A stretch of 64,000 nt of DNA, taken from positions 120,914 through 184,913 of IMG/VR virus record IMGVR_UViG_3300025141_000022; one strand, written 5' to 3'. Both the position numbers and the translations under genes were made by a program. The notes under the pieces were generated by a model. It did not search any database. It saw nothing but the letters and a program-made list of their open reading frames with translations, and was not told the origin of the DNA. Source of the DNA: a virus. Of this stretch, positions 1 to 64,000 are shown piece by piece (position 1 is the first letter of the stretch; each line of letters begins with the position of its first letter).

Positions 1-2
1 CA

Positions 3-218
3 TACTTCCCCCGCAATGTGATCCTTGTTGGTCGTCGCGGAAGCAGCTTCCTAGAAAGCGGCTATGTTTACGCTCCATATGTACCACTACAGATGACTCC
101 CACCATCTTTGGACCAGAGGACTTCGTGCCCCGTAAGGGCGTGATGACTCGCTATGCCAAGAAGATGGTACGTCCAGATATGTATGGTGTAGTCGTTGTC
201 CAGAACTTGTTAGGCTAG
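3..218 (+). CDS. Major capsid protein, C-terminal part (T4 gp23-like), 5'-truncated by the window
   Basis: Open frame from nt 3 (YFPRNVILVG...). YAPYVPLQMTP...PRKGVMTRYAKKM resembles the gp23 C-terminal YxPYVPLQ...PxxGxxTRY motif. Followed by a terminator and neck genes. Confidence 0.8.
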   Translation, partial: YFPRNVILVGRRGSSFLESGYVYAPYVPLQMTPTIFGPEDFVPRKGVMTRYAKKMVRPDMYGVVVVQNLLG

Positions 219-249
219 TCCGAAACACGATTTGAACAGCAAATCATTT

Positions 250-290
250 AAGCCCCCACATTAGTTTTAATGTGGGGGCTTTCTGTTTAT
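250..290 (+). terminator. Rho-independent terminator after the capsid gene
   Basis: AAGCCCCCACATTA-gttt-TAATGTGGGGGCTT is a perfect 14-bp stem followed by a T-rich tail. Confidence 0.9.
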
Positions 291-294
291 TGAA

Positions 295-302
295 ACTACT
301 TA
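295..302 (+). promoter_or_regulatory. Putative late-promoter motif ACTACTTA
   Basis: Member of the recurrent (A/C/T)CTAnTTA motif upstream of structural genes; 20 nt before ATG 323. Confidence 0.55.
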
Positions 303-322
303 ATGTAGGAGATTCTATATAA

Positions 323-1609
323 ATGCCAACAACCCTAAGCCCCTCAAGTGACACTAATACCATTGTTTTGCCCATTACGGGCTCTGTAACGGAAGTTGCT
401 TCTGCTTGTCCGTTTGGAATCTACACAGGTTCTGCTGATTTTCTATCCGGTGCAACGGATCAGATTGCATACACATACAAGAAATTAGGCGGAGATGTAT
501 TAGATATAGAGTTGTCTTCTTCACAAGTTTATGCGGCATATGAAGAGGCCGTATTAGAATATTCATACATCGTAAACATACACCAGACCAAAAACACTCT
601 TTCCACTTATTTAGGCCACACAACAGGTACATTTAATCATAATGGAGAGCTTAAATCAGGAACTTTGTCTTCTAGCTTAAGTGGAACCCACGCTGCACTT
701 AAATATCCAAAATACGAGATATCGTATGCAAGAAGAGTTTCTGACGCATTCTCAGGAGAGGCCGCCGTTGGTGGAAGTCAGACAATGTATTCTGCCTCGT
801 TCAGTATTACGGCCAGTCGTCAGGATTATGATCTACAGAATATCATTTCTGGCGCTGCTGAGTCCAATTATGACGATGGAACTGGCAAAACAGTGCCATA
901 CGCAGGAAAAGTGGGTTCCAAAAAGGTTAAAATTCACAAAGTCTATTATAAAACTCCAAATGTTATGTGGAGATTCTTCGGGTATTATGGCGGCGTTAAC
1001 ACGGTTGGAAATCTTGGTAATTATGGTATGTTTTCGGACGACTCAACGTTCCAGATTATTCCGTCTTGGCAGAACAAGATGCAGGCGATAACATATGAGG
1101 ATAATATCTTCACTAGGGTGTCGCACTATTCGTATGAGATTGTCAATAACAAATTAAGGTTGTTTCCAACGCCCCAGGGGCCCACTGCTGATACATTTTG
1201 GGTGACGTTTACGATCCCCGAAGATCCTTTCGTAGATGATTCTGATGTAGATCATGGTATTAGCGGAATCAACAATATGAACACTATGCCATTTGAAAAT
1301 ATACCTTATGGGAATATCAACTCAATCGGAAAGCAATGGATTAGGCGATTTGCTCTATCATTAACAAAGGAAATGTTAGGTCAAGTTAGAGGAAAATTTG
1401 CAACTATCCCCATACCCGGCGAATCCGTCACTCTCAATGCAGCAGAATTGTTATCTCAAGCAAAAGAGGAGCAAGAAAAGCTCCGAGAAGAGCTTAAGAC
1501 AGTATTGGATGAACTTACTTATGCAAAGATTATGGAAACAGATGCCCAAATGATGGATTCTGCTGGAAAGATACAGGAAAAAGTGCCATTGGCGATCTTT
1601 GTAGGATAG
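323..1609 (+). CDS. Neck protein (T4 gp13-like head completion protein)
   Basis: 428 aa directly after the MCP. LGGDVLDIELSSSQVYAAYEEAV and WIRRFALSLTKEMLGQVRGKF...IPIPGESVTLNAAELLSQAKEE are typical of gp13-like proteins. Confidence 0.7.
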   Translation: MPTTLSPSSDTNTIVLPITGSVTEVASACPFGIYTGSADFLSGATDQIAYTYKKLGGDVLDIELSSSQVYAAYEEAVLEYSYIVNIHQTKNTLSTYLGHTTGTFNHNGELKSGTLSSSLSGTHAALKYPKYEISYARRVSDAFSGEAAVGGSQTMYSASFSITASRQDYDLQNIISGAAESNYDDGTGKTVPYAGKVGSKKVKIHKVYYKTPNVMWRFFGYYGGVNTVGNLGNYGMFSDDSTFQIIPSWQNKMQAITYEDNIFTRVSHYSYEIVNNKLRLFPTPQGPTADTFWVTFTIPEDPFVDDSDVDHGISGINNMNTMPFENIPYGNINSIGKQWIRRFALSLTKEMLGQVRGKFATIPIPGESVTLNAAELLSQAKEEQEKLREELKTVLDELTYAKIMETDAQMMDSAGKIQEKVPLAIFVG

Positions 1610-1622
1610 GGAGGGATAGAGC

Positions 1623-2123
1623 ATGTCACAAGACGACAATAATAAATGGTCCCAGCCCGCAGCGCCGCCGCCACCAATGTTTGTTGGCAAAAAAGAGCGT
1701 GATTTAGTAAAACAGGTCAATGATGAGCTAATAGAAAGAGTGATTGGCCAGCAGGTAATTTACTATCCTATTGATATGGGCAGCACCAACTTTCACTCAG
1801 TTTATGGTGAAGCTATTAATAAGAGCTTTTTGCCACCAGTTAGAGTATACGCCTTGATTGAATTTGATGGCATTAGCACCAAATACAGTAATAAGATAGG
1901 TTTGGACAAGGAAATGTCAATTACAGTGCATTTTCACAAGAGAAGATTAACCGAAGATCAAGATTTATTTGTCCGCGAGGGTGATTTTGTTCTTTACGGA
2001 GATACATATTATGAGATAGTAACATTAGCTGAACCAAAACAGATGTTCGGTCAAATAGACCACAGAATGGAAATATCGGCTAAGTGTATTAGAGCTAGAG
2101 AGGGTCTTTTCAATGCCGGCTAA
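1623..2123 (+). CDS. Neck protein (T4 gp14-like)
   Basis: 166 aa. VIYYPID...VYGEA and EGDFVLYGDTYYEI; synteny between the gp13-like and gp15-like genes. Confidence 0.65.
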   Translation: MSQDDNNKWSQPAAPPPPMFVGKKERDLVKQVNDELIERVIGQQVIYYPIDMGSTNFHSVYGEAINKSFLPPVRVYALIEFDGISTKYSNKIGLDKEMSITVHFHKRRLTEDQDLFVREGDFVLYGDTYYEIVTLAEPKQMFGQIDHRMEISAKCIRAREGLFNAG

Positions 2124-2937
2124 AGAAATAGAACTTCAACCATCCTCGTTGCAAACGATTGATGAAGCTTTATTTGAACTAATTGATGAGACAATGCGTA
2201 TTTTCTCAACTACTAACGATGGATGGAAAAAAGTCCCTGTTTTATGGGCTTCAGCCGAGCGTGCATATCAAATTAAGCACAACAAAGAGCTTAGAGACTC
2301 CAAAGGGGTATTAAAGTTGCCTTTAATAACTGTTGAAAGAACAGCAGTTTCTAAAAGCTTAACCAGAAAGGGTGCCCTGTATGCGAATGTGCCAGAATAT
2401 GGCCCAGAGGGCGGCGCGATTACAATAGGTAGGAGAATAAAGCAGGACAAGACTGCTAATTTCCAAAATGCCGACGCAAAATATAAAAGAGGACAAATTA
2501 ACTTTCCTAGAAAAAGCAAAAAGGTTGTATATGAGACATTATCAATACCATTGCCGAAATATATTGATTTGACGTATGAAGTCACGATCCAGACTGAATA
2601 TCAACAACAAATGAATGAGGTCTTAACACCATTTCTGACCAGAACAGGTTCAATTAATTATTTCACTCTTAGGAAGAACGGGCACCTTTATGAAGGGTTT
2701 ATTGACGAGGATATCTCTCAAGACAACAACACATCGGATCTTGGTGAAGAAGAAAGGACTTACAAGTCAACGATTACTATCAAAGTTTTGGGCCATATTA
2801 TTGGAGACGAAAACAACCAAGAGAAGCCAAAAATTGTTGTCAGAGAGAACGCAGTCCACGTTAGAATCCCCAGAGAACATGTACTTTTAGAGGACGAACA
2901 CCCAGATGATTGGAAAGGCGGCTTTTATCGAGAGTAA
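2113..2937 (+). CDS. Tail terminator / sheath stabilizer (T4 gp15-like)
   Basis: 274 aa. KVPVLWASAER...LPLITVER and PKYIDLTYEVTI...MNEVL; lies immediately before the sheath gene. Confidence 0.65.
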   Translation: MPAKEIELQPSSLQTIDEALFELIDETMRIFSTTNDGWKKVPVLWASAERAYQIKHNKELRDSKGVLKLPLITVERTAVSKSLTRKGALYANVPEYGPEGGAITIGRRIKQDKTANFQNADAKYKRGQINFPRKSKKVVYETLSIPLPKYIDLTYEVTIQTEYQQQMNEVLTPFLTRTGSINYFTLRKNGHLYEGFIDEDISQDNNTSDLGEEERTYKSTITIKVLGHIIGDENNQEKPKIVVRENAVHVRIPREHVLLEDEHPDDWKGGFYRE

Positions 2938-2970
2938 AAATAGTAATTTTGGATTTTTGACTTTCTATAG

Positions 2971-2978
2971 ACTATTTA
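2971..2978 (+). promoter_or_regulatory. Putative late-promoter motif ACTATTTA
   Basis: In the AT-rich gap before the tail sheath gene. Confidence 0.55.
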
Positions 2979-3058
2979 CTATCGAACAATATGTAAGTGT
3001 GTTTGCTAAAAAAACATATTATTTTTAGTTACTAGTATCAACGAGGAGAATACAAATA

Positions 3059-5965
3059 ATGTCAGTAAAGAAATTTCGCTTTGTATCACCAGGAATTTTT
3101 ATTAACGAAGTTGATAATTCCCAATTACCAGCGCCCGAAAGAGCTTTTGGACCGGTGATTATCGGAAGAACAACGAGAGGCCCAGGAATGAGGCCAGTTA
3201 AAGTCAATTCCTTTTCGGAATTTGTGGAAACTTTTGGGACACCAGTCGGTGGCAAGGCCGGCGGTGATGTGTGGCGAGATGGAAACAGAGTTGGGCCCAC
3301 ATATGCTGCATACGCGGCTCAAGCGTGGCTTAGAGCCAATACAGGACCAGTTACCATGGTTCGTCTTCTTGGAACCGAAAATGCCGATAAAACAAATAGT
3401 GGCCGTGCTGGCTGGGAAACTAGCGCCGGCGTTTCGCCAGATCAATCTGCTGGTGGAGCCTATGGACTCTGGGTTGTTAACTCTGGTTCGACCACAAACG
3501 GAGTTACTGGCTCTCTAGCTGCTGTTTGGTACTTAGATCAGGGCTCTATTGAACTTACAGGGACAATTCGCGGCCAAGCCGCAGGCCATGGCTCCTCGAC
3601 AATGGGTGGCACTAGCGTTCAAGGCACCGGTGTTCTAATCGAATCAATTGGGACTTCTAAAGAATTCAAGGCCATTATTAAGAATTCATCCGGCGCAGTT
3701 GTACACACAACAGCGTTCAACTTCGACCCTGATTCTGACAAATACGTTCGTAAAAGATTCAATACAAATCCGCAACTTTGCAACTCTAGTATTGCTACAG
3801 ATCAGAAGACTTATTGGCTTGGTGAAACTTTTGAAAGACACCTTGACGAATATGTTACTGGATCCGCCGCCGGCGAAAACTACGGTGTACTTCTCGGCCT
3901 CGAAAGCGGAAGTTATGAATGGAAGGACAACAGAGGTCCGTTTCAGAATGCAAGAACAGGCTATTTTATTAGTCAGGACATTACCACAAATAGTGGCAGC
4001 TATAGCCCCGAAGCTATGCAGAAGCTGTTCTACTTTGTCGGACTTGATCATGGAGCATGGTTGCAAGACAACCTTAAAGTGTCGATTGAGGATATTAAAG
4101 CTTCTAGCAACTCCTCAACGCAATATGGCTCATTTTCAGTTGTACTTCGTAGAGTAAATGACCACGACGGCGCCGTCCAAATCGTAGAAAGATTTTCAAG
4201 CTGCAACTTAAACCCTAATTCGATTGATTATGTTGCAAGAAAGATCGGTGATCAGTATGCATCTTGGAGCGATACCGAGAATAGGTATATCTGGCATGGA
4301 ATTTACCAGAACCGCTCTAGATTCCTCAGAATCGTCATGAACCAAGATGTTGATAATGGAACAACGGACGCAACATACCTCCCATATGGTATTTATGGCC
4401 CAGTTCGACCCACAGGATTCACGGTCCTCAGTGGCTCAGACAGCCTGTCTACTTATGGAAGCGACACAGCTAGTACAGCGTTAGGAAACCATTGGGTCAG
4501 AGGTTCAGACGATATCGTGAACTCCCTAGGTGCCACAGAGACAGGAAGTATAGCTTCAGATGTGTTTGTGAACGTTGGCGGAGTAGGAACGGCCGCTGCA
4601 CCAAGATTGTCCTTCACGGGCTCTTTTAGGTGGCCAGAGATTCCATTGCGCCAGACCGCTTCAGCTACAACTGAGTACTTTGGTGCCGATACAACCAAAT
4701 ACGGTGCAACCGTATCCCGACACGAAGAGAGTGTTTCAGATGTCGTCCGCCCGTTGCCAGTTAGTTTGGGAGAAACTTACAGCTTTACTCCAGATAACTT
4801 GGCGACCGAGTACTCTTGGGTATTCTCTCTAGATGACGTTATTATTTCGGGAAGTCAGGCGCATTATAGCTCTGGATCCCGTGTTGCTGGAACATCAGCT
4901 ACCGCTGTCAGTGGAACATATCAAGAAATTATTGATAATGATTATAACAGATTTACTTCTGTCTTCTTCGGCGGCTTCGACGGCTTGAACATTAAGGAAG
5001 CAGAACCTTTCGCCAACCGAGTGCTAGATGCATCTGAAAGTCAAGTTGACAACTATGCATTTCACACTTTGCGCCGCGCAATTTACGCAGTCGCAGATCC
5101 AGAGGTGATAGAGTGTAACTTAATGGCCATGCCCGGTGTTACAAATGAAACCATGACCAAGCATCTGCTTGACACATGTGAAGACCGGGCCGACGCATTG
5201 GCAGTTATCGACTTGAAGGGTGATTATAAACCTTTCACCGAAAACAGCAATTCTGAAGCTTCTAGAGTTGGAAATGTGACCACCACGATTCTAAATCTTA
5301 AGCAGCGTGGAATTAACAGCAGCTACGGTTGTTCCTACTATCCATGGGTACAAATCAGAGACACTGAGAGCAGCAAGCTATTGTTCTGTCCTCCATCTGT
5401 AGTAGCTCTTGGTACTTTTGGTAGCTCTCAGAGAAGAAGCGAGATTTGGTTCGCACCAGCAGGCTTCAATCGCGGAGGGTTGACTGAAGGTTCAGCCGGC
5501 ATCCCAGTTGTGGGTGTGCGTGAAAGGCTAACTTCGAAGCAGAGAGATGATCTATACGAAGCGAATATTAACCCAATTGCTACATTCCCAGCAGAAGGAA
5601 TTGTTATCTTTGGTCAGAAGACTCTACAAGTGACTCCTTCCGCTCTAGATAGAGTTAATGTGCGCCGATTGATGATCTACTTGAAGAAGCAAATTTCAAG
5701 ATTCGCGGCTGAGATCCTGTTCGATCAGAACGTCCAAACTACATGGGATAGATTTACCGGAAAGGTGAACCCATTCTTGGATAGTGTCAAGTCTAGACTA
5801 GGACTAACCGAATACAAGGTGGTGCTTGATAGTACAACGACAACGCCAGACTTGATTGACAGAAACGTTCTATATGCCAAGATTTTCTTGAAGCCAGCTA
5901 GAGCAATTGAATTTATCGCGATTGACTTTGTTATCACGAATACCGGAGCTTCTTTCGAAGATTAA
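3059..5965 (+). CDS. Tail sheath protein (T4 gp18-like)
   Basis: 968 aa. N-terminal FVSPGIFINEVD; C-terminal WFAPAGFNRGGL, INPIATFPAEGIVIFGQKTL, LDRVNVRRLMIYLKK and IFLKPARAIEFIAIDF. Confidence 0.95.
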   Translation: MSVKKFRFVSPGIFINEVDNSQLPAPERAFGPVIIGRTTRGPGMRPVKVNSFSEFVETFGTPVGGKAGGDVWRDGNRVGPTYAAYAAQAWLRANTGPVTMVRLLGTENADKTNSGRAGWETSAGVSPDQSAGGAYGLWVVNSGSTTNGVTGSLAAVWYLDQGSIELTGTIRGQAAGHGSSTMGGTSVQGTGVLIESIGTSKEFKAIIKNSSGAVVHTTAFNFDPDSDKYVRKRFNTNPQLCNSSIATDQKTYWLGETFERHLDEYVTGSAAGENYGVLLGLESGSYEWKDNRGPFQNARTGYFISQDITTNSGSYSPEAMQKLFYFVGLDHGAWLQDNLKVSIEDIKASSNSSTQYGSFSVVLRRVNDHDGAVQIVERFSSCNLNPNSIDYVARKIGDQYASWSDTENRYIWHGIYQNRSRFLRIVMNQDVDNGTTDATYLPYGIYGPVRPTGFTVLSGSDSLSTYGSDTASTALGNHWVRGSDDIVNSLGATETGSIASDVFVNVGGVGTAAAPRLSFTGSFRWPEIPLRQTASATTEYFGADTTKYGATVSRHEESVSDVVRPLPVSLGETYSFTPDNLATEYSWVFSLDDVIISGSQAHYSSGSRVAGTSATAVSGTYQEIIDNDYNRFTSVFFGGFDGLNIKEAEPFANRVLDASESQVDNYAFHTLRRAIYAVADPEVIECNLMAMPGVTNETMTKHLLDTCEDRADALAVIDLKGDYKPFTENSNSEASRVGNVTTTILNLKQRGINSSYGCSYYPWVQIRDTESSKLLFCPPSVVALGTFGSSQRRSEIWFAPAGFNRGGLTEGSAGIPVVGVRERLTSKQRDDLYEANINPIATFPAEGIVIFGQKTLQVTPSALDRVNVRRLMIYLKKQISRFAAEILFDQNVQTTWDRFTGKVNPFLDSVKSRLGLTEYKVVLDSTTTTPDLIDRNVLYAKIFLKPARAIEFIAIDFVITNTGASFED

Positions 5966-5988
5966 TAGATGATTTTTGAAACTAAGAC

Positions 5989-5996
5989 ACTAATTA
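5989..5996 (+). promoter_or_regulatory. Putative late-promoter motif ACTAATTA
   Basis: Before the tail tube gene, followed by the SD GAGGAG. Confidence 0.55.
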
Positions 5997-6021
5997 AGAT
6001 TAAGAGGAGAACAACAAACTA

Positions 6022-6573
6022 ATGTCAGCAAACTTTTGGGGCAACCCTGAACTAGAACCAAAAAGAGCGTATAGATACACTCTAGAAATCCCCGAATTGG
6101 ATGGTGCCAAATGGATTGTAAAAAAGGTCAAGAAGCCTTCTTTTACGGTTACTGAAGCAGAGCATTCTTTCATTAATCATAAATTTTACTATCCTGGCCG
6201 CGTTGAGTGGGACAAGATCTCACTTACAATTGTAGATCCCATCTCTCCTGACGCAACTCAGAATTTGATGTCAATCCTCTCAGCAGCTGGCTATGTGTTT
6301 CCAGAAACAGAAGCTGATGCACTCTCAACCACGATTACCAAAAATGAAGCTTATCAAGCTCTCGGTGGTCAGGTTATTATTAGACAAATTAGTGGCGGAG
6401 AAGTCGGAAATCCTCAGTCAACAGTAATTGAAAAGTGGACTTTAAAGAATTGTTTCATTACAAGTGTTGATTTTGGAGAATTAGATTATGATTCTGATGA
6501 TTTGGTTAACATTGAGATAGAAATAAGGTATGATTGGGCTGTATTTGAAAAGCCTGAAGGGGAAAGTCCCTGA
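6022..6573 (+). CDS. Tail tube protein (T4 gp19-like)
   Basis: 183 aa after the sheath. KFYYPGRVEWDKISLT and IEKWTLKNCFITSVDFGELDYDSDDLVNIEIEIRYDW. Confidence 0.85.
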   Translation: MSANFWGNPELEPKRAYRYTLEIPELDGAKWIVKKVKKPSFTVTEAEHSFINHKFYYPGRVEWDKISLTIVDPISPDATQNLMSILSAAGYVFPETEADALSTTITKNEAYQALGGQVIIRQISGGEVGNPQSTVIEKWTLKNCFITSVDFGELDYDSDDLVNIEIEIRYDWAVFEKPEGESP

Positions 6574-6623
6574 TAATTTGGGCACCCTTTAAATATATAA
6601 CAAATAAAACACAAGAGGTATAA

Positions 6624-7484
6624 ATGCCAAGAAATAATAGATCACGCACCGGATTACCGGATGAAATGCCTGATCGCAAGCAACCAGAAGGCTCCGCACC
6701 TACAGCCTCTGGACTAGACTTTGTTGCACCTACAGAGTTTGTAGAGCTTCCCAGTGGAGGTAGATTTTACGGAGAAGGGCATCCACTACACGGGCAAGAC
6801 ACTATTGAAATTAAATATATGACAACAAAGCAAGAAGATATTCTTACTTCACAAACGTTGTTAAAAAAAGGCGTTGCGATCAACCGAATGTTGCAGTCTC
6901 TTTTGGTCACTCCAGAACTTGACGTTAAAGATCTGTTAATTGGAGATAAGAACGCCCTAACCGTAGCAGCCAGAATTAGTGGTTACGGGCCTGATTATAA
7001 AGTTCAATTGACGTGCCCTAGCTGTAATCATGTTGGCGAAGCGGCTGTAGACTTACAGCAAAGCATCACTGTAGTGGATGGTACCGATTGGGGCGAATTA
7101 GCTATTGAAAATGGTGAAAACAACACTTTTATTATAACTTTACCTAAAACTGGCGTTCGCCAACAGGTCCGTCTAATGAATGGCCATGACGAAGCTAGAA
7201 TTGTGGAAGAAGCCAAAAAACAAAAGAAGCACAAATTGGCAGTTTCGACACTAAGTGATCAAATGAAGAGGGTTACAGTATCCGTAAACGACATCACAGA
7301 CAGGGCTAGAATTTCTGATTTTATCAGTAAAATGCCAGCTTTGGACGCAAGATATTTTCGAAAAGCTTATCAAAAAGCCACTCCCTCAGTTAGATTGATG
7401 CACGATCATGTTTGCCCGCAATGCGACTACGAGTCAGACCTGGAGGTTCCGCTTCAGGCGGAGTTTTTTTGGCCTCAGTCTTAA
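6624..7484 (+). CDS. Tail assembly chaperone / baseplate hub assembly protein (T4 gp26-like)
   Basis: 286 aa. VELPSGGRFY...IKYMTTKQEDIL, two CxxC pairs (CPSC, CPQC), ending EVPLQAEFFWP; located between tube and tape measure. Confidence 0.7.
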   Translation: MPRNNRSRTGLPDEMPDRKQPEGSAPTASGLDFVAPTEFVELPSGGRFYGEGHPLHGQDTIEIKYMTTKQEDILTSQTLLKKGVAINRMLQSLLVTPELDVKDLLIGDKNALTVAARISGYGPDYKVQLTCPSCNHVGEAAVDLQQSITVVDGTDWGELAIENGENNTFIITLPKTGVRQQVRLMNGHDEARIVEEAKKQKKHKLAVSTLSDQMKRVTVSVNDITDRARISDFISKMPALDARYFRKAYQKATPSVRLMHDHVCPQCDYESDLEVPLQAEFFWPQS

Positions 7485-7668
7485 ATATATGAAATCTGTG
7501 TACGAACAGTTTTTTGCGCTGAAGTATCACGGTGGCTGGAGTTTTATTGAGGCTTATAATTTGCCGCTAGGGCTAAGAAAGTGGTTTGTGGAGCGCTTAA
7601 TACAAGAAATAGAAAAAGAATCAGAAGCGATTCAGAAAGCCAGCAAGAAGAACAACAGAAGCCGATGA
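7465..7668 (+). CDS. Second tail chaperone segment (T4 gp51-like), in the +1 frame; possibly produced by frameshift
   Basis: FFALKYHGGWSFIEAYNLPLGLRKWFVERL resembles gp51-type C-terminal segments. No SD before ATG 7489. Overlaps the upstream ORF at a T7 run (7464-7470). Confidence 0.6.
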   Translation, partial: FFGLSLKYMKSVYEQFFALKYHGGWSFIEAYNLPLGLRKWFVERLIQEIEKESEAIQKASKKNNRSR

Positions 7669-7674
7669 GAGGTG

Positions 7675-7710
7675 AGCCAGAAAAACTCTTTCTGGCTTTT
7701 CTTTTTTTTT
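7675..7710 (+). terminator. Rho-independent terminator
   Basis: AGCCAGAAA-aactc-TTTCTGGCT stem followed by a long T tract. Confidence 0.85.
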
Positions 7711-7718
7711 ACTACATA

Positions 7719-7726
7719 CCTATTTA
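7719..7726 (+). promoter_or_regulatory. Putative late-promoter motif CCTATTTA
   Basis: Directly after the terminator and before ORF 7745 and the tape measure gene. Confidence 0.5.
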
Positions 7727-7744
7727 TTACTAGGGGAACTATAT

Positions 7745-8101
7745 ATGAATCCTATTAAAGAAGACAAAATAGCGCCAATTATTATTGATCTAAATATTGC
7801 CGCAAAGCAAGAAATTAATGAAAGTGTTCTAAAAATGCTTGGTTCGTGGATTGAGCTTATATTGGGAAGAATGTTTGATAAGACCCCTAGCAGAAGCCAG
7901 AGGCTTAGAAATGTACGAATTAGAGGCAATAGGGCCCAAATAGACTCTTTCGCTAATGCTGTTCAAGGAGAGGCCAAGTTTATTAAAGCTTATCACAGAT
8001 ATGGATTAGATGATCCAAGAACGTACAAGACCAAAGCCAGTTTATCTAAAGCTGTGAGAAAATTTGAACAAGCTACAAAGTTAAAATGGCCTTTTGACTA
8101 G
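7745..8101 (+). CDS. Hypothetical protein (118 aa) preceding the tape measure gene
   Basis: Clean ORF with SD-like GGGGA; N-terminal IKE/INE motifs. Confidence 0.6.
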   Translation: MNPIKEDKIAPIIIDLNIAAKQEINESVLKMLGSWIELILGRMFDKTPSRSQRLRNVRIRGNRAQIDSFANAVQGEAKFIKAYHRYGLDDPRTYKTKASLSKAVRKFEQATKLKWPFD

Positions 8102-8113
8102 GAGGTATAAATA

Positions 8114-10753
8114 ATGGCAGAATACACTCCTGAACAGTTAGCCAGTATGAAAAACCAGATGGAGCAGCTAGAAGCGCTGTCCCGTCGTCAACGACTCAAT
8201 GAATCCGAAGCCCAACAGTTACGAGAGCTTCAGAGAAAATTGGGTGCTGATATTGCAAGATCCAAACGAGAGTTGGTGGCTGATTCAGAAAAACAACTGG
8301 CCATCGAAAAAGAGTTATTAAGCGTTGCAGATAACGCTGCTGAGCGGATTGCCGGCCGCATTGACGTTGCCGAAGCAGAATACGATTTACAAAGAAACAA
8401 ATTACAGCTTTTGCAGACCGAATTAGAGGCTCTTTATGAGGCCGATGATATCAATGAAGAGTTGATCGCAAAGAAAACAGCAGAACTCCAGTTTCAACGA
8501 GACATCACCGCCGAGACAAAAAAGACAGCCCAAGCGGTGTCGAATGTTGAAAAGGCTACCGAAAGAGTCATAGGTTCAACCCTAGGAATTAGTGATGCGT
8601 GGGAAGATACCGTCTGGGGCTCAATAATCAGCGCCGAGGACGGTTTATCACAATTTGGTGATACGCTTAAGTCAACTTTCGGTGATGTAGACAAGATGAT
8701 GGGCTCCCTAACCATGGCTGTGGTTGAGCAATCAGTATCCTTTGCGCTGATGGAGGATGACGTATTAGCCGGCTTTAACAAGGCCACTATGGCTGGAGGC
8801 AGCTATAACACCATGATACAGGACTTGGCTGACTCAAATAGACAAATTGGCGCTTCAATGCAGGATGTTGCCGACACTACTCAAACCCTACATTTAGAAA
8901 TGAGTCGATTTTCGCTCATGAGCACGGGGGCGAAGCAGGAAATGGCTGATTTTGCTATAGGGATGGAAGTGGCCGGCGTAGCGGGCGGCACCACAGCGGC
9001 TTTCCTAGATAATGCAATGCTGACTTTTGGCAAAACTGGCGCAGAGGCTATGGAGATGCAGGAGAGCATATTGGGTTTTGCTGACGCGCTTGGTGTTGCC
9101 GGCGAAGACATGATGGCAGCTTTTATCCAGGCCACCCCTCGCTTGGCGGAATTTGGCGCCGAAGGCGAAAAGGTTTTTAAGGAGTTGGCGGCACAGGCGA
9201 AAGCCACAGGAGTAGAGGTAAATTCATTAATTGGTATTGCCCAAAGTTTTGACACATATGAATCAGCAGCCCAATCAGTTGGTCAGCTAAACGCTATTAT
9301 GGGAGGCCCTCTCCTGAATACAACAGAAATGTTGCTGGCTACAGACTCCGAGAGAATTGATATGCTTGCTCAGTCGATGGAAGCTGGCGAATTGCAATGG
9401 AATCAGATGAATCGTTTCCAAAAGAAGGCTGTTGCAAACGCTGCTGGAATTACTGACATGGCACAAGCAGAAGCTATGTTTTCCCGAGGCGCAGCGGGCT
9501 TACGAGAGCACCAAGCTGCCGTTGAAGCTGAGGCCCTTGCACAAGAAGAACAGAATCGCATGCAAAAGGAAAATGTTACAATGATGAACCAAGTCATGCT
9601 CACTATGCAGGAACTGGCAGTTGCAATTCGTCCATTAATAGAATTTTTTGGAGCTTTAGCCCGTGGCGCTTCCGCAGTCGAAAACTCTACCGGTCTTGTA
9701 ACGGTTGCCGTTCGCACCAGCATCGGCGCTTGGATGGCCTACAAAGCTATCCTGATCGCGACTGGTACCACGAAGGCATCGGTCAAGGGCTTAACTTGGG
9801 CCCTGACCGCTGCGGAAATTAAACAAAATGCCGTCGCACGTTTCGGTTGGCTACTCAGGCTGAAGGATAATGTTACTACCGGTATCTCGAATTCTATCAA
9901 AGCTGTCTCTATCGGACTCTCCGCCGGCTACACCGGTGTTAAGGCAGGTGAAAATATCGTGGAAAACGCTGGCTGGGTTGCAAAGACAGCCTCTACCGCC
10001 GCAGAGTGGGCTGGCATCGCTGCGAGAAAAGTAAAGAATGTACTCGTTGGAATTTCCACACTCCTCACAGGCGCTGAAGGGGCAGCAATAGGCGGTCTTA
10101 CACTTGCAAAGGGCGGGCTCATCACCGCAACTTGGGGCGTGGTCACCGCTACCTGGGCCTCGACCGTCGCGTTCTTGGCCAGCCCAATTGGATGGGTCGT
10201 TGCCGGCGTTGCGCTACTTGTTGCTGCACTTGTTGGTTTGGTAATGTGGTTTGGTAACGTAGAAGCGGCCTGGGATGCGATGGTGACTGGCATGAAAGCA
10301 GTGGCCAAGGTCATGGCCGCTGTCATCCTCTCACCGTTTAATCTTCTCATTGCAATGGCCAATACCGCAGTTGCGGCTGCCGATAAGGTCATGCCAGGCG
10401 ATCAGTCTGGCTGGAAGTTAGACTACCTCGCCCTTCCTAAATTTGCAGCAGGTACCGATGATTTCGCAGAAGGCGGCGCGGCCGTGGTCGGTGAAAGGGG
10501 CGCAGAAATGGTAGTTCTACCACCACATTCGGCAGTTATCAACAATCAAAACACTGAAAAGATGGCCAATGCTACGCAAAACCGAGCAGCTGCCCCAGTT
10601 GCAGCCGCCGCCGCAGGACAAGGGGCAGCCCCCGCAGGCCCGCAAGCACCAGCAGGCCCAACCACGGTTATACTACAGATGAGTGATCGAGAAGTTGGCC
10701 GCGTAGTTATCGACGCAATTAGAAGAAGCCAAGTTCTAAATGTGCAGACTTAG
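8114..10753 (+). CDS. Tape measure protein
   Basis: 879 aa, Ala/Gly-rich and helical, hydrophobic C-terminal third, with the tape-measure tail motif FAAGTDDF...AVVGERGAEMVVLP; expected synteny. Confidence 0.85.
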   Translation: MAEYTPEQLASMKNQMEQLEALSRRQRLNESEAQQLRELQRKLGADIARSKRELVADSEKQLAIEKELLSVADNAAERIAGRIDVAEAEYDLQRNKLQLLQTELEALYEADDINEELIAKKTAELQFQRDITAETKKTAQAVSNVEKATERVIGSTLGISDAWEDTVWGSIISAEDGLSQFGDTLKSTFGDVDKMMGSLTMAVVEQSVSFALMEDDVLAGFNKATMAGGSYNTMIQDLADSNRQIGASMQDVADTTQTLHLEMSRFSLMSTGAKQEMADFAIGMEVAGVAGGTTAAFLDNAMLTFGKTGAEAMEMQESILGFADALGVAGEDMMAAFIQATPRLAEFGAEGEKVFKELAAQAKATGVEVNSLIGIAQSFDTYESAAQSVGQLNAIMGGPLLNTTEMLLATDSERIDMLAQSMEAGELQWNQMNRFQKKAVANAAGITDMAQAEAMFSRGAAGLREHQAAVEAEALAQEEQNRMQKENVTMMNQVMLTMQELAVAIRPLIEFFGALARGASAVENSTGLVTVAVRTSIGAWMAYKAILIATGTTKASVKGLTWALTAAEIKQNAVARFGWLLRLKDNVTTGISNSIKAVSIGLSAGYTGVKAGENIVENAGWVAKTASTAAEWAGIAARKVKNVLVGISTLLTGAEGAAIGGLTLAKGGLITATWGVVTATWASTVAFLASPIGWVVAGVALLVAALVGLVMWFGNVEAAWDAMVTGMKAVAKVMAAVILSPFNLLIAMANTAVAAADKVMPGDQSGWKLDYLALPKFAAGTDDFAEGGAAVVGERGAEMVVLPPHSAVINNQNTEKMANATQNRAAAPVAAAAAGQGAAPAGPQAPAGPTTVILQMSDREVGRVVIDAIRRSQVLNVQT

Positions 10754-10771
10754 TGAAAAGTTTAGCCAATA

Positions 10772-10779
10772 ACTAGTTA
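10772..10779 (+). promoter_or_regulatory. Putative late-promoter motif ACTAGTTA
   Basis: Between the tape measure gene and ORF 10800, followed by SD AGGAG. Confidence 0.55.
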
Positions 10780-10799
10780 GGACAGGAGAGAATATACTA

Positions 10800-11825
10800 A
10801 TGTCATCAGGTCGTGGTCATTTCGATATCTTAGGTAAACAATTTTGGGAAGTAAAAGAAGATTTTGCTGGAGGCTGGGATAATCAACGAGTCTCAGATGG
10901 CAGCACCACATTGGCTGTATCCAACAGGCATTGGACTTGGCTCCATTTTGGGCATGTACCTACTGGCAACGTTGTTAGTTTTAAAGCATTTGTGACAGGA
11001 TTCACTCAAACATTTGAACAAGTTTGGGAAGAAACTAACTCTTATGGTCGAATGGATCCAATTAAGACTTTTACAAGGACTGGAAGAAAAATTAGCCTTC
11101 AGTGGTCTGTTGTTGCTGAATCCCGCGACGATGCTTTTAGAAATATAGATCGCTGCAACGCGCTAGCGCATCTTCAATATCCCATGTACAGTGAAGATGG
11201 AATTATGCAGGCTGCACCCCTAATAAGGGTTAGGTGGATAAATATGATTAAAAATGCCGGCCATGGCTCGACTGACGGTGGTGGTGGAACCAGTGGCCAC
11301 CCCGGCCCGAATAACGGCGGAGTTGGCGGAGATACTTACGGTCTAGTTTGCACAATGAGTGGATTTACATGGGAGCCAGACATGGAAATGGGCTTTGTTG
11401 AGGGCCACGCAACCGATGGAGATGAGGGTTATCCGGCCATGGCCCCTAAATATATTAAAATGAGCACGGAACTTACTGTGCTGCACACACACAAGTTGGG
11501 ATGGAATGAAGACAAGACTCCCCGGATAGAAACCGAGACTAACAGTTACTTTGGCGCCGGCAACTTCCCCATGATGTCAGGTATGCCCTATGCAGACCCA
11601 GATGGCAGCAAAGCCCGCGCTGCAATAGAAGACTTCTTGGAAGCGGCCAGTTCTATTGGCGATGATATTGAAGAAGCCGGCGGGCTGAGCAATTATCTGG
11701 GGAACGAGCTTGGTGATATATCGGATGATCTTGTGTCGCTCATTGAGGGTGGTGCGGAGATGGCTAGCCCGGGCGTGTCCGCCATTGGAGGACTTCTTGG
11801 CCTAGGCGGTGATGACAATGATTAA
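10800..11825 (+). CDS. Baseplate / tail-tube initiator protein (gp48/gp54-like)
   Basis: 341 aa. YGRMDPIKTFTRTGRKISLQW...LAHLQYPMY...APLIRVRW is typical of tube initiators downstream of tape measure genes. Confidence 0.6.
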   Translation: MSSGRGHFDILGKQFWEVKEDFAGGWDNQRVSDGSTTLAVSNRHWTWLHFGHVPTGNVVSFKAFVTGFTQTFEQVWEETNSYGRMDPIKTFTRTGRKISLQWSVVAESRDDAFRNIDRCNALAHLQYPMYSEDGIMQAAPLIRVRWINMIKNAGHGSTDGGGGTSGHPGPNNGGVGGDTYGLVCTMSGFTWEPDMEMGFVEGHATDGDEGYPAMAPKYIKMSTELTVLHTHKLGWNEDKTPRIETETNSYFGAGNFPMMSGMPYADPDGSKARAAIEDFLEAASSIGDDIEEAGGLSNYLGNELGDISDDLVSLIEGGAEMASPGVSAIGGLLGLGGDDND

Positions 11826-11842
11826 TAAAAGAGGACACAAAC

Positions 11843-12211
11843 ATGGCTGTTAACAATTCTAAATCAAATAGATATAATAGAAGAAAAAAAATCACTAACA
11901 CCGGCGGCAGCACTCAACAGAATCGCCGCATTTATTCTGGAGCCCCAGGATCTGGCAGAATTACGCAATTTCAAACGCCCATTTTGCTACAGCCCAGTGC
12001 GCAACAGGTAGCCAAACTAAAACTGAAAGTTCACCACTGGGCAATTGGGGATAAATATTGGAAATTAGCACAAGAACACTATGGAAACCCAGGCTACTGG
12101 TGGGTTATAGCAGCATTTAATAGAAAGCCCACAGAAGCACATGTCCACATTGGTTGTCCAATAATAGTGCCTCACCCTCTCGATAAAATTCTACAATATA
12201 TGGGTGTATAA
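11843..12211 (+). CDS. LysM-like baseplate protein (gp53/tail X-like)
   Basis: 122 aa. GDKYWKLAQEHYGNPGYWWVIAAFN...IGCPIIVP. Confidence 0.7.
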   Translation: MAVNNSKSNRYNRRKKITNTGGSTQQNRRIYSGAPGSGRITQFQTPILLQPSAQQVAKLKLKVHHWAIGDKYWKLAQEHYGNPGYWWVIAAFNRKPTEAHVHIGCPIIVPHPLDKILQYMGV

Positions 12212-12230
12212 GCCCTATACTTAAATCAAA

Positions 12231-15200
12231 ATGTTAAAATCGATAAAAAACACAATCAAACGTTTCTGGTGGGATATAGTCGCTACACATCGGCTTTTGT
12301 TCCACCCCTTCACGAAGCCGGGAACAAAAGCCGACATGGTATGGTCTTGGTGCCTGTTTATTTTGTTTGTCATCTTCTTCCCCGAGCAATCGGGAGATGT
12401 TCAGCTTGCGCACCCCCTCCTCGCCGGCGTTGTCATCCTCGGCGGCATAGGAACCACCGGCTACGCAGCCTACGAGGGCCATAACGCTTATGAAGCGTAT
12501 GAGGAAGCAGAAGAGAGAGCCAGAATCGCAGCCGCCCGCGAAGCAGAACGAGCAGAAGCCCAAGCTCGAATGGATGCGGCCCAAAGCGATCTGGGCCAAG
12601 CTGAAGGAAACCGTAGAAAAGTTCAAAGATTTCTAAACGTTTATATTAAAGAAATGTCTGACATATCCTCTCGCTGGCATCGACAAGGTGGCTGGCAAGG
12701 CATGTGGGAAAATTTTGGAATAGTGGAGTCTGAGTCGCCCGGCACTATAATTGATCAAATAAGCCAACGAGGTGTAAAAGAGTTTATGACTCTTACACCC
12801 GTACAAATGTCTTTGCTGCAGCCGATGTTTCGAATATGGGTTGACGCGTCGATAATATCTCCAGCCAATCTTGCTGCGCCTTCGCCTGGGCAGGGATATA
12901 CTCTAGGACAAGCGTGGCAAACCATGCAATCCTGGGCTGGTGGGGCAGCTAATGACGCCGGAAACTATGTGCAGTTGAAGTTTCCAGATCGTTTAGCGCC
13001 GTCCGACATAGAGGCAATTCTTGACGGTGAACAAACTCGACCAAGTGGAGTGTGGTTTATATCGTTTGACTGGAAGTGGAAGGACATTGGCAATACACCG
13101 ACCATGGAAAATACCATGTTTGATTGCACGCTTAAATTTGGTTGTGAGAGCTTGGCGGCCCTCGACGCACCGCAAGATCCAACTAATCCTAGAACTAACT
13201 TTAAAGAACTTCTAAGGCCGGTGAACCCAGGAACCGCAGTCGGTTGCCGAATACAGGTCGGATGGTCGCCGCCTATAGAGACAGATATTATCGATGGGGA
13301 TCTATCAGACGCAATTCAAAATATGCAAAAAATATTTGATTGCAACATGACCGGCTATAACATTGATTTTAAAGAAAATGGAACTATTGAAGTAGAAGTT
13401 AAATACATAGCCGGCATTGATAAGGCAAACGCAGAGCCGGGAAACGATCTGCTCACTAGAGTAAGTCAAACCTATGAGGATCGTCAAGAAGATCATGACA
13501 AAACGAGAGAGGATGCTGGCCTCACTATGGGCAGCGGAGAGGGCGGCACTGAAGAAGTAATAACTATCCTTAGAGCGCTCGCATCCACTGCGGGCTCAGA
13601 TGGCCTTCGCACCGCAGAACAATCCGGCGCAACCCGCGCAAACGTAGCACGCTTGCAGGAGATATCCGGCTACTTTCAGCCACACCTTGCCGGCGGCGAT
13701 TCGAGCGCCATCGCCGGGCTCTCGTCGGACTCAATCAACGCCATTATGGGCAGTGAAACGACAAACGATGACGGCACCTATCCGGCTCCAGGTCTTAACG
13801 AAACTTATGATGGTGATCCTCGTGCATTGGCCGGTTTTGTTCTTCAACGCGCCGGCGATCTCTTCACCCTTGACGGACAACTTAAAGGAGGCACAACCGC
13901 AGCTGATCTAGAGTCGATAGTCAGATCAGTCGAAGCGGTACAACACTTTCAAGGTCAAACATTTCGTTCAGGATATCGAAATCGCATGGCCGCAGCGTAT
14001 TCGGCTATCATTAATTATCTTCATGAGAACGGTAAGATCTACATGGCCGATCTTGACATCGATCATTTAGTAGAATTAAACCAGGGCACCCTGAGTGATC
14101 CTGATTACATAGATTCTATTGAGGTAAGCAAGGTAACCGGCCTAGGCACCCACTCGGAGGCCATGTTCGACGGGGCCCTGGAGGCGATTGGAGACACCAT
14201 TGAGGTAAATGAAGAATCTCGTCGCGGCGACACTTATGGTGCCGCATGGGATGCTAACTTGACTCAATATGCTAAAGTTAACGCCGAGGACAGGACCGTC
14301 CGCGCAATGTGGTTTTATATGGGTGATGTCCTTGATTATGCTTTTGACAGACGATTCTGGGCAAGAGATGCGCAGCATTTTCACGCTCTTGTCGGGCCGC
14401 TAACACTAGCAGTTCATAAGGCAGGAGAGTCACCTGTTCCCGTTGCTATAAATTTAGCCGATATACCCGTAAACCTTCCTTCGTTCATGGTTTTCATGCA
14501 GCGCCAAATGGAGCGCAGAGGAGGTGGAAACGCTAGAGGCCAATCTGTGGTTCAAGGGCCTCTGACAGTGAAAACTTTTGTTCAGGATCTTTTTCATGAT
14601 GTAATCGTTAAGCGCCTCGGTGCCGCCGCAGACGGCGCCAGTGGAATCCGCGCATCGGCAGATCATAGCAGTGATGGCATCTTGCAAGTAGATGTTATGA
14701 CATTCATGACGGTTCCCTTCGATGATGGAACGTATCTCTTCGATGAGGGCGTAAGAACAAACCTCAGCCCCACCACAGATATCCCGATGATCTTTAGTCA
14801 TCATGTACAGGACGTTCAGAGTTATTATTACATGTTTGCAGCCTCCAACAGAGCAGAAAACTGTACGGGCGATGAAGACGCAGATCAGTTGGTGCCAATT
14901 TATCATTTACGCTATGGCAGAGAGAATGGAATCGTTAAAAATATAAAATTTACACGGGAAGACACAAAGTATTTTCAAGAGGGTGTAATCCAGGCGGCTT
15001 TTGGAGACAATACGGCCGATAGTTCGATAACCACTCAGATACGAGCCGGCTCTGCCCCGAGCTTGCTAAAGTATGTATACAGGTTGGAAGCAACGCTTTT
15101 CGGCAATGTACTTTTCCATCCTGGGTGTAAAATATACCTCAAGCCTGAATACCCAGGCACTCCGATGGATTCTGGTATTATTGCAGATCTTGGCTTGGGA

Positions 15201-15386
15201 GGTTACTATTTTATTACATCGTGTGAAAGCTTTTTAGAGGCTGGAAAGTTTGAAACTAAAATTAAGGGATACTTAGAATTGGTGTATACCGGCACAGCAC
15301 ATGGCTCTGGACAGTTTAATAGCGTGGTGGACGCATTTGGCGCTGGCACTTTTGAGGGCGGGGCCACAGGGGTTGCTGGTGAATAG
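12231..15386 (+). CDS. Large baseplate hub-like structural protein
   Basis: 1051 aa. C-terminal GIVKNIKFTRED...YRLEATLFGNVLFHPGCKIYL...LGLGGYYFITSCESFLEAGKFETKIKG resembles gp27/GPD-type hub ends. Confidence 0.55.
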   Translation: MLKSIKNTIKRFWWDIVATHRLLFHPFTKPGTKADMVWSWCLFILFVIFFPEQSGDVQLAHPLLAGVVILGGIGTTGYAAYEGHNAYEAYEEAEERARIAAAREAERAEAQARMDAAQSDLGQAEGNRRKVQRFLNVYIKEMSDISSRWHRQGGWQGMWENFGIVESESPGTIIDQISQRGVKEFMTLTPVQMSLLQPMFRIWVDASIISPANLAAPSPGQGYTLGQAWQTMQSWAGGAANDAGNYVQLKFPDRLAPSDIEAILDGEQTRPSGVWFISFDWKWKDIGNTPTMENTMFDCTLKFGCESLAALDAPQDPTNPRTNFKELLRPVNPGTAVGCRIQVGWSPPIETDIIDGDLSDAIQNMQKIFDCNMTGYNIDFKENGTIEVEVKYIAGIDKANAEPGNDLLTRVSQTYEDRQEDHDKTREDAGLTMGSGEGGTEEVITILRALASTAGSDGLRTAEQSGATRANVARLQEISGYFQPHLAGGDSSAIAGLSSDSINAIMGSETTNDDGTYPAPGLNETYDGDPRALAGFVLQRAGDLFTLDGQLKGGTTAADLESIVRSVEAVQHFQGQTFRSGYRNRMAAAYSAIINYLHENGKIYMADLDIDHLVELNQGTLSDPDYIDSIEVSKVTGLGTHSEAMFDGALEAIGDTIEVNEESRRGDTYGAAWDANLTQYAKVNAEDRTVRAMWFYMGDVLDYAFDRRFWARDAQHFHALVGPLTLAVHKAGESPVPVAINLADIPVNLPSFMVFMQRQMERRGGGNARGQSVVQGPLTVKTFVQDLFHDVIVKRLGAAADGASGIRASADHSSDGILQVDVMTFMTVPFDDGTYLFDEGVRTNLSPTTDIPMIFSHHVQDVQSYYYMFAASNRAENCTGDEDADQLVPIYHLRYGRENGIVKNIKFTREDTKYFQEGVIQAAFGDNTADSSITTQIRAGSAPSLLKYVYRLEATLFGNVLFHPGCKIYLKPEYPGTPMDSGIIADLGLGGYYFITSCESFLEAGKFETKIKGYLELVYTGTAHGSGQFNSVVDAFGAGTFEGGATGVAGE

Positions 15387-15397
15387 GAAGGATTTTC

Positions 15398-16882
15398 ATG
15401 GGAAGTAAATATTCAAACAAATCGTCTGTTGATAACAAAGAGAAATCAACGCGCACGCTTTTTCTTAACCGGAAGCGATATCGCCGCTACGGACACCCAT
15501 ATGATCAGCGCGTAGGCAAGGATCACACTATGCAAGTGCCAGAAAGCATAGTCCAATATCAGCCGGCTATAGATTTAATATATGAAAAGCCGCTTTATGG
15601 CAAAGTAGATCCTGAAGGAAATGCTATACAGCCGATAAAGTCAAAATTAGCCATGCTTTGGATGGGTGGAGGAACCCATGGCGATTTTTCTGGAAATGTG
15701 CCACTAGCTCTTGATTTTATTGCGCATGCACAAAAAGATTTCTTTAGAGAGTGGAATGATGCAGTAAAAGCCGGCAAAACAAAAACGAAAGAGGGACTTT
15801 TTGTTAACCCCACAGTTGCTCGCGGCGCAGCAGATTTTGTCGTACAGTATCAAGAGCACATCACCACACAAATGTCCTATTTCACCGGTGACTATCTTAC
15901 ATCTATAACAACCCCCTACAAGCACCGCGCACTAAATATCAGCACTTTCGACCATTTTGTTAAGGAATTTTTACGCAGTATAGACGATCCTAGATTTCCA
16001 ACAAAGATAACAAAAACTGCGTTCGCGATATGCGAAGATTCAGAGCCCAGAAACACTGCCTTGATGTTTGATATAGGTGCTGGCAAAGTTGGAGATGATA
16101 ATATCAAATATATGTGGCTAGAAGATCCAAATTGGGAAATGTTTATGAAATTAGCCGCTAGATATGGGTTTGTTGTAGATAAAAATATCCCATGGAGATT
16201 TATAGCGGATTTAGGTTCCCAGCCTATGGCTGAGTATATGGATATGTATGAAACGAATATAGATTTATTGTGGTACACGCACTATGATCGAGTTTATGCA
16301 GGCGACTTAACTACGCTTAAAGCACAATTGTCGCTAGCGTATAACAATTATGTGGCCCAATATCCCTATATAAAGAAGACAGATACAACATGGATTGGAA
16401 AATCTGGCGTTTATACTAATATGGATATGATTTCGGGAGTTTGGCCAACTCCCGCTGCCACGTCAATAAAATATGAAATACTTCCACAGTTAATATATCG
16501 CACTCCCACATCACAGCAAGAACTTGAGCTTCAATATACTGATAGTGACTGGATGCAGCTTTATATTCAAATTAGAAATATTGAATTAGGATATCCTTTT
16601 GATGATATAAAAATGCATTATGTTGCCGATGTTGCAGAACAATTGTGGAAAGCACTTGACATCACGCAAGGAATGCAGTATATTAATACTACATTTGCGG
16701 AGTATCATCTTGAAGAACATGATTTCAACGATAAATATTATAGCAACAACGCAGAAGAGGCACTGCAAGATGCGAGCGCTCGACCCGCAACTAGTGCCAA
16801 TGGCAATTTTACGACTGGTGGTTCACGAGAATCGACCAATATTGGCGGCGGTGGTGCTGGAGGTGCTTCTGGAGGGTATTAA
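15398..16882 (+). CDS. Hypothetical protein (494 aa), probably structural
   Basis: Long ORF in the baseplate cluster. GFVVDKNIPWRFIADLGS; Gly-rich tail; stop overlaps the next ATG. Confidence 0.55.
   Translation: MGSKYSNKSSVDNKEKSTRTLFLNRKRYRRYGHPYDQRVGKDHTMQVPESIVQYQPAIDLIYEKPLYGKVDPEGNAIQPIKSKLAMLWMGGGTHGDFSGNVPLALDFIAHAQKDFFREWNDAVKAGKTKTKEGLFVNPTVARGAADFVVQYQEHITTQMSYFTGDYLTSITTPYKHRALNISTFDHFVKEFLRSIDDPRFPTKITKTAFAICEDSEPRNTALMFDIGAGKVGDDNIKYMWLEDPNWEMFMKLAARYGFVVDKNIPWRFIADLGSQPMAEYMDMYETNIDLLWYTHYDRVYAGDLTTLKAQLSLAYNNYVAQYPYIKKTDTTWIGKSGVYTNMDMISGVWPTPAATSIKYEILPQLIYRTPTSQQELELQYTDSDWMQLYIQIRNIELGYPFDDIKMHYVADVAEQLWKALDITQGMQYINTTFAEYHLEEHDFNDKYYSNNAEEALQDASARPATSANGNFTTGGSRESTNIGGGGAGGASGGY
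16656..16684 (+). promoter_or_regulatory. sigma70-type promoter embedded in CDS, upstream of the polA-like gene
   Basis: TTGACA-N17-TATATT. Confidence 0.55.
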
Positions 16883-18099
16883 TGCTTTTTCAGGCACTTG
16901 ATAATAAGAAAGAATGTGTAGGGATATATTGTAACGGAGAGCTTCTCTTCTCAGATTTGCAAATGTCTGCATTGACCGCGACATGGGACTATTCTCAACT
17001 TTTGGAAAATCAAGAACAAATAGAATACGCACACCTGTATTGTGGAAAAACTCTAGACGAGGCATGTCCAGAACACTTAGATACTCTTTGGGAAGATTCA
17101 AAACAGAAGTTAAGAGCATTTTTGCGCTCATTTCACGAAGCCAAGCTTTCATTAGACGATAACTGTTTTTACGATTTGGTACCAGATCAGTTTTTGATGG
17201 AATATTACGAATGCAGAAACAAGATTACAAACTACGTTTTAAATAATTACGAGCGTCCTGATAATTATGAATTTTTAGCTAACTTGACGAGAGTAACCAA
17301 TCAGATTGCTACTAATAAATTAAATATTGATAAGAGCAGTCTTCGACCGTTGATGTACAAATTAAAGGTTCGAAATTTTATGAAAAAGTTGGACATTGTA
17401 CGACCTTATGTTGAGTATAATATTTTCGGGACAAAAACAGGCCGACTAACGACAAAGAAAAATACCTTTCCAATATTAACATTAGATAAGGAATATCGTA
17501 GAATATTAAAACCAGCAAACGATTGGTTTGTAGAACTGGATTTTAATGCTGCGGAGTTGAGAACTATGTTGGCGCTATCGGGATTACAGCAGCCACAAGA
17601 AGATATTCATGAATGGAATATAAAAAACGTGTTTAAAGAAAATATCACAAGAGACGAAGCTAAGACAAGAATTTTTGCTTGGCTTTATGGGTCCGAAAAA
17701 GAAAGTAAGCGCCTATCTACTATAGATGCTAAAGAAATACTTAGACAAACGTACCAAAGAGAGGGAATTGTTAGCAAGCATTGGACCGGCTCACATGTCA
17801 GAACACGATTCGGTCGGACCATTCCTAGCGATAACCATCATGCTCTCTCTTATATTATTCAAAGTAGTTGTGTCGATAACGTCAATCGGCAACTCATCAA
17901 AATCCACGATAGACTTGCTAACAATACAACAAGAGTTGCATTCACCCTACACGACTCCATCGTCCTTGATGTCCCCAATGCCGAAAGAGGACTCATCCCA
18001 GAATTAATTAAATTATTTTCGAATACCGATCTTGGCAACTTTAAAGTTAATATTAGTGCTGGTAAAAATTTTGGAAATTTAAAGAGGTTAAATTTATGA
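16882..18099 (+). CDS. Minimal family-A DNA polymerase (polymerase domain only)
   Basis: TKTGRLTT; motif A LDFNAAELRTMLA; motif B RDEAKTRIFAWLYG; motif C TLHDSIVLDV. Only 405 aa. Confidence 0.8.
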   Translation: MLFQALDNKKECVGIYCNGELLFSDLQMSALTATWDYSQLLENQEQIEYAHLYCGKTLDEACPEHLDTLWEDSKQKLRAFLRSFHEAKLSLDDNCFYDLVPDQFLMEYYECRNKITNYVLNNYERPDNYEFLANLTRVTNQIATNKLNIDKSSLRPLMYKLKVRNFMKKLDIVRPYVEYNIFGTKTGRLTTKKNTFPILTLDKEYRRILKPANDWFVELDFNAAELRTMLALSGLQQPQEDIHEWNIKNVFKENITRDEAKTRIFAWLYGSEKESKRLSTIDAKEILRQTYQREGIVSKHWTGSHVRTRFGRTIPSDNHHALSYIIQSSCVDNVNRQLIKIHDRLANNTTRVAFTLHDSIVLDVPNAERGLIPELIKLFSNTDLGNFKVNISAGKNFGNLKRLNL

Positions 18100-18932
18100 A
18101 TATTGTTGGTTTAGGTCAGGCCGGTTGCGCAGTTGCGAGGAAATTTGCTAATTATCCTCAATATAGCGTTTATCAAATCGATGCCGGGATAAAGGGTGCT
18201 AAAAAAGATGGCATTTTTAATGTTCCCAAGCTATCTGGCGCTGAAGCGTATGAGGAAAGCTTTCCATCCACAAAGACGTTTTTTAAGAATGTGTCAGGCG
18301 ATGTCTTATTCATTCTTGCGGGCTCTGGACACATTTCAGGTGCATCATTGAGAGTTCTTGAACATCTTAGGAGGCACAATGTTAGTATTCTGTATATTCG
18401 GCCAGATACAACTTTGTTGCGCGGAGAAAGAAAGTTAATCGAAAGAATAACCTTCAATGTTTTGCAGCAATACACCAGATCGGGTGTTTTCAATAAAATG
18501 TACATAATCAACAATGTCGATTTAGAGAAAATTGTTGGCGATGTTCCACTAACAGAACACCACGATAGAATAAACGAGCTAATCACATCCACAGTGCATA
18601 TGGTTAACGTATATAGTCATGTCGAGCCAGTGTATGATTATCCTGTCGAAGATGACACCAAAGCTCGTATAGCTACAATTGGACTACTAGATGTGAACAC
18701 TGGCGAAGAAAAGTTGTTTTTTCCACTTGACTCGGTTACGGAGAAGTGTTATTATTATGCTATAAGTGATGAATCACTTAATACCGATGCGACACTGCAT
18801 AGGAAGATAACAGAGCAAATCAAAGAGAAAACTACAGAAGAACTTAATATTGGCTACTCTATTTATTCAACAGAGTATGATCAAAATTATGGGTATTTAA
18901 TTGCTAATTCTTCTGAAATTCAACTAGAATAG
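18096..18932 (+). CDS. Divergent tubulin/FtsZ-like protein
   Basis: N-terminal IVGLGQAGCAVA (FtsZ/tubulin T1 loop), FILAGSGHISGAS at the GGGTGSG position, and MYIINNVDL; 278 aa. Confidence 0.65.
   Translation: MNIVGLGQAGCAVARKFANYPQYSVYQIDAGIKGAKKDGIFNVPKLSGAEAYEESFPSTKTFFKNVSGDVLFILAGSGHISGASLRVLEHLRRHNVSILYIRPDTTLLRGERKLIERITFNVLQQYTRSGVFNKMYIINNVDLEKIVGDVPLTEHHDRINELITSTVHMVNVYSHVEPVYDYPVEDDTKARIATIGLLDVNTGEEKLFFPLDSVTEKCYYYAISDESLNTDATLHRKITEQIKEKTTEELNIGYSIYSTEYDQNYGYLIANSSEIQLE
18727..18755 (+). promoter_or_regulatory. sigma70-type promoter embedded in the tubulin-like CDS
   Basis: TTGACT-N17-TATTAT with TG upstream of the -10. Confidence 0.5.
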
Positions 18933-18940
18933 GTGGTACA

Positions 18941-19201
18941 ATGAAGCAATACAAAGGAACATTTTTAAAAAAGAATGGGGAAACGAGAGAGATGAGATTT
19001 CTAAGGCTAAGTGATTTGCCAAAAGAATTTCTCGACTCTAAACTAAAAGGCGGATCAAACAAAAAGTCAAAACTGTCCGAAGGTTCAGAACTTGTGTGGG
19101 ACATCGACAGTAATGGCTTTAGGGTTTTTAATTGGGATTCCGTCCAAGGAAATATTGAAGAAAATGAAATTGAAGAATTTAATACAGAATCTGCGGGATA
19201 G
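18941..19201 (+). CDS. Small conserved phage protein (SH3/WYL-like fold possible)
   Basis: FLKKNGETREMRF...LVWDIDSNGFRVFNW pattern. Confidence 0.45.
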   Translation: MKQYKGTFLKKNGETREMRFLRLSDLPKEFLDSKLKGGSNKKSKLSEGSELVWDIDSNGFRVFNWDSVQGNIEENEIEEFNTESAG

Positions 19202-19451
19202 GCTACCTTCTTGGAGTCGCGTCCTTAAGGTGCTTTCTATTACTATTAGATTGGCGTTGTTGGGTGTCCTCTGTTGGACAGTATATCACGCTTATATCTC
19301 TGGATATGAGAAAGGCCGCAGAGTTGGTCAATGCGAGGCGGGATGTTTGATAATGGACGGACAGCTAGACAGCGTTGATGACGACGGGATTTGCTGGTGT
19401 GTCCCGATAGAAAACGAAGAGGTTTTCATCGCACCGGTACCAGAAATTTAA
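19164..19451 (+). CDS. Hypothetical membrane-anchored Cys-containing protein (likely start ATG 19164)
   Basis: Hydrophobic segment LALLGVLCWTVY, then CEAGC...CWC. Confidence 0.5.
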   Translation: MKLKNLIQNLRDRLPSWSRVLKVLSITIRLALLGVLCWTVYHAYISGYEKGRRVGQCEAGCLIMDGQLDSVDDDGICWCVPIENEEVFIAPVPEI

Positions 19452-19460
19452 AAAAAATGC

Positions 19461-19489
19461 TTGACAACAAGAACAGAATACGATATATT
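19461..19489 (+). promoter_or_regulatory. sigma70-type promoter for ssb
   Basis: A-tract, then TTGACA-N17-TATATT; nearly the same flanks as the promoter at 59472. Confidence 0.8.
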
Positions 19490-19560
19490 ATAAGAAGCAA
19501 AACGAGATATTTGTCGTTTTGACTATAGGCACGACAGCCACATAAACAAATAAGGAGAAA

Positions 19561-20364
19561 ATGAAAATGTCACTTGATATGAAGAAAATGAGGTCTAAAC
19601 TAGAAAACCTCCAAAATCGCGGATCTGGGGAGCGCAATACTTTTTGGCGTCCACAGGAAGGCGAACAAACGGTACGAATTGTACCAACTGCTGATGGCGA
19701 TCCTTTCAAGGATTTCCATTTCCACTATCTAGAGGTAGATGGCAAGCGCCAATCTGTCCTTTGTCCAAAGAAGAACTTTGGAGAGAAGTGTCCCATTTGT
19801 AATTTTGCTACACAGCTTTTTCAAGAGGGTACTCCCGATAGTATCAAAATGGCGAAAACTCTTTTTGCACGCCAGCGTTTCTTTAGCCCAGTACTTGTAC
19901 GAGGTGAAGAGGAATCTGGTGTCCGTGTCTGGGGGTATGGCAAGATGGCATACGAATCCCTCCTAAATCTTGTTCTGAATCCAGACTACGGAGACATTAC
20001 GGATGTTGATGACGGTACTGACCTAAACATCCATTATGGCCGGCCCGCCGGTGCTCAATTCCCTCAAACTAAGATTCAGCCTCGCCGCCGAACATCAACG
20101 TTATGCGATGAAGCGGTTGGAGGCCCCGAGCGATGTGCCGAATTGCTAGAGAGTATTCCTGATTTCGACACCTTGTTTGAACGTCGAACCGCTGAAGACG
20201 TTCAAGCGGTTCTGGATGAGTTCATGGACTCACCAGAGGCTGGTGGAGAAACCACGAAGTACGCCGGTACTAAAACCGACACCTCTAACGTGACAACTGC
20301 TTCAAGCGTAGACCGCGCTTTTGAAGAATTGTCCACTCAACTTGGTGTTGCTTCGGGCTCATAG
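19561..20364 (+). CDS. Single-stranded DNA-binding protein (T4 gp32-like)
   Basis: FWRPQEGEQTVRIVP, CPKKNFGEKCPIC zinc site, GVRVWGYGK, DITDVDDGTDL, acidic tail. Confidence 0.85.
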   Translation: MKMSLDMKKMRSKLENLQNRGSGERNTFWRPQEGEQTVRIVPTADGDPFKDFHFHYLEVDGKRQSVLCPKKNFGEKCPICNFATQLFQEGTPDSIKMAKTLFARQRFFSPVLVRGEEESGVRVWGYGKMAYESLLNLVLNPDYGDITDVDDGTDLNIHYGRPAGAQFPQTKIQPRRRTSTLCDEAVGGPERCAELLESIPDFDTLFERRTAEDVQAVLDEFMDSPEAGGETTKYAGTKTDTSNVTTASSVDRAFEELSTQLGVASGS

Positions 20365-20365
20365 T

Positions 20366-20424
20366 ACCCTTCCCCCCTTGGGGGGTCCGCAGGGAGGCAC
20401 GGGATTACAGGTGCCTCACTTTTT
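20366..20424 (+). terminator. Two-hairpin element / terminator after ssb
   Basis: CCCCC-cttg-GGGGG and GAGGCAC-N10-GTGCCTC followed by ACTTTTT. Confidence 0.6.
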
Positions 20425-20462
20425 CGGGGGAACAAATAACATAATTTGGTATAGGAGGTTTT

Positions 20463-20750
20463 ATGTTTAAGAATATTATTACAGCACTTATGCTCATGTG
20501 TGCGACCAGTGGTCCAGCCATGGCAGACGGATTTAACCCTGGAGACAGGCTTAAGGTGATCGAGCGAGCCACTGGGCTGCAGCTTCATCACAGACCGCCA
20601 CCACCACGACCTAGGCCGCATCCACGTCAGCATCCACCGAGAGCCGCTGTGGCGCCTATTGTGGTGACGGTTGTAGTATTGGCGACCATCGTTATTGTTG
20701 CTAGTGCGACCCCACATCCACACCCGCACCCACATCAAGGAGTTCACTAA
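20463..20750 (+). CDS. Secreted-type Pro/His-rich small protein
   Basis: Signal-peptide-like N-terminus (…GPAMA), HHRPPPPRPRPHP, a hydrophobic stretch, PHPHPHPH; SD GGAGG. Confidence 0.55.
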   Translation: MFKNIITALMLMCATSGPAMADGFNPGDRLKVIERATGLQLHHRPPPPRPRPHPRQHPPRAAVAPIVVTVVVLATIVIVASATPHPHPHPHQGVH

Positions 20751-20751
20751 A

Positions 20752-21879
20752 ATGGCAAGAGCTAAGAAATCAAACGGAGCAGGCAAACTTTCAATCACGC
20801 AAATGCGAGATCTAATTAACAAGAAGGCCGGCCAAAATGTTGCCCACGATCTAAAAGATGAGAATCCTACTGAGGTTAAAGAATGGATCCCAACTGGCTC
20901 GCGCTGGCTGGACTCTATTGTCTGTAGAGGTAAACTAGCCGGGATCCCAGTTGGTAAGGTTGTTGAGATTGCCGGCTTAGAAGCAACTGGTAAAAGTTAT
21001 ATGGCCGCGCAGGTTGCAGCCAATGCACAGAAGCTGGGAATCGACGTTATTTATTTTGATAGCGAGTCTGCTATTGATCCAACCTTCCTTGAGAGGGCCG
21101 GCTGCGATCTAGACAAACTTTTGTATGTTCAAGCAACTTCAGTTGAGTTTGTTCTAGAGACTATCGAAGAGTTGCTGGGTTCTAACGACAATCGCATGCT
21201 ATTTGTATGGGATTCGCTAGCCCTCACTCCATCGGTATCTGACGTTGAAGGCGACTTTAATCCACTTTCATCGATGGCTGTCAAGGCAAGAATCTTGGCA
21301 AAGGGCATGTCTAAGCTTACAGTGCCCATTGCGAACTCTCAGAGCACGTTCCTTGTCCTTAACCAGCTTAAGACCAATATTACCCGATCTCCATCAGAAG
21401 CGCTTACAACGCCTTATATGACGCCTGGAGGGAAGGCTATGATCTATGCCTACTCACTTCGAATTTGGCTGACTGGTCGCAAAGCTAAAGCTAGCTTTGT
21501 GTTGGATGATAAAGGGTTCCGTATCGGCTCAGAGGTCAAAGTAAAGCTTGAAAAATCTCGCTTTGGAACGCAGGGTAGACAATGTAATTTTCGCATTCTA
21601 TGGGGAGACTCAATTGGAGTGCAGGACGAAGAAAGTTGGTTTGACGCCATTGGTGGTTCGCACAGACTTAAACGTTCCGGCGCTTGGTACGAATTGCTAG
21701 ACAAGCAAGGCGAGACAATTGGCCCAAAGTTTCAGGCCGCTAAATGGGTAGAGAGACTTGAGGACGAGACATTTAGAAAGAATGTCATGGAGATCATGGA
21801 CGAAGAAGTGATCATGAAGTTTGATAAGCGTGTGGGAAATGCTTCTGATTTTTACGAATCTGAAGAAAATTCAAAATAA
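20752..21879 (+). CDS. recA: RecA/UvsX recombinase (likely start ATG 20752)
   Basis: IPTGSRWLD...GIPVGKVVEIAGLEATGKS, YFDSESAID, VWDSLA, VLNQLK, TPGGKAM. Confidence 0.95.
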   Translation: MARAKKSNGAGKLSITQMRDLINKKAGQNVAHDLKDENPTEVKEWIPTGSRWLDSIVCRGKLAGIPVGKVVEIAGLEATGKSYMAAQVAANAQKLGIDVIYFDSESAIDPTFLERAGCDLDKLLYVQATSVEFVLETIEELLGSNDNRMLFVWDSLALTPSVSDVEGDFNPLSSMAVKARILAKGMSKLTVPIANSQSTFLVLNQLKTNITRSPSEALTTPYMTPGGKAMIYAYSLRIWLTGRKAKASFVLDDKGFRIGSEVKVKLEKSRFGTQGRQCNFRILWGDSIGVQDEESWFDAIGGSHRLKRSGAWYELLDKQGETIGPKFQAAKWVERLEDETFRKNVMEIMDEEVIMKFDKRVGNASDFYESEENSK

Positions 21880-21915
21880 ATTAAATAAAAAATGAATATA
21901 TTAGGCTCCCAAGCG

Positions 21916-21923
21916 TCTAATTA
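21916..21923 (+). promoter_or_regulatory. Possible late-promoter motif TCTAATTA
   Basis: Variant of the CTAnTTA motif before ORF 21930/21950. Confidence 0.35.
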
Positions 21924-21949
21924 TTACATATGATAAAAGGAGAGAATAT

Positions 21950-22340
21950 CATGAATAGACTTATCTGTATTGTTGGATTGGCAGTGGGACTCATCGGCTC
22001 AACAGGATGCGCGACAGCGCATGCCCATCCGGTGGTAACCGCACATGTTGGTGTTACAACAACCCATGGAACAGCGCACGTTGGTACTCACAACCACCAA
22101 GCTAGACCTCAGCGGCCTGGACCCAATTATGTGTGGCGTTCCGGTACCGGCTGGGTATACCGTGCGCCTACTCGCACCCACAGGCCCAACAACGCCCAGA
22201 ACTGTAGACGACAAACTTGGGTGCCGGGACATTATGTTGGCCGAGGCCACCATCGTCGGTGGGTACATGGGCGATATATCTCTGTGTGTGCCACCCGCTA
22301 TAATAATACTAGCGATCCGTGGCGATGTCATAGGCGGTAA
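21950..22340 (+). CDS. Putative lipoprotein with YXWGXW-like repeats
   Basis: Hydrophobic signal ending GSTGC; PGPNYVWRSGTGWV and TWVPGHYVGRGHHRRWVHGRY; SD AGGAG before ATG 21950. Confidence 0.55.
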
Positions 22341-22353
22341 TATAAAATAATTC

Positions 22354-22382
22354 TTGACTTAGAGCCTCCCATGTGTTATTAT
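22354..22382 (+). promoter_or_regulatory. sigma70-type promoter nested in an RBS-sequestering hairpin
   Basis: TTGACT-N17-TATTAT; hairpin arms GCCTCCCATG (22364-73) and CATGGGAGGT (22391-400). Confidence 0.7.
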
Positions 22383-22404
22383 ATTAGCACCATGGGAGGT
22401 TTTT

Positions 22405-22827
22405 GTGTCTGAAAGAGAAATAGAGCCGAGTGTTTTGTATACTGGCCGCAACAAAAGATATATTGAATATGCTAGACGGATTGCAGAGAAATCCCAGTCC
22501 CCTGATTATCGCCATGGCGCTTTGCTGGTAAAAGGCGGCCAAGTGATTAACAGTTCCTACAACAAGAATTCGTATAAGGGGTGGGCGACACGATTCAGAG
22601 ATCGATTTAGTGGCCACGCTACCCATCACGCAGAGTTGGGATGTATTCTTGGCGTAGATAGAGCAAACATAAAAGGCTCTACAATTTATGTAGCTAGGAT
22701 AGGCAAGAAAGGCGATTTGAGGATGTCTAAACCTTGCCCCATGTGTACTGAAATTCTAAAGAACATGGGCGTGAGAAAAGTAGTCTATTCTATCTCAGAG
22801 GGGCAAATTGATTGTGAAAAATTATGA
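22405..22827 (+). CDS. Zn-dependent cytidine/dCMP deaminase-family protein
   Basis: HGALLVKGG, HAE and PCPMC motifs. Confidence 0.85.
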   Translation: MSEREIEPSVLYTGRNKRYIEYARRIAEKSQSPDYRHGALLVKGGQVINSSYNKNSYKGWATRFRDRFSGHATHHAELGCILGVDRANIKGSTIYVARIGKKGDLRMSKPCPMCTEILKNMGVRKVVYSISEGQIDCEKL

Positions 22828-23063
22828 AAGTTGGTGACTTAGTTAAATGGAGTATTGACCCGTCTTATTGGGGCATTATTTTAGAGAAATCTCTTGCTAT
22901 GGATGTTTATGAATCTCATCAATTACACTCCATGGAAATGTCGCCGCACGAACAGGTATATAAGATATGGTGGTACCCATTTGCTAAGAATATTGGCGTA
23001 TTTACAACTACAGATTTAATACTATTCTCGGAGGGAGAAAATGAAAAGACTTTTGATTATTGA
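22824..23063 (+). CDS. KOW/SH3-like small protein (MKVGDLVK family)
   Basis: MKVGDLVKW...WGIILEK...YKIWW. Confidence 0.6.
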   Translation: MKVGDLVKWSIDPSYWGIILEKSLAMDVYESHQLHSMEMSPHEQVYKIWWYPFAKNIGVFTTTDLILFSEGENEKTFDY

Positions 23064-24009
23064 TGCTTTGAACATGTATTTCAGAGCGTATATTGTAGAT
23101 CCAAGTTTGTCTACAAATGGCCAACCAATTGGCGGCATTAAAGGGTTTACTAAGATTCTACAAAAACAGATTCGTGAAAGCAAGCCTGACGAAGTGATTA
23201 TATGTTGGGATGGCCAAGGCGGCTCTCAAAGGAGGAAGGCTCAAAACAAGGGCTATAAAGAAGGCCGAAAGCCAATTCGCCTTAATCGCGAAATTAGAAA
23301 CCTTTCTGAGAATGAAGAAGTCGCAAACAAAGTTTGGCAGCAGACAAGGCTCATTGAATATTTGAACAACTTGTCCATTATTCAGTTGATGTTACCGGGG
23401 GTAGAGGCCGATGACATCATTAGCTATGTCTGCCAGATGCCGCATTATGCAGATTGGCAAAAAGTGATTGTGTCTTCAGATAAAGACTTTATCCAACTTT
23501 GTGACGACACTACTGTTCTCTATCGGCCAATCCAGAAGCAGGTTCTGAACTCCACTCGGATTGTTGAAGATTATGGAATACATCCAGTTAATTTTGCCAT
23601 GGCCCGCGCCATTGCTGGAGATAAGTCTGACAACCTCCCTGGAGTCGGTGGTGTTGGCTTGCCAACTATCGCTAAGAGGCTTCCATTTCTAAAAGAAAAT
23701 AAAACTTACACAATTGATGACATTACTAATTACTGTAAGGAAGTCGAAAGCAATCTTAAGGTATACAGCACCATTCTTGAAAAAAGAGATTTGATTCATG
23801 ACAATTACAAAATTATGCAACTGTACGCACCCTCTATCAGTCCACAGGGCAAAAACAAGGTAAAGTATGATGTTGAAAATTTTGTTTTTGAATTGAATCA
23901 GACAGAAATCAAGAAGATGATGATAGAAGATGGTTTCGGCGCTCTAGATCTAACTGATTTGTTTACAGCCATGAAAAGAATTGTGGCTGAGAGCAAAAAA
24001 ACAAACTAA
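23041..24009 (+). CDS. 5'-3' exonuclease / flap endonuclease (T4 RNase H / PolI N-terminal-like)
   Basis: LIIDALN, ICWDG, GYKEGRK, GVEADDII, SSDKDFIQL, GDKSDNLPGVGGVG. Confidence 0.92.
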   Translation: MKRLLIIDALNMYFRAYIVDPSLSTNGQPIGGIKGFTKILQKQIRESKPDEVIICWDGQGGSQRRKAQNKGYKEGRKPIRLNREIRNLSENEEVANKVWQQTRLIEYLNNLSIIQLMLPGVEADDIISYVCQMPHYADWQKVIVSSDKDFIQLCDDTTVLYRPIQKQVLNSTRIVEDYGIHPVNFAMARAIAGDKSDNLPGVGGVGLPTIAKRLPFLKENKTYTIDDITNYCKEVESNLKVYSTILEKRDLIHDNYKIMQLYAPSISPQGKNKVKYDVENFVFELNQTEIKKMMIEDGFGALDLTDLFTAMKRIVAESKKTN

Positions 24010-24012
24010 TTA
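24005..24012 (+). promoter_or_regulatory. Putative late-promoter motif ACTAATTA
   Basis: Overlaps the exonuclease stop; 5 nt before ATG 24018, with no SD (possibly leaderless). Confidence 0.5.
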
Positions 24013-24017
24013 TTATC

Positions 24018-24848
24018 ATGATGGACGCTTTTCTAGATAAATGGAAATCATATAAAACTGCCGACTTCGAACTGAAAGAACTTGTAGACCCTGAATCGGT
24101 AGCTACCTCGTCCTTTGAGGTACAGGATAGTCTACATTCCGCTTTTTGGTCAACTGAGGGCAAACTGGACCCAAAAGTTCGAAAACGACTAATCAGAATA
24201 GCTAAGAACTTTATTAAGGACTTGGAACTTTCCGAACTTGAGATAGAAGACCTGACATTTACAGGATCACTAGCGAACTACAACTGGTCTAAATATTCAG
24301 ATATAGACTTGCACATAATTGTTGATTTTTCAGCCCTTGAGGGTGACCAAGAGTTACTCAATAATTACTTTAATGCTAAGAGAGCGTATTGGAACATGAA
24401 GCACGCGATTATGATGCATGACTTCGAAGTGGAAATATACGTTCAAGATTCCAACGAACCACATACGGCATCCGGCTTATACTCCGTATACTTTGATGAA
24501 TGGATCAATACGCCGCAAAAACAAGACCCCGTTATCGATCACACAAATATAAAGGTTAAAGCAGCTGCCTTGATGGATCAGATAGACACAGCACAAGAAA
24601 TGTTCAATGACGGCGCGTACAAAAAGGTTATTGAGTATGTTGAAAAATTGCGAGAAAAAATTAAGAAATTTAGAACCTCTGGTTTAAATAATGGTGGCGA
24701 ATACTCTATAGAAAATTTAGCATTTAAAGCTTTACGAAGAAATGGGTATTTAGGTAAACTATCGGATTTGAGAATTGCGTCATATGATGAATTGATGTCT
24801 CTACATCCCGAAATGATAACCATATTAGTTGGGGAGGATGCAGGATGA
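24018..24848 (+). CDS. Pol-beta-superfamily nucleotidyltransferase
   Basis: FTGSLANYNWSKYSDIDLHIIVD (GS...DxD) and a downstream FEVEIYVQD acidic strand. Confidence 0.8.
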   Translation: MMDAFLDKWKSYKTADFELKELVDPESVATSSFEVQDSLHSAFWSTEGKLDPKVRKRLIRIAKNFIKDLELSELEIEDLTFTGSLANYNWSKYSDIDLHIIVDFSALEGDQELLNNYFNAKRAYWNMKHAIMMHDFEVEIYVQDSNEPHTASGLYSVYFDEWINTPQKQDPVIDHTNIKVKAAALMDQIDTAQEMFNDGAYKKVIEYVEKLREKIKKFRTSGLNNGGEYSIENLAFKALRRNGYLGKLSDLRIASYDELMSLHPEMITILVGEDAG

Positions 24849-25456
24849 ATAAAAAGTGGAAAAACTTCATTAATGAAAAAGTTTGGGCCGATTACGAAGA
24901 GCCCAAAGGTCAATGGAAAGACGTACCATTATCAGATCTTGAACACGATCCCGATGAATATGATTTAACTGACGAAATGTATAACCTAATTGCCACAGCA
25001 TATGCTAAAATCGGCGGTCATGTAAATATTAAAGGCCCAGCAGATGTTCCAGATAAATATGATCAGTGGTCAGCGGTCGATTTGGATGGTGATCCTGAAC
25101 CTGACGCTTTGCGAGTGGCATCAACCAAGCCGGCCGGAACAAAACTTACGGTTTCGGGCCACGATGGTACTCGTATAGCAAAAAATGCCTACACTGACAA
25201 AACTGCAGACATGCTTAAGAAGGATGGATATTTCGCGGAGATGTCTGACGCCATCGCGCACATTATGATTACCAGATACAATATCGAGTCGGTCAACGAT
25301 AAAGAAACAGTCGAGAAAGTTTTAGGCAAATCGGTCGATTGGGTCGGCCCTCACCCAGAGGGTAAATACCCAGAGCACACCGGGTGGTATGTTCGTAAGT
25401 TGAGCGGCAAGGTTAGTCACATGAAGATTATGCTTGGAAAGCCAAAGGTAGGATAA
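24845..25456 (+). CDS. Hypothetical protein with WKNFINE leader (putative virion cargo)
   Basis: 203 aa; ATGA-coupled to the NTase. Confidence 0.55.
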   Translation: MNKKWKNFINEKVWADYEEPKGQWKDVPLSDLEHDPDEYDLTDEMYNLIATAYAKIGGHVNIKGPADVPDKYDQWSAVDLDGDPEPDALRVASTKPAGTKLTVSGHDGTRIAKNAYTDKTADMLKKDGYFAEMSDAIAHIMITRYNIESVNDKETVEKVLGKSVDWVGPHPEGKYPEHTGWYVRKLSGKVSHMKIMLGKPKVG

Positions 25457-25458
25457 AT

Positions 25459-27981
25459 ATGAATATTAACAAATGGCGTAATTTCCTGAATGAAAAGAAG
25501 GAGCGCCTCCTAAGAGAAATTACAGAAGACGAGATGGAACATATTCGTGACGCTCTCGACAATATGGACAGCGGCGAAGACTTAGCTTTTTCAGAGTTGT
25601 TTGGCGACAGGACAAGAATTGTTCTCGACTTTAAAACAGCAGATAGCGAAAGCGAGTTGGGAAGATTTATTAACCTTTTTGACGTGCTTGGATACGAAGT
25701 CGATTGGCAGAAAGGACTAATATCAGCGACAAAAACATTGCAAAACACAAGCCCAGGAGGTATGTCCGACCGCATGCTCGCCATGACACATGGTGGTACT
25801 GGTGGCAAGGAGGATAGACAACGAAAGATCCAGATGAAGATCGGAAAGTTCTTCGCAAAGATTTATGATTTAGCCACAAAACAAAAGAAACTAGTTGATC
25901 AGGTTTTCAATTCTAAAGAAGCAGCGAGCCTCAAGGCTCAATATTCAACCACCGTAACAGGCGAAATGGACTGGTGGAAAAATAAACAAGCAAGGCACCT
26001 GACAGGCAACCACATCGAGGCTGGCTTAGGAGAAGAGTTGGCAGCTAGGCACTATCAGCTATACGATCAGTTGAATATGTACGTTGGCATTGACTATGGA
26101 AATGCTTTTGTAAGAGATCCATCCAGAGCAAAGAATTATATGGAGTACTGGCAAAAGAATGCCGGATACATCAAGAAGAATATAGACAAAGCCACAAGTA
26201 ATGAATACTCTATTGTTGTCACTAGGCACCCTGTTGATATTTTGCGCATGAGCGACTTTAACGCCATCCAATCTTGTCATTCGCCACCATCTAGAGGAGG
26301 TGGAGCACACTATGAGTATTACAAATGTGCAGTAGCCGAAGCTCATGGCCATGGCGCTGTGGCTTATGTGCTCAACACAGAAGACTTGTTGCACGCTACA
26401 AATACTAGTAATATAGACAGCGCAGAACAGGAGATCCAAGATGGTGAACTTTTTGCAGATGATGTCAGAGGTAGCCACGTTGGAGCCAGCATGGATCTAA
26501 CACCAATATCTCGTTTGCGGCTAAGACAAGTTAGACATTACGCATCAGATGATGTTCTTAACTCTCAAATGGGTATGGGCACGCAGATAGCCGTGCCTGA
26601 AATGCGTATCTATGGTGAGAAGATTCCTGGTTTCAGGCAACGCATCATGAAATGGGCGAGAGAGAACCAAGAGCAGGCACTCGCCAACGCCCCTAAAAGA
26701 GATGGCAGAATTGATCTGGGCCGATTCATTAAGTTTGGTGGCTCACAAGAGGACAACCAAATTGCTACTCTTCTCGGAGATTTGTATGGACACGGAAGGC
26801 TTCCGCCGGCGGCACAGAAACAGGTATTTATTGGCAATATTATTAAAGATACTCGCACCGAAGACAATTTGGATGTTAATCTTGTTGGCGGCATCTTAGA
26901 ACAGTATGAACAAGCCTGCGCAGAGATAACAGATGAGTGGAACAATAGAATGCAGGCTTGCGAGGTTGAAGCTAGAGTCGAAGACGATGGTGGCGGCAGC
27001 GTTTACATTGCCCTATATGCTTCCATGATTATCAAGTGGGACGAAGACGATTTTATCGGACTGCCAAATTATATGGACTCGCAATATGCAGTTGGCGAAC
27101 TAAATGATATAGGATACAGTTGGTTTGAAGACAAGGGTATCAGATCCCAAGTTTCTTATAAACGTTCCCAAGGTGAGGACTTCCACAAGACATACATTAT
27201 GCAGAAAATGGACATCGAAGCTGAAATGATACCTGAAATGGCGCAGCAAGCCTATGCTTATGACCCCGATGGGTTTGAGGATTTCTGTGTCGAGGTTAAC
27301 AAAATTGATGACATGTACGATGGCATTAAAGAATACCTTGAGCGCTATTATAAGCGCGAGGGCTATATGGCTGGCGGTCAATTCATGAAGCTGGCATTGA
27401 ATATTGAACATGGTGACCTTGATCCAGATTTCTGGGAAGTTGAGCTTGACGATCCATATGATCCAGAAGAAGCATATGAAGCCATGGCAAAAGTAAACTT
27501 GGAATTGGATCCCGGCTTGTATGTGATGGCATCTGGGTTTCCAATGACACCCGAAGATATGGTAAATGTATTGAACTCCCGAGAGTTCAGAACCAAGTTC
27601 CGCACAGAAGTACTAAAAGAGCCTATGAAATATGTGGGCACAGAAATGTTCTTATCCCTTCACGATGACACCAAAGCTAGTGTAGGCCGTCAGGTCAGCG
27701 CCGATGGATCTGGACGGACCAGCAAGATGTCTAATGCTGTTGACTTCGACTTTGTTATTAAGGTTACACAAGACGATCCCGAGATATTAACTAAGGTTTT
27801 TGCACGGACTGTTGAGTATATGGACGATGAAGGCGAATTTTATGATCTCGCCAACCAAACTATAAAGGGTATAATGAGAGATCAGGTTCGTGATCGATAC
27901 GCGGATCCCAAAGAGGAACCCCAAGGACTTTCCGAGTCTCATAAAGTAATGAACAGTTGGAGAAAGTTTTTAAATGGCTAA
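25459..27981 (+). CDS. Large hypothetical protein, paralog of 51058-54327 (putative virion cargo)
   Basis: 840 aa; WRNFLNE leader; shared block TRHPVDILRMSD...SCHS...YYKCAVAEA...RLRLR...AVPEMRIYG. Confidence 0.65.
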   Translation: MNINKWRNFLNEKKERLLREITEDEMEHIRDALDNMDSGEDLAFSELFGDRTRIVLDFKTADSESELGRFINLFDVLGYEVDWQKGLISATKTLQNTSPGGMSDRMLAMTHGGTGGKEDRQRKIQMKIGKFFAKIYDLATKQKKLVDQVFNSKEAASLKAQYSTTVTGEMDWWKNKQARHLTGNHIEAGLGEELAARHYQLYDQLNMYVGIDYGNAFVRDPSRAKNYMEYWQKNAGYIKKNIDKATSNEYSIVVTRHPVDILRMSDFNAIQSCHSPPSRGGGAHYEYYKCAVAEAHGHGAVAYVLNTEDLLHATNTSNIDSAEQEIQDGELFADDVRGSHVGASMDLTPISRLRLRQVRHYASDDVLNSQMGMGTQIAVPEMRIYGEKIPGFRQRIMKWARENQEQALANAPKRDGRIDLGRFIKFGGSQEDNQIATLLGDLYGHGRLPPAAQKQVFIGNIIKDTRTEDNLDVNLVGGILEQYEQACAEITDEWNNRMQACEVEARVEDDGGGSVYIALYASMIIKWDEDDFIGLPNYMDSQYAVGELNDIGYSWFEDKGIRSQVSYKRSQGEDFHKTYIMQKMDIEAEMIPEMAQQAYAYDPDGFEDFCVEVNKIDDMYDGIKEYLERYYKREGYMAGGQFMKLALNIEHGDLDPDFWEVELDDPYDPEEAYEAMAKVNLELDPGLYVMASGFPMTPEDMVNVLNSREFRTKFRTEVLKEPMKYVGTEMFLSLHDDTKASVGRQVSADGSGRTSKMSNAVDFDFVIKVTQDDPEILTKVFARTVEYMDDEGEFYDLANQTIKGIMRDQVRDRYADPKEEPQGLSESHKVMNSWRKFLNG

Positions 27982-28168
27982 GTTGATATTGCCGTTGCTC
28001 ATCTTGTCTGCATGTCATAAGAAAGCAGCAACGGAGCCCGAAACATATATAATAAGAGATGACGTATTAGAATCTTTAAACGAAGATGCATTTGATTCTT
28101 TGCCAGAGGCAGAACAGGACGATACAGCATCACCGGAAGAACAAGACTTATTAGACGAGGAATCTTAA
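27974..28168 (+). CDS. Small putative lipoprotein
   Basis: MAKLILPLLILSAC lipobox followed by an acidic tail. Confidence 0.5.
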   Translation: MAKLILPLLILSACHKKAATEPETYIIRDDVLESLNEDAFDSLPEAEQDDTASPEEQDLLDEES

Positions 28169-28172
28169 ACTA

Positions 28173-28616
28173 ATGGAACTTATTTCTACTCACTTTTGCA
28201 AGGCTGCAAATGTTGGCTATCATGGTAATTTATTTGGCGGCACAATGCTCGCTTGGCTGGACGAGGCCGGTGCAATATTTGCCTGCCAAGCATGCGACAC
28301 ACCACGGATGGTGACTAAACGGATTTCCGAAGTAGTGTTTAACAAGCCTGTTCGTCCTGGCCAAATCATTAAAATCTATGGTGAAGTTAAAATGGTTGGA
28401 AACCGTTCTATCGTGATTCGGCTGGAAGCCCGGCGACATAGCGTGTACAACGGTTCTCAGAGAACTGTTTTGACCACTGACATGACTTTTGTTCGAATTG
28501 ATGGTGATGGAGAAGCAATTCCTATTAGCGATAAAGTGAAGAGCAAGTATAATGTCGATAACAAGCCTCTCTTGGTGGAGGAACAGGTTGATGCATATGA
28601 ACATGGTGGAGATTGA
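28173..28616 (+). CDS. Acyl-CoA thioesterase (hotdog fold, YciA-like)
   Basis: GYHGNLFGGTMLAWLDEAG...VFNKPVRPG...GNRSI...MTFVRIDGDG. Confidence 0.85.
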   Translation: MELISTHFCKAANVGYHGNLFGGTMLAWLDEAGAIFACQACDTPRMVTKRISEVVFNKPVRPGQIIKIYGEVKMVGNRSIVIRLEARRHSVYNGSQRTVLTTDMTFVRIDGDGEAIPISDKVKSKYNVDNKPLLVEEQVDAYEHGGD

Positions 28617-29020
28617 GTAATATAGTAGTAATTATGCAAACAGACACAGATCAAATAGGCAAAGCAGTGATTATAAAATGGCCACATGTGCTGATTTTAA
28701 AAAGATCTATGCAATTAGAAAAGTTCCCAGGTGAATGGGACTTAGCTGGTGGCCACACTATCGAGGGAGAGGATCCACTCGACGGTGTTTTGAGAGAGGT
28801 ATGGGAAGAGACAGGGTTTGTGTTATCTAATCCCGAAAAACTTTACAGTGATGGTAGAGAAGCATATTATAAAGTAATTGTTAACAGCGAGCAAGAAGTT
28901 CGATTAAGCAATGAGCACGAAGAGTATGTTTACGCCACACCAGACGAGATAGAATCTTATGAATTGCCTGATAAATATTTAAAGGCAATTAGATATGCGC
29001 TAAAAGACATTTTAGCTTGA
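28613..29020 (+). CDS. NUDIX hydrolase
   Basis: GGHTIEGEDPLDGVLREVWEETG Nudix box. Confidence 0.9.
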   Translation: MSNIVVIMQTDTDQIGKAVIIKWPHVLILKRSMQLEKFPGEWDLAGGHTIEGEDPLDGVLREVWEETGFVLSNPEKLYSDGREAYYKVIVNSEQEVRLSNEHEEYVYATPDEIESYELPDKYLKAIRYALKDILA

Positions 29021-29045
29021 CAAAGCGATATAAACCGCTTATAAT
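29017..29045 (+). promoter_or_regulatory. Perfect-consensus sigma70 promoter for the helicase/RNR operon
   Basis: TTGACA-N17-TATAAT. Confidence 0.85.
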
Positions 29046-29073
29046 AAATAACAATCTTTAATACGAGGGATAC

Positions 29074-30435
29074 ATGGCAGAAGGACTCAACTTTGGTCAT
29101 TACGGAAAAAACTTCCAAGAAGGGCTATGCCAGCTAATTTTACAAGATCGGCCTTTTGCAGATCAGATAACCGAGGTATTGGATATTGATTTTCTGGAGT
29201 TAAAGTATCTTCAGATTTTCACGAAAAAGATTTTTGAGTACAGGGAAAAGTACTCTGTCCACCCAAGCTACAAGATCATGACTACGATTTTGCGCTCCGG
29301 TCTTGAAGAAGAGAACGAAGCTAGCAAGATTCAAGTTAGGGACTTCTTTACTCGTATTTATAACACAGAGGTAGAAGGTGCTGATTATATTAAGGAAACC
29401 GCTTTAGACTTCTGCAAGAAGCAAGTTCTTAAGGCCGCTATGATAAAATCGGTTAAACTTTTGAAGAATTCGTCGTATGATGAGATTGCGGCCGAAATTG
29501 ATAAGGCTTTAAAATTGGGCAGTGATACCAACTTTGGTTATGATTATATTGTCGATTTTGAGGAAAGGTTCCAAATTAAAGCTCGCTCACCCGTTACAAC
29601 AGGATGGAAAGAGATAGATGAAATCTGTAAAGGTGGCCTAGGCAGCGGCGAACTTGGAGTTGTTATTGCGCCTACTGGTGCAGGAAAATCAATGGTACTG
29701 GTCCATATCGGCACAGAAGCACTAAAAGCTGGCAAAACTGTTATACACTATACTTTGGAGTTGGCAGATACAACTATTGGAACTAGATATGATAGCTGCC
29801 TGACATCTGTTCCGCTACAGACAATTTTTTCTTTCAAAGAACAAATTTATGAAGCAGTGCAGGACATCCCCGGTAGTCTTATTATTAAAGAGTATCCAAC
29901 CAAATCGGCGTCTACTCAAACTATTAAAATGCATCTAGAAAAACTAAGACAAAGAGATATAACCCCAGACATGATCATTGTTGATTATGGCGATCTTTTA
30001 AAGCCAGTTACCGCTTTTAAAGAAAAAAGAATGAACTTGGAATCTATTTACGAAGAACTCCGCGCAATATCGCAGGAGAATAACTGCCCTGTTTGGACAG
30101 CATCTCAAACTAATCGTTCAGGGTTGAATGCGGAGGTGATCACGATGGAGTCTATTAGCGAAGCTTTTAACAAATGCTTTGTTTCAGACTTTATATTTTC
30201 TGTGTCTAGAACGATTGAAGATAAGACTAACAATACAGGAAGAATTTTTATTGCCAAGAACAGAAATGGACCCGATGGATTAATATATCCGATTTTTATG
30301 GATCCCGGCCGAGTTAAAATTGAAGTGCTACCTCCGACCGGTGAAACCCCTGGAGAGGTTGCAGCTAAGACTGCAAGAGATCAGTCTGCACTTCTCAAAG
30401 AAAAATACAAGAAATATAGGAGTAAAGAAGAATGA
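29074..30435 (+). CDS. Replicative DNA helicase (DnaB / T4 gp41-like)
   Basis: IAPTGAGKS Walker A, YTLEL, IIVDYGDL, WTASQTNRSG, IAKNRNGPDG. Confidence 0.92.
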   Translation: MAEGLNFGHYGKNFQEGLCQLILQDRPFADQITEVLDIDFLELKYLQIFTKKIFEYREKYSVHPSYKIMTTILRSGLEEENEASKIQVRDFFTRIYNTEVEGADYIKETALDFCKKQVLKAAMIKSVKLLKNSSYDEIAAEIDKALKLGSDTNFGYDYIVDFEERFQIKARSPVTTGWKEIDEICKGGLGSGELGVVIAPTGAGKSMVLVHIGTEALKAGKTVIHYTLELADTTIGTRYDSCLTSVPLQTIFSFKEQIYEAVQDIPGSLIIKEYPTKSASTQTIKMHLEKLRQRDITPDMIIVDYGDLLKPVTAFKEKRMNLESIYEELRAISQENNCPVWTASQTNRSGLNAEVITMESISEAFNKCFVSDFIFSVSRTIEDKTNNTGRIFIAKNRNGPDGLIYPIFMDPGRVKIEVLPPTGETPGEVAAKTARDQSALLKEKYKKYRSKEE

Positions 30436-32867
30436 AGGTGTATACACAACAAGAGGTTATGGCCTCTACGTTAGAGTATTTTGATGATGATGATTTAGCA
30501 GCAAACGTTTGGGTAACCAAATACGCTCTTAAGGATAAGGCTGGCAACCTGTTGGAAAAAACGCCGGATGCCATGCATCGCCGTTTGGCTAGCGAGTTTG
30601 CTCGTGTTGAGACACATTATGCTGGCGACAGAGCTTTAAGTGAGAGCGAGATCTACGAGTTGCTAAAAGATTTTAAATACATTGTGCCGCAAGGTTCCCC
30701 GATGATGGGAATCGGCAATGATCATGTAAACGTGTCATTGTCTAATTGCGTGGTGGTCGCTAGCCCAGACGACAACATTTCTTCTATCCTTGATTCTGGA
30801 AAAAGTTTAGCAAACCTTTTTAAACGCCGTTGCGGCGTGGGCATTGACGTATCTACACTACGCCCTGAAGGGGCGCCTGTTAATAATTCTGCCGGCACAA
30901 CTTCTGGTGCTTGGAGTTTCGCAGATTTTTATTCTTATGTATGTAGAATGATTGGCCAAAATGGTCGCAGAGGGGCATTAATGATTACAATGGATGTGCG
31001 CCATCCTGACATTGAGAACTTCGTTACAATGAAGCAAGATTTGACCAAGGTAACGGGAGCAAATGTATCGGTTAAGATAAGCGATGATTTTATGCGAGCA
31101 GTCGAGAATAAGGAAACATTCACCCTGCATTTCCCCATAGGCTCAGAGAACCCTAGCCACACAAAGAAGATTAACGCAGAAGAGTTGTGGAGTAAGATTG
31201 TAGAATCTGCCACAAAGACGGCGGAACCGGGCCTTCTCATGTGGGACAACATCACAAAGAATTTGCCCGCAGAAAGTTATGCCGCATTTGGCTTCAAGAC
31301 GTTAACCACCAACCCGTGCGGAGAGATCCCGCTGTCTGCATACGATAGCTGTCGCCTGACTTCCATCAACCTTAAGAACTTTGTTATTAAACCTTTTTCT
31401 AAATCGGCCTATTTTGATTTTGACAAATTTAGTGATGTAGCCGCAAAGGCAATGAGATTGTCTGACGACTTGGTTGAACTGGAAATAGAAAAGCTACAGA
31501 AGATTGTTTCTGCATGTGATACTGAAGACGAAATGGTACTTTGGGGCAAATTGATGGACGCATGTATCGGTGGCCGCAGAACCGGCTTAGGAACTCATGG
31601 GTTGGCCGACGCGATTGCATGCCTCAGCATGGCCTATGACTCCACTGCTGCGCTAGAGGTAATTGACAAGATATATGGTGCCTTGAAGCTTGCAGCATAC
31701 ACAGAAAGCTCCAGACTCGCTGAAGAGCGCGGCGCATTTCCAATATTTGATTGGGAGATGGAAAAGGATAACTCCTTTATCAAATCGCTACCAGAAGAAT
31801 TACAGTTGATGATGGCTCATGTCGGCCGAAGAAATATCTCTATTTTGACAAACGCCCCAACAGGCTCAGTATCAATTATGTCGCAGACCAGTTCTGGTTT
31901 GGAGCCTGTATTTAGGAACTCTTATACACGCCGTCGAAAGCTGAGTCACAATGACACAGAAGTCAAGGCAGATTTTGTTGATGAGCTTGGAGACAAATGG
32001 CTTGAATATGCAGTATTTCATCATAATGTCCAGCGCTGGAGAGATATGCATGGTGAGGAAAAAGAACTGCCAGACTTCTTTGTTGAAAGTGATCAAATTG
32101 ATTGGGTTCGCCGCATAGACATTCAGGCAGCAATCCAAAGGCATATTGATCACTCAATTAGCTCTACTATTAATTTACCCAAAGATACAAATCCAGACAC
32201 GGTAGGAGAGTTGTATTTTAAAGGTTGGGCAGCCGGCCTAAAGGGAATTACGGTTTATGTTGATGGTTCACGCTCTGGTGTTCTAGTAACAAACGAAGAA
32301 TCCGAAGAGTCAGCAGAGCCATTTCCACACCATAAAGCACCAAAGCGTCCCACCGAGCTTTCATGTAAGATCCATCACGCGACGATTCAAGGAGAAAAGT
32401 GGACTATCCTAGTTGGCCTACTAGAAGGAAAGCCTTATGAGGTTATGGGAGGTCTTGCTACCTATGTTGAAATTCCAACAAAATACACTGAGGGTATTCT
32501 AGTAAAGCACCCCAGAAAGTCAATGAATTCAAAGTATGATTTGCGCTTTGGTGAAAATGAAGACGAATTTGTCGTAAAGGACATTGTTAAAGTTTTTGAC
32601 AATCCAAACCATTCTGCATTTACCAGAATGATTTCTTTGGGCCTCCGCCATGGAGCCAATGTACAATATGTTGTAGAGCAGATGCAGAAGGACCGTGACA
32701 GCGATATGTTTTCGTTTGTGAAGTGTGTAGCCCGTGTGCTCAAAAACTATATTGAAGACGGGGCAGAAGCCTCAGATAAAACTTGCCCTTCATGCAGTGC
32801 AGAAGGATTGGTTTACATGGATGGATGCGTTTTATGTAAAGAATGCGGATATTCAAAATGTGGTTGA
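30432..32867 (+). CDS. nrdJ: Class II (adenosylcobalamin-dependent) ribonucleotide reductase
   Basis: PQGSP, SLSNCVV, TTNPCGEIPL, RRTGLG, APTGSVS, HSISSTINLP, GLKGITVYVDGSR, C-terminal Zn ribbon; no adjacent beta subunit. Confidence 0.9.
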   Translation: MKVYTQQEVMASTLEYFDDDDLAANVWVTKYALKDKAGNLLEKTPDAMHRRLASEFARVETHYAGDRALSESEIYELLKDFKYIVPQGSPMMGIGNDHVNVSLSNCVVVASPDDNISSILDSGKSLANLFKRRCGVGIDVSTLRPEGAPVNNSAGTTSGAWSFADFYSYVCRMIGQNGRRGALMITMDVRHPDIENFVTMKQDLTKVTGANVSVKISDDFMRAVENKETFTLHFPIGSENPSHTKKINAEELWSKIVESATKTAEPGLLMWDNITKNLPAESYAAFGFKTLTTNPCGEIPLSAYDSCRLTSINLKNFVIKPFSKSAYFDFDKFSDVAAKAMRLSDDLVELEIEKLQKIVSACDTEDEMVLWGKLMDACIGGRRTGLGTHGLADAIACLSMAYDSTAALEVIDKIYGALKLAAYTESSRLAEERGAFPIFDWEMEKDNSFIKSLPEELQLMMAHVGRRNISILTNAPTGSVSIMSQTSSGLEPVFRNSYTRRRKLSHNDTEVKADFVDELGDKWLEYAVFHHNVQRWRDMHGEEKELPDFFVESDQIDWVRRIDIQAAIQRHIDHSISSTINLPKDTNPDTVGELYFKGWAAGLKGITVYVDGSRSGVLVTNEESEESAEPFPHHKAPKRPTELSCKIHHATIQGEKWTILVGLLEGKPYEVMGGLATYVEIPTKYTEGILVKHPRKSMNSKYDLRFGENEDEFVVKDIVKVFDNPNHSAFTRMISLGLRHGANVQYVVEQMQKDRDSDMFSFVKCVARVLKNYIEDGAEASDKTCPSCSAEGLVYMDGCVLCKECGYSKCG

Positions 32868-32891
32868 CATCCAACCAGAATGTGATATAAT
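32864..32891 (+). promoter_or_regulatory. sigma70-type promoter overlapping the RNR stop codon
   Basis: TTGACA-N16-TATAAT. Confidence 0.7.
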
Positions 32892-32912
32892 ATTAATATA
32901 AAGGAGGTAGGT

Positions 32913-33218
32913 ATGATTAAAAACCTAACATTGGCCCCAGAATATGCTGAGGTCGCAGAAATTGATGATGAAGAGTCTGAGAAGGAGCAGCGTATTGTTG
33001 AATATATTCGCTCTTTAAAGACAATCGAAGATGCCATGGAACCCTATAAAGAGCAAAAGCGAGATCTCCGTAAGGAATTTAAAGATCAGGGCTGGCTTGA
33101 TGCTGACGAACAGCGCATGGTAACTAAGGCTTATCGGCTTGTTAAAGACGAGACTGATTTAGAGCAGCTAATGGACTTTTATGAAACCATCAAGAAGGCT
33201 AGAAATGGTAAGGTGTAA
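32913..33218 (+). CDS. Small helical protein, possibly GapR/T4 DsbA-like DNA-binding
   Basis: LKTIEDAMEPYKEQKRDLRKEFKDQG pattern. Confidence 0.4.
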   Translation: MIKNLTLAPEYAEVAEIDDEESEKEQRIVEYIRSLKTIEDAMEPYKEQKRDLRKEFKDQGWLDADEQRMVTKAYRLVKDETDLEQLMDFYETIKKARNGKV

Positions 33219-33220
33219 AA

Positions 33221-33445
33221 ATGCGTCAACAGCCATACAGCCACTTGTTGTCTAAAATAAACATTACAGATAGGTGTTCTGTTATTGCAGGAGATCATTA
33301 TTATCTTCCAACCGGAACTGTTAGGGCGATGGTTGGAGATAATGTCTCTGTTGATTTTTATTGCAAATATTGTGATAAGCGCATAACAGAGTTTTTAACC
33401 AAAGCACAATACAATACTTATAAAAAACAACTTAAACAGGAGTAG
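33221..33445 (+). CDS. Hypothetical protein (74 aa, CKYC)
   Basis: Coupled ORF in the operon. Confidence 0.5.
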   Translation: MRQQPYSHLLSKINITDRCSVIAGDHYYLPTGTVRAMVGDNVSVDFYCKYCDKRITEFLTKAQYNTYKKQLKQE

Positions 33446-33750
33446 TGATGAGATTTTCGCCGCTAAACAGAAATATTCATATTGAATTGAAATCCTCTGA
33501 GGATGAGCATACAACAGAATCTGGCCTTTTACTGCCCGAGGACTATAAGCCAAAGTCAGAGTACGCGCTTGCGAGGGTCATTGATGTGGCCCCTGACTGC
33601 AAGTTATCGGTATTTGACTCATCGGCCCGCTTGCGCACGTCTGGAATGTATGTCGTCGTATTGGAGTCGATGGTTGAGGAGATTACTTACGCTGGCAAGA
33701 CATTTCACGTTGTGCTAGAAAATCATGTCGTTGGGCTACTACAGTCGTGA
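33445..33750 (+). CDS. groS: Co-chaperonin GroES-like protein
   Basis: FSPLNRNIHIE...TTESGLLLP mobile loop...RVIDVAPD...VLENHVVGLL. Confidence 0.75.
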   Translation: MMRFSPLNRNIHIELKSSEDEHTTESGLLLPEDYKPKSEYALARVIDVAPDCKLSVFDSSARLRTSGMYVVVLESMVEEITYAGKTFHVVLENHVVGLLQS

Positions 33751-34610
33751 GGGACTCGGTTTATGAATATGATGAGTTAGTTATAGGGTTTACCTATAAT
33801 GCTGTGTTGTATTCGTACTTAAACGAGTTGCCAATAGTTGGCGTAGTGTATAGACCACCAATTATATTTGAGACAGCCGGTACAAGGCTTAAACGAGATA
33901 TGTACGAGGAGATGATTTTTCTCCTATCGCTGTCAGGGCTGGCTCCGTTTTCAAACATGGTCACTTCAATAAGGCTATCAGAAAATAATGTGCTAAATAT
34001 AGTTGTTGGCGAAACGACCGTGATTAAGGCTAAATTTAATAAACTTACTGTTTTTGATGAAGAGGGCTTGCAGGGCTTTGAGCCACCCATAAACCAAGAA
34101 GTTAAAAAGTATCAAGTTCTGGATTGGTTTAATGTTCGTCGTGGCATGACGCACTCGCATGACTTGTTACGGTCTGATTCTAACTTCGTTGAGTATGTAA
34201 GGTTTTATCCGACAATGAGGCTAGACGGCCACCACCCTGATAAAAAGGATTTGGTCGCCTTTTCAACGATGACGCAGGAAGAGATTGATGTATGGGAAGG
34301 CTCAGAAGCTCACGCCCGACTCAAAATATTAAAGATGATGAAAGAGGCAGGAATAAGGGGAACAAGGAATGGAAGGAATCCCCTGTATCCAGAACGTTCT
34401 TCGCAAGAGTATAAATATTATGCCGTATCGATTCAGCATGATTATCGTGAAAAGATACCAATCACTAGAGACAAGTATGAAGATACAGAAACAGTTTTTC
34501 ATAATTATCAAACAGCAGATGAGATTTTTGCAGAGAGTGATGATGAAAACAATAAATACAGTTATATAGACAAGCTTCAAAGGATGTTTTTAGAAAATGG
34601 AACAAGGTAA
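33747..34610 (+). CDS. Hypothetical protein with a degenerate Rossmann-like N-terminus
   Basis: YDELVIGFTYNAVLYS resembles YDxxVIGxGxxG but lacks the glycines. Confidence 0.45.
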   Translation: MRDSVYEYDELVIGFTYNAVLYSYLNELPIVGVVYRPPIIFETAGTRLKRDMYEEMIFLLSLSGLAPFSNMVTSIRLSENNVLNIVVGETTVIKAKFNKLTVFDEEGLQGFEPPINQEVKKYQVLDWFNVRRGMTHSHDLLRSDSNFVEYVRFYPTMRLDGHHPDKKDLVAFSTMTQEEIDVWEGSEAHARLKILKMMKEAGIRGTRNGRNPLYPERSSQEYKYYAVSIQHDYREKIPITRDKYEDTETVFHNYQTADEIFAESDDENNKYSYIDKLQRMFLENGTR

Positions 34611-35502
34611 AAAGAACATGTCTTCTTTTCATTTAGCGGGCATAATCCCAGTCGCCGGCCAACCACTTGATTTTGAGATGCCATGGCATGATTGTATGCA
34701 GCCTCTGGCGCCGGGCTATCTTGCAATTCATCAAGCTGTGATGCAATGCGCGACAGCCGGCTGCGAAACGATTTGGATTATTTGTCATCGGGATATGCAG
34801 CCGCTTATTCGGCACGAAGTTGGAGAACATGTTCAAGACCCAGTGTGGTTTGGCCGTCCTTCACCATTTGCATCGGAAGAGAGAAAGACTATTCCAATAT
34901 ATTATATACCAATACACCCAAAAGATAGAGATAGAAGAGACTGTCTTGGGTGGAGCGTTCTTTACGGTGCCAACTGTGCATACTGGGTAAGTCGCAAGAT
35001 GAGCAAATGGGTAATACCTGATATGTATTACACAGCCTTTCCCTATGGAGTTTTTTCACTTAAAGAACTCCGACAACATCGAAAGCAGATATCGTCCCAT
35101 GAAAAGTTCTTTCTGACATATCAGGGCGAATCTGTGCAGCAAGGTCAATATTTGGGCTTCACATTCGATGCCGAGGATTTTAAGAAAATAAGGGCCCAGC
35201 TTCGTAAAGATGGCACGGGCATGTGGTCGGGAGACGAGTTAAAAGACGGCAAATACCCGACTAAAAAATTACCAGTCGAAGAAAGATACTCGGCAAGGTA
35301 TTTTTCTCTTGACAAAGTATTTAAAAATGTTATATTAGAGGGAGCAAATAAGGCAGAGTTGTCATGGTTCTATGATATAGGATCGTGGGAAGGCTACTGT
35401 AAATTTATTGGTTCTAGTGACCGAGAAAACATAAAAAAACCGTACAATAAAATTTTGAGTTATAGGGAGTTTAACGAAGTTGGATACGATATCGAAGATT
35501 AA
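34597..35502 (+). CDS. Sugar-nucleotidyltransferase-like (NTP_transferase) protein
   Basis: LAGIIPVAG...MQPLAPGYLAIHQAVMQCATAGCETIWII and WFYDIGSWEGY (cf. RmlA WxDxGT). Confidence 0.55.
   Translation: MEQGKKNMSSFHLAGIIPVAGQPLDFEMPWHDCMQPLAPGYLAIHQAVMQCATAGCETIWIICHRDMQPLIRHEVGEHVQDPVWFGRPSPFASEERKTIPIYYIPIHPKDRDRRDCLGWSVLYGANCAYWVSRKMSKWVIPDMYYTAFPYGVFSLKELRQHRKQISSHEKFFLTYQGESVQQGQYLGFTFDAEDFKKIRAQLRKDGTGMWSGDELKDGKYPTKKLPVEERYSARYFSLDKVFKNVILEGANKAELSWFYDIGSWEGYCKFIGSSDRENIKKPYNKILSYREFNEVGYDIED
35309..35336 (+). promoter_or_regulatory. sigma70-type promoter embedded in CDS, upstream of dnaE
   Basis: CTTGACA-N16-TATATT with TG upstream of the -10. Confidence 0.5.
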
Positions 35503-38500
35503 ATTTGTTGGATTACACGCACATAGTGTTGCTGGATCTATTTTTGATGCAATAGGGTTCCCACAGGAACATATGGATTTTGCATATCAAAATGGCTGTG
35601 ATGCACTAGCCCTGACTGACCATGGTAACATGAATGGGCTTCCGTATCAGGTACTGCATGCTAAAAGAATGCAGGCAGAGGGTAAAAACTTTAAACCAAT
35701 TTTTGGCGTCGAAGCGTATTTTATACCGGATCTGGCCCAATGGCGTGAAGAATATGATCAAGCCATGGCCGACAAGAAACGCGCACGTTCTCTAAAAAAA
35801 TCATCTCAATCTGGTGCGACCATTGAAGATGAAAACGCTAGCAAGACGGCTATTAAAGACATCATCCGACGCAGAGCACACTTGGTACTGGTGGCTCAAA
35901 ACCAGACTGGCCTAAATAACCTGTTTAAATTGATTTCGGAATCTTACCAGCCAGAGAATTATTATCGTTATCCTCGAATGGATTATGCCATGCTTAAGAA
36001 ATATGGCGAAGGAATTATCGCATCTTCAGCGTGCCTAGGCGGTGTGTATGCCCAAGATTATTGGCAAAGCTGGGAACAGAATGAGGATGGCGAGCGCCAC
36101 TTTAACGAACAAGAGTGTATGCGGCGAATGCGGATTACTACAGAGAAGATGGTAGATATTTTTGGAGATAGGTGGTATGGAGAATTGCAGTGGAACAACA
36201 TTGACGATCAGCATCGTTTAAACCAATATATTATTAAGGTTGCCGAAGAGTATGGCGTAGAGCTTGTTACAACTGCTGACAGTCATTATCCAAATCCCAC
36301 CGCGTGGAAAGACCGCGAACTTTATAAGCGTCTAGGTTGGCTAGGTAAGAGTAAACCAGATTACGAAACAAATGAGTTGCCGCCTGGGGTCGAAGAGATC
36401 GGGTATGAACTATATCCTAAAAACGGAGATCAGATTTGGGAGTCTTACAAGAAGTATTCGTCTGATTGTAATTTCGAATATGATGACGGTCTTGTTATGC
36501 GCTCGATCACCAACACACACATGATTGCGCACGAAAGAATTGATAACTTTATTCCTGACAATACTGTTCGTTTGCCCGATTTTGTGGTGCCTGAAGACAT
36601 GACTGCTGATGCCGCTCTTATTAAACTAAGCCTGGAGGGGCTAAAGAATTTAAATCTCCTCCAAGAAGAGGTTTATCGTGATCGTCTAAAGCGAGAGCTT
36701 GACGTTATTGCTGACAGAGGGTTCAGCAAATACTTCCTTACGATGAAAGCCATTTCAGATCGAGCAGCAGACAACATGCTCACTGGCCCCGGCCGAGGCA
36801 GCGCAGCGGGATCGTTAGTAGCCTATGTTTTGGGAATTACTCAGGTAGATCCTATTAAATATGGTTTGCTGTTCTCGCGTTTCTTGCGCTCAGACGCAAC
36901 AGACTATCCCGATATTGATTACGATGTGGCTGACCCGATGGTGCTCAAAGAGCGCTTGATCGAGGAGTGGGGAGAAGATACTGTTGCACCGATTTCTAAC
37001 TGGAACACACTCAAGCTCAGAAGCTTAATCAAAGACATTTCCAAGTTTTATGGAATCGAGTTTACGCAAGTTAATTCTGTGACTAGTAAGATGATCCATG
37101 AGGCCATTGGCCCTGCCAAGAAGCGACATGGGATCAAGGCCGGGGTATACAGTCCCACGTTTGAAGAGGTGATGGAATTCAGTACAACGCTGCAAGCCTT
37201 TTTGAATCAGTATCCATTTGTAAAGACTCACGTCGAAGCTCTGGTTGGCCAAGTTCGTTCATGCTCTCGGCATGCCGGCGGGATCGTTGTAGCGGAAAAC
37301 CTAGATCAGTATATGCCGCTGATTAACTCTGGTGGCGTTCGTCAAACACCGTGGTCAGAAGGCCAGAACGTCAGACATCTTGAGCCAATGGGGTTTATTA
37401 AGTTCGATATTTTAGGACTCTCCACATTGAGAATGATTGACGGAGCGGTTCAACATATTTTACGAAGACATCATGGAATTGAGGACTGCACATTTGAGCA
37501 CATTAAGGATTACTATAATCAAAATCTGCATCCTGATGTATTAGACATGAGTGATCAGTCTGTGTACGAGAATATTTTTCATGCCGGCACATGGGCTGGC
37601 ATCTTTCAGTTTACTGAAAATGGAGCGCAGCAGTTTTGCACCCGTGCAAAGCCAACAAGCATTATTGATATTGCTGCTATCACATCTATTTTTCGACCGG
37701 GCCCCCTTAGCGCCAATGTCGATAAGGACTATGTAGAGGCCAAGAGGAGTCCACAATATATTAAATATATTCATCCAATTGTTCAGGAGATCACCGAAGA
37801 AACGTATGGGTTCTTAATCTTTCAGGAGCAAATTGCACTACTCGCTCATAAGCTTGGTAAGGATTTGAGCCTTGATGAAGGTAACGCGCTTCGTAAACTA
37901 CTTACTAAGAAGGGTACAGGAAAAGGCAATGATAAGAAAACGATTATTTATAAAAAGTTTATGCAAGGTTGTCAAGATAAGGGCGTCACAAAGTCGAACA
38001 GTCAAAGATTGTGGGATACTTTTGAGTACTTTTCTGGCTATGGCTTTAATAAGTCACACGCAGTGTCGTACTCAATCCTGTCGTACCAATGCGCATGGTT
38101 GATGAATTATTATCCTGCTGAGTGGATGGCAGCCTTTCTCGACAAAGAGCCAGAGTCTAGAAAGGAAAAGGCCATTAACATAGCTAAGCGCTTTGGTTTC
38201 GATATCGCCCCTCTCAACGTCAACACTTCTGGTGTAGTTTGGGAAATCGATCAGGATCAGAAAACACTAATTCAGCCACTAACTTCGATAAAGGGTTTGG
38301 GCATCGCGGCAATTGAGCAGATTATTAACAATCGTCCGTTCCAGAGTGTTGAAAGTTTCATCTTTAACGAAGAGATAGTTTACAGCAAACTAAACAAGAA
38401 GGCGCTGGATGTGTTGATTAGAAGCGGCGCAACAGACTGCCTCATTGATGGTAGGTTTACTGGCGCGAGGCACTTCTGGTCTGCTGTCGCCGTGGACCGC

Positions 38501-38935
38501 CCTAGGAAGGAGAAGAATCTAGTCGAAAATATTGAACTCTACTCCCCCGAAGGCGATTTCACAGAGGCTGAAAAAATTCAGTACCTCGTTGATTTGACTG
38601 GAGTGTTCCCCTTGAATAAGGTTATCACACTTGAGGTACAAGAAAGGCTAGAACAGATGTGTGTTCCTCCGTTGGCGGAATATGATCCAGATTTACATAT
38701 CGCGTGGTTTGTTCCAAGAAATATTATTCCGCGAAAAACAAAAAACGGTAAAGACTACTGGATTGTAGAGGTTATTGATTCGACAAGTAAATTGACAAAA
38801 ATCCGATGTTGGGGAATCCGACCGGGCCGGGACAACTTGCATATAAATAGGCCATATATGGCCAAGCTTGATTACAATCCAGAGTGGGGATTTTCAACAA
38901 GATCACTGAGGCACAATTTTAAACTTCTAGGATAA
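35480..38935 (+). CDS. dnaE: DNA polymerase III alpha subunit (family C)
   Basis: PHP domain (LHAHS, LTDHGN, GVEAY, TADSHY), GPGRGSAAGSLV, PDIDYD, HAGG, KFDILGL, FQEQI, GFNKSHAVSYS, C-terminal OB fold. Confidence 0.97.
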   Translation: MDTISKIKFVGLHAHSVAGSIFDAIGFPQEHMDFAYQNGCDALALTDHGNMNGLPYQVLHAKRMQAEGKNFKPIFGVEAYFIPDLAQWREEYDQAMADKKRARSLKKSSQSGATIEDENASKTAIKDIIRRRAHLVLVAQNQTGLNNLFKLISESYQPENYYRYPRMDYAMLKKYGEGIIASSACLGGVYAQDYWQSWEQNEDGERHFNEQECMRRMRITTEKMVDIFGDRWYGELQWNNIDDQHRLNQYIIKVAEEYGVELVTTADSHYPNPTAWKDRELYKRLGWLGKSKPDYETNELPPGVEEIGYELYPKNGDQIWESYKKYSSDCNFEYDDGLVMRSITNTHMIAHERIDNFIPDNTVRLPDFVVPEDMTADAALIKLSLEGLKNLNLLQEEVYRDRLKRELDVIADRGFSKYFLTMKAISDRAADNMLTGPGRGSAAGSLVAYVLGITQVDPIKYGLLFSRFLRSDATDYPDIDYDVADPMVLKERLIEEWGEDTVAPISNWNTLKLRSLIKDISKFYGIEFTQVNSVTSKMIHEAIGPAKKRHGIKAGVYSPTFEEVMEFSTTLQAFLNQYPFVKTHVEALVGQVRSCSRHAGGIVVAENLDQYMPLINSGGVRQTPWSEGQNVRHLEPMGFIKFDILGLSTLRMIDGAVQHILRRHHGIEDCTFEHIKDYYNQNLHPDVLDMSDQSVYENIFHAGTWAGIFQFTENGAQQFCTRAKPTSIIDIAAITSIFRPGPLSANVDKDYVEAKRSPQYIKYIHPIVQEITEETYGFLIFQEQIALLAHKLGKDLSLDEGNALRKLLTKKGTGKGNDKKTIIYKKFMQGCQDKGVTKSNSQRLWDTFEYFSGYGFNKSHAVSYSILSYQCAWLMNYYPAEWMAAFLDKEPESRKEKAINIAKRFGFDIAPLNVNTSGVVWEIDQDQKTLIQPLTSIKGLGIAAIEQIINNRPFQSVESFIFNEEIVYSKLNKKALDVLIRSGATDCLIDGRFTGARHFWSAVAVDRPRKEKNLVENIELYSPEGDFTEAEKIQYLVDLTGVFPLNKVITLEVQERLEQMCVPPLAEYDPDLHIAWFVPRNIIPRKTKNGKDYWIVEVIDSTSKLTKIRCWGIRPGRDNLHINRPYMAKLDYNPEWGFSTRSLRHNFKLLG

Positions 38936-38938
38936 GAT

Positions 38939-39466
38939 GTGAGTAAAAAATCTAAGATGAGCTTCTTTGAAAGCTTTGATCATACAGATAAGTCGGCATG
39001 GGCTACGAAAAGACTAAATGATGACGAATTCATTATAAGAAGTAGAGGTTCCCTATCTGGCAGTTGCGAACATTGCGGGCAAGAATACAGGATAAAATCA
39101 GCAACACATAAATATTGCAGTAAGGCGTGTTCCCGTCAGAGCATGAAGGATAAAAGGAAGGCAAGAGGGTTTTCGGAATATAGCGCAGGTAAATTAAGGT
39201 TTCTAGTTTTTAACAGAGATAATTTTTGCTGCATCTATTGTGGCAGGGCCACTTGGAATACGGACAATTTAATATTACATGCTGATCATATTCACCCAGC
39301 TAGTAAAGGCGGTGCCGACACTATTGATAATTTAGTTACCAGTTGTAGTGAATGTAATGTTGCAAAAGGTGCGGATTTAGTTTATAATGTAGAAGAGATA
39401 TTGGCAGAAGTGCAAAAAAGAAACAAACAAATTGGAAAATTAAAGGAGAAATTAAATGATTCTTGA
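38939..39466 (+). CDS. HNH endonuclease with N-terminal Zn-finger
   Basis: RDNFCCIYCG...LHADHIHPASKGGADTIDNLVTSCSECNVAKG; N-terminal CEHC...KYCSKAC. Confidence 0.9.
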   Translation: MSKKSKMSFFESFDHTDKSAWATKRLNDDEFIIRSRGSLSGSCEHCGQEYRIKSATHKYCSKACSRQSMKDKRKARGFSEYSAGKLRFLVFNRDNFCCIYCGRATWNTDNLILHADHIHPASKGGADTIDNLVTSCSECNVAKGADLVYNVEEILAEVQKRNKQIGKLKEKLNDS

Positions 39467-39938
39467 ATATAGCAGAGTAAGAGAAGACGTGGTGCCACCA
39501 ACAAGGGCAAACCCCAGTGATGCAGGGTTGGACTTGTTTTTTAACCCTGAGCCTGAGAGCATCATCGTTCACGAGTTAAACGACAGTATTACAATTGAGC
39601 CTGGACAGAGCGTGTTGGTTCCAACTGGCTACAGATTTGGTGTGCCTCATGGGTATATGCTAGAGATCAAAAACAGATCTAGCGTTGCCTACAAGCGTTC
39701 TTTGCTTGTAGGGGCCTGTGTGGTCGATAGTGGATACGACGGGGAGGTCTTCGTAAACCTTCACAATGTTGGGCAAGAGCCGCAGGTTCTAAGCCCCAAA
39801 GATAAGATTGCCCAAGCAGTTCTCGTACCAGTGGTGCCCTTTAGGGCGATGGAGACACAAAACGGAAATCTATATGGTTGGTACCCGATCACCATCAGTG
39901 AAAGGGGCACTGGCGCACTGGGGAGCACAGATGAATAA
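39456..39938 (+). CDS. dut: dUTPase (trimeric)
   Basis: DAGLDL, NRSS, VVDSGYDGEV, DKIAQAV, RGTGALGST. Confidence 0.95.
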   Translation: MILEYSRVREDVVPPTRANPSDAGLDLFFNPEPESIIVHELNDSITIEPGQSVLVPTGYRFGVPHGYMLEIKNRSSVAYKRSLLVGACVVDSGYDGEVFVNLHNVGQEPQVLSPKDKIAQAVLVPVVPFRAMETQNGNLYGWYPITISERGTGALGSTDE

Positions 39939-40416
39939 GGCAACGCAGGCAGTATTGTTTTCCAGCAAAACTAATCTGTGGGAAACCCCGAAAGATTTTT
40001 TTGATAAATTGAATTGGAGATTTGGACCTTTTGATTTGGATCCTTGTGCGACTCCGCATAACACAAAGTGTGCCAATTTTTATACCGAAGCTGAAGACGG
40101 CCTCTCAAAGAGTTGGCAGGGTCATACAGTATTTGTTAATCCTCCGTATGGTCGAGACATTGGCAAGTGGATTAAAAAGGCTCACGAAGAAACTCAACAA
40201 GATGTGGATACGAAAGTCGTCATGCTAATTCCTGCCAGAACAGATACAAAATACTGGCACGACTATGTTATGAAGGCCGAACTTGTATTTTTTGTCAAGG
40301 GAAGATTAAAGTTTGGCGACAGCGAAAACAGTGCCCCTTTTCCATCGGCAGTTGTTGTTTTTAGGAAGCACACAAACACGGGCGGCAACCCGCTTATGGG
40401 AGCACTGGGCAGATGA
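39931..40416 (+). CDS. Phage DNA N6-adenine methyltransferase (start ATG 39931)
   Basis: WETPKDFF, FDLDPCA, VFVNPPYG, LIPARTDT. Confidence 0.9.
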   Translation: MNKATQAVLFSSKTNLWETPKDFFDKLNWRFGPFDLDPCATPHNTKCANFYTEAEDGLSKSWQGHTVFVNPPYGRDIGKWIKKAHEETQQDVDTKVVMLIPARTDTKYWHDYVMKAELVFFVKGRLKFGDSENSAPFPSAVVVFRKHTNTGGNPLMGALGR

Positions 40417-40706
40417 ACCGAAAAGAGCGAAGAAGATTAAAGAAGCAGCAAGAAAAGAAAGGTAACAAAGAATTGGAAGAAAAAATAGGACTATTCGACA
40501 AGATACCAGACCGCTGCTTAACTTGTGGTCTAGATTTTGATAAGACTGATAAAGAACAGGTCACTACATGGTTCGTTGCTGTGCGAGAAAAAGAACAAAA
40601 GGTAAATTTATATTGTCCAACGTGCTGGGAGACAGCCCAAAGTCTTATAAAAGAATTTTATGATCATATGAACAGCAAATACAATGAAGAAGAAGGAGAA
40701 GAATGA
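40413..40706 (+). CDS. Hypothetical Zn-ribbon protein
   Basis: NRKERR start; CLTC...CPTC. Confidence 0.55.
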   Translation: MNRKERRRLKKQQEKKGNKELEEKIGLFDKIPDRCLTCGLDFDKTDKEQVTTWFVAVREKEQKVNLYCPTCWETAQSLIKEFYDHMNSKYNEEEGEE

Positions 40707-41737
40707 TGACATGGACGAAGATGGGATTAAGTTTTGATGATGTGCTGATTGAGCCACAGTTTTCTACTATTCAAACCAGAAGCGAGGTTGATATTGGAGC
40801 AGATTTAGATGCTCGCCACCATTTACAGGTGCCAGTTATATCCAGCCCAATGGATACAGTAACCGAGACGGCCATGGCTGTTGCTATGCGTAACTCGGGA
40901 GGCTTAGGCATCATTCACAGATACAACACAATCGAAAAACAAGTTGATATAATTGATCGCCTTGTAGCTGAAGACCCTAAAGCGGTTGCTGCCGCAGCTA
41001 TCGGGGTCACTGGTGACTATGAAGAACGCGCATGGGCTCTCTATGACGCCGGCGCTAGGGTTCTTTGTATTGACGTAGCTCATGGACACCACGTTCTTAT
41101 GAAGCAAGGGATTGAGAATATAAGACGCGTTCTTGGCGACGAGGTGCATATTATGGCTGGCAACGTAGCTACGCTACAGGCCACTAATGATTTGGCTGAC
41201 TGGGGAGCAAACAGTGTTCGCATTGGCATTGGAGGAGGATCCATCTGCTCCACTAGGGTTCAAACTGGTCATGGTATCCCCACCTTTCAATCAGTCTACG
41301 ATTGTGCAAAAACAGATCGCGATGTGGTTTTGATCGCTGATGGCGGTATTAAAAACTCAGGAGATATAGTCAAGTCTCTTGCAGCCGGCGCAGATTTTGT
41401 TATGGTTGGCTCACTGCTGGCTGGCACAATGGAATCACCCGGTGAGGTACACCGTTCGCCTACTGGAGAGCCACGGAAACAATATCGAGGCATGGCCAGC
41501 GCAGCCGCACAAGTTGATTGGAGAGGCAAGGCTTCCTCCTTGGAGGGTATTTCTACGACCATTCCTTACAAGGGCAGCGTAAAGCCAATAATGGAACAAC
41601 TAGCAAATGGCATTCGGAGCGGGTTTTCCTATTCGGGAGCGAGAACGGTGAAGCAGTTCCAGGCCAAAGTTAAATTTATTAGACAGACTCACTCGGCTCA
41701 GGTTGAAAGTTCAACTCACATTTTGAGAGAACTATAA
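40703..41737 (+). CDS. IMP dehydrogenase / GMP reductase family enzyme (no CBS domains)
   Basis: [33 protein letters not shown] (catalytic Cys), IADGGI, YRGMAS, EG. Confidence 0.92.
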
Positions 41738-42075
41738 TGGGCAAGAATGACGAGACTGAGGCTAAAGAGAGAATTGTTGTCCGAATTACGGAACGTGAAA
41801 AGGCTGATTTAAAGATTAAGCTTCATTCCGATGGTTTGACACTGAGCAAGTTTATGCGCACCGCTGTTGCGTCCTACTTGCAGGAAGATGACAGCTTTAT
41901 GCAGTGGGCCGATGAGCACTTATATCCCAACAGTTATATTAAAAGTAAAGCTCAAAGGGCGAAGAGTAAATCTTTGCGAGAAGAAGGGAAGCACATAAAA
42001 GACAAGTTTGTTTTAGATGAAGGAGAAGTGTCGAATATATTTGACATTATTGAAAAGGAGTATCCAGAATTATGA
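41737..42075 (+). CDS. Hypothetical protein, possible ribbon-helix-helix N-terminus
   Basis: IVVRITEREKADLKIKL...LSKFMRTAVASYL. Confidence 0.45.
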   Translation: MGKNDETEAKERIVVRITEREKADLKIKLHSDGLTLSKFMRTAVASYLQEDDSFMQWADEHLYPNSYIKSKAQRAKSKSLREEGKHIKDKFVLDEGEVSNIFDIIEKEYPEL

Positions 42076-42317
42076 GGCTGTGTGAGAAGATGTGTTTGGA
42101 CAAGAATGTTTCGTGCCCAAACAAGGATTGTAGAATGTGGATAGATTATGAGGAAGATTTGAATTGCACACTAATTACTGTCAGGAAGCACGGTAATTTA
42201 ACTTTGAGAGAGGTAGCGGTGCGAGAAGGCGTTAGCTTTGTTCGAATAAAACAAATAGAGCAAAAAGCCTTAGAGAAGCTTAAGAAGAAAAATTTAGAGC
42301 TTTTCCACTCGCCATGA
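42072..42317 (+). CDS. Stand-alone sigma70 region-4 HTH protein with Cys-rich N-terminus
   Basis: LTLREVAVREGVSFVRIKQIEQKALEKLK aligns with sigma70 [28 protein letters not shown]. Confidence 0.75.
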   Translation: MRLCEKMCLDKNVSCPNKDCRMWIDYEEDLNCTLITVRKHGNLTLREVAVREGVSFVRIKQIEQKALEKLKKKNLELFHSP

Positions 42318-42346
42318 CAAAAAAAGGTCATTTACCAAACTTAAAT

Positions 42347-42354
42347 ACTATTTA
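42347..42354 (+). promoter_or_regulatory. Putative late-promoter motif ACTATTTA
   Basis: Gap before the acidic protein 42412. Confidence 0.55.
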
Positions 42355-42411
42355 CTTTGAACGTACCAAGTACCGTTTTGCAAAATTATATTTTTAGGAG
42401 TAGACAATAGA

Positions 42412-42987
42412 ATGAGCACCAAAAAACCGTTACTAAATGAGAGCGTGGTTCGTAGGTTCTTAAAGCTTGCTGATGTTAAGCCCATCAATGAAGAGTGGTA
42501 TACATCAATTTATGAGCAAGAAGATGAGGAGCCCCTACCCGGCGAAGGTGAGGAAGATGCCGCACTGGAGCCCATGGAACTGGGAGAACCCGAAGCAGAG
42601 ATGCCAGAAGACGAATTGGCGGATCCCGTTGGAGATGAACCAGCTGCCGATCCAATGAGTGAAGAAGGCGTCGAGGAGTTGGTGTCCGCTATTGCCGATG
42701 CTATCCAAAGCGTGACCGGCGTAGAAGTTGGGGTCGAAGGCGGCGAAGGGGGTGAGGAACTGCCCGCCGAAGAGCCTGAAGCTGGTCTGGAAGAGCCCGC
42801 CGAACTCGGCGCAGAAGCGCCCATGGGCGACGAAGGACTTCCACCCGAAGGGGGCGCAGATCTTGGCGCAGCCGAAGAAGAGCCAGCCAATAGAGGCGGC
42901 GGCATGTACGAGGGTCAACTTACCGATGACGTTATCAACGAGGTCACCCGTCGAGTAGCAGCCCGCCTGATGAAAATCAACAGATAA
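42412..42987 (+). CDS. Highly acidic low-complexity protein (scaffold / internal-head-like)
   Basis: LLNESVVRRFLKLA leader, E/P/G-rich body, VINEVTRRVAARL end; SD AGGAG. Confidence 0.6.
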   Translation: MSTKKPLLNESVVRRFLKLADVKPINEEWYTSIYEQEDEEPLPGEGEEDAALEPMELGEPEAEMPEDELADPVGDEPAADPMSEEGVEELVSAIADAIQSVTGVEVGVEGGEGGEELPAEEPEAGLEEPAELGAEAPMGDEGLPPEGGADLGAAEEEPANRGGGMYEGQLTDDVINEVTRRVAARLMKINR

Positions 42988-43013
42988 TAAATAACAATAA
43001 ACATTAAAATGGG

Positions 43014-43050
43014 GCCACAGCTATGATAACATTTAGCTGTGGTTTTATTT
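43014..43050 (+). terminator. Rho-independent terminator
   Basis: CCACAGCTA-N10-TAGCTGTGG followed by TTTTATTTT. Confidence 0.85.
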
Positions 43051-43065
43051 TAATGGGAGTGGTGA

Positions 43066-43443
43066 ATGGAAATAAGTCTATGGATTTTAACGGGAATAAT
43101 CATAAGTTCAATATTTGGCAGATTGTTTCTTTTGGGCAATAGAATTAAGATATACAAGCAACTAGAAGCTGACATTTTAGCTATGATAGTTAGTCTTGAA
43201 GAAGATGTGGCATACATGCGAACGCTCAAATATTTACACATGGAGCAATTTGGCGTTGACGAAAACATGCAAAAAATAACAAAGAATATGGACGAGCATG
43301 CAACAGGTATGTGGAAAGATTCAATCATCAAGAAGTTGATTTCTATGTATCCCCCCGCATTGCGTTCTACAATAGAGTACTATGACTGGTCAACGGCCAT
43401 AGAAAGTCATTCTAAAACAATACTAGACAGGAAAAACAAATGA
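43066..43443 (+). CDS. Hypothetical membrane-anchored protein
   Basis: N-terminal TM segment; SD GGGAG. Confidence 0.55.
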   Translation: MEISLWILTGIIISSIFGRLFLLGNRIKIYKQLEADILAMIVSLEEDVAYMRTLKYLHMEQFGVDENMQKITKNMDEHATGMWKDSIIKKLISMYPPALRSTIEYYDWSTAIESHSKTILDRKNK

Positions 43444-44081
43444 AGTTCAATGGTAAAACAGAGGAAGAGTCCGATGAGGGAAACGAGCCCTCTCAACTGA
43501 TAGCAGTAACACAAGAGCCAGATTTGAGAACCTTCGGTCTTTGCGGGGATCTGGATGAAGAAAAGACAGCAGACATATTGTACACAATGTTGCTGTTACA
43601 CGAGAACGGCAAACAAGAGGTACCAGTTAATCCGAAGGATTTAAGTAAAGGGACAAAAACGATTTGTGAGCCATTTGAATTTTTAATTTCAACAGCCGGC
43701 GGCGGTGCTCATGAAATGTTTGCGATTTACGATATGATGAGAAGTATTCGTCAAGATTGCACAATCAAGACTTTGGGCATGGGCAAGGTAATGTCGGCCG
43801 GCGTCATCTTATTAGCCGCTGGAACCAAAGGTGAGCGAAGAGTGGGCGAGAATTGTCGAATTATGATTCATAGTGTTATTGGTGGTCATGCTGGCGCAAT
43901 TCATAACTTGGAAAACGAGATGGACGAAGTGAGATGGTGTCAGGAGCAGTATATTAAAGCTTTATCTCGCGAGACAGATATGACGAAGGCGTATATCAAA
44001 AAATTGTTAGCTAGAAAAGTTAATGTTTATTTAACTGCTGCCGAAGCAGTTGAACTTGGTATTGCCGATAAAATTATTTGA
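43440..44081 (+). CDS. clpP: ClpP-like ATP-dependent protease proteolytic subunit
   Basis: ISTAGGG, AIYDMM, GKVMSAG (Ser), RIMIH (His), LTAAEAVELGIADKI. Confidence 0.85.
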   Translation: MKFNGKTEEESDEGNEPSQLIAVTQEPDLRTFGLCGDLDEEKTADILYTMLLLHENGKQEVPVNPKDLSKGTKTICEPFEFLISTAGGGAHEMFAIYDMMRSIRQDCTIKTLGMGKVMSAGVILLAAGTKGERRVGENCRIMIHSVIGGHAGAIHNLENEMDEVRWCQEQYIKALSRETDMTKAYIKKLLARKVNVYLTAAEAVELGIADKII

Positions 44082-44082
44082 A

Positions 44083-44090
44083 ACTATTTA
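44083..44090 (+). promoter_or_regulatory. Putative late-promoter motif ACTATTTA
   Basis: Immediately after the clpP stop; SD AGGAG and ATG 44106 follow. Confidence 0.55.
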
Positions 44091-44105
44091 TTGCAAGGAG
44101 TTAAA

Positions 44106-44720
44106 ATGGCAAAAGTAACGGGGTTGCATGCATTTTTTATCAAGGAACGCTATATGAAGATAATGGCAGAAAAAGGATATAGGTTTTATGACACCGAACA
44201 GGCATACAACGTTAATGTAATAGCTGTAAGAAGTGATGTTAGAACAGTGAATAAATATGATGATATGCTGCTGGTAATTTACCGAAATCCAACTAGAGAT
44301 TGGGAGATACTGTCGTATCCTATCACGACCGATCCGAGCGCATTTTACGCAAACAAAGCAAACTCTAAAGGGACAGCAGTTTTGATACCAGATCAATATC
44401 AGGATGCATATAAAATTGTTGACGACAGGTTTGTACAAGTTTCTGATAAGTCTGTGGAAATCTACAGAGAAGCGAACAAAGAGAGTCTTGACGATGAACA
44501 GGCTTCCGCAATATCGCAAGGCCATTTTGGTATCGATCTTGACGCTCCAGACGCCGAGGTAAAAATAGTGGATCGTTGGTGTGCTGGAAATCAGCTTTTT
44601 AAACGCTCGACTGATTATAATGAATTTATAAGAGCGTGTAAGAGGGCAGCTAAGAAGTTTGGAAATTGCTTTACTTATACGCTTTTGACAGAAGGTGACG
44701 TTTACGACTCCGACTACTGA
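44106..44720 (+). CDS. Conserved phage protein, possible L,D-transpeptidase-like fold with a substituted active site (start ATG 44106)
   Basis: NVNVIAVR...YDD...ITTDP...KGTAVL...FGIDLD...WCAGNQLF...FTYTLL. Confidence 0.4.
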   Translation: MAKVTGLHAFFIKERYMKIMAEKGYRFYDTEQAYNVNVIAVRSDVRTVNKYDDMLLVIYRNPTRDWEILSYPITTDPSAFYANKANSKGTAVLIPDQYQDAYKIVDDRFVQVSDKSVEIYREANKESLDDEQASAISQGHFGIDLDAPDAEVKIVDRWCAGNQLFKRSTDYNEFIRACKRAAKKFGNCFTYTLLTEGDVYDSDY

Positions 44721-44729
44721 GGGAAAAAA

Positions 44730-46547
44730 ATGAAAAAAGAATTAGACACATTAATAACTGAATTTTATACGAAGGATAGCGAAAAGGTTGGATTTTCGCA
44801 AATTTGCCAGATTATTGAGGAGATTTTAGATGATCCTGCTCTTGATAAAATTATTTCAGAGGCACAAGAGAAAAGCCTCGCAGAACGCAAATTTACACCA
44901 AAGGGGGCAAAGGCCAGAGAACGAATCTTGCGACTCCCCAACGTAGTTCCGACCGAAATTTCAGTTGGACAAAGACCCGATAGTGAAGACCGCGCACAAT
45001 TTGAATTGTGGATGCAGAACATCGGAATGGATAGCGGGACAGACAGTAGCGCAGTGGCACAAAAGCTAAAAGCGATCACTCAGTTCTTTGACAGTCCAGA
45101 AGCCAACTTACGAGATGCAACAATCGCACAGACGCTTTCTTACTTGATGTTTTTAAATCAGTTCGTATGGATGCTTAAAGAGTTCAATGCTTCCGTTGCT
45201 GGGTTCTTGTGGGAGCCCTTCTTGGCTTCTTTGTTTGGTGGCAAGTCTAGACAGGTGCCGACCAGTGAAGGTGATATTGCCGACATTAGAATTGATACAG
45301 GCGAAGGCGATGCGCCAATTAGCTTAAAGATTCTAAATAAATCCGGTGCCGTAAAAGGTAGCTTTACTGACTTGGTAGATCATTTTTCTAAGGATTCATC
45401 GTGGGGCAGCGGCCCGGCCGAGATGAGGTATATTGTTGTCGTTAAGACACAAAGTTCCGAGCAAAAAACTGTATCGGCTGCTGTTTTTTGGGAATTCAAT
45501 ATTAACGCGGATAGTTTCTTTGATTGGATTGGAAATGTTCATTATCTTGAGACTGTTGAATCGGTACAGACAAGTTTCTCACTTCAAGATGCAGACAAGA
45601 AGCCATGGTTAAAGACGGGCTCCAACGCAAAGCCAGGAGCCGAAGGTAATTATGTTTGGATTCGTCATGCAACCCCAGGCAAACTTGGAGGTAGAAGTCC
45701 ACAACCAGCACGGGCTTCGTGGTTACGCCTCGCACAGATTATCGATAAGGGAGTTAGGCCCATGCCAAAGCCAGCAGATGCATTTGAGCAGATTAACCTA
45801 CAGGGAGACATAGCTGATCCTTCAGCAAAGTTGTCCGCAGAAATTTCAGCGTACAAGGCAGGCGGCAAAGCAGGTGGAAAGACACCCGGTGCTAAAGTTA
45901 GAGCTTCTTACAAAAAGACTGGTGGCACTGAAGACGATATGTTTGGTGCCGGCACTAAGGACACGGACGCTCTTTGGGGTGGAGCCGAACAATTGAATGC
46001 GTGGAGTGTTCTTGCACAGAAATTAAGAGAACAGCTGGGCGATCTCGACGGCGGCAAAAGATTTTTTAAAGCTGTAGCAGGAGACTTTTCTGGAATAGAA
46101 TCAGCCGCTGCCGAGCTTGGCCTATCGGGCAACGCACCGGGATATTCCACAGGCGCTAGCGCAATAGAAACAGATGAAGAGGTGCTGTCTGAGGGTGACG
46201 AAGGATCAGGCGGAAAGCAATTCCATATTAAGCCAGCGCACTATACCAGACTTGGTACAAATCTAGGTACTCTTAAGATCACGCCGGGTGCAGTCGAGGA
46301 CTTCTTTACTCTCTCTGCGCAACAATTGAACGAAGATTTGATAACAATGTTTAATGCTTTAGCTGATTTGACAGACAATATCGGCAGGTTCTTTTTGACT
46401 GATTGTAGTGGCGGCACTGGTGAGGATACTGCTTGCTCCCCAGCAGATGAAGCTGCCAGAAACACAGCAGGTGGCCAAGCGATAAGAGATGCGCGGGTTC
46501 TAGAAGACGCAGTGTCAGCATCGGTTAAAGGAATGACCGATAAATAA
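44730..46547 (+). CDS. Hypothetical protein with a possible PD-(D/E)XK nuclease core
   Basis: AGFLWEPFLASLFGG...GDIADI...PISLK; 605 aa. Confidence 0.45.
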   Translation: MKKELDTLITEFYTKDSEKVGFSQICQIIEEILDDPALDKIISEAQEKSLAERKFTPKGAKARERILRLPNVVPTEISVGQRPDSEDRAQFELWMQNIGMDSGTDSSAVAQKLKAITQFFDSPEANLRDATIAQTLSYLMFLNQFVWMLKEFNASVAGFLWEPFLASLFGGKSRQVPTSEGDIADIRIDTGEGDAPISLKILNKSGAVKGSFTDLVDHFSKDSSWGSGPAEMRYIVVVKTQSSEQKTVSAAVFWEFNINADSFFDWIGNVHYLETVESVQTSFSLQDADKKPWLKTGSNAKPGAEGNYVWIRHATPGKLGGRSPQPARASWLRLAQIIDKGVRPMPKPADAFEQINLQGDIADPSAKLSAEISAYKAGGKAGGKTPGAKVRASYKKTGGTEDDMFGAGTKDTDALWGGAEQLNAWSVLAQKLREQLGDLDGGKRFFKAVAGDFSGIESAAAELGLSGNAPGYSTGASAIETDEEVLSEGDEGSGGKQFHIKPAHYTRLGTNLGTLKITPGAVEDFFTLSAQQLNEDLITMFNALADLTDNIGRFFLTDCSGGTGEDTACSPADEAARNTAGGQAIRDARVLEDAVSASVKGMTDK

Positions 46548-46548
46548 C

Positions 46549-46577
46549 TTGACAAGTTACACAAACTTGATTATACT
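46549..46577 (+). promoter_or_regulatory. sigma70-type promoter for groEL
   Basis: TTGACA-N17-TATACT. Confidence 0.8.
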
Positions 46578-46597
46578 ATAAACACAATGGAGGAAAA

Positions 46598-48166
46598 TTG
46601 ACAAAACATTATGAATCTGGTACTGAACTAAGCCAGAAGATTTTGAAGGGTGTTAACATATTAGCTGATAATGTTGCATCCACTTTAGGCCCACGCGGTC
46701 GAAACGTGATACTTAAGAGAAACGATGCGAGGCCCATCATAACTAAAGACGGTGTAACTGTTGCCATGTTTGTCGATTTGGATGATCCAATTGAGAATGC
46801 TGGAGCGCAGATTGTCAAGCAAGCTGCAGCCAAGACAGCAAATACAGCCGGCGATGGAACAACCACCGCTACAGTTTTAGCCAGAGAAATTTTGAATCAA
46901 TCCCAGAGATATATTTTAGCCGGCTCATCGCCGGTAGAACTTAAACGTGGAATTGATAAAGCTGTTGAGGCCATAGCCGATAAGCTGAAAGAAATGGCCC
47001 GGCCGATTATGAGTGTCGAAGACATCGAACACATCGCCACAATATCAGCAAATGGGGATGAGAGGATTGGTAACATCATATCTATGGCAGTCGATCAGGT
47101 TGGCAAAGATGGTGCAATAACAGTGGAGGAAGCCCGGTCGCTACAAACTTCGCTAGAGTTGGTGGAAGGCTTTCAGTTTAAGTCGGGGTATGTATCGCCA
47201 TCGTTTATTACTGACCAGCGAAGAGGCATGGTTGAATACGACAAACCATATCTGTTGATAACAGACTATAAAGTGGACACGATTGATGAGCTTTTGCCAG
47301 TCTTGGAGCTTGTTTCACGAGAAGCGAGGCCGCTGGTTATTATAGCAGAAGAGATTTCTGGCCAAGCCCTTGCTGCGCTGATTATGAATACGACTCGCGG
47401 TACTCTTAAGGTGGCAGCAGTTAAGGCTCCGAGGTATGGAGAAGAGCGTAGGAACACACTGAAAGATTTATCCCTCGCGACAGGCGGCTGCTTCTTTACG
47501 AGAGAATCTGGTCGCAACTTATCGGATATTAAACTTGTAGATTTTGGGCAAGCCAAAAAGATAAACATTATCAAGAATCACACTACAATTGTCGGCGGTA
47601 AAGGCAACCACGAAAAGATAGAAGAAAAGATTGAAGCACTGAAGACAGAGATTCAACAGACTGAAAATCTTCATGAGTGTGAAATGTTACAAGACAGAAT
47701 CACTAGACTGGCCAGCGGGATTGCCATCATTCGTGTCGGCGCAGCTACAGAGATAGAAATGGTTGAGAAGAGACACAGAATTGAAGACGCTTTGGAAGCA
47801 GTTAAGTCTGCTCAAGAAGAGGGGATTGTGCCCGGTGGCGGCGTAGCCCTGATACGAGCAATAGAAGACTTAGATGTGGTCACATCAAATCGTGATCAAG
47901 AATTAGGTGTAGAGATTATTAAACAATCTGTTCAGGCTCCATTGAGACAAATGGCTGCCAATGCTGGCGAATCTCCTGACATGATTGTTTCAATGCTTTC
48001 CGGCGAAACAGGAAGCCGAGGGTATAATTTTGTCACTAGAGAAGTTGAAGATATGTATGAGATAGGAGTAATCGATCCGGTTAAAGTTACACGATCTGCT
48101 ATACAGAACGCTGCATCGGTATCATCAACACTGATAACAACAAATTATGCTATTGTGCAGGAATAA
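46598..48166 (+). CDS. groL: Chaperonin GroEL (TTG start)
   Basis: STLGPRGRNV, ITKDGVTVA, AGDGTTTATVLA, VKAPRYG, EDALEA, GIVPGGG, GVIDPVKVTRSA. Confidence 0.97.
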   Translation: MTKHYESGTELSQKILKGVNILADNVASTLGPRGRNVILKRNDARPIITKDGVTVAMFVDLDDPIENAGAQIVKQAAAKTANTAGDGTTTATVLAREILNQSQRYILAGSSPVELKRGIDKAVEAIADKLKEMARPIMSVEDIEHIATISANGDERIGNIISMAVDQVGKDGAITVEEARSLQTSLELVEGFQFKSGYVSPSFITDQRRGMVEYDKPYLLITDYKVDTIDELLPVLELVSREARPLVIIAEEISGQALAALIMNTTRGTLKVAAVKAPRYGEERRNTLKDLSLATGGCFFTRESGRNLSDIKLVDFGQAKKINIIKNHTTIVGGKGNHEKIEEKIEALKTEIQQTENLHECEMLQDRITRLASGIAIIRVGAATEIEMVEKRHRIEDALEAVKSAQEEGIVPGGGVALIRAIEDLDVVTSNRDQELGVEIIKQSVQAPLRQMAANAGESPDMIVSMLSGETGSRGYNFVTREVEDMYEIGVIDPVKVTRSAIQNAASVSSTLITTNYAIVQE

Positions 48167-48195
48167 TCATAATTGTCGCACTATATATTAACGTC

Positions 48196-48507
48196 ATGGA
48201 TAACAATGAAAACCAAGTAATTAAACTGAATCAAAACATAGTCGAACTTAATGGCAAGCTAGAGTTGCTGATGTCGGCTATTGATTCAGTCAAAGAAAAG
48301 CAAGACGAAATGGCTGAACATATATCTAAAATCAAAGAGGCTGTTTACAATCCTGATCAGGGTATATATGCTAGGATTAAAACCCTAGAACAGTGGAAAG
48401 AGACACACTCCAAGGCTATGTGGATCGTGTTCACAGGCGTGACGGCTCTTGTGCTCAAACAAGTATGGGATATTATATCATTAGTCGGCACCGCAACAGG
48501 AAATTAA
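48196..48507 (+). CDS. Coiled-coil protein with C-terminal TM (holin/XhlA-like architecture)
   Basis: Heptad-rich N-terminus, then MWIVFTGVTALVLKQVW. Confidence 0.45.
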   Translation: MDNNENQVIKLNQNIVELNGKLELLMSAIDSVKEKQDEMAEHISKIKEAVYNPDQGIYARIKTLEQWKETHSKAMWIVFTGVTALVLKQVWDIISLVGTATGN

Positions 48508-48513
48508 ATTTAT

Positions 48514-48542
48514 TTGACAAACTATGGCATTTCTGTTATAGT
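48514..48542 (+). promoter_or_regulatory. sigma70-type promoter
   Basis: TTGACA-N17-TATAGT; the ORF-track TTG start at 48514 is the -35 box itself. Confidence 0.7.
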
Positions 48543-48567
48543 ATATAATGACAGTATAGGAGAAAAC

Positions 48568-49053
48568 ATGTCAGAAGAAAATGAGCAACAGCCGTCCGTT
48601 GACGGGCTAACCAGAGTGACTCTACAATACTCTGTTGCTTTGCAGGATGTTCCACGGGAAGTTTACCGCATGATACAAGACGTGGCTCAACAGTGTGCTA
48701 GCACTGCCAAGGACTTGCAAGATGCAAGCGCGACCTTGTTGGGAGAAACACAAAAATTAGGAGAAGTGCTTAGACAAAACGCTGTCACCCGAGAGACACT
48801 AAAAGAAATATGTTTTAGACTCGATGATCATGATGCTATTTTATATAGTTACTACAAGGCCATGCTCGCGGCTGAAGCTGCATCCGAAGATGTTCCAGCG
48901 CCCAGTCAACCAATAATTGAAAAGACTAGGGCCGTACCTCCCTCTCAATTGCCTTCCATCGAGCCAAACATAAGACTGACAGAGAGAGAGCCTGAATTGT
49001 CAGAGATTGACGTTTATGAGATTAACAGCGGAGAAGATTTATCTAATGACTAA
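48568..49053 (+). CDS. Hypothetical protein (start ATG 48568)
   Basis: SD AGGAG before ATG 48568; RVTLQYSVALQDVP. Confidence 0.55.
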   Translation: MSEENEQQPSVDGLTRVTLQYSVALQDVPREVYRMIQDVAQQCASTAKDLQDASATLLGETQKLGEVLRQNAVTRETLKEICFRLDDHDAILYSYYKAMLAAEAASEDVPAPSQPIIEKTRAVPPSQLPSIEPNIRLTEREPELSEIDVYEINSGEDLSND

Positions 49054-49075
49054 TGGTTGAAGAAAGGAGAACAAC

Positions 49076-49300
49076 ATGATGAACATGGCAAAGGGCGAAT
49101 TAGCATATCTCCCATCGGAGGTTCGCTTATACCAGACAGACCCGCAGGGTGTGCCAACTAAAACAATAACTATCAAAAGGCCCCGAAGCGTCTTAATACT
49201 GGAAAAGATGCCAGACGTAAGTTCATGTATTGTTCTTTATAACGGAGAACAATGGCACGTCGATAAAACACACACATATAACTTAACGGAGAAACGGTGA
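49076..49300 (+). CDS. Small SH3/KOW-like protein
   Basis: AKGELAYL...VLILEK...IVLYNGEQWHV. Confidence 0.5.
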   Translation: MMNMAKGELAYLPSEVRLYQTDPQGVPTKTITIKRPRSVLILEKMPDVSSCIVLYNGEQWHVDKTHTYNLTEKR

Positions 49301-49602
49301 TTAAACTAGTTGAAGTACGAAGAAACAACAGGTACACAAATAATAAAGCTAACGAAGAACAATATACGCTGCATGAGGTATACATTAACCCATCTCATGT
49401 GGTAGCAATCAGAGAAGATGAACGAGCACTACAGCATCTAAGAGAAGGACTAATGCCTTCCGGCCTGGATGCTCGTCAAGGGTTTACAAAGCTGCATTTG
49501 CAGCGCGGTCAGAATGGACTGGATATAACAGTAATAGGGGATCCTGGGGTTATTGAAACCAAGATGATGACATCCATGCAGCGCGTACTTCTAAAGGGGT
49601 AA
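49297..49602 (+). CDS. Hypothetical protein, weak resemblance to FlbD/SwrD-type small proteins
   Basis: MIKLVEV...VYINPSHVVAIRE...TKLHL...ITVIG. Confidence 0.4.
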   Translation: MIKLVEVRRNNRYTNNKANEEQYTLHEVYINPSHVVAIREDERALQHLREGLMPSGLDARQGFTKLHLQRGQNGLDITVIGDPGVIETKMMTSMQRVLLKG

Positions 49603-49604
49603 GT

Positions 49605-50057
49605 ATGGAAATTATTTGTCATTTTAAGGACATGCGAGAGTATGGCGATCTTGTTCCCGAGGCTAAAAAGACAAAACTTGGCCGCTACCATGGCTCCTAC
49701 TATCCTATAGATGGTTTCGGGGTAACGTGTTGGGCTGTTGGTGCCTATCTGGTTGTACCTGAGTACAATAAATATATTGAGCAGGAGCTAACTGATGAAC
49801 AAATTGTCGAGGCTTGCTTGGAGTACTTGAACAAGCCGCCACCACGAAAGAAATATCAGCGCCGAGTAAGCCAGCCCCTTTACGGAACATTAAGTCTGCA
49901 CCGGTGCAGAAGCAAGGTGCCGGCAGAAGAGAACGAAGGCAATCAATGTTATGAAGTTCTATTGTTTACGGACAGAAGAAAAAATAAACACTTTTGGAGC
50001 GAAGGTCAGATAAACTATGCTCCTAGAAAACGAAAAAGAAAAAAGGCAAAGAAATGA
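49605..50057 (+). CDS. Hypothetical protein with basic C-terminus
   Basis: 150 aa ORF in a coupled run. Confidence 0.55.
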   Translation: MEIICHFKDMREYGDLVPEAKKTKLGRYHGSYYPIDGFGVTCWAVGAYLVVPEYNKYIEQELTDEQIVEACLEYLNKPPPRKKYQRRVSQPLYGTLSLHRCRSKVPAEENEGNQCYEVLLFTDRRKNKHFWSEGQINYAPRKRKRKKAKK

Positions 50058-50254
50058 TTTGGACAGTTGTTACAATTAACCCTGCTCTCCAAAGAGCAGA
50101 GTATCATGTGTTTGATTCCTTTCCTCATGACGGAGAGGCAGCTTACACGCAGGCACAAAGTGCATTACCTAACTCGGTAATCGTGGCTTTGATTAAGGGT
50201 ACGCACAAGACCTCCACATATGTGCCAAACAAAGCAATTAACGTGTTTTGTTAG
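50054..50254 (+). CDS. Hypothetical protein (66 aa)
   Basis: ATGA-coupled ORF. Confidence 0.5.
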   Translation: MIWTVVTINPALQRAEYHVFDSFPHDGEAAYTQAQSALPNSVIVALIKGTHKTSTYVPNKAINVFC

Positions 50255-50610
50255 GAGCGGCATTGTATAATATACTTATTGGTTGCCTGCTTTTCATACT
50301 TGGCCAAACGCTAGTTTGGTTCCAACTAAACTCTCAGTTTGTTTGGGATTGGTGGAAAGATAGACCCGTCCCAGCAATTATAATCTTTTCAGTACCCGCT
50401 AGCTTTTGTTTTTGGTACGGAGTGAGAATGGTCGTTGGAGAAATGAATGAGCTTTGGGGACCGAGACTGCTTATATTTGGCATGTCTTACTTAACTTTTC
50501 CACTATTAACGTGGTATTATATGAATGAGAGCATGTTTACGCCGAAGACGTTGGTGTGTGTCATACTCTCATTCGCAATCGTTGCGATACAACTTTTATG
50601 GAGAACATGA
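50248..50610 (+). CDS. Four-TM membrane protein (DMT/EamA half-domain-like)
   Basis: Four hydrophobic segments in 120 aa. Confidence 0.55.
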   Translation: MLGAALYNILIGCLLFILGQTLVWFQLNSQFVWDWWKDRPVPAIIIFSVPASFCFWYGVRMVVGEMNELWGPRLLIFGMSYLTFPLLTWYYMNESMFTPKTLVCVILSFAIVAIQLLWRT

Positions 50611-50966
50611 TGACAGTTGAGAAACCATGGGGTCACGAAATTAGATGGGCCGCGAACGAGAAGTACATAGGCAAGATCCTTTTTATAAAGAAGGGACACA
50701 GACTTTCAAAACAATATCACGAACAGAAAGATGAGGCTATCTATGTGCTCGATGGCTCGCTCATGATAGAGTTAGGCCCCACAGTCGAAGAGATTGGCAT
50801 CACCGAAAGTGTCAAGTTCACGCTCACTAAGGGACAGGCCCAGCGGATCCGTCCCGGTGTCGTGCATCGGTTTTGCGCTTTGTCGAAAGACGTGACATTG
50901 ATTGAAGTTAGTACGCCAGAGATGGAAGATGTAGTCAGAATTGAGGACGACTACAGTAGAAAATGA
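50607..50966 (+). CDS. Cupin-fold protein (mannose-6-P isomerase type II C-terminal-like; start ATG 50607)
   Basis: VEKPWGHE...KILFIKKGHRLSKQYHEQKDE...GVVHRF...LIEVST. Confidence 0.8.
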   Translation: MMTVEKPWGHEIRWAANEKYIGKILFIKKGHRLSKQYHEQKDEAIYVLDGSLMIELGPTVEEIGITESVKFTLTKGQAQRIRPGVVHRFCALSKDVTLIEVSTPEMEDVVRIEDDYSRK

Positions 50967-50985
50967 ATATAAAAGTAGCTATATC

Positions 50986-51021
50986 AGAGGGGTTCTTATT
51001 AAAGTGCCCCTTTTGTTTTTT
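50986..51021 (+). terminator. Rho-independent terminator
   Basis: AGAGGGGT...GCCCCTTT stem with a TTTTGTTTTTT tail. Confidence 0.7.
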
Positions 51022-51025
51022 GATA

Positions 51026-51033
51026 ACTAATTA
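51026..51033 (+). promoter_or_regulatory. Putative late-promoter motif ACTAATTA
   Basis: Directly after the terminator; SD GGAG and ATG 51058 follow. Confidence 0.55.
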
Positions 51034-51057
51034 TTTAATGAATTGGAGTATATTACA

Positions 51058-54000
51058 ATGAACTTTTATGAGAAGTGGCGCACATTTGTGAGCCAAGTTG
51101 AGCTACGAGAATCTGCCAAGGAGGCCATCCTTGAAAGAACTGAATTACTAAACGAAATCTCTCGCGAATCAGCAGACAAAATCTATGACTGGATGGCTTC
51201 TGCTGGCGCTAGCGATTACTCATTTAATGATCTATTCGGTGGTGCCATGCGTATCGCCTTTCCGCTAGCTACTGACGATCAGCGCAAGCTCAAAAAAGCT
51301 GTCACAGCCCTTGCAGATTCCGGCTGGTCAGTTGGTGAAATGGTGCCGTGGGATGGAGGAATGCACAGTTCAAAGAAGTTCCCCATCAAGAAAGTCAAAC
51401 AAAAGCGTACCCGGCTGGCTGACGCTGGCGGTGGAGAGTATGAGGAAGAAATCGAAATAGCCGATCTGGTCCTTTCGCGAACATACACAAAGGTTATCCC
51501 TGCTGGACCCCGCAAAGGCGAAGAGATTCAGCGCACAGACAAGACCAGCATGAGCAAAGCCCTGGCCAAACTCGTCAAAGGGGGCAAGCTTGAACAAGAG
51601 ATATATGATTGGTGGCAGAAGACTCAAGTATTCTACACCAAGGATAATAACTGGCAAGACATCGAAGGCATGTTTTCTGGCGACATAGACAATGATGTAG
51701 TTATTGTTTCTCGCCACCCAGTTGATGTTTTGCGAATGAGCGACATGGGAAGTATTCGTTCGTGTCATTCTGAAGGATCGAGCTATTTTAAGTGTGCAGT
51801 AGCCGAGGCTAAGGGTCATGGCCCAATCGCATATGTGGTGCCCGAGGTCGAGTATGAAAGATTGCTCCGCGAAGAGCACAAAGAGTACCAAACAGCAGAC
51901 GATCCAGAGGCTGCATATGATGTGGATGCCCCAGCCGAGGAGCCGTCAAAGAAAAAATTATCAGACTTTGACGACGAAGAGATTTTTAGAGACAGACAAA
52001 GACAAGTCCGAGGTATCACGCCTAAAGCCCGTGTCCGTCTTAGAAAGTTTGTACACTCATACTCCCCCTCAGAACCCGATGAAGCCTTTGCGGTTCCAGA
52101 ATTAAGAACATATGGCGCTGCCCCCCCTGGCTTTACTGATGCCGTTTTAAACTGGGCGTGGGACAATCAAAAGAAAATGTTTGAGCTTGGTACCGATGTC
52201 TATGGTGCTCCAAACCCATATGATCTTACAAGATATGGTGGCTCATGGGAAGACAATCCAGACGGCGAGTTACTAAGAAAGTTTTTTGGAAAGGGAATTC
52301 CAGATTTCACAAATTATAATACCCTCAGAAATGTCCATCATGATGAAGAGGTCGAAGAAGACGAGGCCGAGCAGTTATTCAATGAATATGAAGAGCGCAT
52401 CGACGAGCTTAATGATCATGCCAATTCAACCTTGCAACATTCCAGTTGTCATGGATCTGTTGAAGACAATGGTGAAGGCATGCCCTATGTCTATGCCAGC
52501 GGCGACGTTACGATTGAGATTCCAATAAAATGGGATGGACCAATGAGCGACGAGCCCAATGGATATTATTGGCACAAGGATGACCGCGACATGGCCATCA
52601 TTCCAAAGTCTTGGGGCTCAGATTATCAATCCAAAAGAGCATTTGAGAGGGCAATCGAAGATAAGATTGATGTATACTCCGAAGAAACTAACTGGGAGAT
52701 TCGCGAACAAAAAGGTGGAGCTAGAGGAGAGCCAGATAAAACATATATTCTAGAGATCACCATGCAGTTCAATTGCGACGACTGCGACGATCCAGATTCA
52801 TATGAAAGCTTTATCGATTATATTGAAAATGATATTGATTCCAACTATGACGAGATAAGAGAGAAGATTCGACGCTCCTTGGTAGAAGAAACTTATATAC
52901 CACCTGACGACTGGGACAATCTTCAAGATGAGATTGAAGAGATGGGAGAGCAGCTAAAGAACTTTACTGTTATCGGTGATGATCCAGACAGTCCAGACGG
53001 CGAGGCGTGGTTCACATTACAAGGCGAAGGGTTTAGTGGCACACCAGATTCTCACATAACCACAGGTGCTGAGTTTCCATGGAAGACACTTTGGGGCACT
53101 CGTCATCATAATCGAGGATGGTTTGCCAGGGCATTTGACCCGCCGCATATAACGACCGGCGATCTGCGACATATGACCAGAACAGTATTTGGGATTACTG
53201 GCGATCATGTTAACAGAGGGTATCAAAACCTAGAAGGTTCCAAGCTGAAAGTCTTGTTCATGGAGAAGCTGCACGCACTTGAGAAAGCTGCGGGAGATTG
53301 GGCTTCAAGTCAAATGGCTTTGGACTTTGGTGAGAAATATAAAGCGCCAGCGTTCAAAGGAGTTGATCTTGCAAAAGATACAAAACTAACAATCGGCTTC
53401 CATATGGAAGAGAACAGGTTTGTTCAGGACGTGGGGTATATACCCGCCAGCCCCGTAAACATTGGCTATGGCATGAAGATTGTAGTTAGCCAAGCCAACA
53501 GCCGCGAAGAATTGCTGGGCGCATTTGAATTTGTAAGGTTTGTTGATAAACATGCCGATATGGTTCATAAAGCAATGGTCGAGTCGGTCGAAGACATGAC
53601 AGCCCAAGCAGTTTCGATAGGCCGCGAGGATCGCGCCCATGTCGGTGATATTAAAAGAAAGTATGAGGCTCTGATTACCAAGATTAAAGAATCCGATCTA
53701 GAACAAGGTGACAAATCCTATTGGATTGATCGTGCAAACACAGACATTCTCGGAGGGTTTCTGGGTCACAGACCGGCCAATCCTACGGCCCGAAATCCCG
53801 GTCCAGATGCGAGCAATGTCATAGGGCTATCGAAAAGCATTGATGACGCAATACAACAGCAAGCAATCGACGCAGAACGCCAGTCGTGGGATGATGCCAT
53901 GAAAGATGAGGAAGATGAGCCTACACAGCAGGAGCGATGGGTGGACGAGGAAGACGAGGACAAGGTTCGCGAAGCTATACAAAAAGCCATCTCAGTAGTT

Positions 54001-54327
54001 AACGAAAAGCAAGATCCTCACTATTCACAATATACCTATGAGTTGATCATAGATTGTATTGTCGATAAGGTCAAGGGAGGCAACCTAGCACAAACTTTGT
54101 CCGACATTAGAGGGATCCCTTATGTCACAACAGTGGCCTCAGAGCCTGTGCCGGGGAAAGAAACTCCCCAGCAGTGGGCGACAATGTTAAAGATAAAGTT
54201 TGTACGGGCTGATCGCTTGGGTCCGTATAAGTTTATGGCGTCTTCGTTAGTGCCCAAACTCAAGACAGTTCGCGGCCTTTCTAACATTAAGATCAGGACC
54301 GTTAAGAAGGTGGAGGAGTATTCATGA
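51058..54327 (+). CDS. Very large hypothetical protein, paralog of 25459-27981 (putative virion cargo)
   Basis: ~1089 aa; WRTFV...LRE...ILE...LLNE leader; shared SRHPVDVLRMSD...SCHS block. Confidence 0.65.
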   Translation: MNFYEKWRTFVSQVELRESAKEAILERTELLNEISRESADKIYDWMASAGASDYSFNDLFGGAMRIAFPLATDDQRKLKKAVTALADSGWSVGEMVPWDGGMHSSKKFPIKKVKQKRTRLADAGGGEYEEEIEIADLVLSRTYTKVIPAGPRKGEEIQRTDKTSMSKALAKLVKGGKLEQEIYDWWQKTQVFYTKDNNWQDIEGMFSGDIDNDVVIVSRHPVDVLRMSDMGSIRSCHSEGSSYFKCAVAEAKGHGPIAYVVPEVEYERLLREEHKEYQTADDPEAAYDVDAPAEEPSKKKLSDFDDEEIFRDRQRQVRGITPKARVRLRKFVHSYSPSEPDEAFAVPELRTYGAAPPGFTDAVLNWAWDNQKKMFELGTDVYGAPNPYDLTRYGGSWEDNPDGELLRKFFGKGIPDFTNYNTLRNVHHDEEVEEDEAEQLFNEYEERIDELNDHANSTLQHSSCHGSVEDNGEGMPYVYASGDVTIEIPIKWDGPMSDEPNGYYWHKDDRDMAIIPKSWGSDYQSKRAFERAIEDKIDVYSEETNWEIREQKGGARGEPDKTYILEITMQFNCDDCDDPDSYESFIDYIENDIDSNYDEIREKIRRSLVEETYIPPDDWDNLQDEIEEMGEQLKNFTVIGDDPDSPDGEAWFTLQGEGFSGTPDSHITTGAEFPWKTLWGTRHHNRGWFARAFDPPHITTGDLRHMTRTVFGITGDHVNRGYQNLEGSKLKVLFMEKLHALEKAAGDWASSQMALDFGEKYKAPAFKGVDLAKDTKLTIGFHMEENRFVQDVGYIPASPVNIGYGMKIVVSQANSREELLGAFEFVRFVDKHADMVHKAMVESVEDMTAQAVSIGREDRAHVGDIKRKYEALITKIKESDLEQGDKSYWIDRANTDILGGFLGHRPANPTARNPGPDASNVIGLSKSIDDAIQQQAIDAERQSWDDAMKDEEDEPTQQERWVDEEDEDKVREAIQKAISVVNEKQDPHYSQYTYELIIDCIVDKVKGGNLAQTLSDIRGIPYVTTVASEPVPGKETPQQWATMLKIKFVRADRLGPYKFMASSLVPKLKTVRGLSNIKIRTVKKVEEYS

Positions 54328-55172
54328 ACGACAAATGGAAGAAGTATTTATCCGAGGACGCTGGGGACATGCCACAGATATATTGTGATATGGATGGCGT
54401 ACTGGTAGACTTTGAACAGGGGATCGTTCAGCAGATTAACAGCGACCTAAAGATGCTTGAGGCACGCGGCAGCGATAAAAAGTTGGAAGCCTTGCGAGCC
54501 GCACTAAGTGAACTTGGAAGAGATTACGTTACTATAGATGACTTGCGTGGAAAGTCCATGGCAGTCAAGTCATTGAGAAATTATATGTATGCTCGCGTTG
54601 GAGATGATGAAGAGTTTTGGGCTAACCTGCCTTGGACTGAAAACGGGAGGGAGTTGTGGAGTTACATATCACAATTCAAGCCTTATATATTGACATCACC
54701 GATGCAAAAAGGTTCCGAACGAGGGAAAGAAATGTGGATTAAGATTAACCTTGATCCGATATACAAGCCAGAGAGAATTCATATGCACCATCAAAAATAT
54801 AGATGGGCCAAGGAGGATGGACGACCGAATATCTTAATTGATGATTGGACAAAAAACACCGTCCCATGGGCCAACTCTGGCGGCATCGCGATACTCCACA
54901 GAGATAGTAATCTCGGTGCAACTCTAGAGTCTTTGCAACAAGCGATGGAGGGAGATCCATTGAACGAAAGAGATTATCAAAAAGAGTCCGAGAAGATTAA
55001 AAATTATAACAAAGACCGGCATGCCTACCTAGGAACAGGTGCGAATAAATATACTGATTCTGGTGGTGCAAAACCCTCGCTTCCGACTACAAGAAGTGAC
55101 GGAAACCAACTCGGACAGTTGCCGGGTCAAGCCCGCCGCGATCTTAAGCCTAAAGGCCCTAAGAGCAAATAA
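54324..55172 (+). CDS. HAD-family 5'(3')-deoxyribonucleotidase-like protein with WKKYLSE leader
   Basis: IYCDMDGVLVDF, ILTSP, K, ILIDDWTKN. Confidence 0.8.
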   Translation: MNDKWKKYLSEDAGDMPQIYCDMDGVLVDFEQGIVQQINSDLKMLEARGSDKKLEALRAALSELGRDYVTIDDLRGKSMAVKSLRNYMYARVGDDEEFWANLPWTENGRELWSYISQFKPYILTSPMQKGSERGKEMWIKINLDPIYKPERIHMHHQKYRWAKEDGRPNILIDDWTKNTVPWANSGGIAILHRDSNLGATLESLQQAMEGDPLNERDYQKESEKIKNYNKDRHAYLGTGANKYTDSGGAKPSLPTTRSDGNQLGQLPGQARRDLKPKGPKSK

Positions 55173-55301
55173 TTCAATTTATTTGAAAAAAGATCAAATT
55201 ATTTTTTTGCCAACTCAAAGGCTGTAACGGTAATAAATTAACCTTTGAGATGGCCCAAAAGCGCGTCACACTGCACAAAAAGCCGAATTACTGAAAAGCT
55301 C

Positions 55302-55309
55302 CCTAGTTA
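55302..55309 (+). promoter_or_regulatory. Putative late-promoter motif CCTAGTTA
   Basis: Before the protease-vWA lipoprotein cluster. Confidence 0.45.
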
Positions 55310-55333
55310 CTTTTAGAGGGGGGCAGGACGTAT

Positions 55334-56068
55334 ATGCTTAAAAATTTGCTTTTGATTGTAGCTTTCCTATTAGCCGGATGCACGCAAATCAGCGTACCAG
55401 CGACGGACGCTCAAACCATAGCGTGTGGACAACAAGACAGTCTCGACGGCTTCGACGCGGTTAACCTCTCACGGAACGCTGACTATACACGCGATGCGGC
55501 TGTAAAGATTACAGACTTAACACGCTCCGTAAGCGGTTCTGGGACTTACCTAAAATATGGCGACAACTATATTATTTTGACTGCTGCGCATGTTGTTCGT
55601 GATAGCAGTGTAATGGTCGCATACGGAGAAGGCAGCGATGCCGAATTTGCCAAAGTTATCTATACAGATCATGAAAATGATATTGCCGTTTTACTCACCC
55701 CAGAATTAGAATCAAGAAGTTCAATCAAGTACAGAGAAACTCCACATGACGAAGTAGAAAGTCTAGTGGGAGAGGAAGTTTATTATACCGGCTTTCCGGC
55801 TGGTCACGATGCTTTAACTGTTGATGGTAGAGTCATCGGTGCATCATCGAGCGGTGATATATTGATGCATTCATACGCTTGGATGGGAGCTTCTGGTTCA
55901 GGTGTGTATGACCGACGAGGCAGACTTGTCGGGGTCTTAGTGGCTGTAGATGCCAGAAGAACACCCTATGATCCCTATGGTATGCTGCCTCCACAAATAA
56001 TAGAAGACGTGGTGCATGTAGCACCAATATGGAGACTAGACGAGGAGAGACTACGAGAAGCCTTGTAA
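55334..56068 (+). CDS. Trypsin-like serine protease, putative lipoprotein
   Basis: LLAGC lipobox; ILTAAHVV (His), NDIAVL (Asp), GASGSGV (Ser). Confidence 0.85.
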   Translation: MLKNLLLIVAFLLAGCTQISVPATDAQTIACGQQDSLDGFDAVNLSRNADYTRDAAVKITDLTRSVSGSGTYLKYGDNYIILTAAHVVRDSSVMVAYGEGSDAEFAKVIYTDHENDIAVLLTPELESRSSIKYRETPHDEVESLVGEEVYYTGFPAGHDALTVDGRVIGASSSGDILMHSYAWMGASGSGVYDRRGRLVGVLVAVDARRTPYDPYGMLPPQIIEDVVHVAPIWRLDEERLREAL

Positions 56069-56075
56069 GGAGTAT

Positions 56076-57086
56076 GTGTTTATGAAGAGGTTGTTTGCCT
56101 TAATAATGATGGCTATCATGGCGGTGGGTTGCTCCCCCGACTATGGAATTATAACCGGAGGATCTTCAGAAACAGTATACGTCGAAGTCGAAGTCCCGGT
56201 CTATGTAGAAACAGAGGTGCCTTCCGATCCCGGTGAGATATGGATCGACTCCTTTGTTCAGCCTATGAGTGTTGATGGCGTTGATATTTTATGGGTTATT
56301 GATACTTCTGGCTCCATGAATATATATGATGATGAGTTGCTGGCCGGGATTGAAGCTATGATAAATGCGCTACCTGCTTCTGGTTGGCGCTTGGCGATGA
56401 CATCTAACGATCCCACTGCTGCCTCTATTGAATCACAATTCCCGCTTGTTCCAGGCGATGATGCCGAAGATGCTAAAGATATGTATGAGGCTATGGGCAG
56501 AGGTCACAGAGAAGAAGGTCTGGATGCCGCATATGAGTACATTGTTAACAACTCTTATGCACAAACGTGGCTCCGTTCCGATGCCGCTTTGTTAATAGTC
56601 CAAGTCTCTGACGAAGAGGACCAAAGCGATGATCACTTTGCGAACGTCGATGATTTCAAAAGCTGGTACGGTATGCAGAGGAACGGATCTGCATTTATGT
56701 CTAGCATCGTGACACAGGATCCATCAGTTTCGGTGTGCGAGAGAACGCCAAGTGCTATGAATGTTGGCGACAGATACATGGATGCGACAAACTATTTCAG
56801 TGGCATCATTGTGGACATTTGTGCCGAAGATTGGTCGCCCGGTGTGGCCGATGCATCGAACCAATTGGAGCCACACGAAGAATGGGAACTTACATATGAA
56901 CCTATCGAAGATTCGATCAGGGTGTTTATCAACCAACAATTAAATTGGGATTGGCATTATGACACTTCATCTCAAAAGGTTTATTTTGATGTAATCCCAC
57001 CGGCTAATGCTTGGGTTGAGATAGGTTATAGATATTTCCCCGAACAGGGAGATACTGGAGATACAGGTTGGGATACAGGAAACTAA
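56076..57086 (+). CDS. vWA-domain lipoprotein
   Basis: MAVGC lipobox; DILWVIDTSGSM MIDAS; VSDEEDQS; DTG-repeat tail (GDTGDTGWDTGN). Confidence 0.75.
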   Translation: MFMKRLFALIMMAIMAVGCSPDYGIITGGSSETVYVEVEVPVYVETEVPSDPGEIWIDSFVQPMSVDGVDILWVIDTSGSMNIYDDELLAGIEAMINALPASGWRLAMTSNDPTAASIESQFPLVPGDDAEDAKDMYEAMGRGHREEGLDAAYEYIVNNSYAQTWLRSDAALLIVQVSDEEDQSDDHFANVDDFKSWYGMQRNGSAFMSSIVTQDPSVSVCERTPSAMNVGDRYMDATNYFSGIIVDICAEDWSPGVADASNQLEPHEEWELTYEPIEDSIRVFINQQLNWDWHYDTSSQKVYFDVIPPANAWVEIGYRYFPEQGDTGDTGWDTGN

Positions 57087-57496
57087 AGCTATACTTGAGT
57101 TTCATGCTTGCGCTCACATCGTGCGCAGTCTCGCCACAAGACACAGCACATTACGAGCCAGAAGAAGACGATATGTTTGTGAATAACTGGCTATCACTAG
57201 AAACTAACAACATAGCTTTGAACCAAGTTGTCGCCAAAGGCAGTTGTTATAAGTTTTATGAATTCACTAGCGAATACTATGGCGACTATCGCAAACTATA
57301 TGGTAGAGATAGTCTTGAAGAAGGTAGTTATTTTGTGGCAGATTGGGAGAGGACGGGAACAGATTCTGTGCTGATTTCTGATAAGTATGAGCTTATTTAT
57401 GAAGAAGGCAAAGGCGACTGTTATATGGTATATGCGTATTCATCCATAATGAGTGCTGAAGGCCAAGCGTGTCCTTGCGATGAGGAGGGACAATGA
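57068..57496 (+). CDS. Putative lipoprotein
   Basis: LALTSC lipobox; TTG start overlapping the vWA gene end. Confidence 0.5.
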   Translation: MGYRKLKLYLSFMLALTSCAVSPQDTAHYEPEEDDMFVNNWLSLETNNIALNQVVAKGSCYKFYEFTSEYYGDYRKLYGRDSLEEGSYFVADWERTGTDSVLISDKYELIYEEGKGDCYMVYAYSSIMSAEGQACPCDEEGQ

Positions 57497-57497
57497 G

Positions 57498-57626
57498 ATG
57501 ATTCAGAAATTTAGACGCTGGCTCTGGTGGCGAGGTATTGAGGTGAGGGACTTGGTTTATGTGTCTGCTGCCTTTATCTGTCTCGGCGCGTTGATTGCAT
57601 GCGGCATAGCATCATTATTGACGTAA
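57498..57626 (+). CDS. Small membrane protein (42 aa, not in the ORF track)
   Basis: MIQKFRRWLWWRGIEVRDLVYVSAAFICLGALIACGIASLLT*; SD GAGGAGG upstream. Confidence 0.45.
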   Translation: MIQKFRRWLWWRGIEVRDLVYVSAAFICLGALIACGIASLLT

Positions 57627-57639
57627 TACTATTTTGTTA

Positions 57640-57647
57640 ACTAATTA
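57640..57647 (+). promoter_or_regulatory. Putative late-promoter motif ACTAATTA
   Basis: Before cupin 57673, SD GAGG. Confidence 0.5.
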
Positions 57648-57672
57648 TCATTATTGAGGTAACATATAGGTA

Positions 57673-58092
57673 ATGTCTGATATTAAGAGCAAGAAGCACG
57701 TTAAGTCTTCGTGGGCTAGCCACTCCTCCAAGGTGGATAAATCTTGGGGTGTGGAGCATAGATGGGGATGTTTTGGTTCCATCGGTGCCAAGCTGTTGAT
57801 TATGGAGAAAGGCGGCAAGACTTCATTTAAGATGCACCCTCTAAAAAATGAGGTTTTCTATATTTTGTCTGGCAAGATATTGGCTACATATGGTAGCGAA
57901 ATATCTTTGCAAGATCCTGTCATTAGCCCTATGCAGCAACGCACTTTTACTACTGGCGAGATTTTGTGCGTGCAGAGTTGTTGCCCGTATCAGTTAGAGG
58001 CATTAGAAGATTCACAAATCATAGAGACTGGCGACGATAATCGCGATACAGTCGTCTATCTAGATGAGGAGAGTATTAAAATAAATGAGTAA
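57673..58092 (+). CDS. Cupin-fold protein, paralog of 50607
   Basis: VDKSWGVE...KLLIMEKGGKTSFKMHPLKNEVFYILSG...LEALEDSQIIE. Confidence 0.7.
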   Translation: MSDIKSKKHVKSSWASHSSKVDKSWGVEHRWGCFGSIGAKLLIMEKGGKTSFKMHPLKNEVFYILSGKILATYGSEISLQDPVISPMQQRTFTTGEILCVQSCCPYQLEALEDSQIIETGDDNRDTVVYLDEESIKINE

Positions 58093-58414
58093 AGACGAAA
58101 TCACGGCTGAAGATTTGAAGCCCAAGCCACCATCGAGATTAGCGCCGCAGGGCATCACGACCTTTACTGTCTGCCGCAGTGCAGATGAGTCGGGAGTGTC
58201 AGGAGAAGGCATAGTCATAGAAGGAGCCGTTTTGGGAACAGGACAGTGTATAGTTCATTGGCTGTACCCGCCGCCCAGAGGTGGTATTGCTATATTTGAT
58301 TCGATGGAAGACTTCCTAAAAGTTCACGTCCATCCTCACCCCGACAACAAGACTATTATAACTTTTCAAGATGGTTTAACATCTACTTATCCAGCAGAGC
58401 CAGCTAGTTCTTAG
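58085..58414 (+). CDS. Conserved phage hypothetical protein
   Basis: FTVCRSADESGVSGEGIVIEG...G...VHW...IAIFDS..DF...H.H. Confidence 0.55.
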   Translation: MSKDEITAEDLKPKPPSRLAPQGITTFTVCRSADESGVSGEGIVIEGAVLGTGQCIVHWLYPPPRGGIAIFDSMEDFLKVHVHPHPDNKTIITFQDGLTSTYPAEPASS

Positions 58415-58476
58415 CACGACTATGCTGGTATGATGCGACACCAGGACAAAGGTTTATTTATAGGGGGTGACATGCT

Positions 58477-58791
58477 TTGGCGAATCAAGACAACATCAAG
58501 GTTGGCGATTTAGTTAGGCTGGTCCCAGAGCCAATGGCATACCCCGTTGCTCCTCATTGTAGGCGCTTAAGTCTTAAAGACTTGAAAGCCTTAGAGGAAA
58601 TAGAAACTATATCACCGGGTGAAGAACTTGGCATTGGAATGATTGTCGAACGCATCGAAGAACAGACTATTTTGCGTGAAGATGGGGTAGAACAACTTGA
58701 GATGATCAGCATTGTTAAAGTGTTTTGGTCGAAGCCGGGTCTGGAAAGGTGGGAGTTTCCAGAGGATTTAATCGTGATTCAGCCTAGTTAG
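58477..58791 (+). CDS. KOW/SH3-like small protein
   Basis: IKVGDLVRL...GIGMIVER...VKVFWSK...WEFPEDLIVI. Confidence 0.6.
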   Translation: MANQDNIKVGDLVRLVPEPMAYPVAPHCRRLSLKDLKALEEIETISPGEELGIGMIVERIEEQTILREDGVEQLEMISIVKVFWSKPGLERWEFPEDLIVIQPS

Positions 58792-58905
58792 TGTGGCAGC
58801 GCGGGCCGCCGGAAGGTTTATTTTGAGGGGTTTTTTCGCGGAAAATTTTTCACACATCGGGGAGTTGGCAGGGGCTTAAGACATAGACAACGGGGGGAAC
58901 GATGG

Positions 58906-59163
58906 TTGTTGAGTATATGCAAAGGTGACTACATTAAGTGGGTGACAGGAATAACGACATTTGCTGCATCGTCACAAGGGGAAGTTTATCCTATAGAAAA
59001 GGAGTATGCATACGGGATAGTTATTGCTGTTGCAGAGGCAATAGATATTGGTTCCGATGTCATCATCGCGTACAATGTTAATAGTGGTGACGATGAGCGT
59101 TGGTTAGTTGCATCCGTTGATGACGAAGACTACTGCATACAACTAGTTAGTAAGGTGAGGTAA
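58906..59163 (+). CDS. KOW/SH3-like small protein
   Basis: ICKGDYIKW...YGIVIAV...QLVS. Confidence 0.55.
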   Translation: MLSICKGDYIKWVTGITTFAASSQGEVYPIEKEYAYGIVIAVAEAIDIGSDVIIAYNVNSGDDERWLVASVDDEDYCIQLVSKVR

Positions 59164-59171
59164 GAGGCACC

Positions 59172-59462
59172 ATGAAGAATATAGGCAAAACGATTTCAAT
59201 AAATAACATTCGCGCCGGGGATTATGTCCGATGGCTTAAACCTATGGGAAACGCGACCGACCGCGAGTATGTCTATGGCTTGGTCTTGGACTCTATTTTA
59301 TCCGGTGCGGAACACGGCGCGGAACCATCCCTAAAGATACTCGACAACAAGGATCCATCTGGCCGAGGGATATGGTTGCCGATTCGATTGTTGGTCGAAG
59401 CTGGCTCGTTACAAATTTCACGCGGTACAAGCTGGATTATGATTGACCTGTCCGATATTTGA
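59172..59462 (+). CDS. KOW/SH3-like small protein
   Basis: IRAGDYVRW...YGLVLDS. Confidence 0.55.
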   Translation: MKNIGKTISINNIRAGDYVRWLKPMGNATDREYVYGLVLDSILSGAEHGAEPSLKILDNKDPSGRGIWLPIRLLVEAGSLQISRGTSWIMIDLSDI

Positions 59463-59471
59463 AAAAAATGC

Positions 59472-59500
59472 TTGACAACACGACCTAAATCCGATATATT
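59472..59500 (+). promoter_or_regulatory. sigma70-type early promoter
   Basis: AAAAAAATGC-TTGACA-N17-TATATT; matches the promoter at 19461 in both flanks. Confidence 0.8.
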
Positions 59501-59519
59501 ATATGGGTGAGGAAAAAAA

Positions 59520-59867
59520 ATGGTCGAAGAAGCATACGAACCCATCGAGATTGAATACGCCTTTAACAGTTTTGTCAAAAGGGCGGAGGCGATGGTAAAA
59601 GATTACTATACTGATCACTATACGAGTTTGGAGTTGCCTGACTTGGTAGTAAGATCGGGTCGAAAATACTGGAAGATTATCAAGGGCACAGACGAGTCTG
59701 GATGGACTGTCTGGGGATTTGTACGGAAGGAAGACGGCGCTATGTTTAAGCCCGCATCATGGAACGCCCCATTTACTAAAGGCCCCAGTGCTATCAGAGG
59801 ATACGTCACTGGACACTCAAACGGAATGAACTCAGTTACACCTTATGGAGTTGTGTATGCGAAATGA
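59520..59867 (+). CDS. Conserved phage hypothetical protein
   Basis: GRKYWKII...VWGFV...GAMFKPASWNAP...RG. Confidence 0.6.
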   Translation: MVEEAYEPIEIEYAFNSFVKRAEAMVKDYYTDHYTSLELPDLVVRSGRKYWKIIKGTDESGWTVWGFVRKEDGAMFKPASWNAPFTKGPSAIRGYVTGHSNGMNSVTPYGVVYAK

Positions 59868-60060
59868 CAAACCAAAACTTAAACTAGCAGAAAATATGTT
59901 TGCCGGGTATCTGTTCCAGCAGCTTTATCCGCTGTTGATAGAGAATGACGAGAAGATCGAACGAGCTAAAAGTTTAGGACTTCACGACGAAGCCGTCGAG
60001 TTATCTTCTATTGGCGAGCAGCTTGAAACTTTGATTCCGCGAAGCACGGCACAAGCATGA
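59845..60060 (+). CDS. Hypothetical protein (71 aa)
   Basis: Coupled ORF. Confidence 0.45.
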   Translation: MELCMRNDKPKLKLAENMFAGYLFQQLYPLLIENDEKIERAKSLGLHDEAVELSSIGEQLETLIPRSTAQA

Positions 60061-60302
60061 GCCACAAGGGGCGATTTCCATACTATAAACAAGTCAACTA
60101 TCGCAGAACTTTGCGCGTAGGGGATCTAGTCGAAATCGGGGTGCTGGGTGGACTGGGCGTTGTGATCAAAGTGGAAAAGTCGGAGTCGGGATGGGATCCA
60201 GCAACGATTCAGTGGTTTAACACCGGAGATCGCAATACGGTTAGCTCTCATTTGGAAAGCCTGCGCGTAGTTTCAAGGTCTTTACATTTTCTTGACAAAT
60301 AA
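60057..60302 (+). CDS. KOW/SH3-like small protein
   Basis: LRVGDLVEI...LGVVIKV...IQWF...LRVVS. Confidence 0.6.
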   Translation: MSHKGRFPYYKQVNYRRTLRVGDLVEIGVLGGLGVVIKVEKSESGWDPATIQWFNTGDRNTVSSHLESLRVVSRSLHFLDK

Positions 60303-60335
60303 TGCTTGACAGTCGATGCCTATGTGTGCTATATT
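60281..60335 (+). promoter_or_regulatory. Triple -35 promoter cassette (divergent copy)
   Basis: TTTACA(60281)-TTGACA(60292)-TTGACA(60306)-N18-TATATT. Confidence 0.65.
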
Positions 60336-60341
60336 ATGATC

Positions 60342-60599
60342 ATGATTGACGACAATGCCTTTTCTAACATGAAATCTAACCGGGTGGGTGGTCCATTCTG
60401 TGTAGGGGATCTTGTAGTGATCGCTGATGGCGTACACGATGAAGCTATGCCAGAAAGTCGCATGGGCGTTATTGTTGAGAGGCTTGGCGACAGCGGATCC
60501 GACTGGACTATATTGATGACCAACGGCAATCGAATGAAGTTTAACAGTTATTTCCTACATAAAGTCGTTAGCGACAAGTCCACGGGGGATGATAAATGA
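60342..60599 (+). CDS. KOW/SH3-like small protein (start ATG 60342 or 60369)
   Basis: FCVGDLVVI...MGVIVERL...LHKVVS. Confidence 0.6.
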   Translation: MIDDNAFSNMKSNRVGGPFCVGDLVVIADGVHDEAMPESRMGVIVERLGDSGSDWTILMTNGNRMKFNSYFLHKVVSDKSTGDDK

Positions 60600-60624
60600 A
60601 CAAGCGATTATAGAGAATACTTAC

Positions 60625-60800
60625 ACGCTCTCTTTTAACTAACTATAAGAGGATTACTGTGGGTTCTATGTCTTTAACGAACTCACCATGTTGACATTGG
60701 AGCACTGGAGTTTTGTGTCACATAAACCCTACGGGGAGTTAACGAAAGGATAGCGAGGCAGTCGCGGCGAAGACAGCGAGCATTAAAGAGAGCGTTTTTA
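60625..60800 (+). ncRNA. Candidate structured non-coding RNA (~170 nt multi-branch)
   Basis: Closing stem ACGCTCTCTTT (60625-35) / AAAGAGAGCGT (60785-95) followed by T5; internal hairpins GTGGGTTC/GAACTCAC, CCC-TACG-GGG and C-GAAA-G. Confidence 0.5.
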
Positions 60801-60837
60801 ATACTAATAACCATCACTCAACGAGGAGGGAACCAAG

Positions 60838-61134
60838 TTGGGAAAAAATACAAACAGACAGGTAATCGCGGCATGGCTAAAGGGAAGCTGCGCCACGAAC
60901 CATGGGAAATCACTCTGGACTAACGGCATCGAGCTATGGTCCTACCATCTTAAGATCGGGCACCGCACTGAGAAGACGGCACTAGTAGCTGACTACACTG
61001 CGGGTAGTGATTCGTTTCAGTCTCAGACTACATCGTGCCATGTCAACTTGGCAAAGCGAGAGGTGCCAACAATGTGCATTTTTCATCCTAGGGTTTGGGA
61101 AACGACCAACTTTGCTGATAAGATTCCATTTTAG
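60838..61134 (+). CDS. Conserved phage hypothetical protein (TTG start)
   Basis: SD GAGGAGG; NRQVIAAW...LWTNG..LWSYHLKIG...DYTA...SQTTSCHV. Confidence 0.6.
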   Translation: MGKNTNRQVIAAWLKGSCATNHGKSLWTNGIELWSYHLKIGHRTEKTALVADYTAGSDSFQSQTTSCHVNLAKREVPTMCIFHPRVWETTNFADKIPF

Positions 61135-61143
61135 GAGTGCAAA

Positions 61144-61428
61144 ATGAAGTTCACGATTGTTGTTGATACCGAAGACGAGGAAGGCATCTTGGACACTTAT
61201 AAGATTGTCAATCACTTCTTTATGAAGTTGCCAGCCAGTCTAACGGGTGTGCAGAAGGGTCGTCACGTCAAGTATACCAAGATTCCGCTCGTTAAGATGC
61301 TACGGAAACACGCGAAGGAAGTGATTGAAGCGGCAGAGCACGGAGAAGACGGTCAGGGTCTAAGGTTCAACAAAGTCTTTGCGGATCAACTGTTCGCTGA
61401 ACAACCAGAAAACAAAACCATTAAATAA
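61144..61428 (+). CDS. Hypothetical protein (94 aa)
   Basis: SD AGGAG; KIPLVKMLR resembles ribosomal L7/L12-like KIxxIK segments (weak). Confidence 0.5.
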   Translation: MKFTIVVDTEDEEGILDTYKIVNHFFMKLPASLTGVQKGRHVKYTKIPLVKMLRKHAKEVIEAAEHGEDGQGLRFNKVFADQLFAEQPENKTIK

Positions 61429-61440
61429 AGAGAGGGAAAA

Positions 61441-61584
61441 ATGGCTATTGGGATTCAAGTAAAACACACATCAGGACATGAGGGTGTCATTGTTGCTATG
61501 ACTGATCAACTGGCTCATGTCTTTATCATGGCTGTCGGTGGTATTGTAGAAGATACTATTGATAACTTTACGCCGATTGACTAA
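61441..61584 (+). CDS. KOW/SH3-like micro-protein (47 aa, not in the ORF track)
   Basis: MAIGIQVKHTSGHEGVIVAMTDQLAHVFIMAVGGIVEDTIDNFTPID*; SD GAGGG. Confidence 0.5.
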   Translation: MAIGIQVKHTSGHEGVIVAMTDQLAHVFIMAVGGIVEDTIDNFTPID

Positions 61585-61587
61585 GGT

Positions 61588-61815
61588 ATGAAACAGGGGA
61601 GCAAAGAGTTTAACATAGGGGATCTGGTTAGGTTTCGCCAACCGATCCCATCCCCAAATAGTCGTACCGGAGTCGGTATTATACTAGAGGTTGCGAAAAA
61701 GAATGACCTGTGGGGAAATAAATGTTATACGATTTTGTGGTATGAAACTGGGGAAAAAACTGTAGAGTGGGCTGTCTACATAGAACTTGTAAGCCCAACA
61801 AAGGAGAGGGAATAA
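61588..61815 (+). CDS. KOW/SH3-like small protein
   Basis: FNIGDLVRF...GVGIILEV...YTILW...IELVS. Confidence 0.6.
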   Translation: MKQGSKEFNIGDLVRFRQPIPSPNSRTGVGIILEVAKKNDLWGNKCYTILWYETGEKTVEWAVYIELVSPTKERE

Positions 61816-61816
61816 A

Positions 61817-62134
61817 ATGAAAATAGGGGATCTAGTAACACTTTCGTCGTATGCGTGCGGCCTTAATCAACTGGCTCGCTGGACACCCAGTGGTCGAAGA
61901 TATTGTGCTGGCCATTGGGCCGAAGATGGCACGTTTAAGGCGGAGACTCCCAAGCCCATGGTCGGCATCGTTACCCACAAGGCAACGGGCGACTCATATT
62001 ATAATAGAGATAAAACAATGTTCCATGTTACATGGTTTATTGACGAAGATCCGCCCGTTGGCCGCGATGGACGATGGGGCTCGTCAGGGTTTTATCGCAA
62101 GGATCTAAAGTTTGTTAGCAAAATCAAAAAATAA
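61817..62134 (+). CDS. KOW/SH3-like small protein
   Basis: MKIGDLVTL...VGIVT...FHVTWF...RKDLKFVS. Confidence 0.6.
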   Translation: MKIGDLVTLSSYACGLNQLARWTPSGRRYCAGHWAEDGTFKAETPKPMVGIVTHKATGDSYYNRDKTMFHVTWFIDEDPPVGRDGRWGSSGFYRKDLKFVSKIKK

Positions 62135-62145
62135 GGAGAAATGAT

Positions 62146-62340
62146 ATGGCTACATGCATCGAATGTGAAGAAGAATATAATGATAAACGTCTAGCTCTCG
62201 GCTATCGAACATGCCTTCGCTGCGGAGATCGATCCGCTCGCAGGGTGATTCGCACACGGACGGCAGCGAATCTTGCTGCCATGACCCCGAATCACTTTGA
62301 CGGAAAGGTCGAGGATTTGTTTGATGAGCGCCGGGATTGA
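62146..62340 (+). CDS. DksA/TraR-type C4 zinc-finger protein
   Basis: CIECEEEYNDKRLALGYRTCLRCG matches the CxxC-x(5-6)-RL-x(6-8)-CxxC pattern. Confidence 0.55.
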   Translation: MATCIECEEEYNDKRLALGYRTCLRCGDRSARRVIRTRTAANLAAMTPNHFDGKVEDLFDERRD

Positions 62341-62347
62341 TGGAGGC

Positions 62348-62402
62348 TTGACATTTTCTTGACAAGATTGTGCTTGCAAGTCGCATCAGCCTGTGCTATA
62401 TT
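62348..62402 (+). promoter_or_regulatory. Triple -35 promoter cassette
   Basis: TTGACA(62348)-TTGACA(62359)-TTGCAA(62374)-N17-TATATT. Confidence 0.7.
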
Positions 62403-62427
62403 ATATATGTCTTAAAGGAGAAAGACT

Positions 62428-62622
62428 ATGAACTTGACCAACGAAAACAATCCTTTTGATCAAGCTGCTCTGGTATGTGAGAGTGTTATCGCTTGTATTT
62501 CTATCTTCGCCTCTCTGCGTGAAGCAGAGGGTTTGGCCGAATCAACGCCACAGGCGCGAGAGCTAGTTTTGGAGTCTTATGCTGCTGCGCTCGTTGCTGG
62601 GCAAATGGCAGCGGAAGCGTGA
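62428..62622 (+). CDS. Hypothetical protein (64 aa)
   Basis: SD AGGAG after the promoter. Confidence 0.5.
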   Translation: MNLTNENNPFDQAALVCESVIACISIFASLREAEGLAESTPQARELVLESYAAALVAGQMAAEA

Positions 62623-62834
62623 AGCGAACCGGCGCACCGAGCGTTGGCGACCTTGTAGTCCACAAACTTGATGAGGAGCGTGGTATCACCTGTATCGGCC
62701 TTGTCTTGGTATGCAGGGGTATCCAGTGCTTCATAACATGGGCCTCTCCATCAGCACCGAGAGGCTGGCACAACCGTACAAGATTAAAGGTTGTGTCTGC
62801 TGTAACACCGAGGGAGAAACATAATGGTAGATAG
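62619..62834 (+). CDS. KOW/SH3-like small protein
   Basis: PSVGDLVVH...IGLVLVC...FITW...LKVVS. Confidence 0.6.
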   Translation: MKRTGAPSVGDLVVHKLDEERGITCIGLVLVCRGIQCFITWASPSAPRGWHNRTRLKVVSAVTPREKHNGR

Positions 62835-63081
62835 AGAAGTCAACCAAGAAAACTATAAAAGCCTTGTCGGTTCGCTGCTGCGATTCCGATGCGAGGGCAA
62901 CTACCCTGAGTTTCATGGTGCTATCGGCATGGTGATCAAGCACAGCAAGCCATGGTCCGTCCGTGTGCGCTGGGTCAAGCCGGTCCATTACGCTACGCAC
63001 ACTGAACACTATAAGTTTCACGGGCCAGCTACGGTGTCCGACTTTGAACTCACCAGATTTGAGATCATCAGTGAGTCTTGA
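62824..63081 (+). CDS. KOW/SH3-like small protein
   Basis: LVGSLLRF...IGMVIKH...VRVRWV...FEIIS. Confidence 0.55.
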   Translation: MVDREVNQENYKSLVGSLLRFRCEGNYPEFHGAIGMVIKHSKPWSVRVRWVKPVHYATHTEHYKFHGPATVSDFELTRFEIISES

Positions 63082-63132
63082 CATCTTCTTGACAACTTTC
63101 CTCTTGACTCTCACCCGCACAGGTGGTATAAT
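63076..63132 (+). repeat. 57-bp exact direct repeat, copy 1 (triple -35 promoter cassette)
   Basis: TCTTGACATCTTCTTGACAACTTTCCTCTTGACTCTCACCCGCACAGGTGGTATAAT; TTGACT-N17-TATAAT. Confidence 0.92.
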
Positions 63133-63156
63133 ACAGGGGTAAAAAGGGAGAGATCA

Positions 63157-63399
63157 ATGAAAGTCGGTGATTTGGTAAAAGTAAAAGACTGTACTCCCCA
63201 GCTTGATACCATGGCAGGCGCTTATCTGGATTTTGCATGTGAATGTTTTTTCTGCACGACTGGATCAAATCGTATTGGATTTGTAACTGGTCCAGCCCCC
63301 CGAAATAGTTGGCACGTCATGTTTGACACAGGAATGTGGCGACTAGATGATTTTGAAGAAGCTCGCGGAGAAGTGGAGGTGATCGGTGAAAGTCGGTGA
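63157..63399 (+). CDS. KOW/SH3-like small protein with a CxCxxC insert
   Basis: MKVGDLVKV...CECFFC...IGFVT...WHVMF...VEVIGESR. Confidence 0.65.
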   Translation: MKVGDLVKVKDCTPQLDTMAGAYLDFACECFFCTTGSNRIGFVTGPAPRNSWHVMFDTGMWRLDDFEEARGEVEVIGESR

Positions 63400-63586
63400 T
63401 TTGGTAAAAGTAACCTTTGGCCACAGCGAAGAGGCTACGGTTGGTATTTTTATTCGTGATGATACTGTTGCTACCGGGCAGGACGAGAATGGTGACATTA
63501 TTCTCACTCGCGCATATGTGCTGTGGGAAGGCGAAGTTTACTCAACCCCCCTTGATCAGATGGAGTTGATCAATGAAAGTCGGTGA
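63386..63586 (+). CDS. KOW/SH3-like small protein
   Basis: MKVGDLVKV...VGIFI...AYVLW...MELINESR. Confidence 0.65.
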   Translation: MKVGDLVKVTFGHSEEATVGIFIRDDTVATGQDENGDIILTRAYVLWEGEVYSTPLDQMELINESR

Positions 63587-63770
63587 TTTAGTAAAGTTTG
63601 AATCTTCATTTTTTAGTGCTACCGCTGCTGAATATGCGAATCCCGGTATAATCCTTGAAGATGTTTCGCGTCCGCATCATCGACGCGCCCGTCACTTCCG
63701 AGTGATATGGGCCGATCAGAGAGTCACGACCGAGCACATGTCGTATCTTGCACTCTTGACATCTTCTTGA
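63573..63770 (+). CDS. KOW/SH3-like small protein
   Basis: MKVGDLVKF...PGIILED...FRVIW...YLALL. Confidence 0.65.
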   Translation: MKVGDLVKFESSFFSATAAEYANPGIILEDVSRPHHRRARHFRVIWADQRVTTEHMSYLALLTSS

Positions 63771-63810
63771 CAACTTTCCTCTTGACTCTCACCCGCACAG
63801 GTGGTATAAT
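63754..63810 (+). repeat. 57-bp exact direct repeat, copy 2 (triple -35 promoter cassette)
   Basis: Identical to 63076-63132. Confidence 0.92.
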
Positions 63811-63839
63811 GATGGCATATCAAGTAAGGAGATATATCA

Positions 63840-64000
63840 ATGGCTGCTAACCTTCCCCATGTAATGACGTTCGCACAAGCATGCGACTTGTTCACAGACG
63901 AGATCCTTCCAATGATCCAAGAGGCGCATGAGCAGGACGGTCAACCTGACTGGCCCGCCCGATGTGAGGCATGGAACAACTGGACGGACATGCTCTGCAA
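63840..64000 (+). CDS. Hypothetical protein, 3'-truncated by the window end
   Basis: SD AAGGAG; MAANLPHVMTFAQACDLF...DWPARCEAWNNWTDMLC. Confidence 0.6.
   Translation, partial: MAANLPHVMTFAQACDLFTDEILPMIQEAHEQDGQPDWPARCEAWNNWTDMLC

Follow-up and report, generated by a model that had tools for sequence, protein, structure and literature searches.

A tryptophan-containing terminal tag on unrelated proteins of an uncultured T4-like phage as a probable variant of the T4 capsid targeting sequence

Why should proteins that have nothing else in common begin with the same short peptide? The question is raised by a 184.9-kb phage genome, an uncultured IMG/VR record and a T4 relative for which searches of GenBank phages returned no close cultured relative. 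Ten otherwise unrelated proteins of this phage begin with the same short Trp-containing tag, five of which are encoded in the window (the 64,000-nucleotide stretch of DNA analyzed here). A sequence-only reading of the window had described near-identical leaders on unrelated proteins and proposed that they form a targeting and propeptide code. At its core the observation holds, and more strongly than first reported; the shared N-terminus is probably (about 0.7, as judged from sequence comparisons) a tryptophan-type form of the capsid targeting sequence (CTS) known from T4.

A shared tag in ten proteins

The strict motif W-[RK]-x-[FY]-[LIV]-x-E was matched eight times genome-wide, each time (8/8) within the first 17 residues of a protein, while the whole-genome scan found no match in the remaining 50,437 residues. 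As first described, ORFs 24845, 25459 and 54324 carry W-[RK]-x-[FY]-[LI]-x-E at residues 5-12, the leader of 51058 contains W-R-T-F-V and then L-R-E, and that of 24018 contains W-K-S-Y and then L-K-E; the last two are looser copies that, added to the eight strict ones, give ten. Five further tagged genes lie in tandem upstream of the window, at genome positions 90738-94548, and encode one kinase-like protein and four others for which Pfam, NCBIfam and PHROGs returned nothing.

Across the tagged genes, the W and the F/Y are invariant and three residues apart. The leaders are 11-21 residues long with an L/I-x-E site, and 8/10 terminate directly in [LI]-x-E; in the products of 24018 and 51058 (proteins A and D), L-x-E is found 5-9 residues further on. 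Because the ten copies differ in codons at synonymous sites, it is the peptide and not the DNA that is conserved.

Tagged proteins of the window and their leaders

Protein A (24018..24848, + strand; 276 aa) is a candidate Pol-beta-type nucleotidyltransferase. Its 21-residue leader (24018..24080, +) is a looser form of the tag (W-K-S-Y, then L-K-E), after which the body begins where the ortholog alignment begins. A matched phrog_36119 in PHROGs (E 3e-45), to which no named function is attached, and gave borderline Pfam scores for NTP_transf_2 (20.8 bits; cut-off 21) and DUF6932 (20.9; cut-off 27); G-S ... D-I-D is visible in its sequence, the Pol-beta-type pattern being G-S ... D-x-D. The ortholog in genome G2 (47% identity, aligning from residue 19) starts instead with a T4-like 10-residue leader, M-K-A-F-K-E-Y-L-E-E.

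Protein B (24845..25456, +; 203 aa) has an 11-residue W-type leader (24845..24877, +) that terminates in I-N-E. No match was obtained in Pfam, NCBIfam or PHROGs, and tblastn against GenBank phages recovered only three uncultured huge-phage records. An AF2 model was obtained with a mean pLDDT of 94.5 (55 for residues 1-10), and all top Foldseek matches of this model were GNAT acetyltransferases (probability 0.97-1.0, TM 0.4-0.57, E from 4e-4). The earlier assignment of B as a putative nuclease was therefore rejected; by its model, B has a GNAT-like fold. Leaders proved interchangeable among 106 homologs of B: the W tag is found on some, a T4-like leader (MKTFKQFIRE) or one of two other leader types on others, and still others have none. 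The homolog P0177, on a T4-like contig, begins with MKTFKQFIRE, and the adjoining gene starts alike (M-K-T-F-K-..., as in T4 ipI and ipIII). All leader types on B homologs have hydrophobic-x-E just before the common body, and the Glu at residue 11 of B, at the body boundary, is nearly invariant over all of them (alignment A2).

Protein C (25459..27981, +; 840 aa) is tagged at both ends and has no assigned fold. The N-terminal leader (25459..25494, +) terminates in L-N-E. The C-terminal tag (27937..27978, +), already seen in the initial reading, is the peptide that follows L-S-E (residues 824-826) and contains W-R-K-F-L at 834-838, with the W seven residues from the end; the start of gene 27974 overlaps its final codons. 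In the AF2 model of C (pLDDT 79.5), a helix at residues 3-12 is followed by a low-confidence linker, and a flexible linker spans 819-828. In the models of B and C, the tags are terminal helices on flexible linkers. The fold of C gave only TM 0.1-0.2 matches in Foldseek against the PDB, a best Z of 5.3 in VIA-align wide, which is below a meaningful level for an 840-residue model, and a sole, weak Atlas lead to PcfJ (0.77). Neither tblastn of C nor megablast of 24005-30000 found a match in GenBank phages. At least 640 homologs of C were found, none of them named. Among 120 of these, the W motif lies 6-8 residues from the end in 103, and 90 of the 103 have [LIVMF]-x-E within the 20 residues upstream of it, against a background of 31%; the Glu stands 5 or 7 residues before the W in 70 of those 90. 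The N-terminal W motif is kept in 62/120 and absent from 58/120, the latter figure being a point against a T4-type CTS.

Protein D (51058..54327, +; 1089 aa), preceded by a GGAG box upstream of the ATG at 51058, is a paralog of C, as had been proposed for the two giant proteins (BLASTP E 6e-39 across ~800 residues, leader included). Its leader has 18 residues (W-R-T-F-V, then L-R-E), and no C-terminal tag was found. Pfam, NCBIfam and PHROGs contained nothing for C or D. Protein E (54324..55172, +; 282 aa) is 5'(3')-deoxyribonucleotidase-like, of HAD type, with an 11-residue W-type leader ending in L-S-E. It matched phrog_2643 (E 2e-21) and had no match in Pfam or NCBIfam; D-M-D-G-V at residues 22-26, after the leader, agrees with the D-x-D-x-[TV] nucleophile motif. 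Seven IMG/VR homologs of E bear the canonical tag, and the ortholog in genome G4 (41% identity) is without a leader.

Three more genes, 42412, 44730 and 7745, had been included for their '(L/I)xE-rich' leaders. This criterion was dropped because 80/207 proteins of the genome (39%) contain [LI]xE within their first 30 residues, which puts the three at background. The 191-aa late-unit protein (42412..42987, +) has no tag of the W type; an ortholog shares its N-terminus (L-N-E, then R-R-F-L-K-L-A), which resembles the C-terminal tail of the scaffold. For the 605-aa protein (44730..46547, +) no leader evidence was obtained, the N-terminus not being conserved in the G2 homolog. The 118-aa tail-module protein (7745..8101, +), whose gene is flanked by the tube gene and a large tail gene, does not have a leader, as its N-terminal region aligns with the G4 ortholog as part of the conserved body.

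The tagged genes had also been connected through a common upstream motif. CTAATTA, a candidate late-promoter core, is found in intergenic DNA at 24006..24012 (+), 12 nt before the start codon at the head of operon 24018-25459, and at 51027..51033 (+), heading operon 51058-54324. Copies of CTANTTA number 66 on the coding strand and 15 on the other, 28 being intergenic; the motif stands upstream of each of the three tagged operons as well as of the scaffold, sheath, tube and baseplate genes, and all ten tagged genes are in units headed by it. CTAATTA is presumably a promoter. The claim that the motif heads the tagged units and structural genes held, but its association with the tag, counted over three independent operons, has a P of about 0.24. 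The relatives do not help the promoter link, because CTANTTA is not enriched before their tagged ORFs (18% versus 17% of other ORFs).

The tag in relatives and the head module

In IMG/VR phages the tag has the consensus M-K-L-L-x-E-N-W-R-x-F-L-x-E. A scan gave 135 matches, with a start codon at most 15 codons upstream in 128 and exactly 5 codons upstream in 93. The bodies behind the tag fall into ~60 clusters unlinked by BLAST, and conservation ends directly after the final Glu of the tag. Recognizable enzymes among these bodies include HAD, nucleotidyltransferase, GNAT, kinase-like, zeta-toxin-like kinase and 2H-phosphoesterase-like proteins; the bodies vary among close relatives and are dispensable. 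The residue following the Glu is often E or K, versus A or S in T4 substrates, which speaks against a T4-type CTS.

Motif density in the relatives, per 1,000 residues, is 0.059 internally, 0.71 in the last 12 residues and 3.7 at N-termini, the last value being inflated because the loci were selected for an N-terminal tag. A 42-nt version of the tag was matched once in 185,579 cellular genomes versus 57 times in IMG/VR stretches totaling 1.08 Mb, which had themselves been retrieved by matching the 27-nt core of the 42-nt pattern. In a literature search with incomplete full-text coverage, the tag strings found no match, and no paper tied a CTS to marine or uncultured T4-like phages.

The genome encodes a gp21-type prohead protease (Peptidase_S77, PF03420; E 1.7e-33) at genome positions 109744-110352, together with T4-type head genes (Portal_T4, E 2.6e-76; Gp23, E 4.3e-70). 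The S77 protease is present in 8/10 large tag-bearing contigs, including 4/4 complete ones. The capsid protein has a predicted maturation site, L-R-E, and an N-terminal propeptide with L-L-x-K-W, conserved from T4 to this lineage; the C-terminal tail of the scaffold has a W-R motif, R-W-R-Q-L; and the gene after the protease encodes a variant of the tag with the aromatics swapped. The terminase-portal-protease-capsid module itself contains a tagged gene in 21 relatives, in which tagged genes occupy the positions that belong in T4 to the core proteins gp67, gp68 and gp22. Most tagged genes lie outside the head module. The head-module proteins adjoining the protease had no counterpart in Pfam, NCBIfam or PHROGs, and tblastn found no cultured phage with a head-module tagged GNAT protein.

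Capsid targeting and competing readings

In the T4 CTS, targeting needs residues 4 and 7 and processing residues 8 and 10, and gp21 cleaves after L/I-x-E (PMC9026906). The W, F/Y, L/I and E of the tag coincide with these functional positions (aromatic, aromatic+3, I/L, Glu), as seen against the propeptide of T4 ipII and ipIII, MKTYQEFIAE. The two systems share a short N-terminal peptide common to unrelated, dispensable, fast-changing proteins in tandem gene arrays, two aromatics spaced by three and then I/L-x-E, and a gp21-type S77 protease with a T4-type head module; moreover, a T4-like leader replaces the W tag on orthologous bodies of A and B. They differ in that the tag spans 11-14 residues (up to 21), among them an invariant Trp and a basic residue, versus M-K-T-Y-Q-E-F-I-A-E, occurs on ~60 families including enzymes of 200-1100 residues rather than small basic proteins alone, has a C-terminal form, and is known here from sequence alone.

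T4 also packs Alt, an ADP-ribosyltransferase processed by gp21 at both termini (PMC9026906). Alt is thus an enzyme cargo with N- and C-terminal propeptides, as proposed for the 840-aa family, although there is no sequence similarity and the Alt termini are not copies of one motif. The ejection (E) proteins of phiKZ, 201phi2-1 and SPN3US are processed by gp175-type proteases (PMC5694885, PMC9026906). In these phages a diverged homolog of gp21 cuts many proteins inside the head after Glu, and their propeptides are thought to target the prohead; those propeptides, however, are mostly >100 residues with an S/A-x-E site, versus 11-21 residues and L/I-x-E here. Assignment to the phiKZ-type head propeptide class was rejected, given the short L/I-x-E leaders and a protease that directly matches the T4 S77 model.

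A short terminal peptide also leads into the interior of an HK97-fold shell in the C-terminal cargo-loading peptides of encapsulins and the coat-binding C-terminal tails of phage scaffolding proteins. The tag resembles these as a terminal address into such a shell, and the phage's own scaffold has a W-R tail; it differs in being apparently removed afterwards, and no homology is claimed.

Under the CTS reading, an amphipathic helix with the core W-[RK]-x-[FY]-[LI] would dock the new protein to the core or shell of the forming prohead, and the gp21-type S77 protease would then cleave behind the Glu in the neighboring [LI]-x-E, releasing the mature enzyme in the head. Docking and cutting determinants would overlap in the N-terminal tag; the 840-aa family's C-terminal tag would keep them apart, with L-x-E, 5-7 residues and the W motif at the end. 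Because the tag behaves like the T4 head-packing signal in these comparisons, the phage probably packs the tagged enzymes into its capsid and delivers them together with the DNA; docking, cleavage, packaging and ejection are steps that we infer. By this analysis, proteins A-E and the upstream five are most likely present in the virion and would enter the cell with the DNA, as the T4 IPs and Alt do. Against this scheme, proteins as long as 1089 residues would need to exit through the tail, and A and D lack a Glu at the canonical place, which would call for a second site a few residues on.

Alternatively, the tagged proteins might enter the prohead only as core or scaffold accessories, to be degraded or expelled at maturation and not delivered. 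The gp67, gp68 and gp22 positions of the relatives' tagged genes would suit such a role, as would the W-R motif in the scaffold tail and the fact that T4 core proteins are likewise gp21 substrates. We regard it as unlikely, since many bodies are recognizable enzymes, most tagged genes lie outside the head module, and the bodies are dispensable and variable between close relatives, like T4 IPs and not core proteins. Rather improbable, too, is that the tag is an uncut docking peptide for some other cytoplasmic late-phase complex or regulator, unrelated to the capsid. An amphipathic helix could suit many partners, a nucleotidase and a nucleotidyltransferase would fit nucleotide metabolism, and the binding and cleavage of the capsid reading are themselves deduced; such a peptide, however, would leave unexplained why the body-boundary Glu is invariant over four leader types, why a separate L-x-E precedes the C-terminal tag, why T4-like CTS leaders take the tag's place on some homologs, why relatives have tagged genes in the head module and why the tag co-occurs with the S77 protease.

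It is very hard to credit that recombination, or conservation of the region around the translation start, produced the resemblance as a side effect while the peptide itself is under no selection. Hot spots of recombination are known at T-even IP loci, and the start of gene 27974 does overlap the last codons of a C-terminal tag. This explanation is already contradicted by the synonymous-site variation among the ten copies; the peptide is also kept over proteins at most 40% identical and at C-termini, and conservation tracks residue class, not DNA.

The targeting and propeptide code put forward initially is partly supported, through comparison, by the S77 protease, the T4 CTS positions, portability over ~60 families, leader exchange and the head-module location, but not in the three leaders at background, the nuclease or the promoter association. 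More tentatively, and with some doubt, the W tag may copy the phage's own head-assembly docking motifs (scaffold R-W-R-Q-L and capsid-propeptide L-L-x-K-W), so that a tag at either end would permit subunit-like uptake followed by release by the protease. If true, the tag would be a searchable address label for the pre-packed, injected effectors of an abundant uncultured aquatic T4-like lineage. This effector set would comprise ~60 or more families, including kinase-, GNAT-, 2H-phosphoesterase-, zeta-kinase- and nucleotidase-like proteins, and its enzymes resemble anti-defense or takeover tools.

Since the general principle is already known from T4, the CTS reading extends a known mechanism and reveals no new one. 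The C-terminal form separates the 'address' from the 'scissor mark', which lends itself to clean experimental design and to loading T4-like heads with foreign proteins. Should the tag function as the CTS reading has it, the head-carried, infection-delivered proteins of uncultured phages, a class for which virion proteomics of cultured phages is otherwise the only source, could be read directly from their genomes. Proteins with the tag are numerous, change rapidly from one relative to the next and include many enzymes of the kinds used in anti-defense and host takeover, and the tag would therefore be a practical handle for finding them.

Tryptophan-containing leaders on unrelated proteins

The W-type leaders listed in the sequence-only reading sit where it placed them, on proteins A–E (window starts 24018, 24845, 25459, 51058 and 54324, respectively). 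B, C and E carry W-[RK]-x-[FY]-[LI]-x-E within residues 5–12, D (with a GGAG box upstream) has W-R-T-F-V followed by L-R-E, and A has W-K-S-Y followed by L-K-E. C also bears the motif at its C terminus, seven residues before the end, as had been proposed. These proteins are only part of the genome's tagged set, as five consecutive genes with a fuller ...E-N-W-R-x-[FY]-L-x-E start, headed by a CTATTTA motif, lie 30 kb before the window (genome 90738–94548; L002:2739–6549). In the called proteome of 207 + strand proteins (56,647 residues), the strict motif has eight matches, 8/8 within the first 17 residues and none elsewhere; the random expectation of all eight falling within the first 30 residues (11% of all residues) is P ≈ 2 × 10−8. 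The additional '(L/I)xE-rich' leaders claimed at 42412, 44730 and 7745 were not borne out: 80 of the 207 proteins contain [LI]-x-E among their first 30 residues, the N terminus at 7745 belongs to a conserved tail-module body, and that at 44730 is not conserved. Several other proteins (genome 10722, 21732, 95909, 96991 and 111364) start with a leader of a different type, M-K/N-x-x-x-L-[KR]-x-x-[IL]-x-x-x-[IL]-x-E; it stands in place of the W tag on some B homologues and may be another capsid address.

Protein C is a genuine paralogue of D (E = 6e-39); their large family numbers at least 640 members, none of them named, and structural comparison of C gave no convincing match. The remaining tagged bodies are mutually unrelated. 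A resembles Pol-beta-type nucleotidyltransferases (borderline Pfam matches and a visible G-S ... D-I-D motif) and E, by profile match, 5′(3′)-deoxyribonucleotidases of the HAD type. B had been taken for a putative nuclease; structure comparison instead points to a GNAT-like fold. The first protein of the upstream array is possibly kinase-like (two weak matches, Pfam and PHROG), and no family was found for the other four (genome 90738–94548).

IMG/VR was scanned with a degenerate DNA pattern for E-N-W-R-x-F-L-x-E, giving at least 135 matches in at least 120 stretches. Among the matches listed, 128 have a start codon within 15 codons upstream, 93 of these at exactly five, the consensus is M-K-L-L-[LMFI]-E-N-W-R-[KR]-F-L-[KNT]-E, and conservation collapses directly past the final Glu. 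The 122 tagged bodies among them fall into at least about 60 clusters without a BLAST link, including GNAT, zeta-toxin-like kinase, 2H-phosphoesterase-like and HAD proteins. Examples are a GNAT protein inside a head module (L027:2360–3076), a zeta-toxin-like P-loop kinase (L036:12749–13726), a tRNA-ligase-CPD (2H-phosphoesterase-like) protein with a weak Pfam match (L009:12066–12728) and a protein with an H-x-T-x motif and no Pfam match (L068:1713–2171); such enzyme types are known from anti-defence and takeover functions. The tag is very rare in cellular genomes, since a longer, 42-nt form of the pattern, run on 185,579 genomes (one per bacterial or archaeal species), matched once, in a metagenome bin (1.5-kb contig). 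It had 57 matches in IMG/VR stretches totalling 1.08 Mb that the shorter pattern had preselected, so that the densities are not directly comparable.

Correspondence to the T4 capsid targeting propeptide

T4 IP propeptides are 10–19 residues long; in the capsid targeting propeptide (CTS), residues 4 and 7 are the main determinants of targeting and residues 8 and 10 those of processing, and gp21 cleaves after L/I-x-E (PMC9026906). In NC_000866, ipII and ipIII start MKTYQEFIAE and ipI starts M-K-T-F-K-E-F. The invariant W, F/Y, L/I and E of the tag occupy exactly the four functional T4 positions. Among 106 B homologues, a common body starting K-K-W-x-D-[YF] follows a W tag, a T4-like leader (MKTFKQFIRE), an arginine-rich leader, an M-R-L-x-x-x-Q-L-R type or no leader, and the leader-ending Glu is nearly invariant over all leader types in their alignment. 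The homologue with the T4-like leader adjoins a second gene whose leader is of this kind; we read the Metallophos (PF00149) and SMC_N (PF02463) genes beside them as gp47/gp46-like. The orthologue of A in the related phage G2 (47% identity) has the leader M-K-A-F-K-E-Y-L-E-E, and that of E in G4 (41% identity) is leaderless, beginning seven residues upstream of the HAD motif. This leader exchange on the same body is the strongest evidence tying the tag to the T4 CTS. Most tagged proteins have no counterpart in G4 or G2, compared to about 40% of all ORFs with one; the same fast turnover is typical of T-even IP loci.

The C family adds a C-terminal form. Among the best 120 of at least 640 C homologues, 103 have W-[KR]-x-[FYW]-[LIVM] with W 6–8 residues before the end. 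This copy lacks a final Glu of its own; [LIVMF]-x-E occurs within 20 residues upstream in 90 of the 103 (31% background). In 70 of these, Glu precedes W by 5 or 7 residues, and the site is always on the body side of the W motif. The 'address' and the 'cut' thus appear separable and, judged by its conservation, the C-terminal copy is not a relic. In a set of about 1,280 ORFs from relatives, motif density in the final 12 residues is 12 times the internal density, and a few other families also bear the motif there. AF2 models both tags of C as terminal helices attached through low-confidence linkers (pLDDT 79.5 for the model), with L-S-E (824–826) inside the C-terminal linker; in the model of B (pLDDT 94.5), only residues 1–10 are uncertain. 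T4 Alt, a head-packed enzyme, is likewise processed at both ends (PMC9026906). A 64-aa lipoprotein-like gene (L-S-A-C lipobox; window 27974–28168) begins inside the last codons of C's C-terminal tag. In some relatives (L053, L023, L024 and L141), the tag lies between two domains (L053, residue 203 of 452) or C-terminally (L023, 611 aa) directly before the next tagged gene, which suggests fused cargo separable by the protease.

Head module and putative promoter context

The record (184,913 bp, rated complete in IMG/VR) has nearly all genes on the + strand, and the window covers its final 64 kb, including tail sheath, DnaB-type helicase, ribonucleotide reductase, DNA polymerase III alpha and GroEL-type chaperonin genes. 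The head module is T4-type, with a portal (Portal_T4, E = 2.6e-76), major capsid protein (Gp23, E = 4.3e-70) and gp21-type prohead protease (Peptidase_S77, PF03420, E = 1.7e-33; genome 109744–110352). A DNA-level search found no matching phage; judging from sequence, all cultured relatives are distant, the closest being Microcystis phage Mel-JY01 (37% capsid identity), then Flavobacterium immuto phages and Rhodothermus RM378. Window 29074–38935 holds a bacterial-style replication set (DnaB-type helicase and DNA polymerase III alpha with a PHP domain), and no family-B (gp43-type) polymerase was seen in the genome parts examined. A long array of mini-genes starting M-K-V-G-D-L-V (window 58477–63770 and genome 111–1345) leaves the record at its end and picks up again where the record begins, suggesting that the genome is circularly permuted or terminally redundant.

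The S77 protease is encoded on 8 of 10 large tag-bearing contigs, including 4/4 complete ones; completeness is 59% and 68% for the two that lack it. The terminase–portal–protease–capsid module itself includes a tagged gene in 21 relatives (portal about 70% identical), directly downstream of the protease or two genes upstream, positions held in T4 by the core proteins gp67, gp68 and gp22. In this phage (genome 109199–111361; L003:6200–8362, spanning both protease neighbours), the gene after the protease has a swapped-aromatic variant, F-R-K-W-I-x-E-E, whose homologues in relatives bear the canonical W tag, and the gene before it has R-Y-F-L-N-E near its N terminus. The scaffold ends ...R-W-R-Q-L-A-G-I-E-K (genome 119200–119251), with similar tails in Mel-JY01 and immuto; together with R-R-F-L-K-L-A-D-V near the N terminus of a 191-aa late protein (window 42412–42987; conserved in its G4 orthologue), this tail may represent a second kind of shell-binding motif. 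The capsid propeptide (window 1–218, genome 119269–119400) contains L-L-x-K-W ... L-L-E-G, kept in T4, Mel-JY01, immuto and a cyanophage, and the predicted maturation site in all of them is [LIV]-x-E, then A or S. The tag may mimic the scaffold tail or this L-L-x-K-W.

CTANTTA, a candidate late promoter, has 66 copies on the coding strand versus 15 on the other across the genome; 28 copies are intergenic (8% of the genome), usually 12–90 nt upstream of a start codon, and precede scaffold, sheath, tube and baseplate genes. The motif heads all three tagged operons, at genome 90738 and, as claimed earlier, at window 24018 and 51058. Tagged genes number 10/102 in CTANTTA units versus 0/99 in sigma-70-like units (Fisher 0.0016, by gene), although these form three independent units (P ≈ 0.24), and in relatives CTANTTA precedes 18% of tagged ORFs versus 17% of neighbours, with no enrichment. 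Late timing is therefore consistent but weakly supported. Late-motif units also encode proteins with signal-peptide or lipobox-like N termini, one at window 21930–22340 (21930) and three in succession at 55334–57496 (55334, 56076 and 57068).

Proposed head targeting of enzyme cargo

We consider the shared leader to be a W-type CTS, with a probability of about 70%. A short helix would dock the tagged protein to the prohead by its aromatic face, the S77 protease would remove the tag after Glu, and the enzyme would be carried in the head and, by analogy with T4 IPs and Alt, ejected. Head targeting without delivery, with the tagged proteins as core accessories, is the rival to that last step. A cytoplasmic docking peptide would leave the boundary Glu, the separate C-terminal site, the T4-like leader exchange and the head-module location unexplained. 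That the tag is a recombination by-product is contradicted by synonymous-site variation: codon choice for identical tag residues varies between copies, indicating selection on the peptide and not on a DNA repeat.

The principle of packing proteins into the head is textbook T4 biology. We found no paper describing a W-type tag, within an incomplete coverage of the literature. What would be new is the tryptophan-type tag, its conserved C-terminal form with a separate predicted cleavage site, the direct evidence of leader swapping, and the tag's occurrence on about 60 families, large enzymes among them, in an uncultured lineage.
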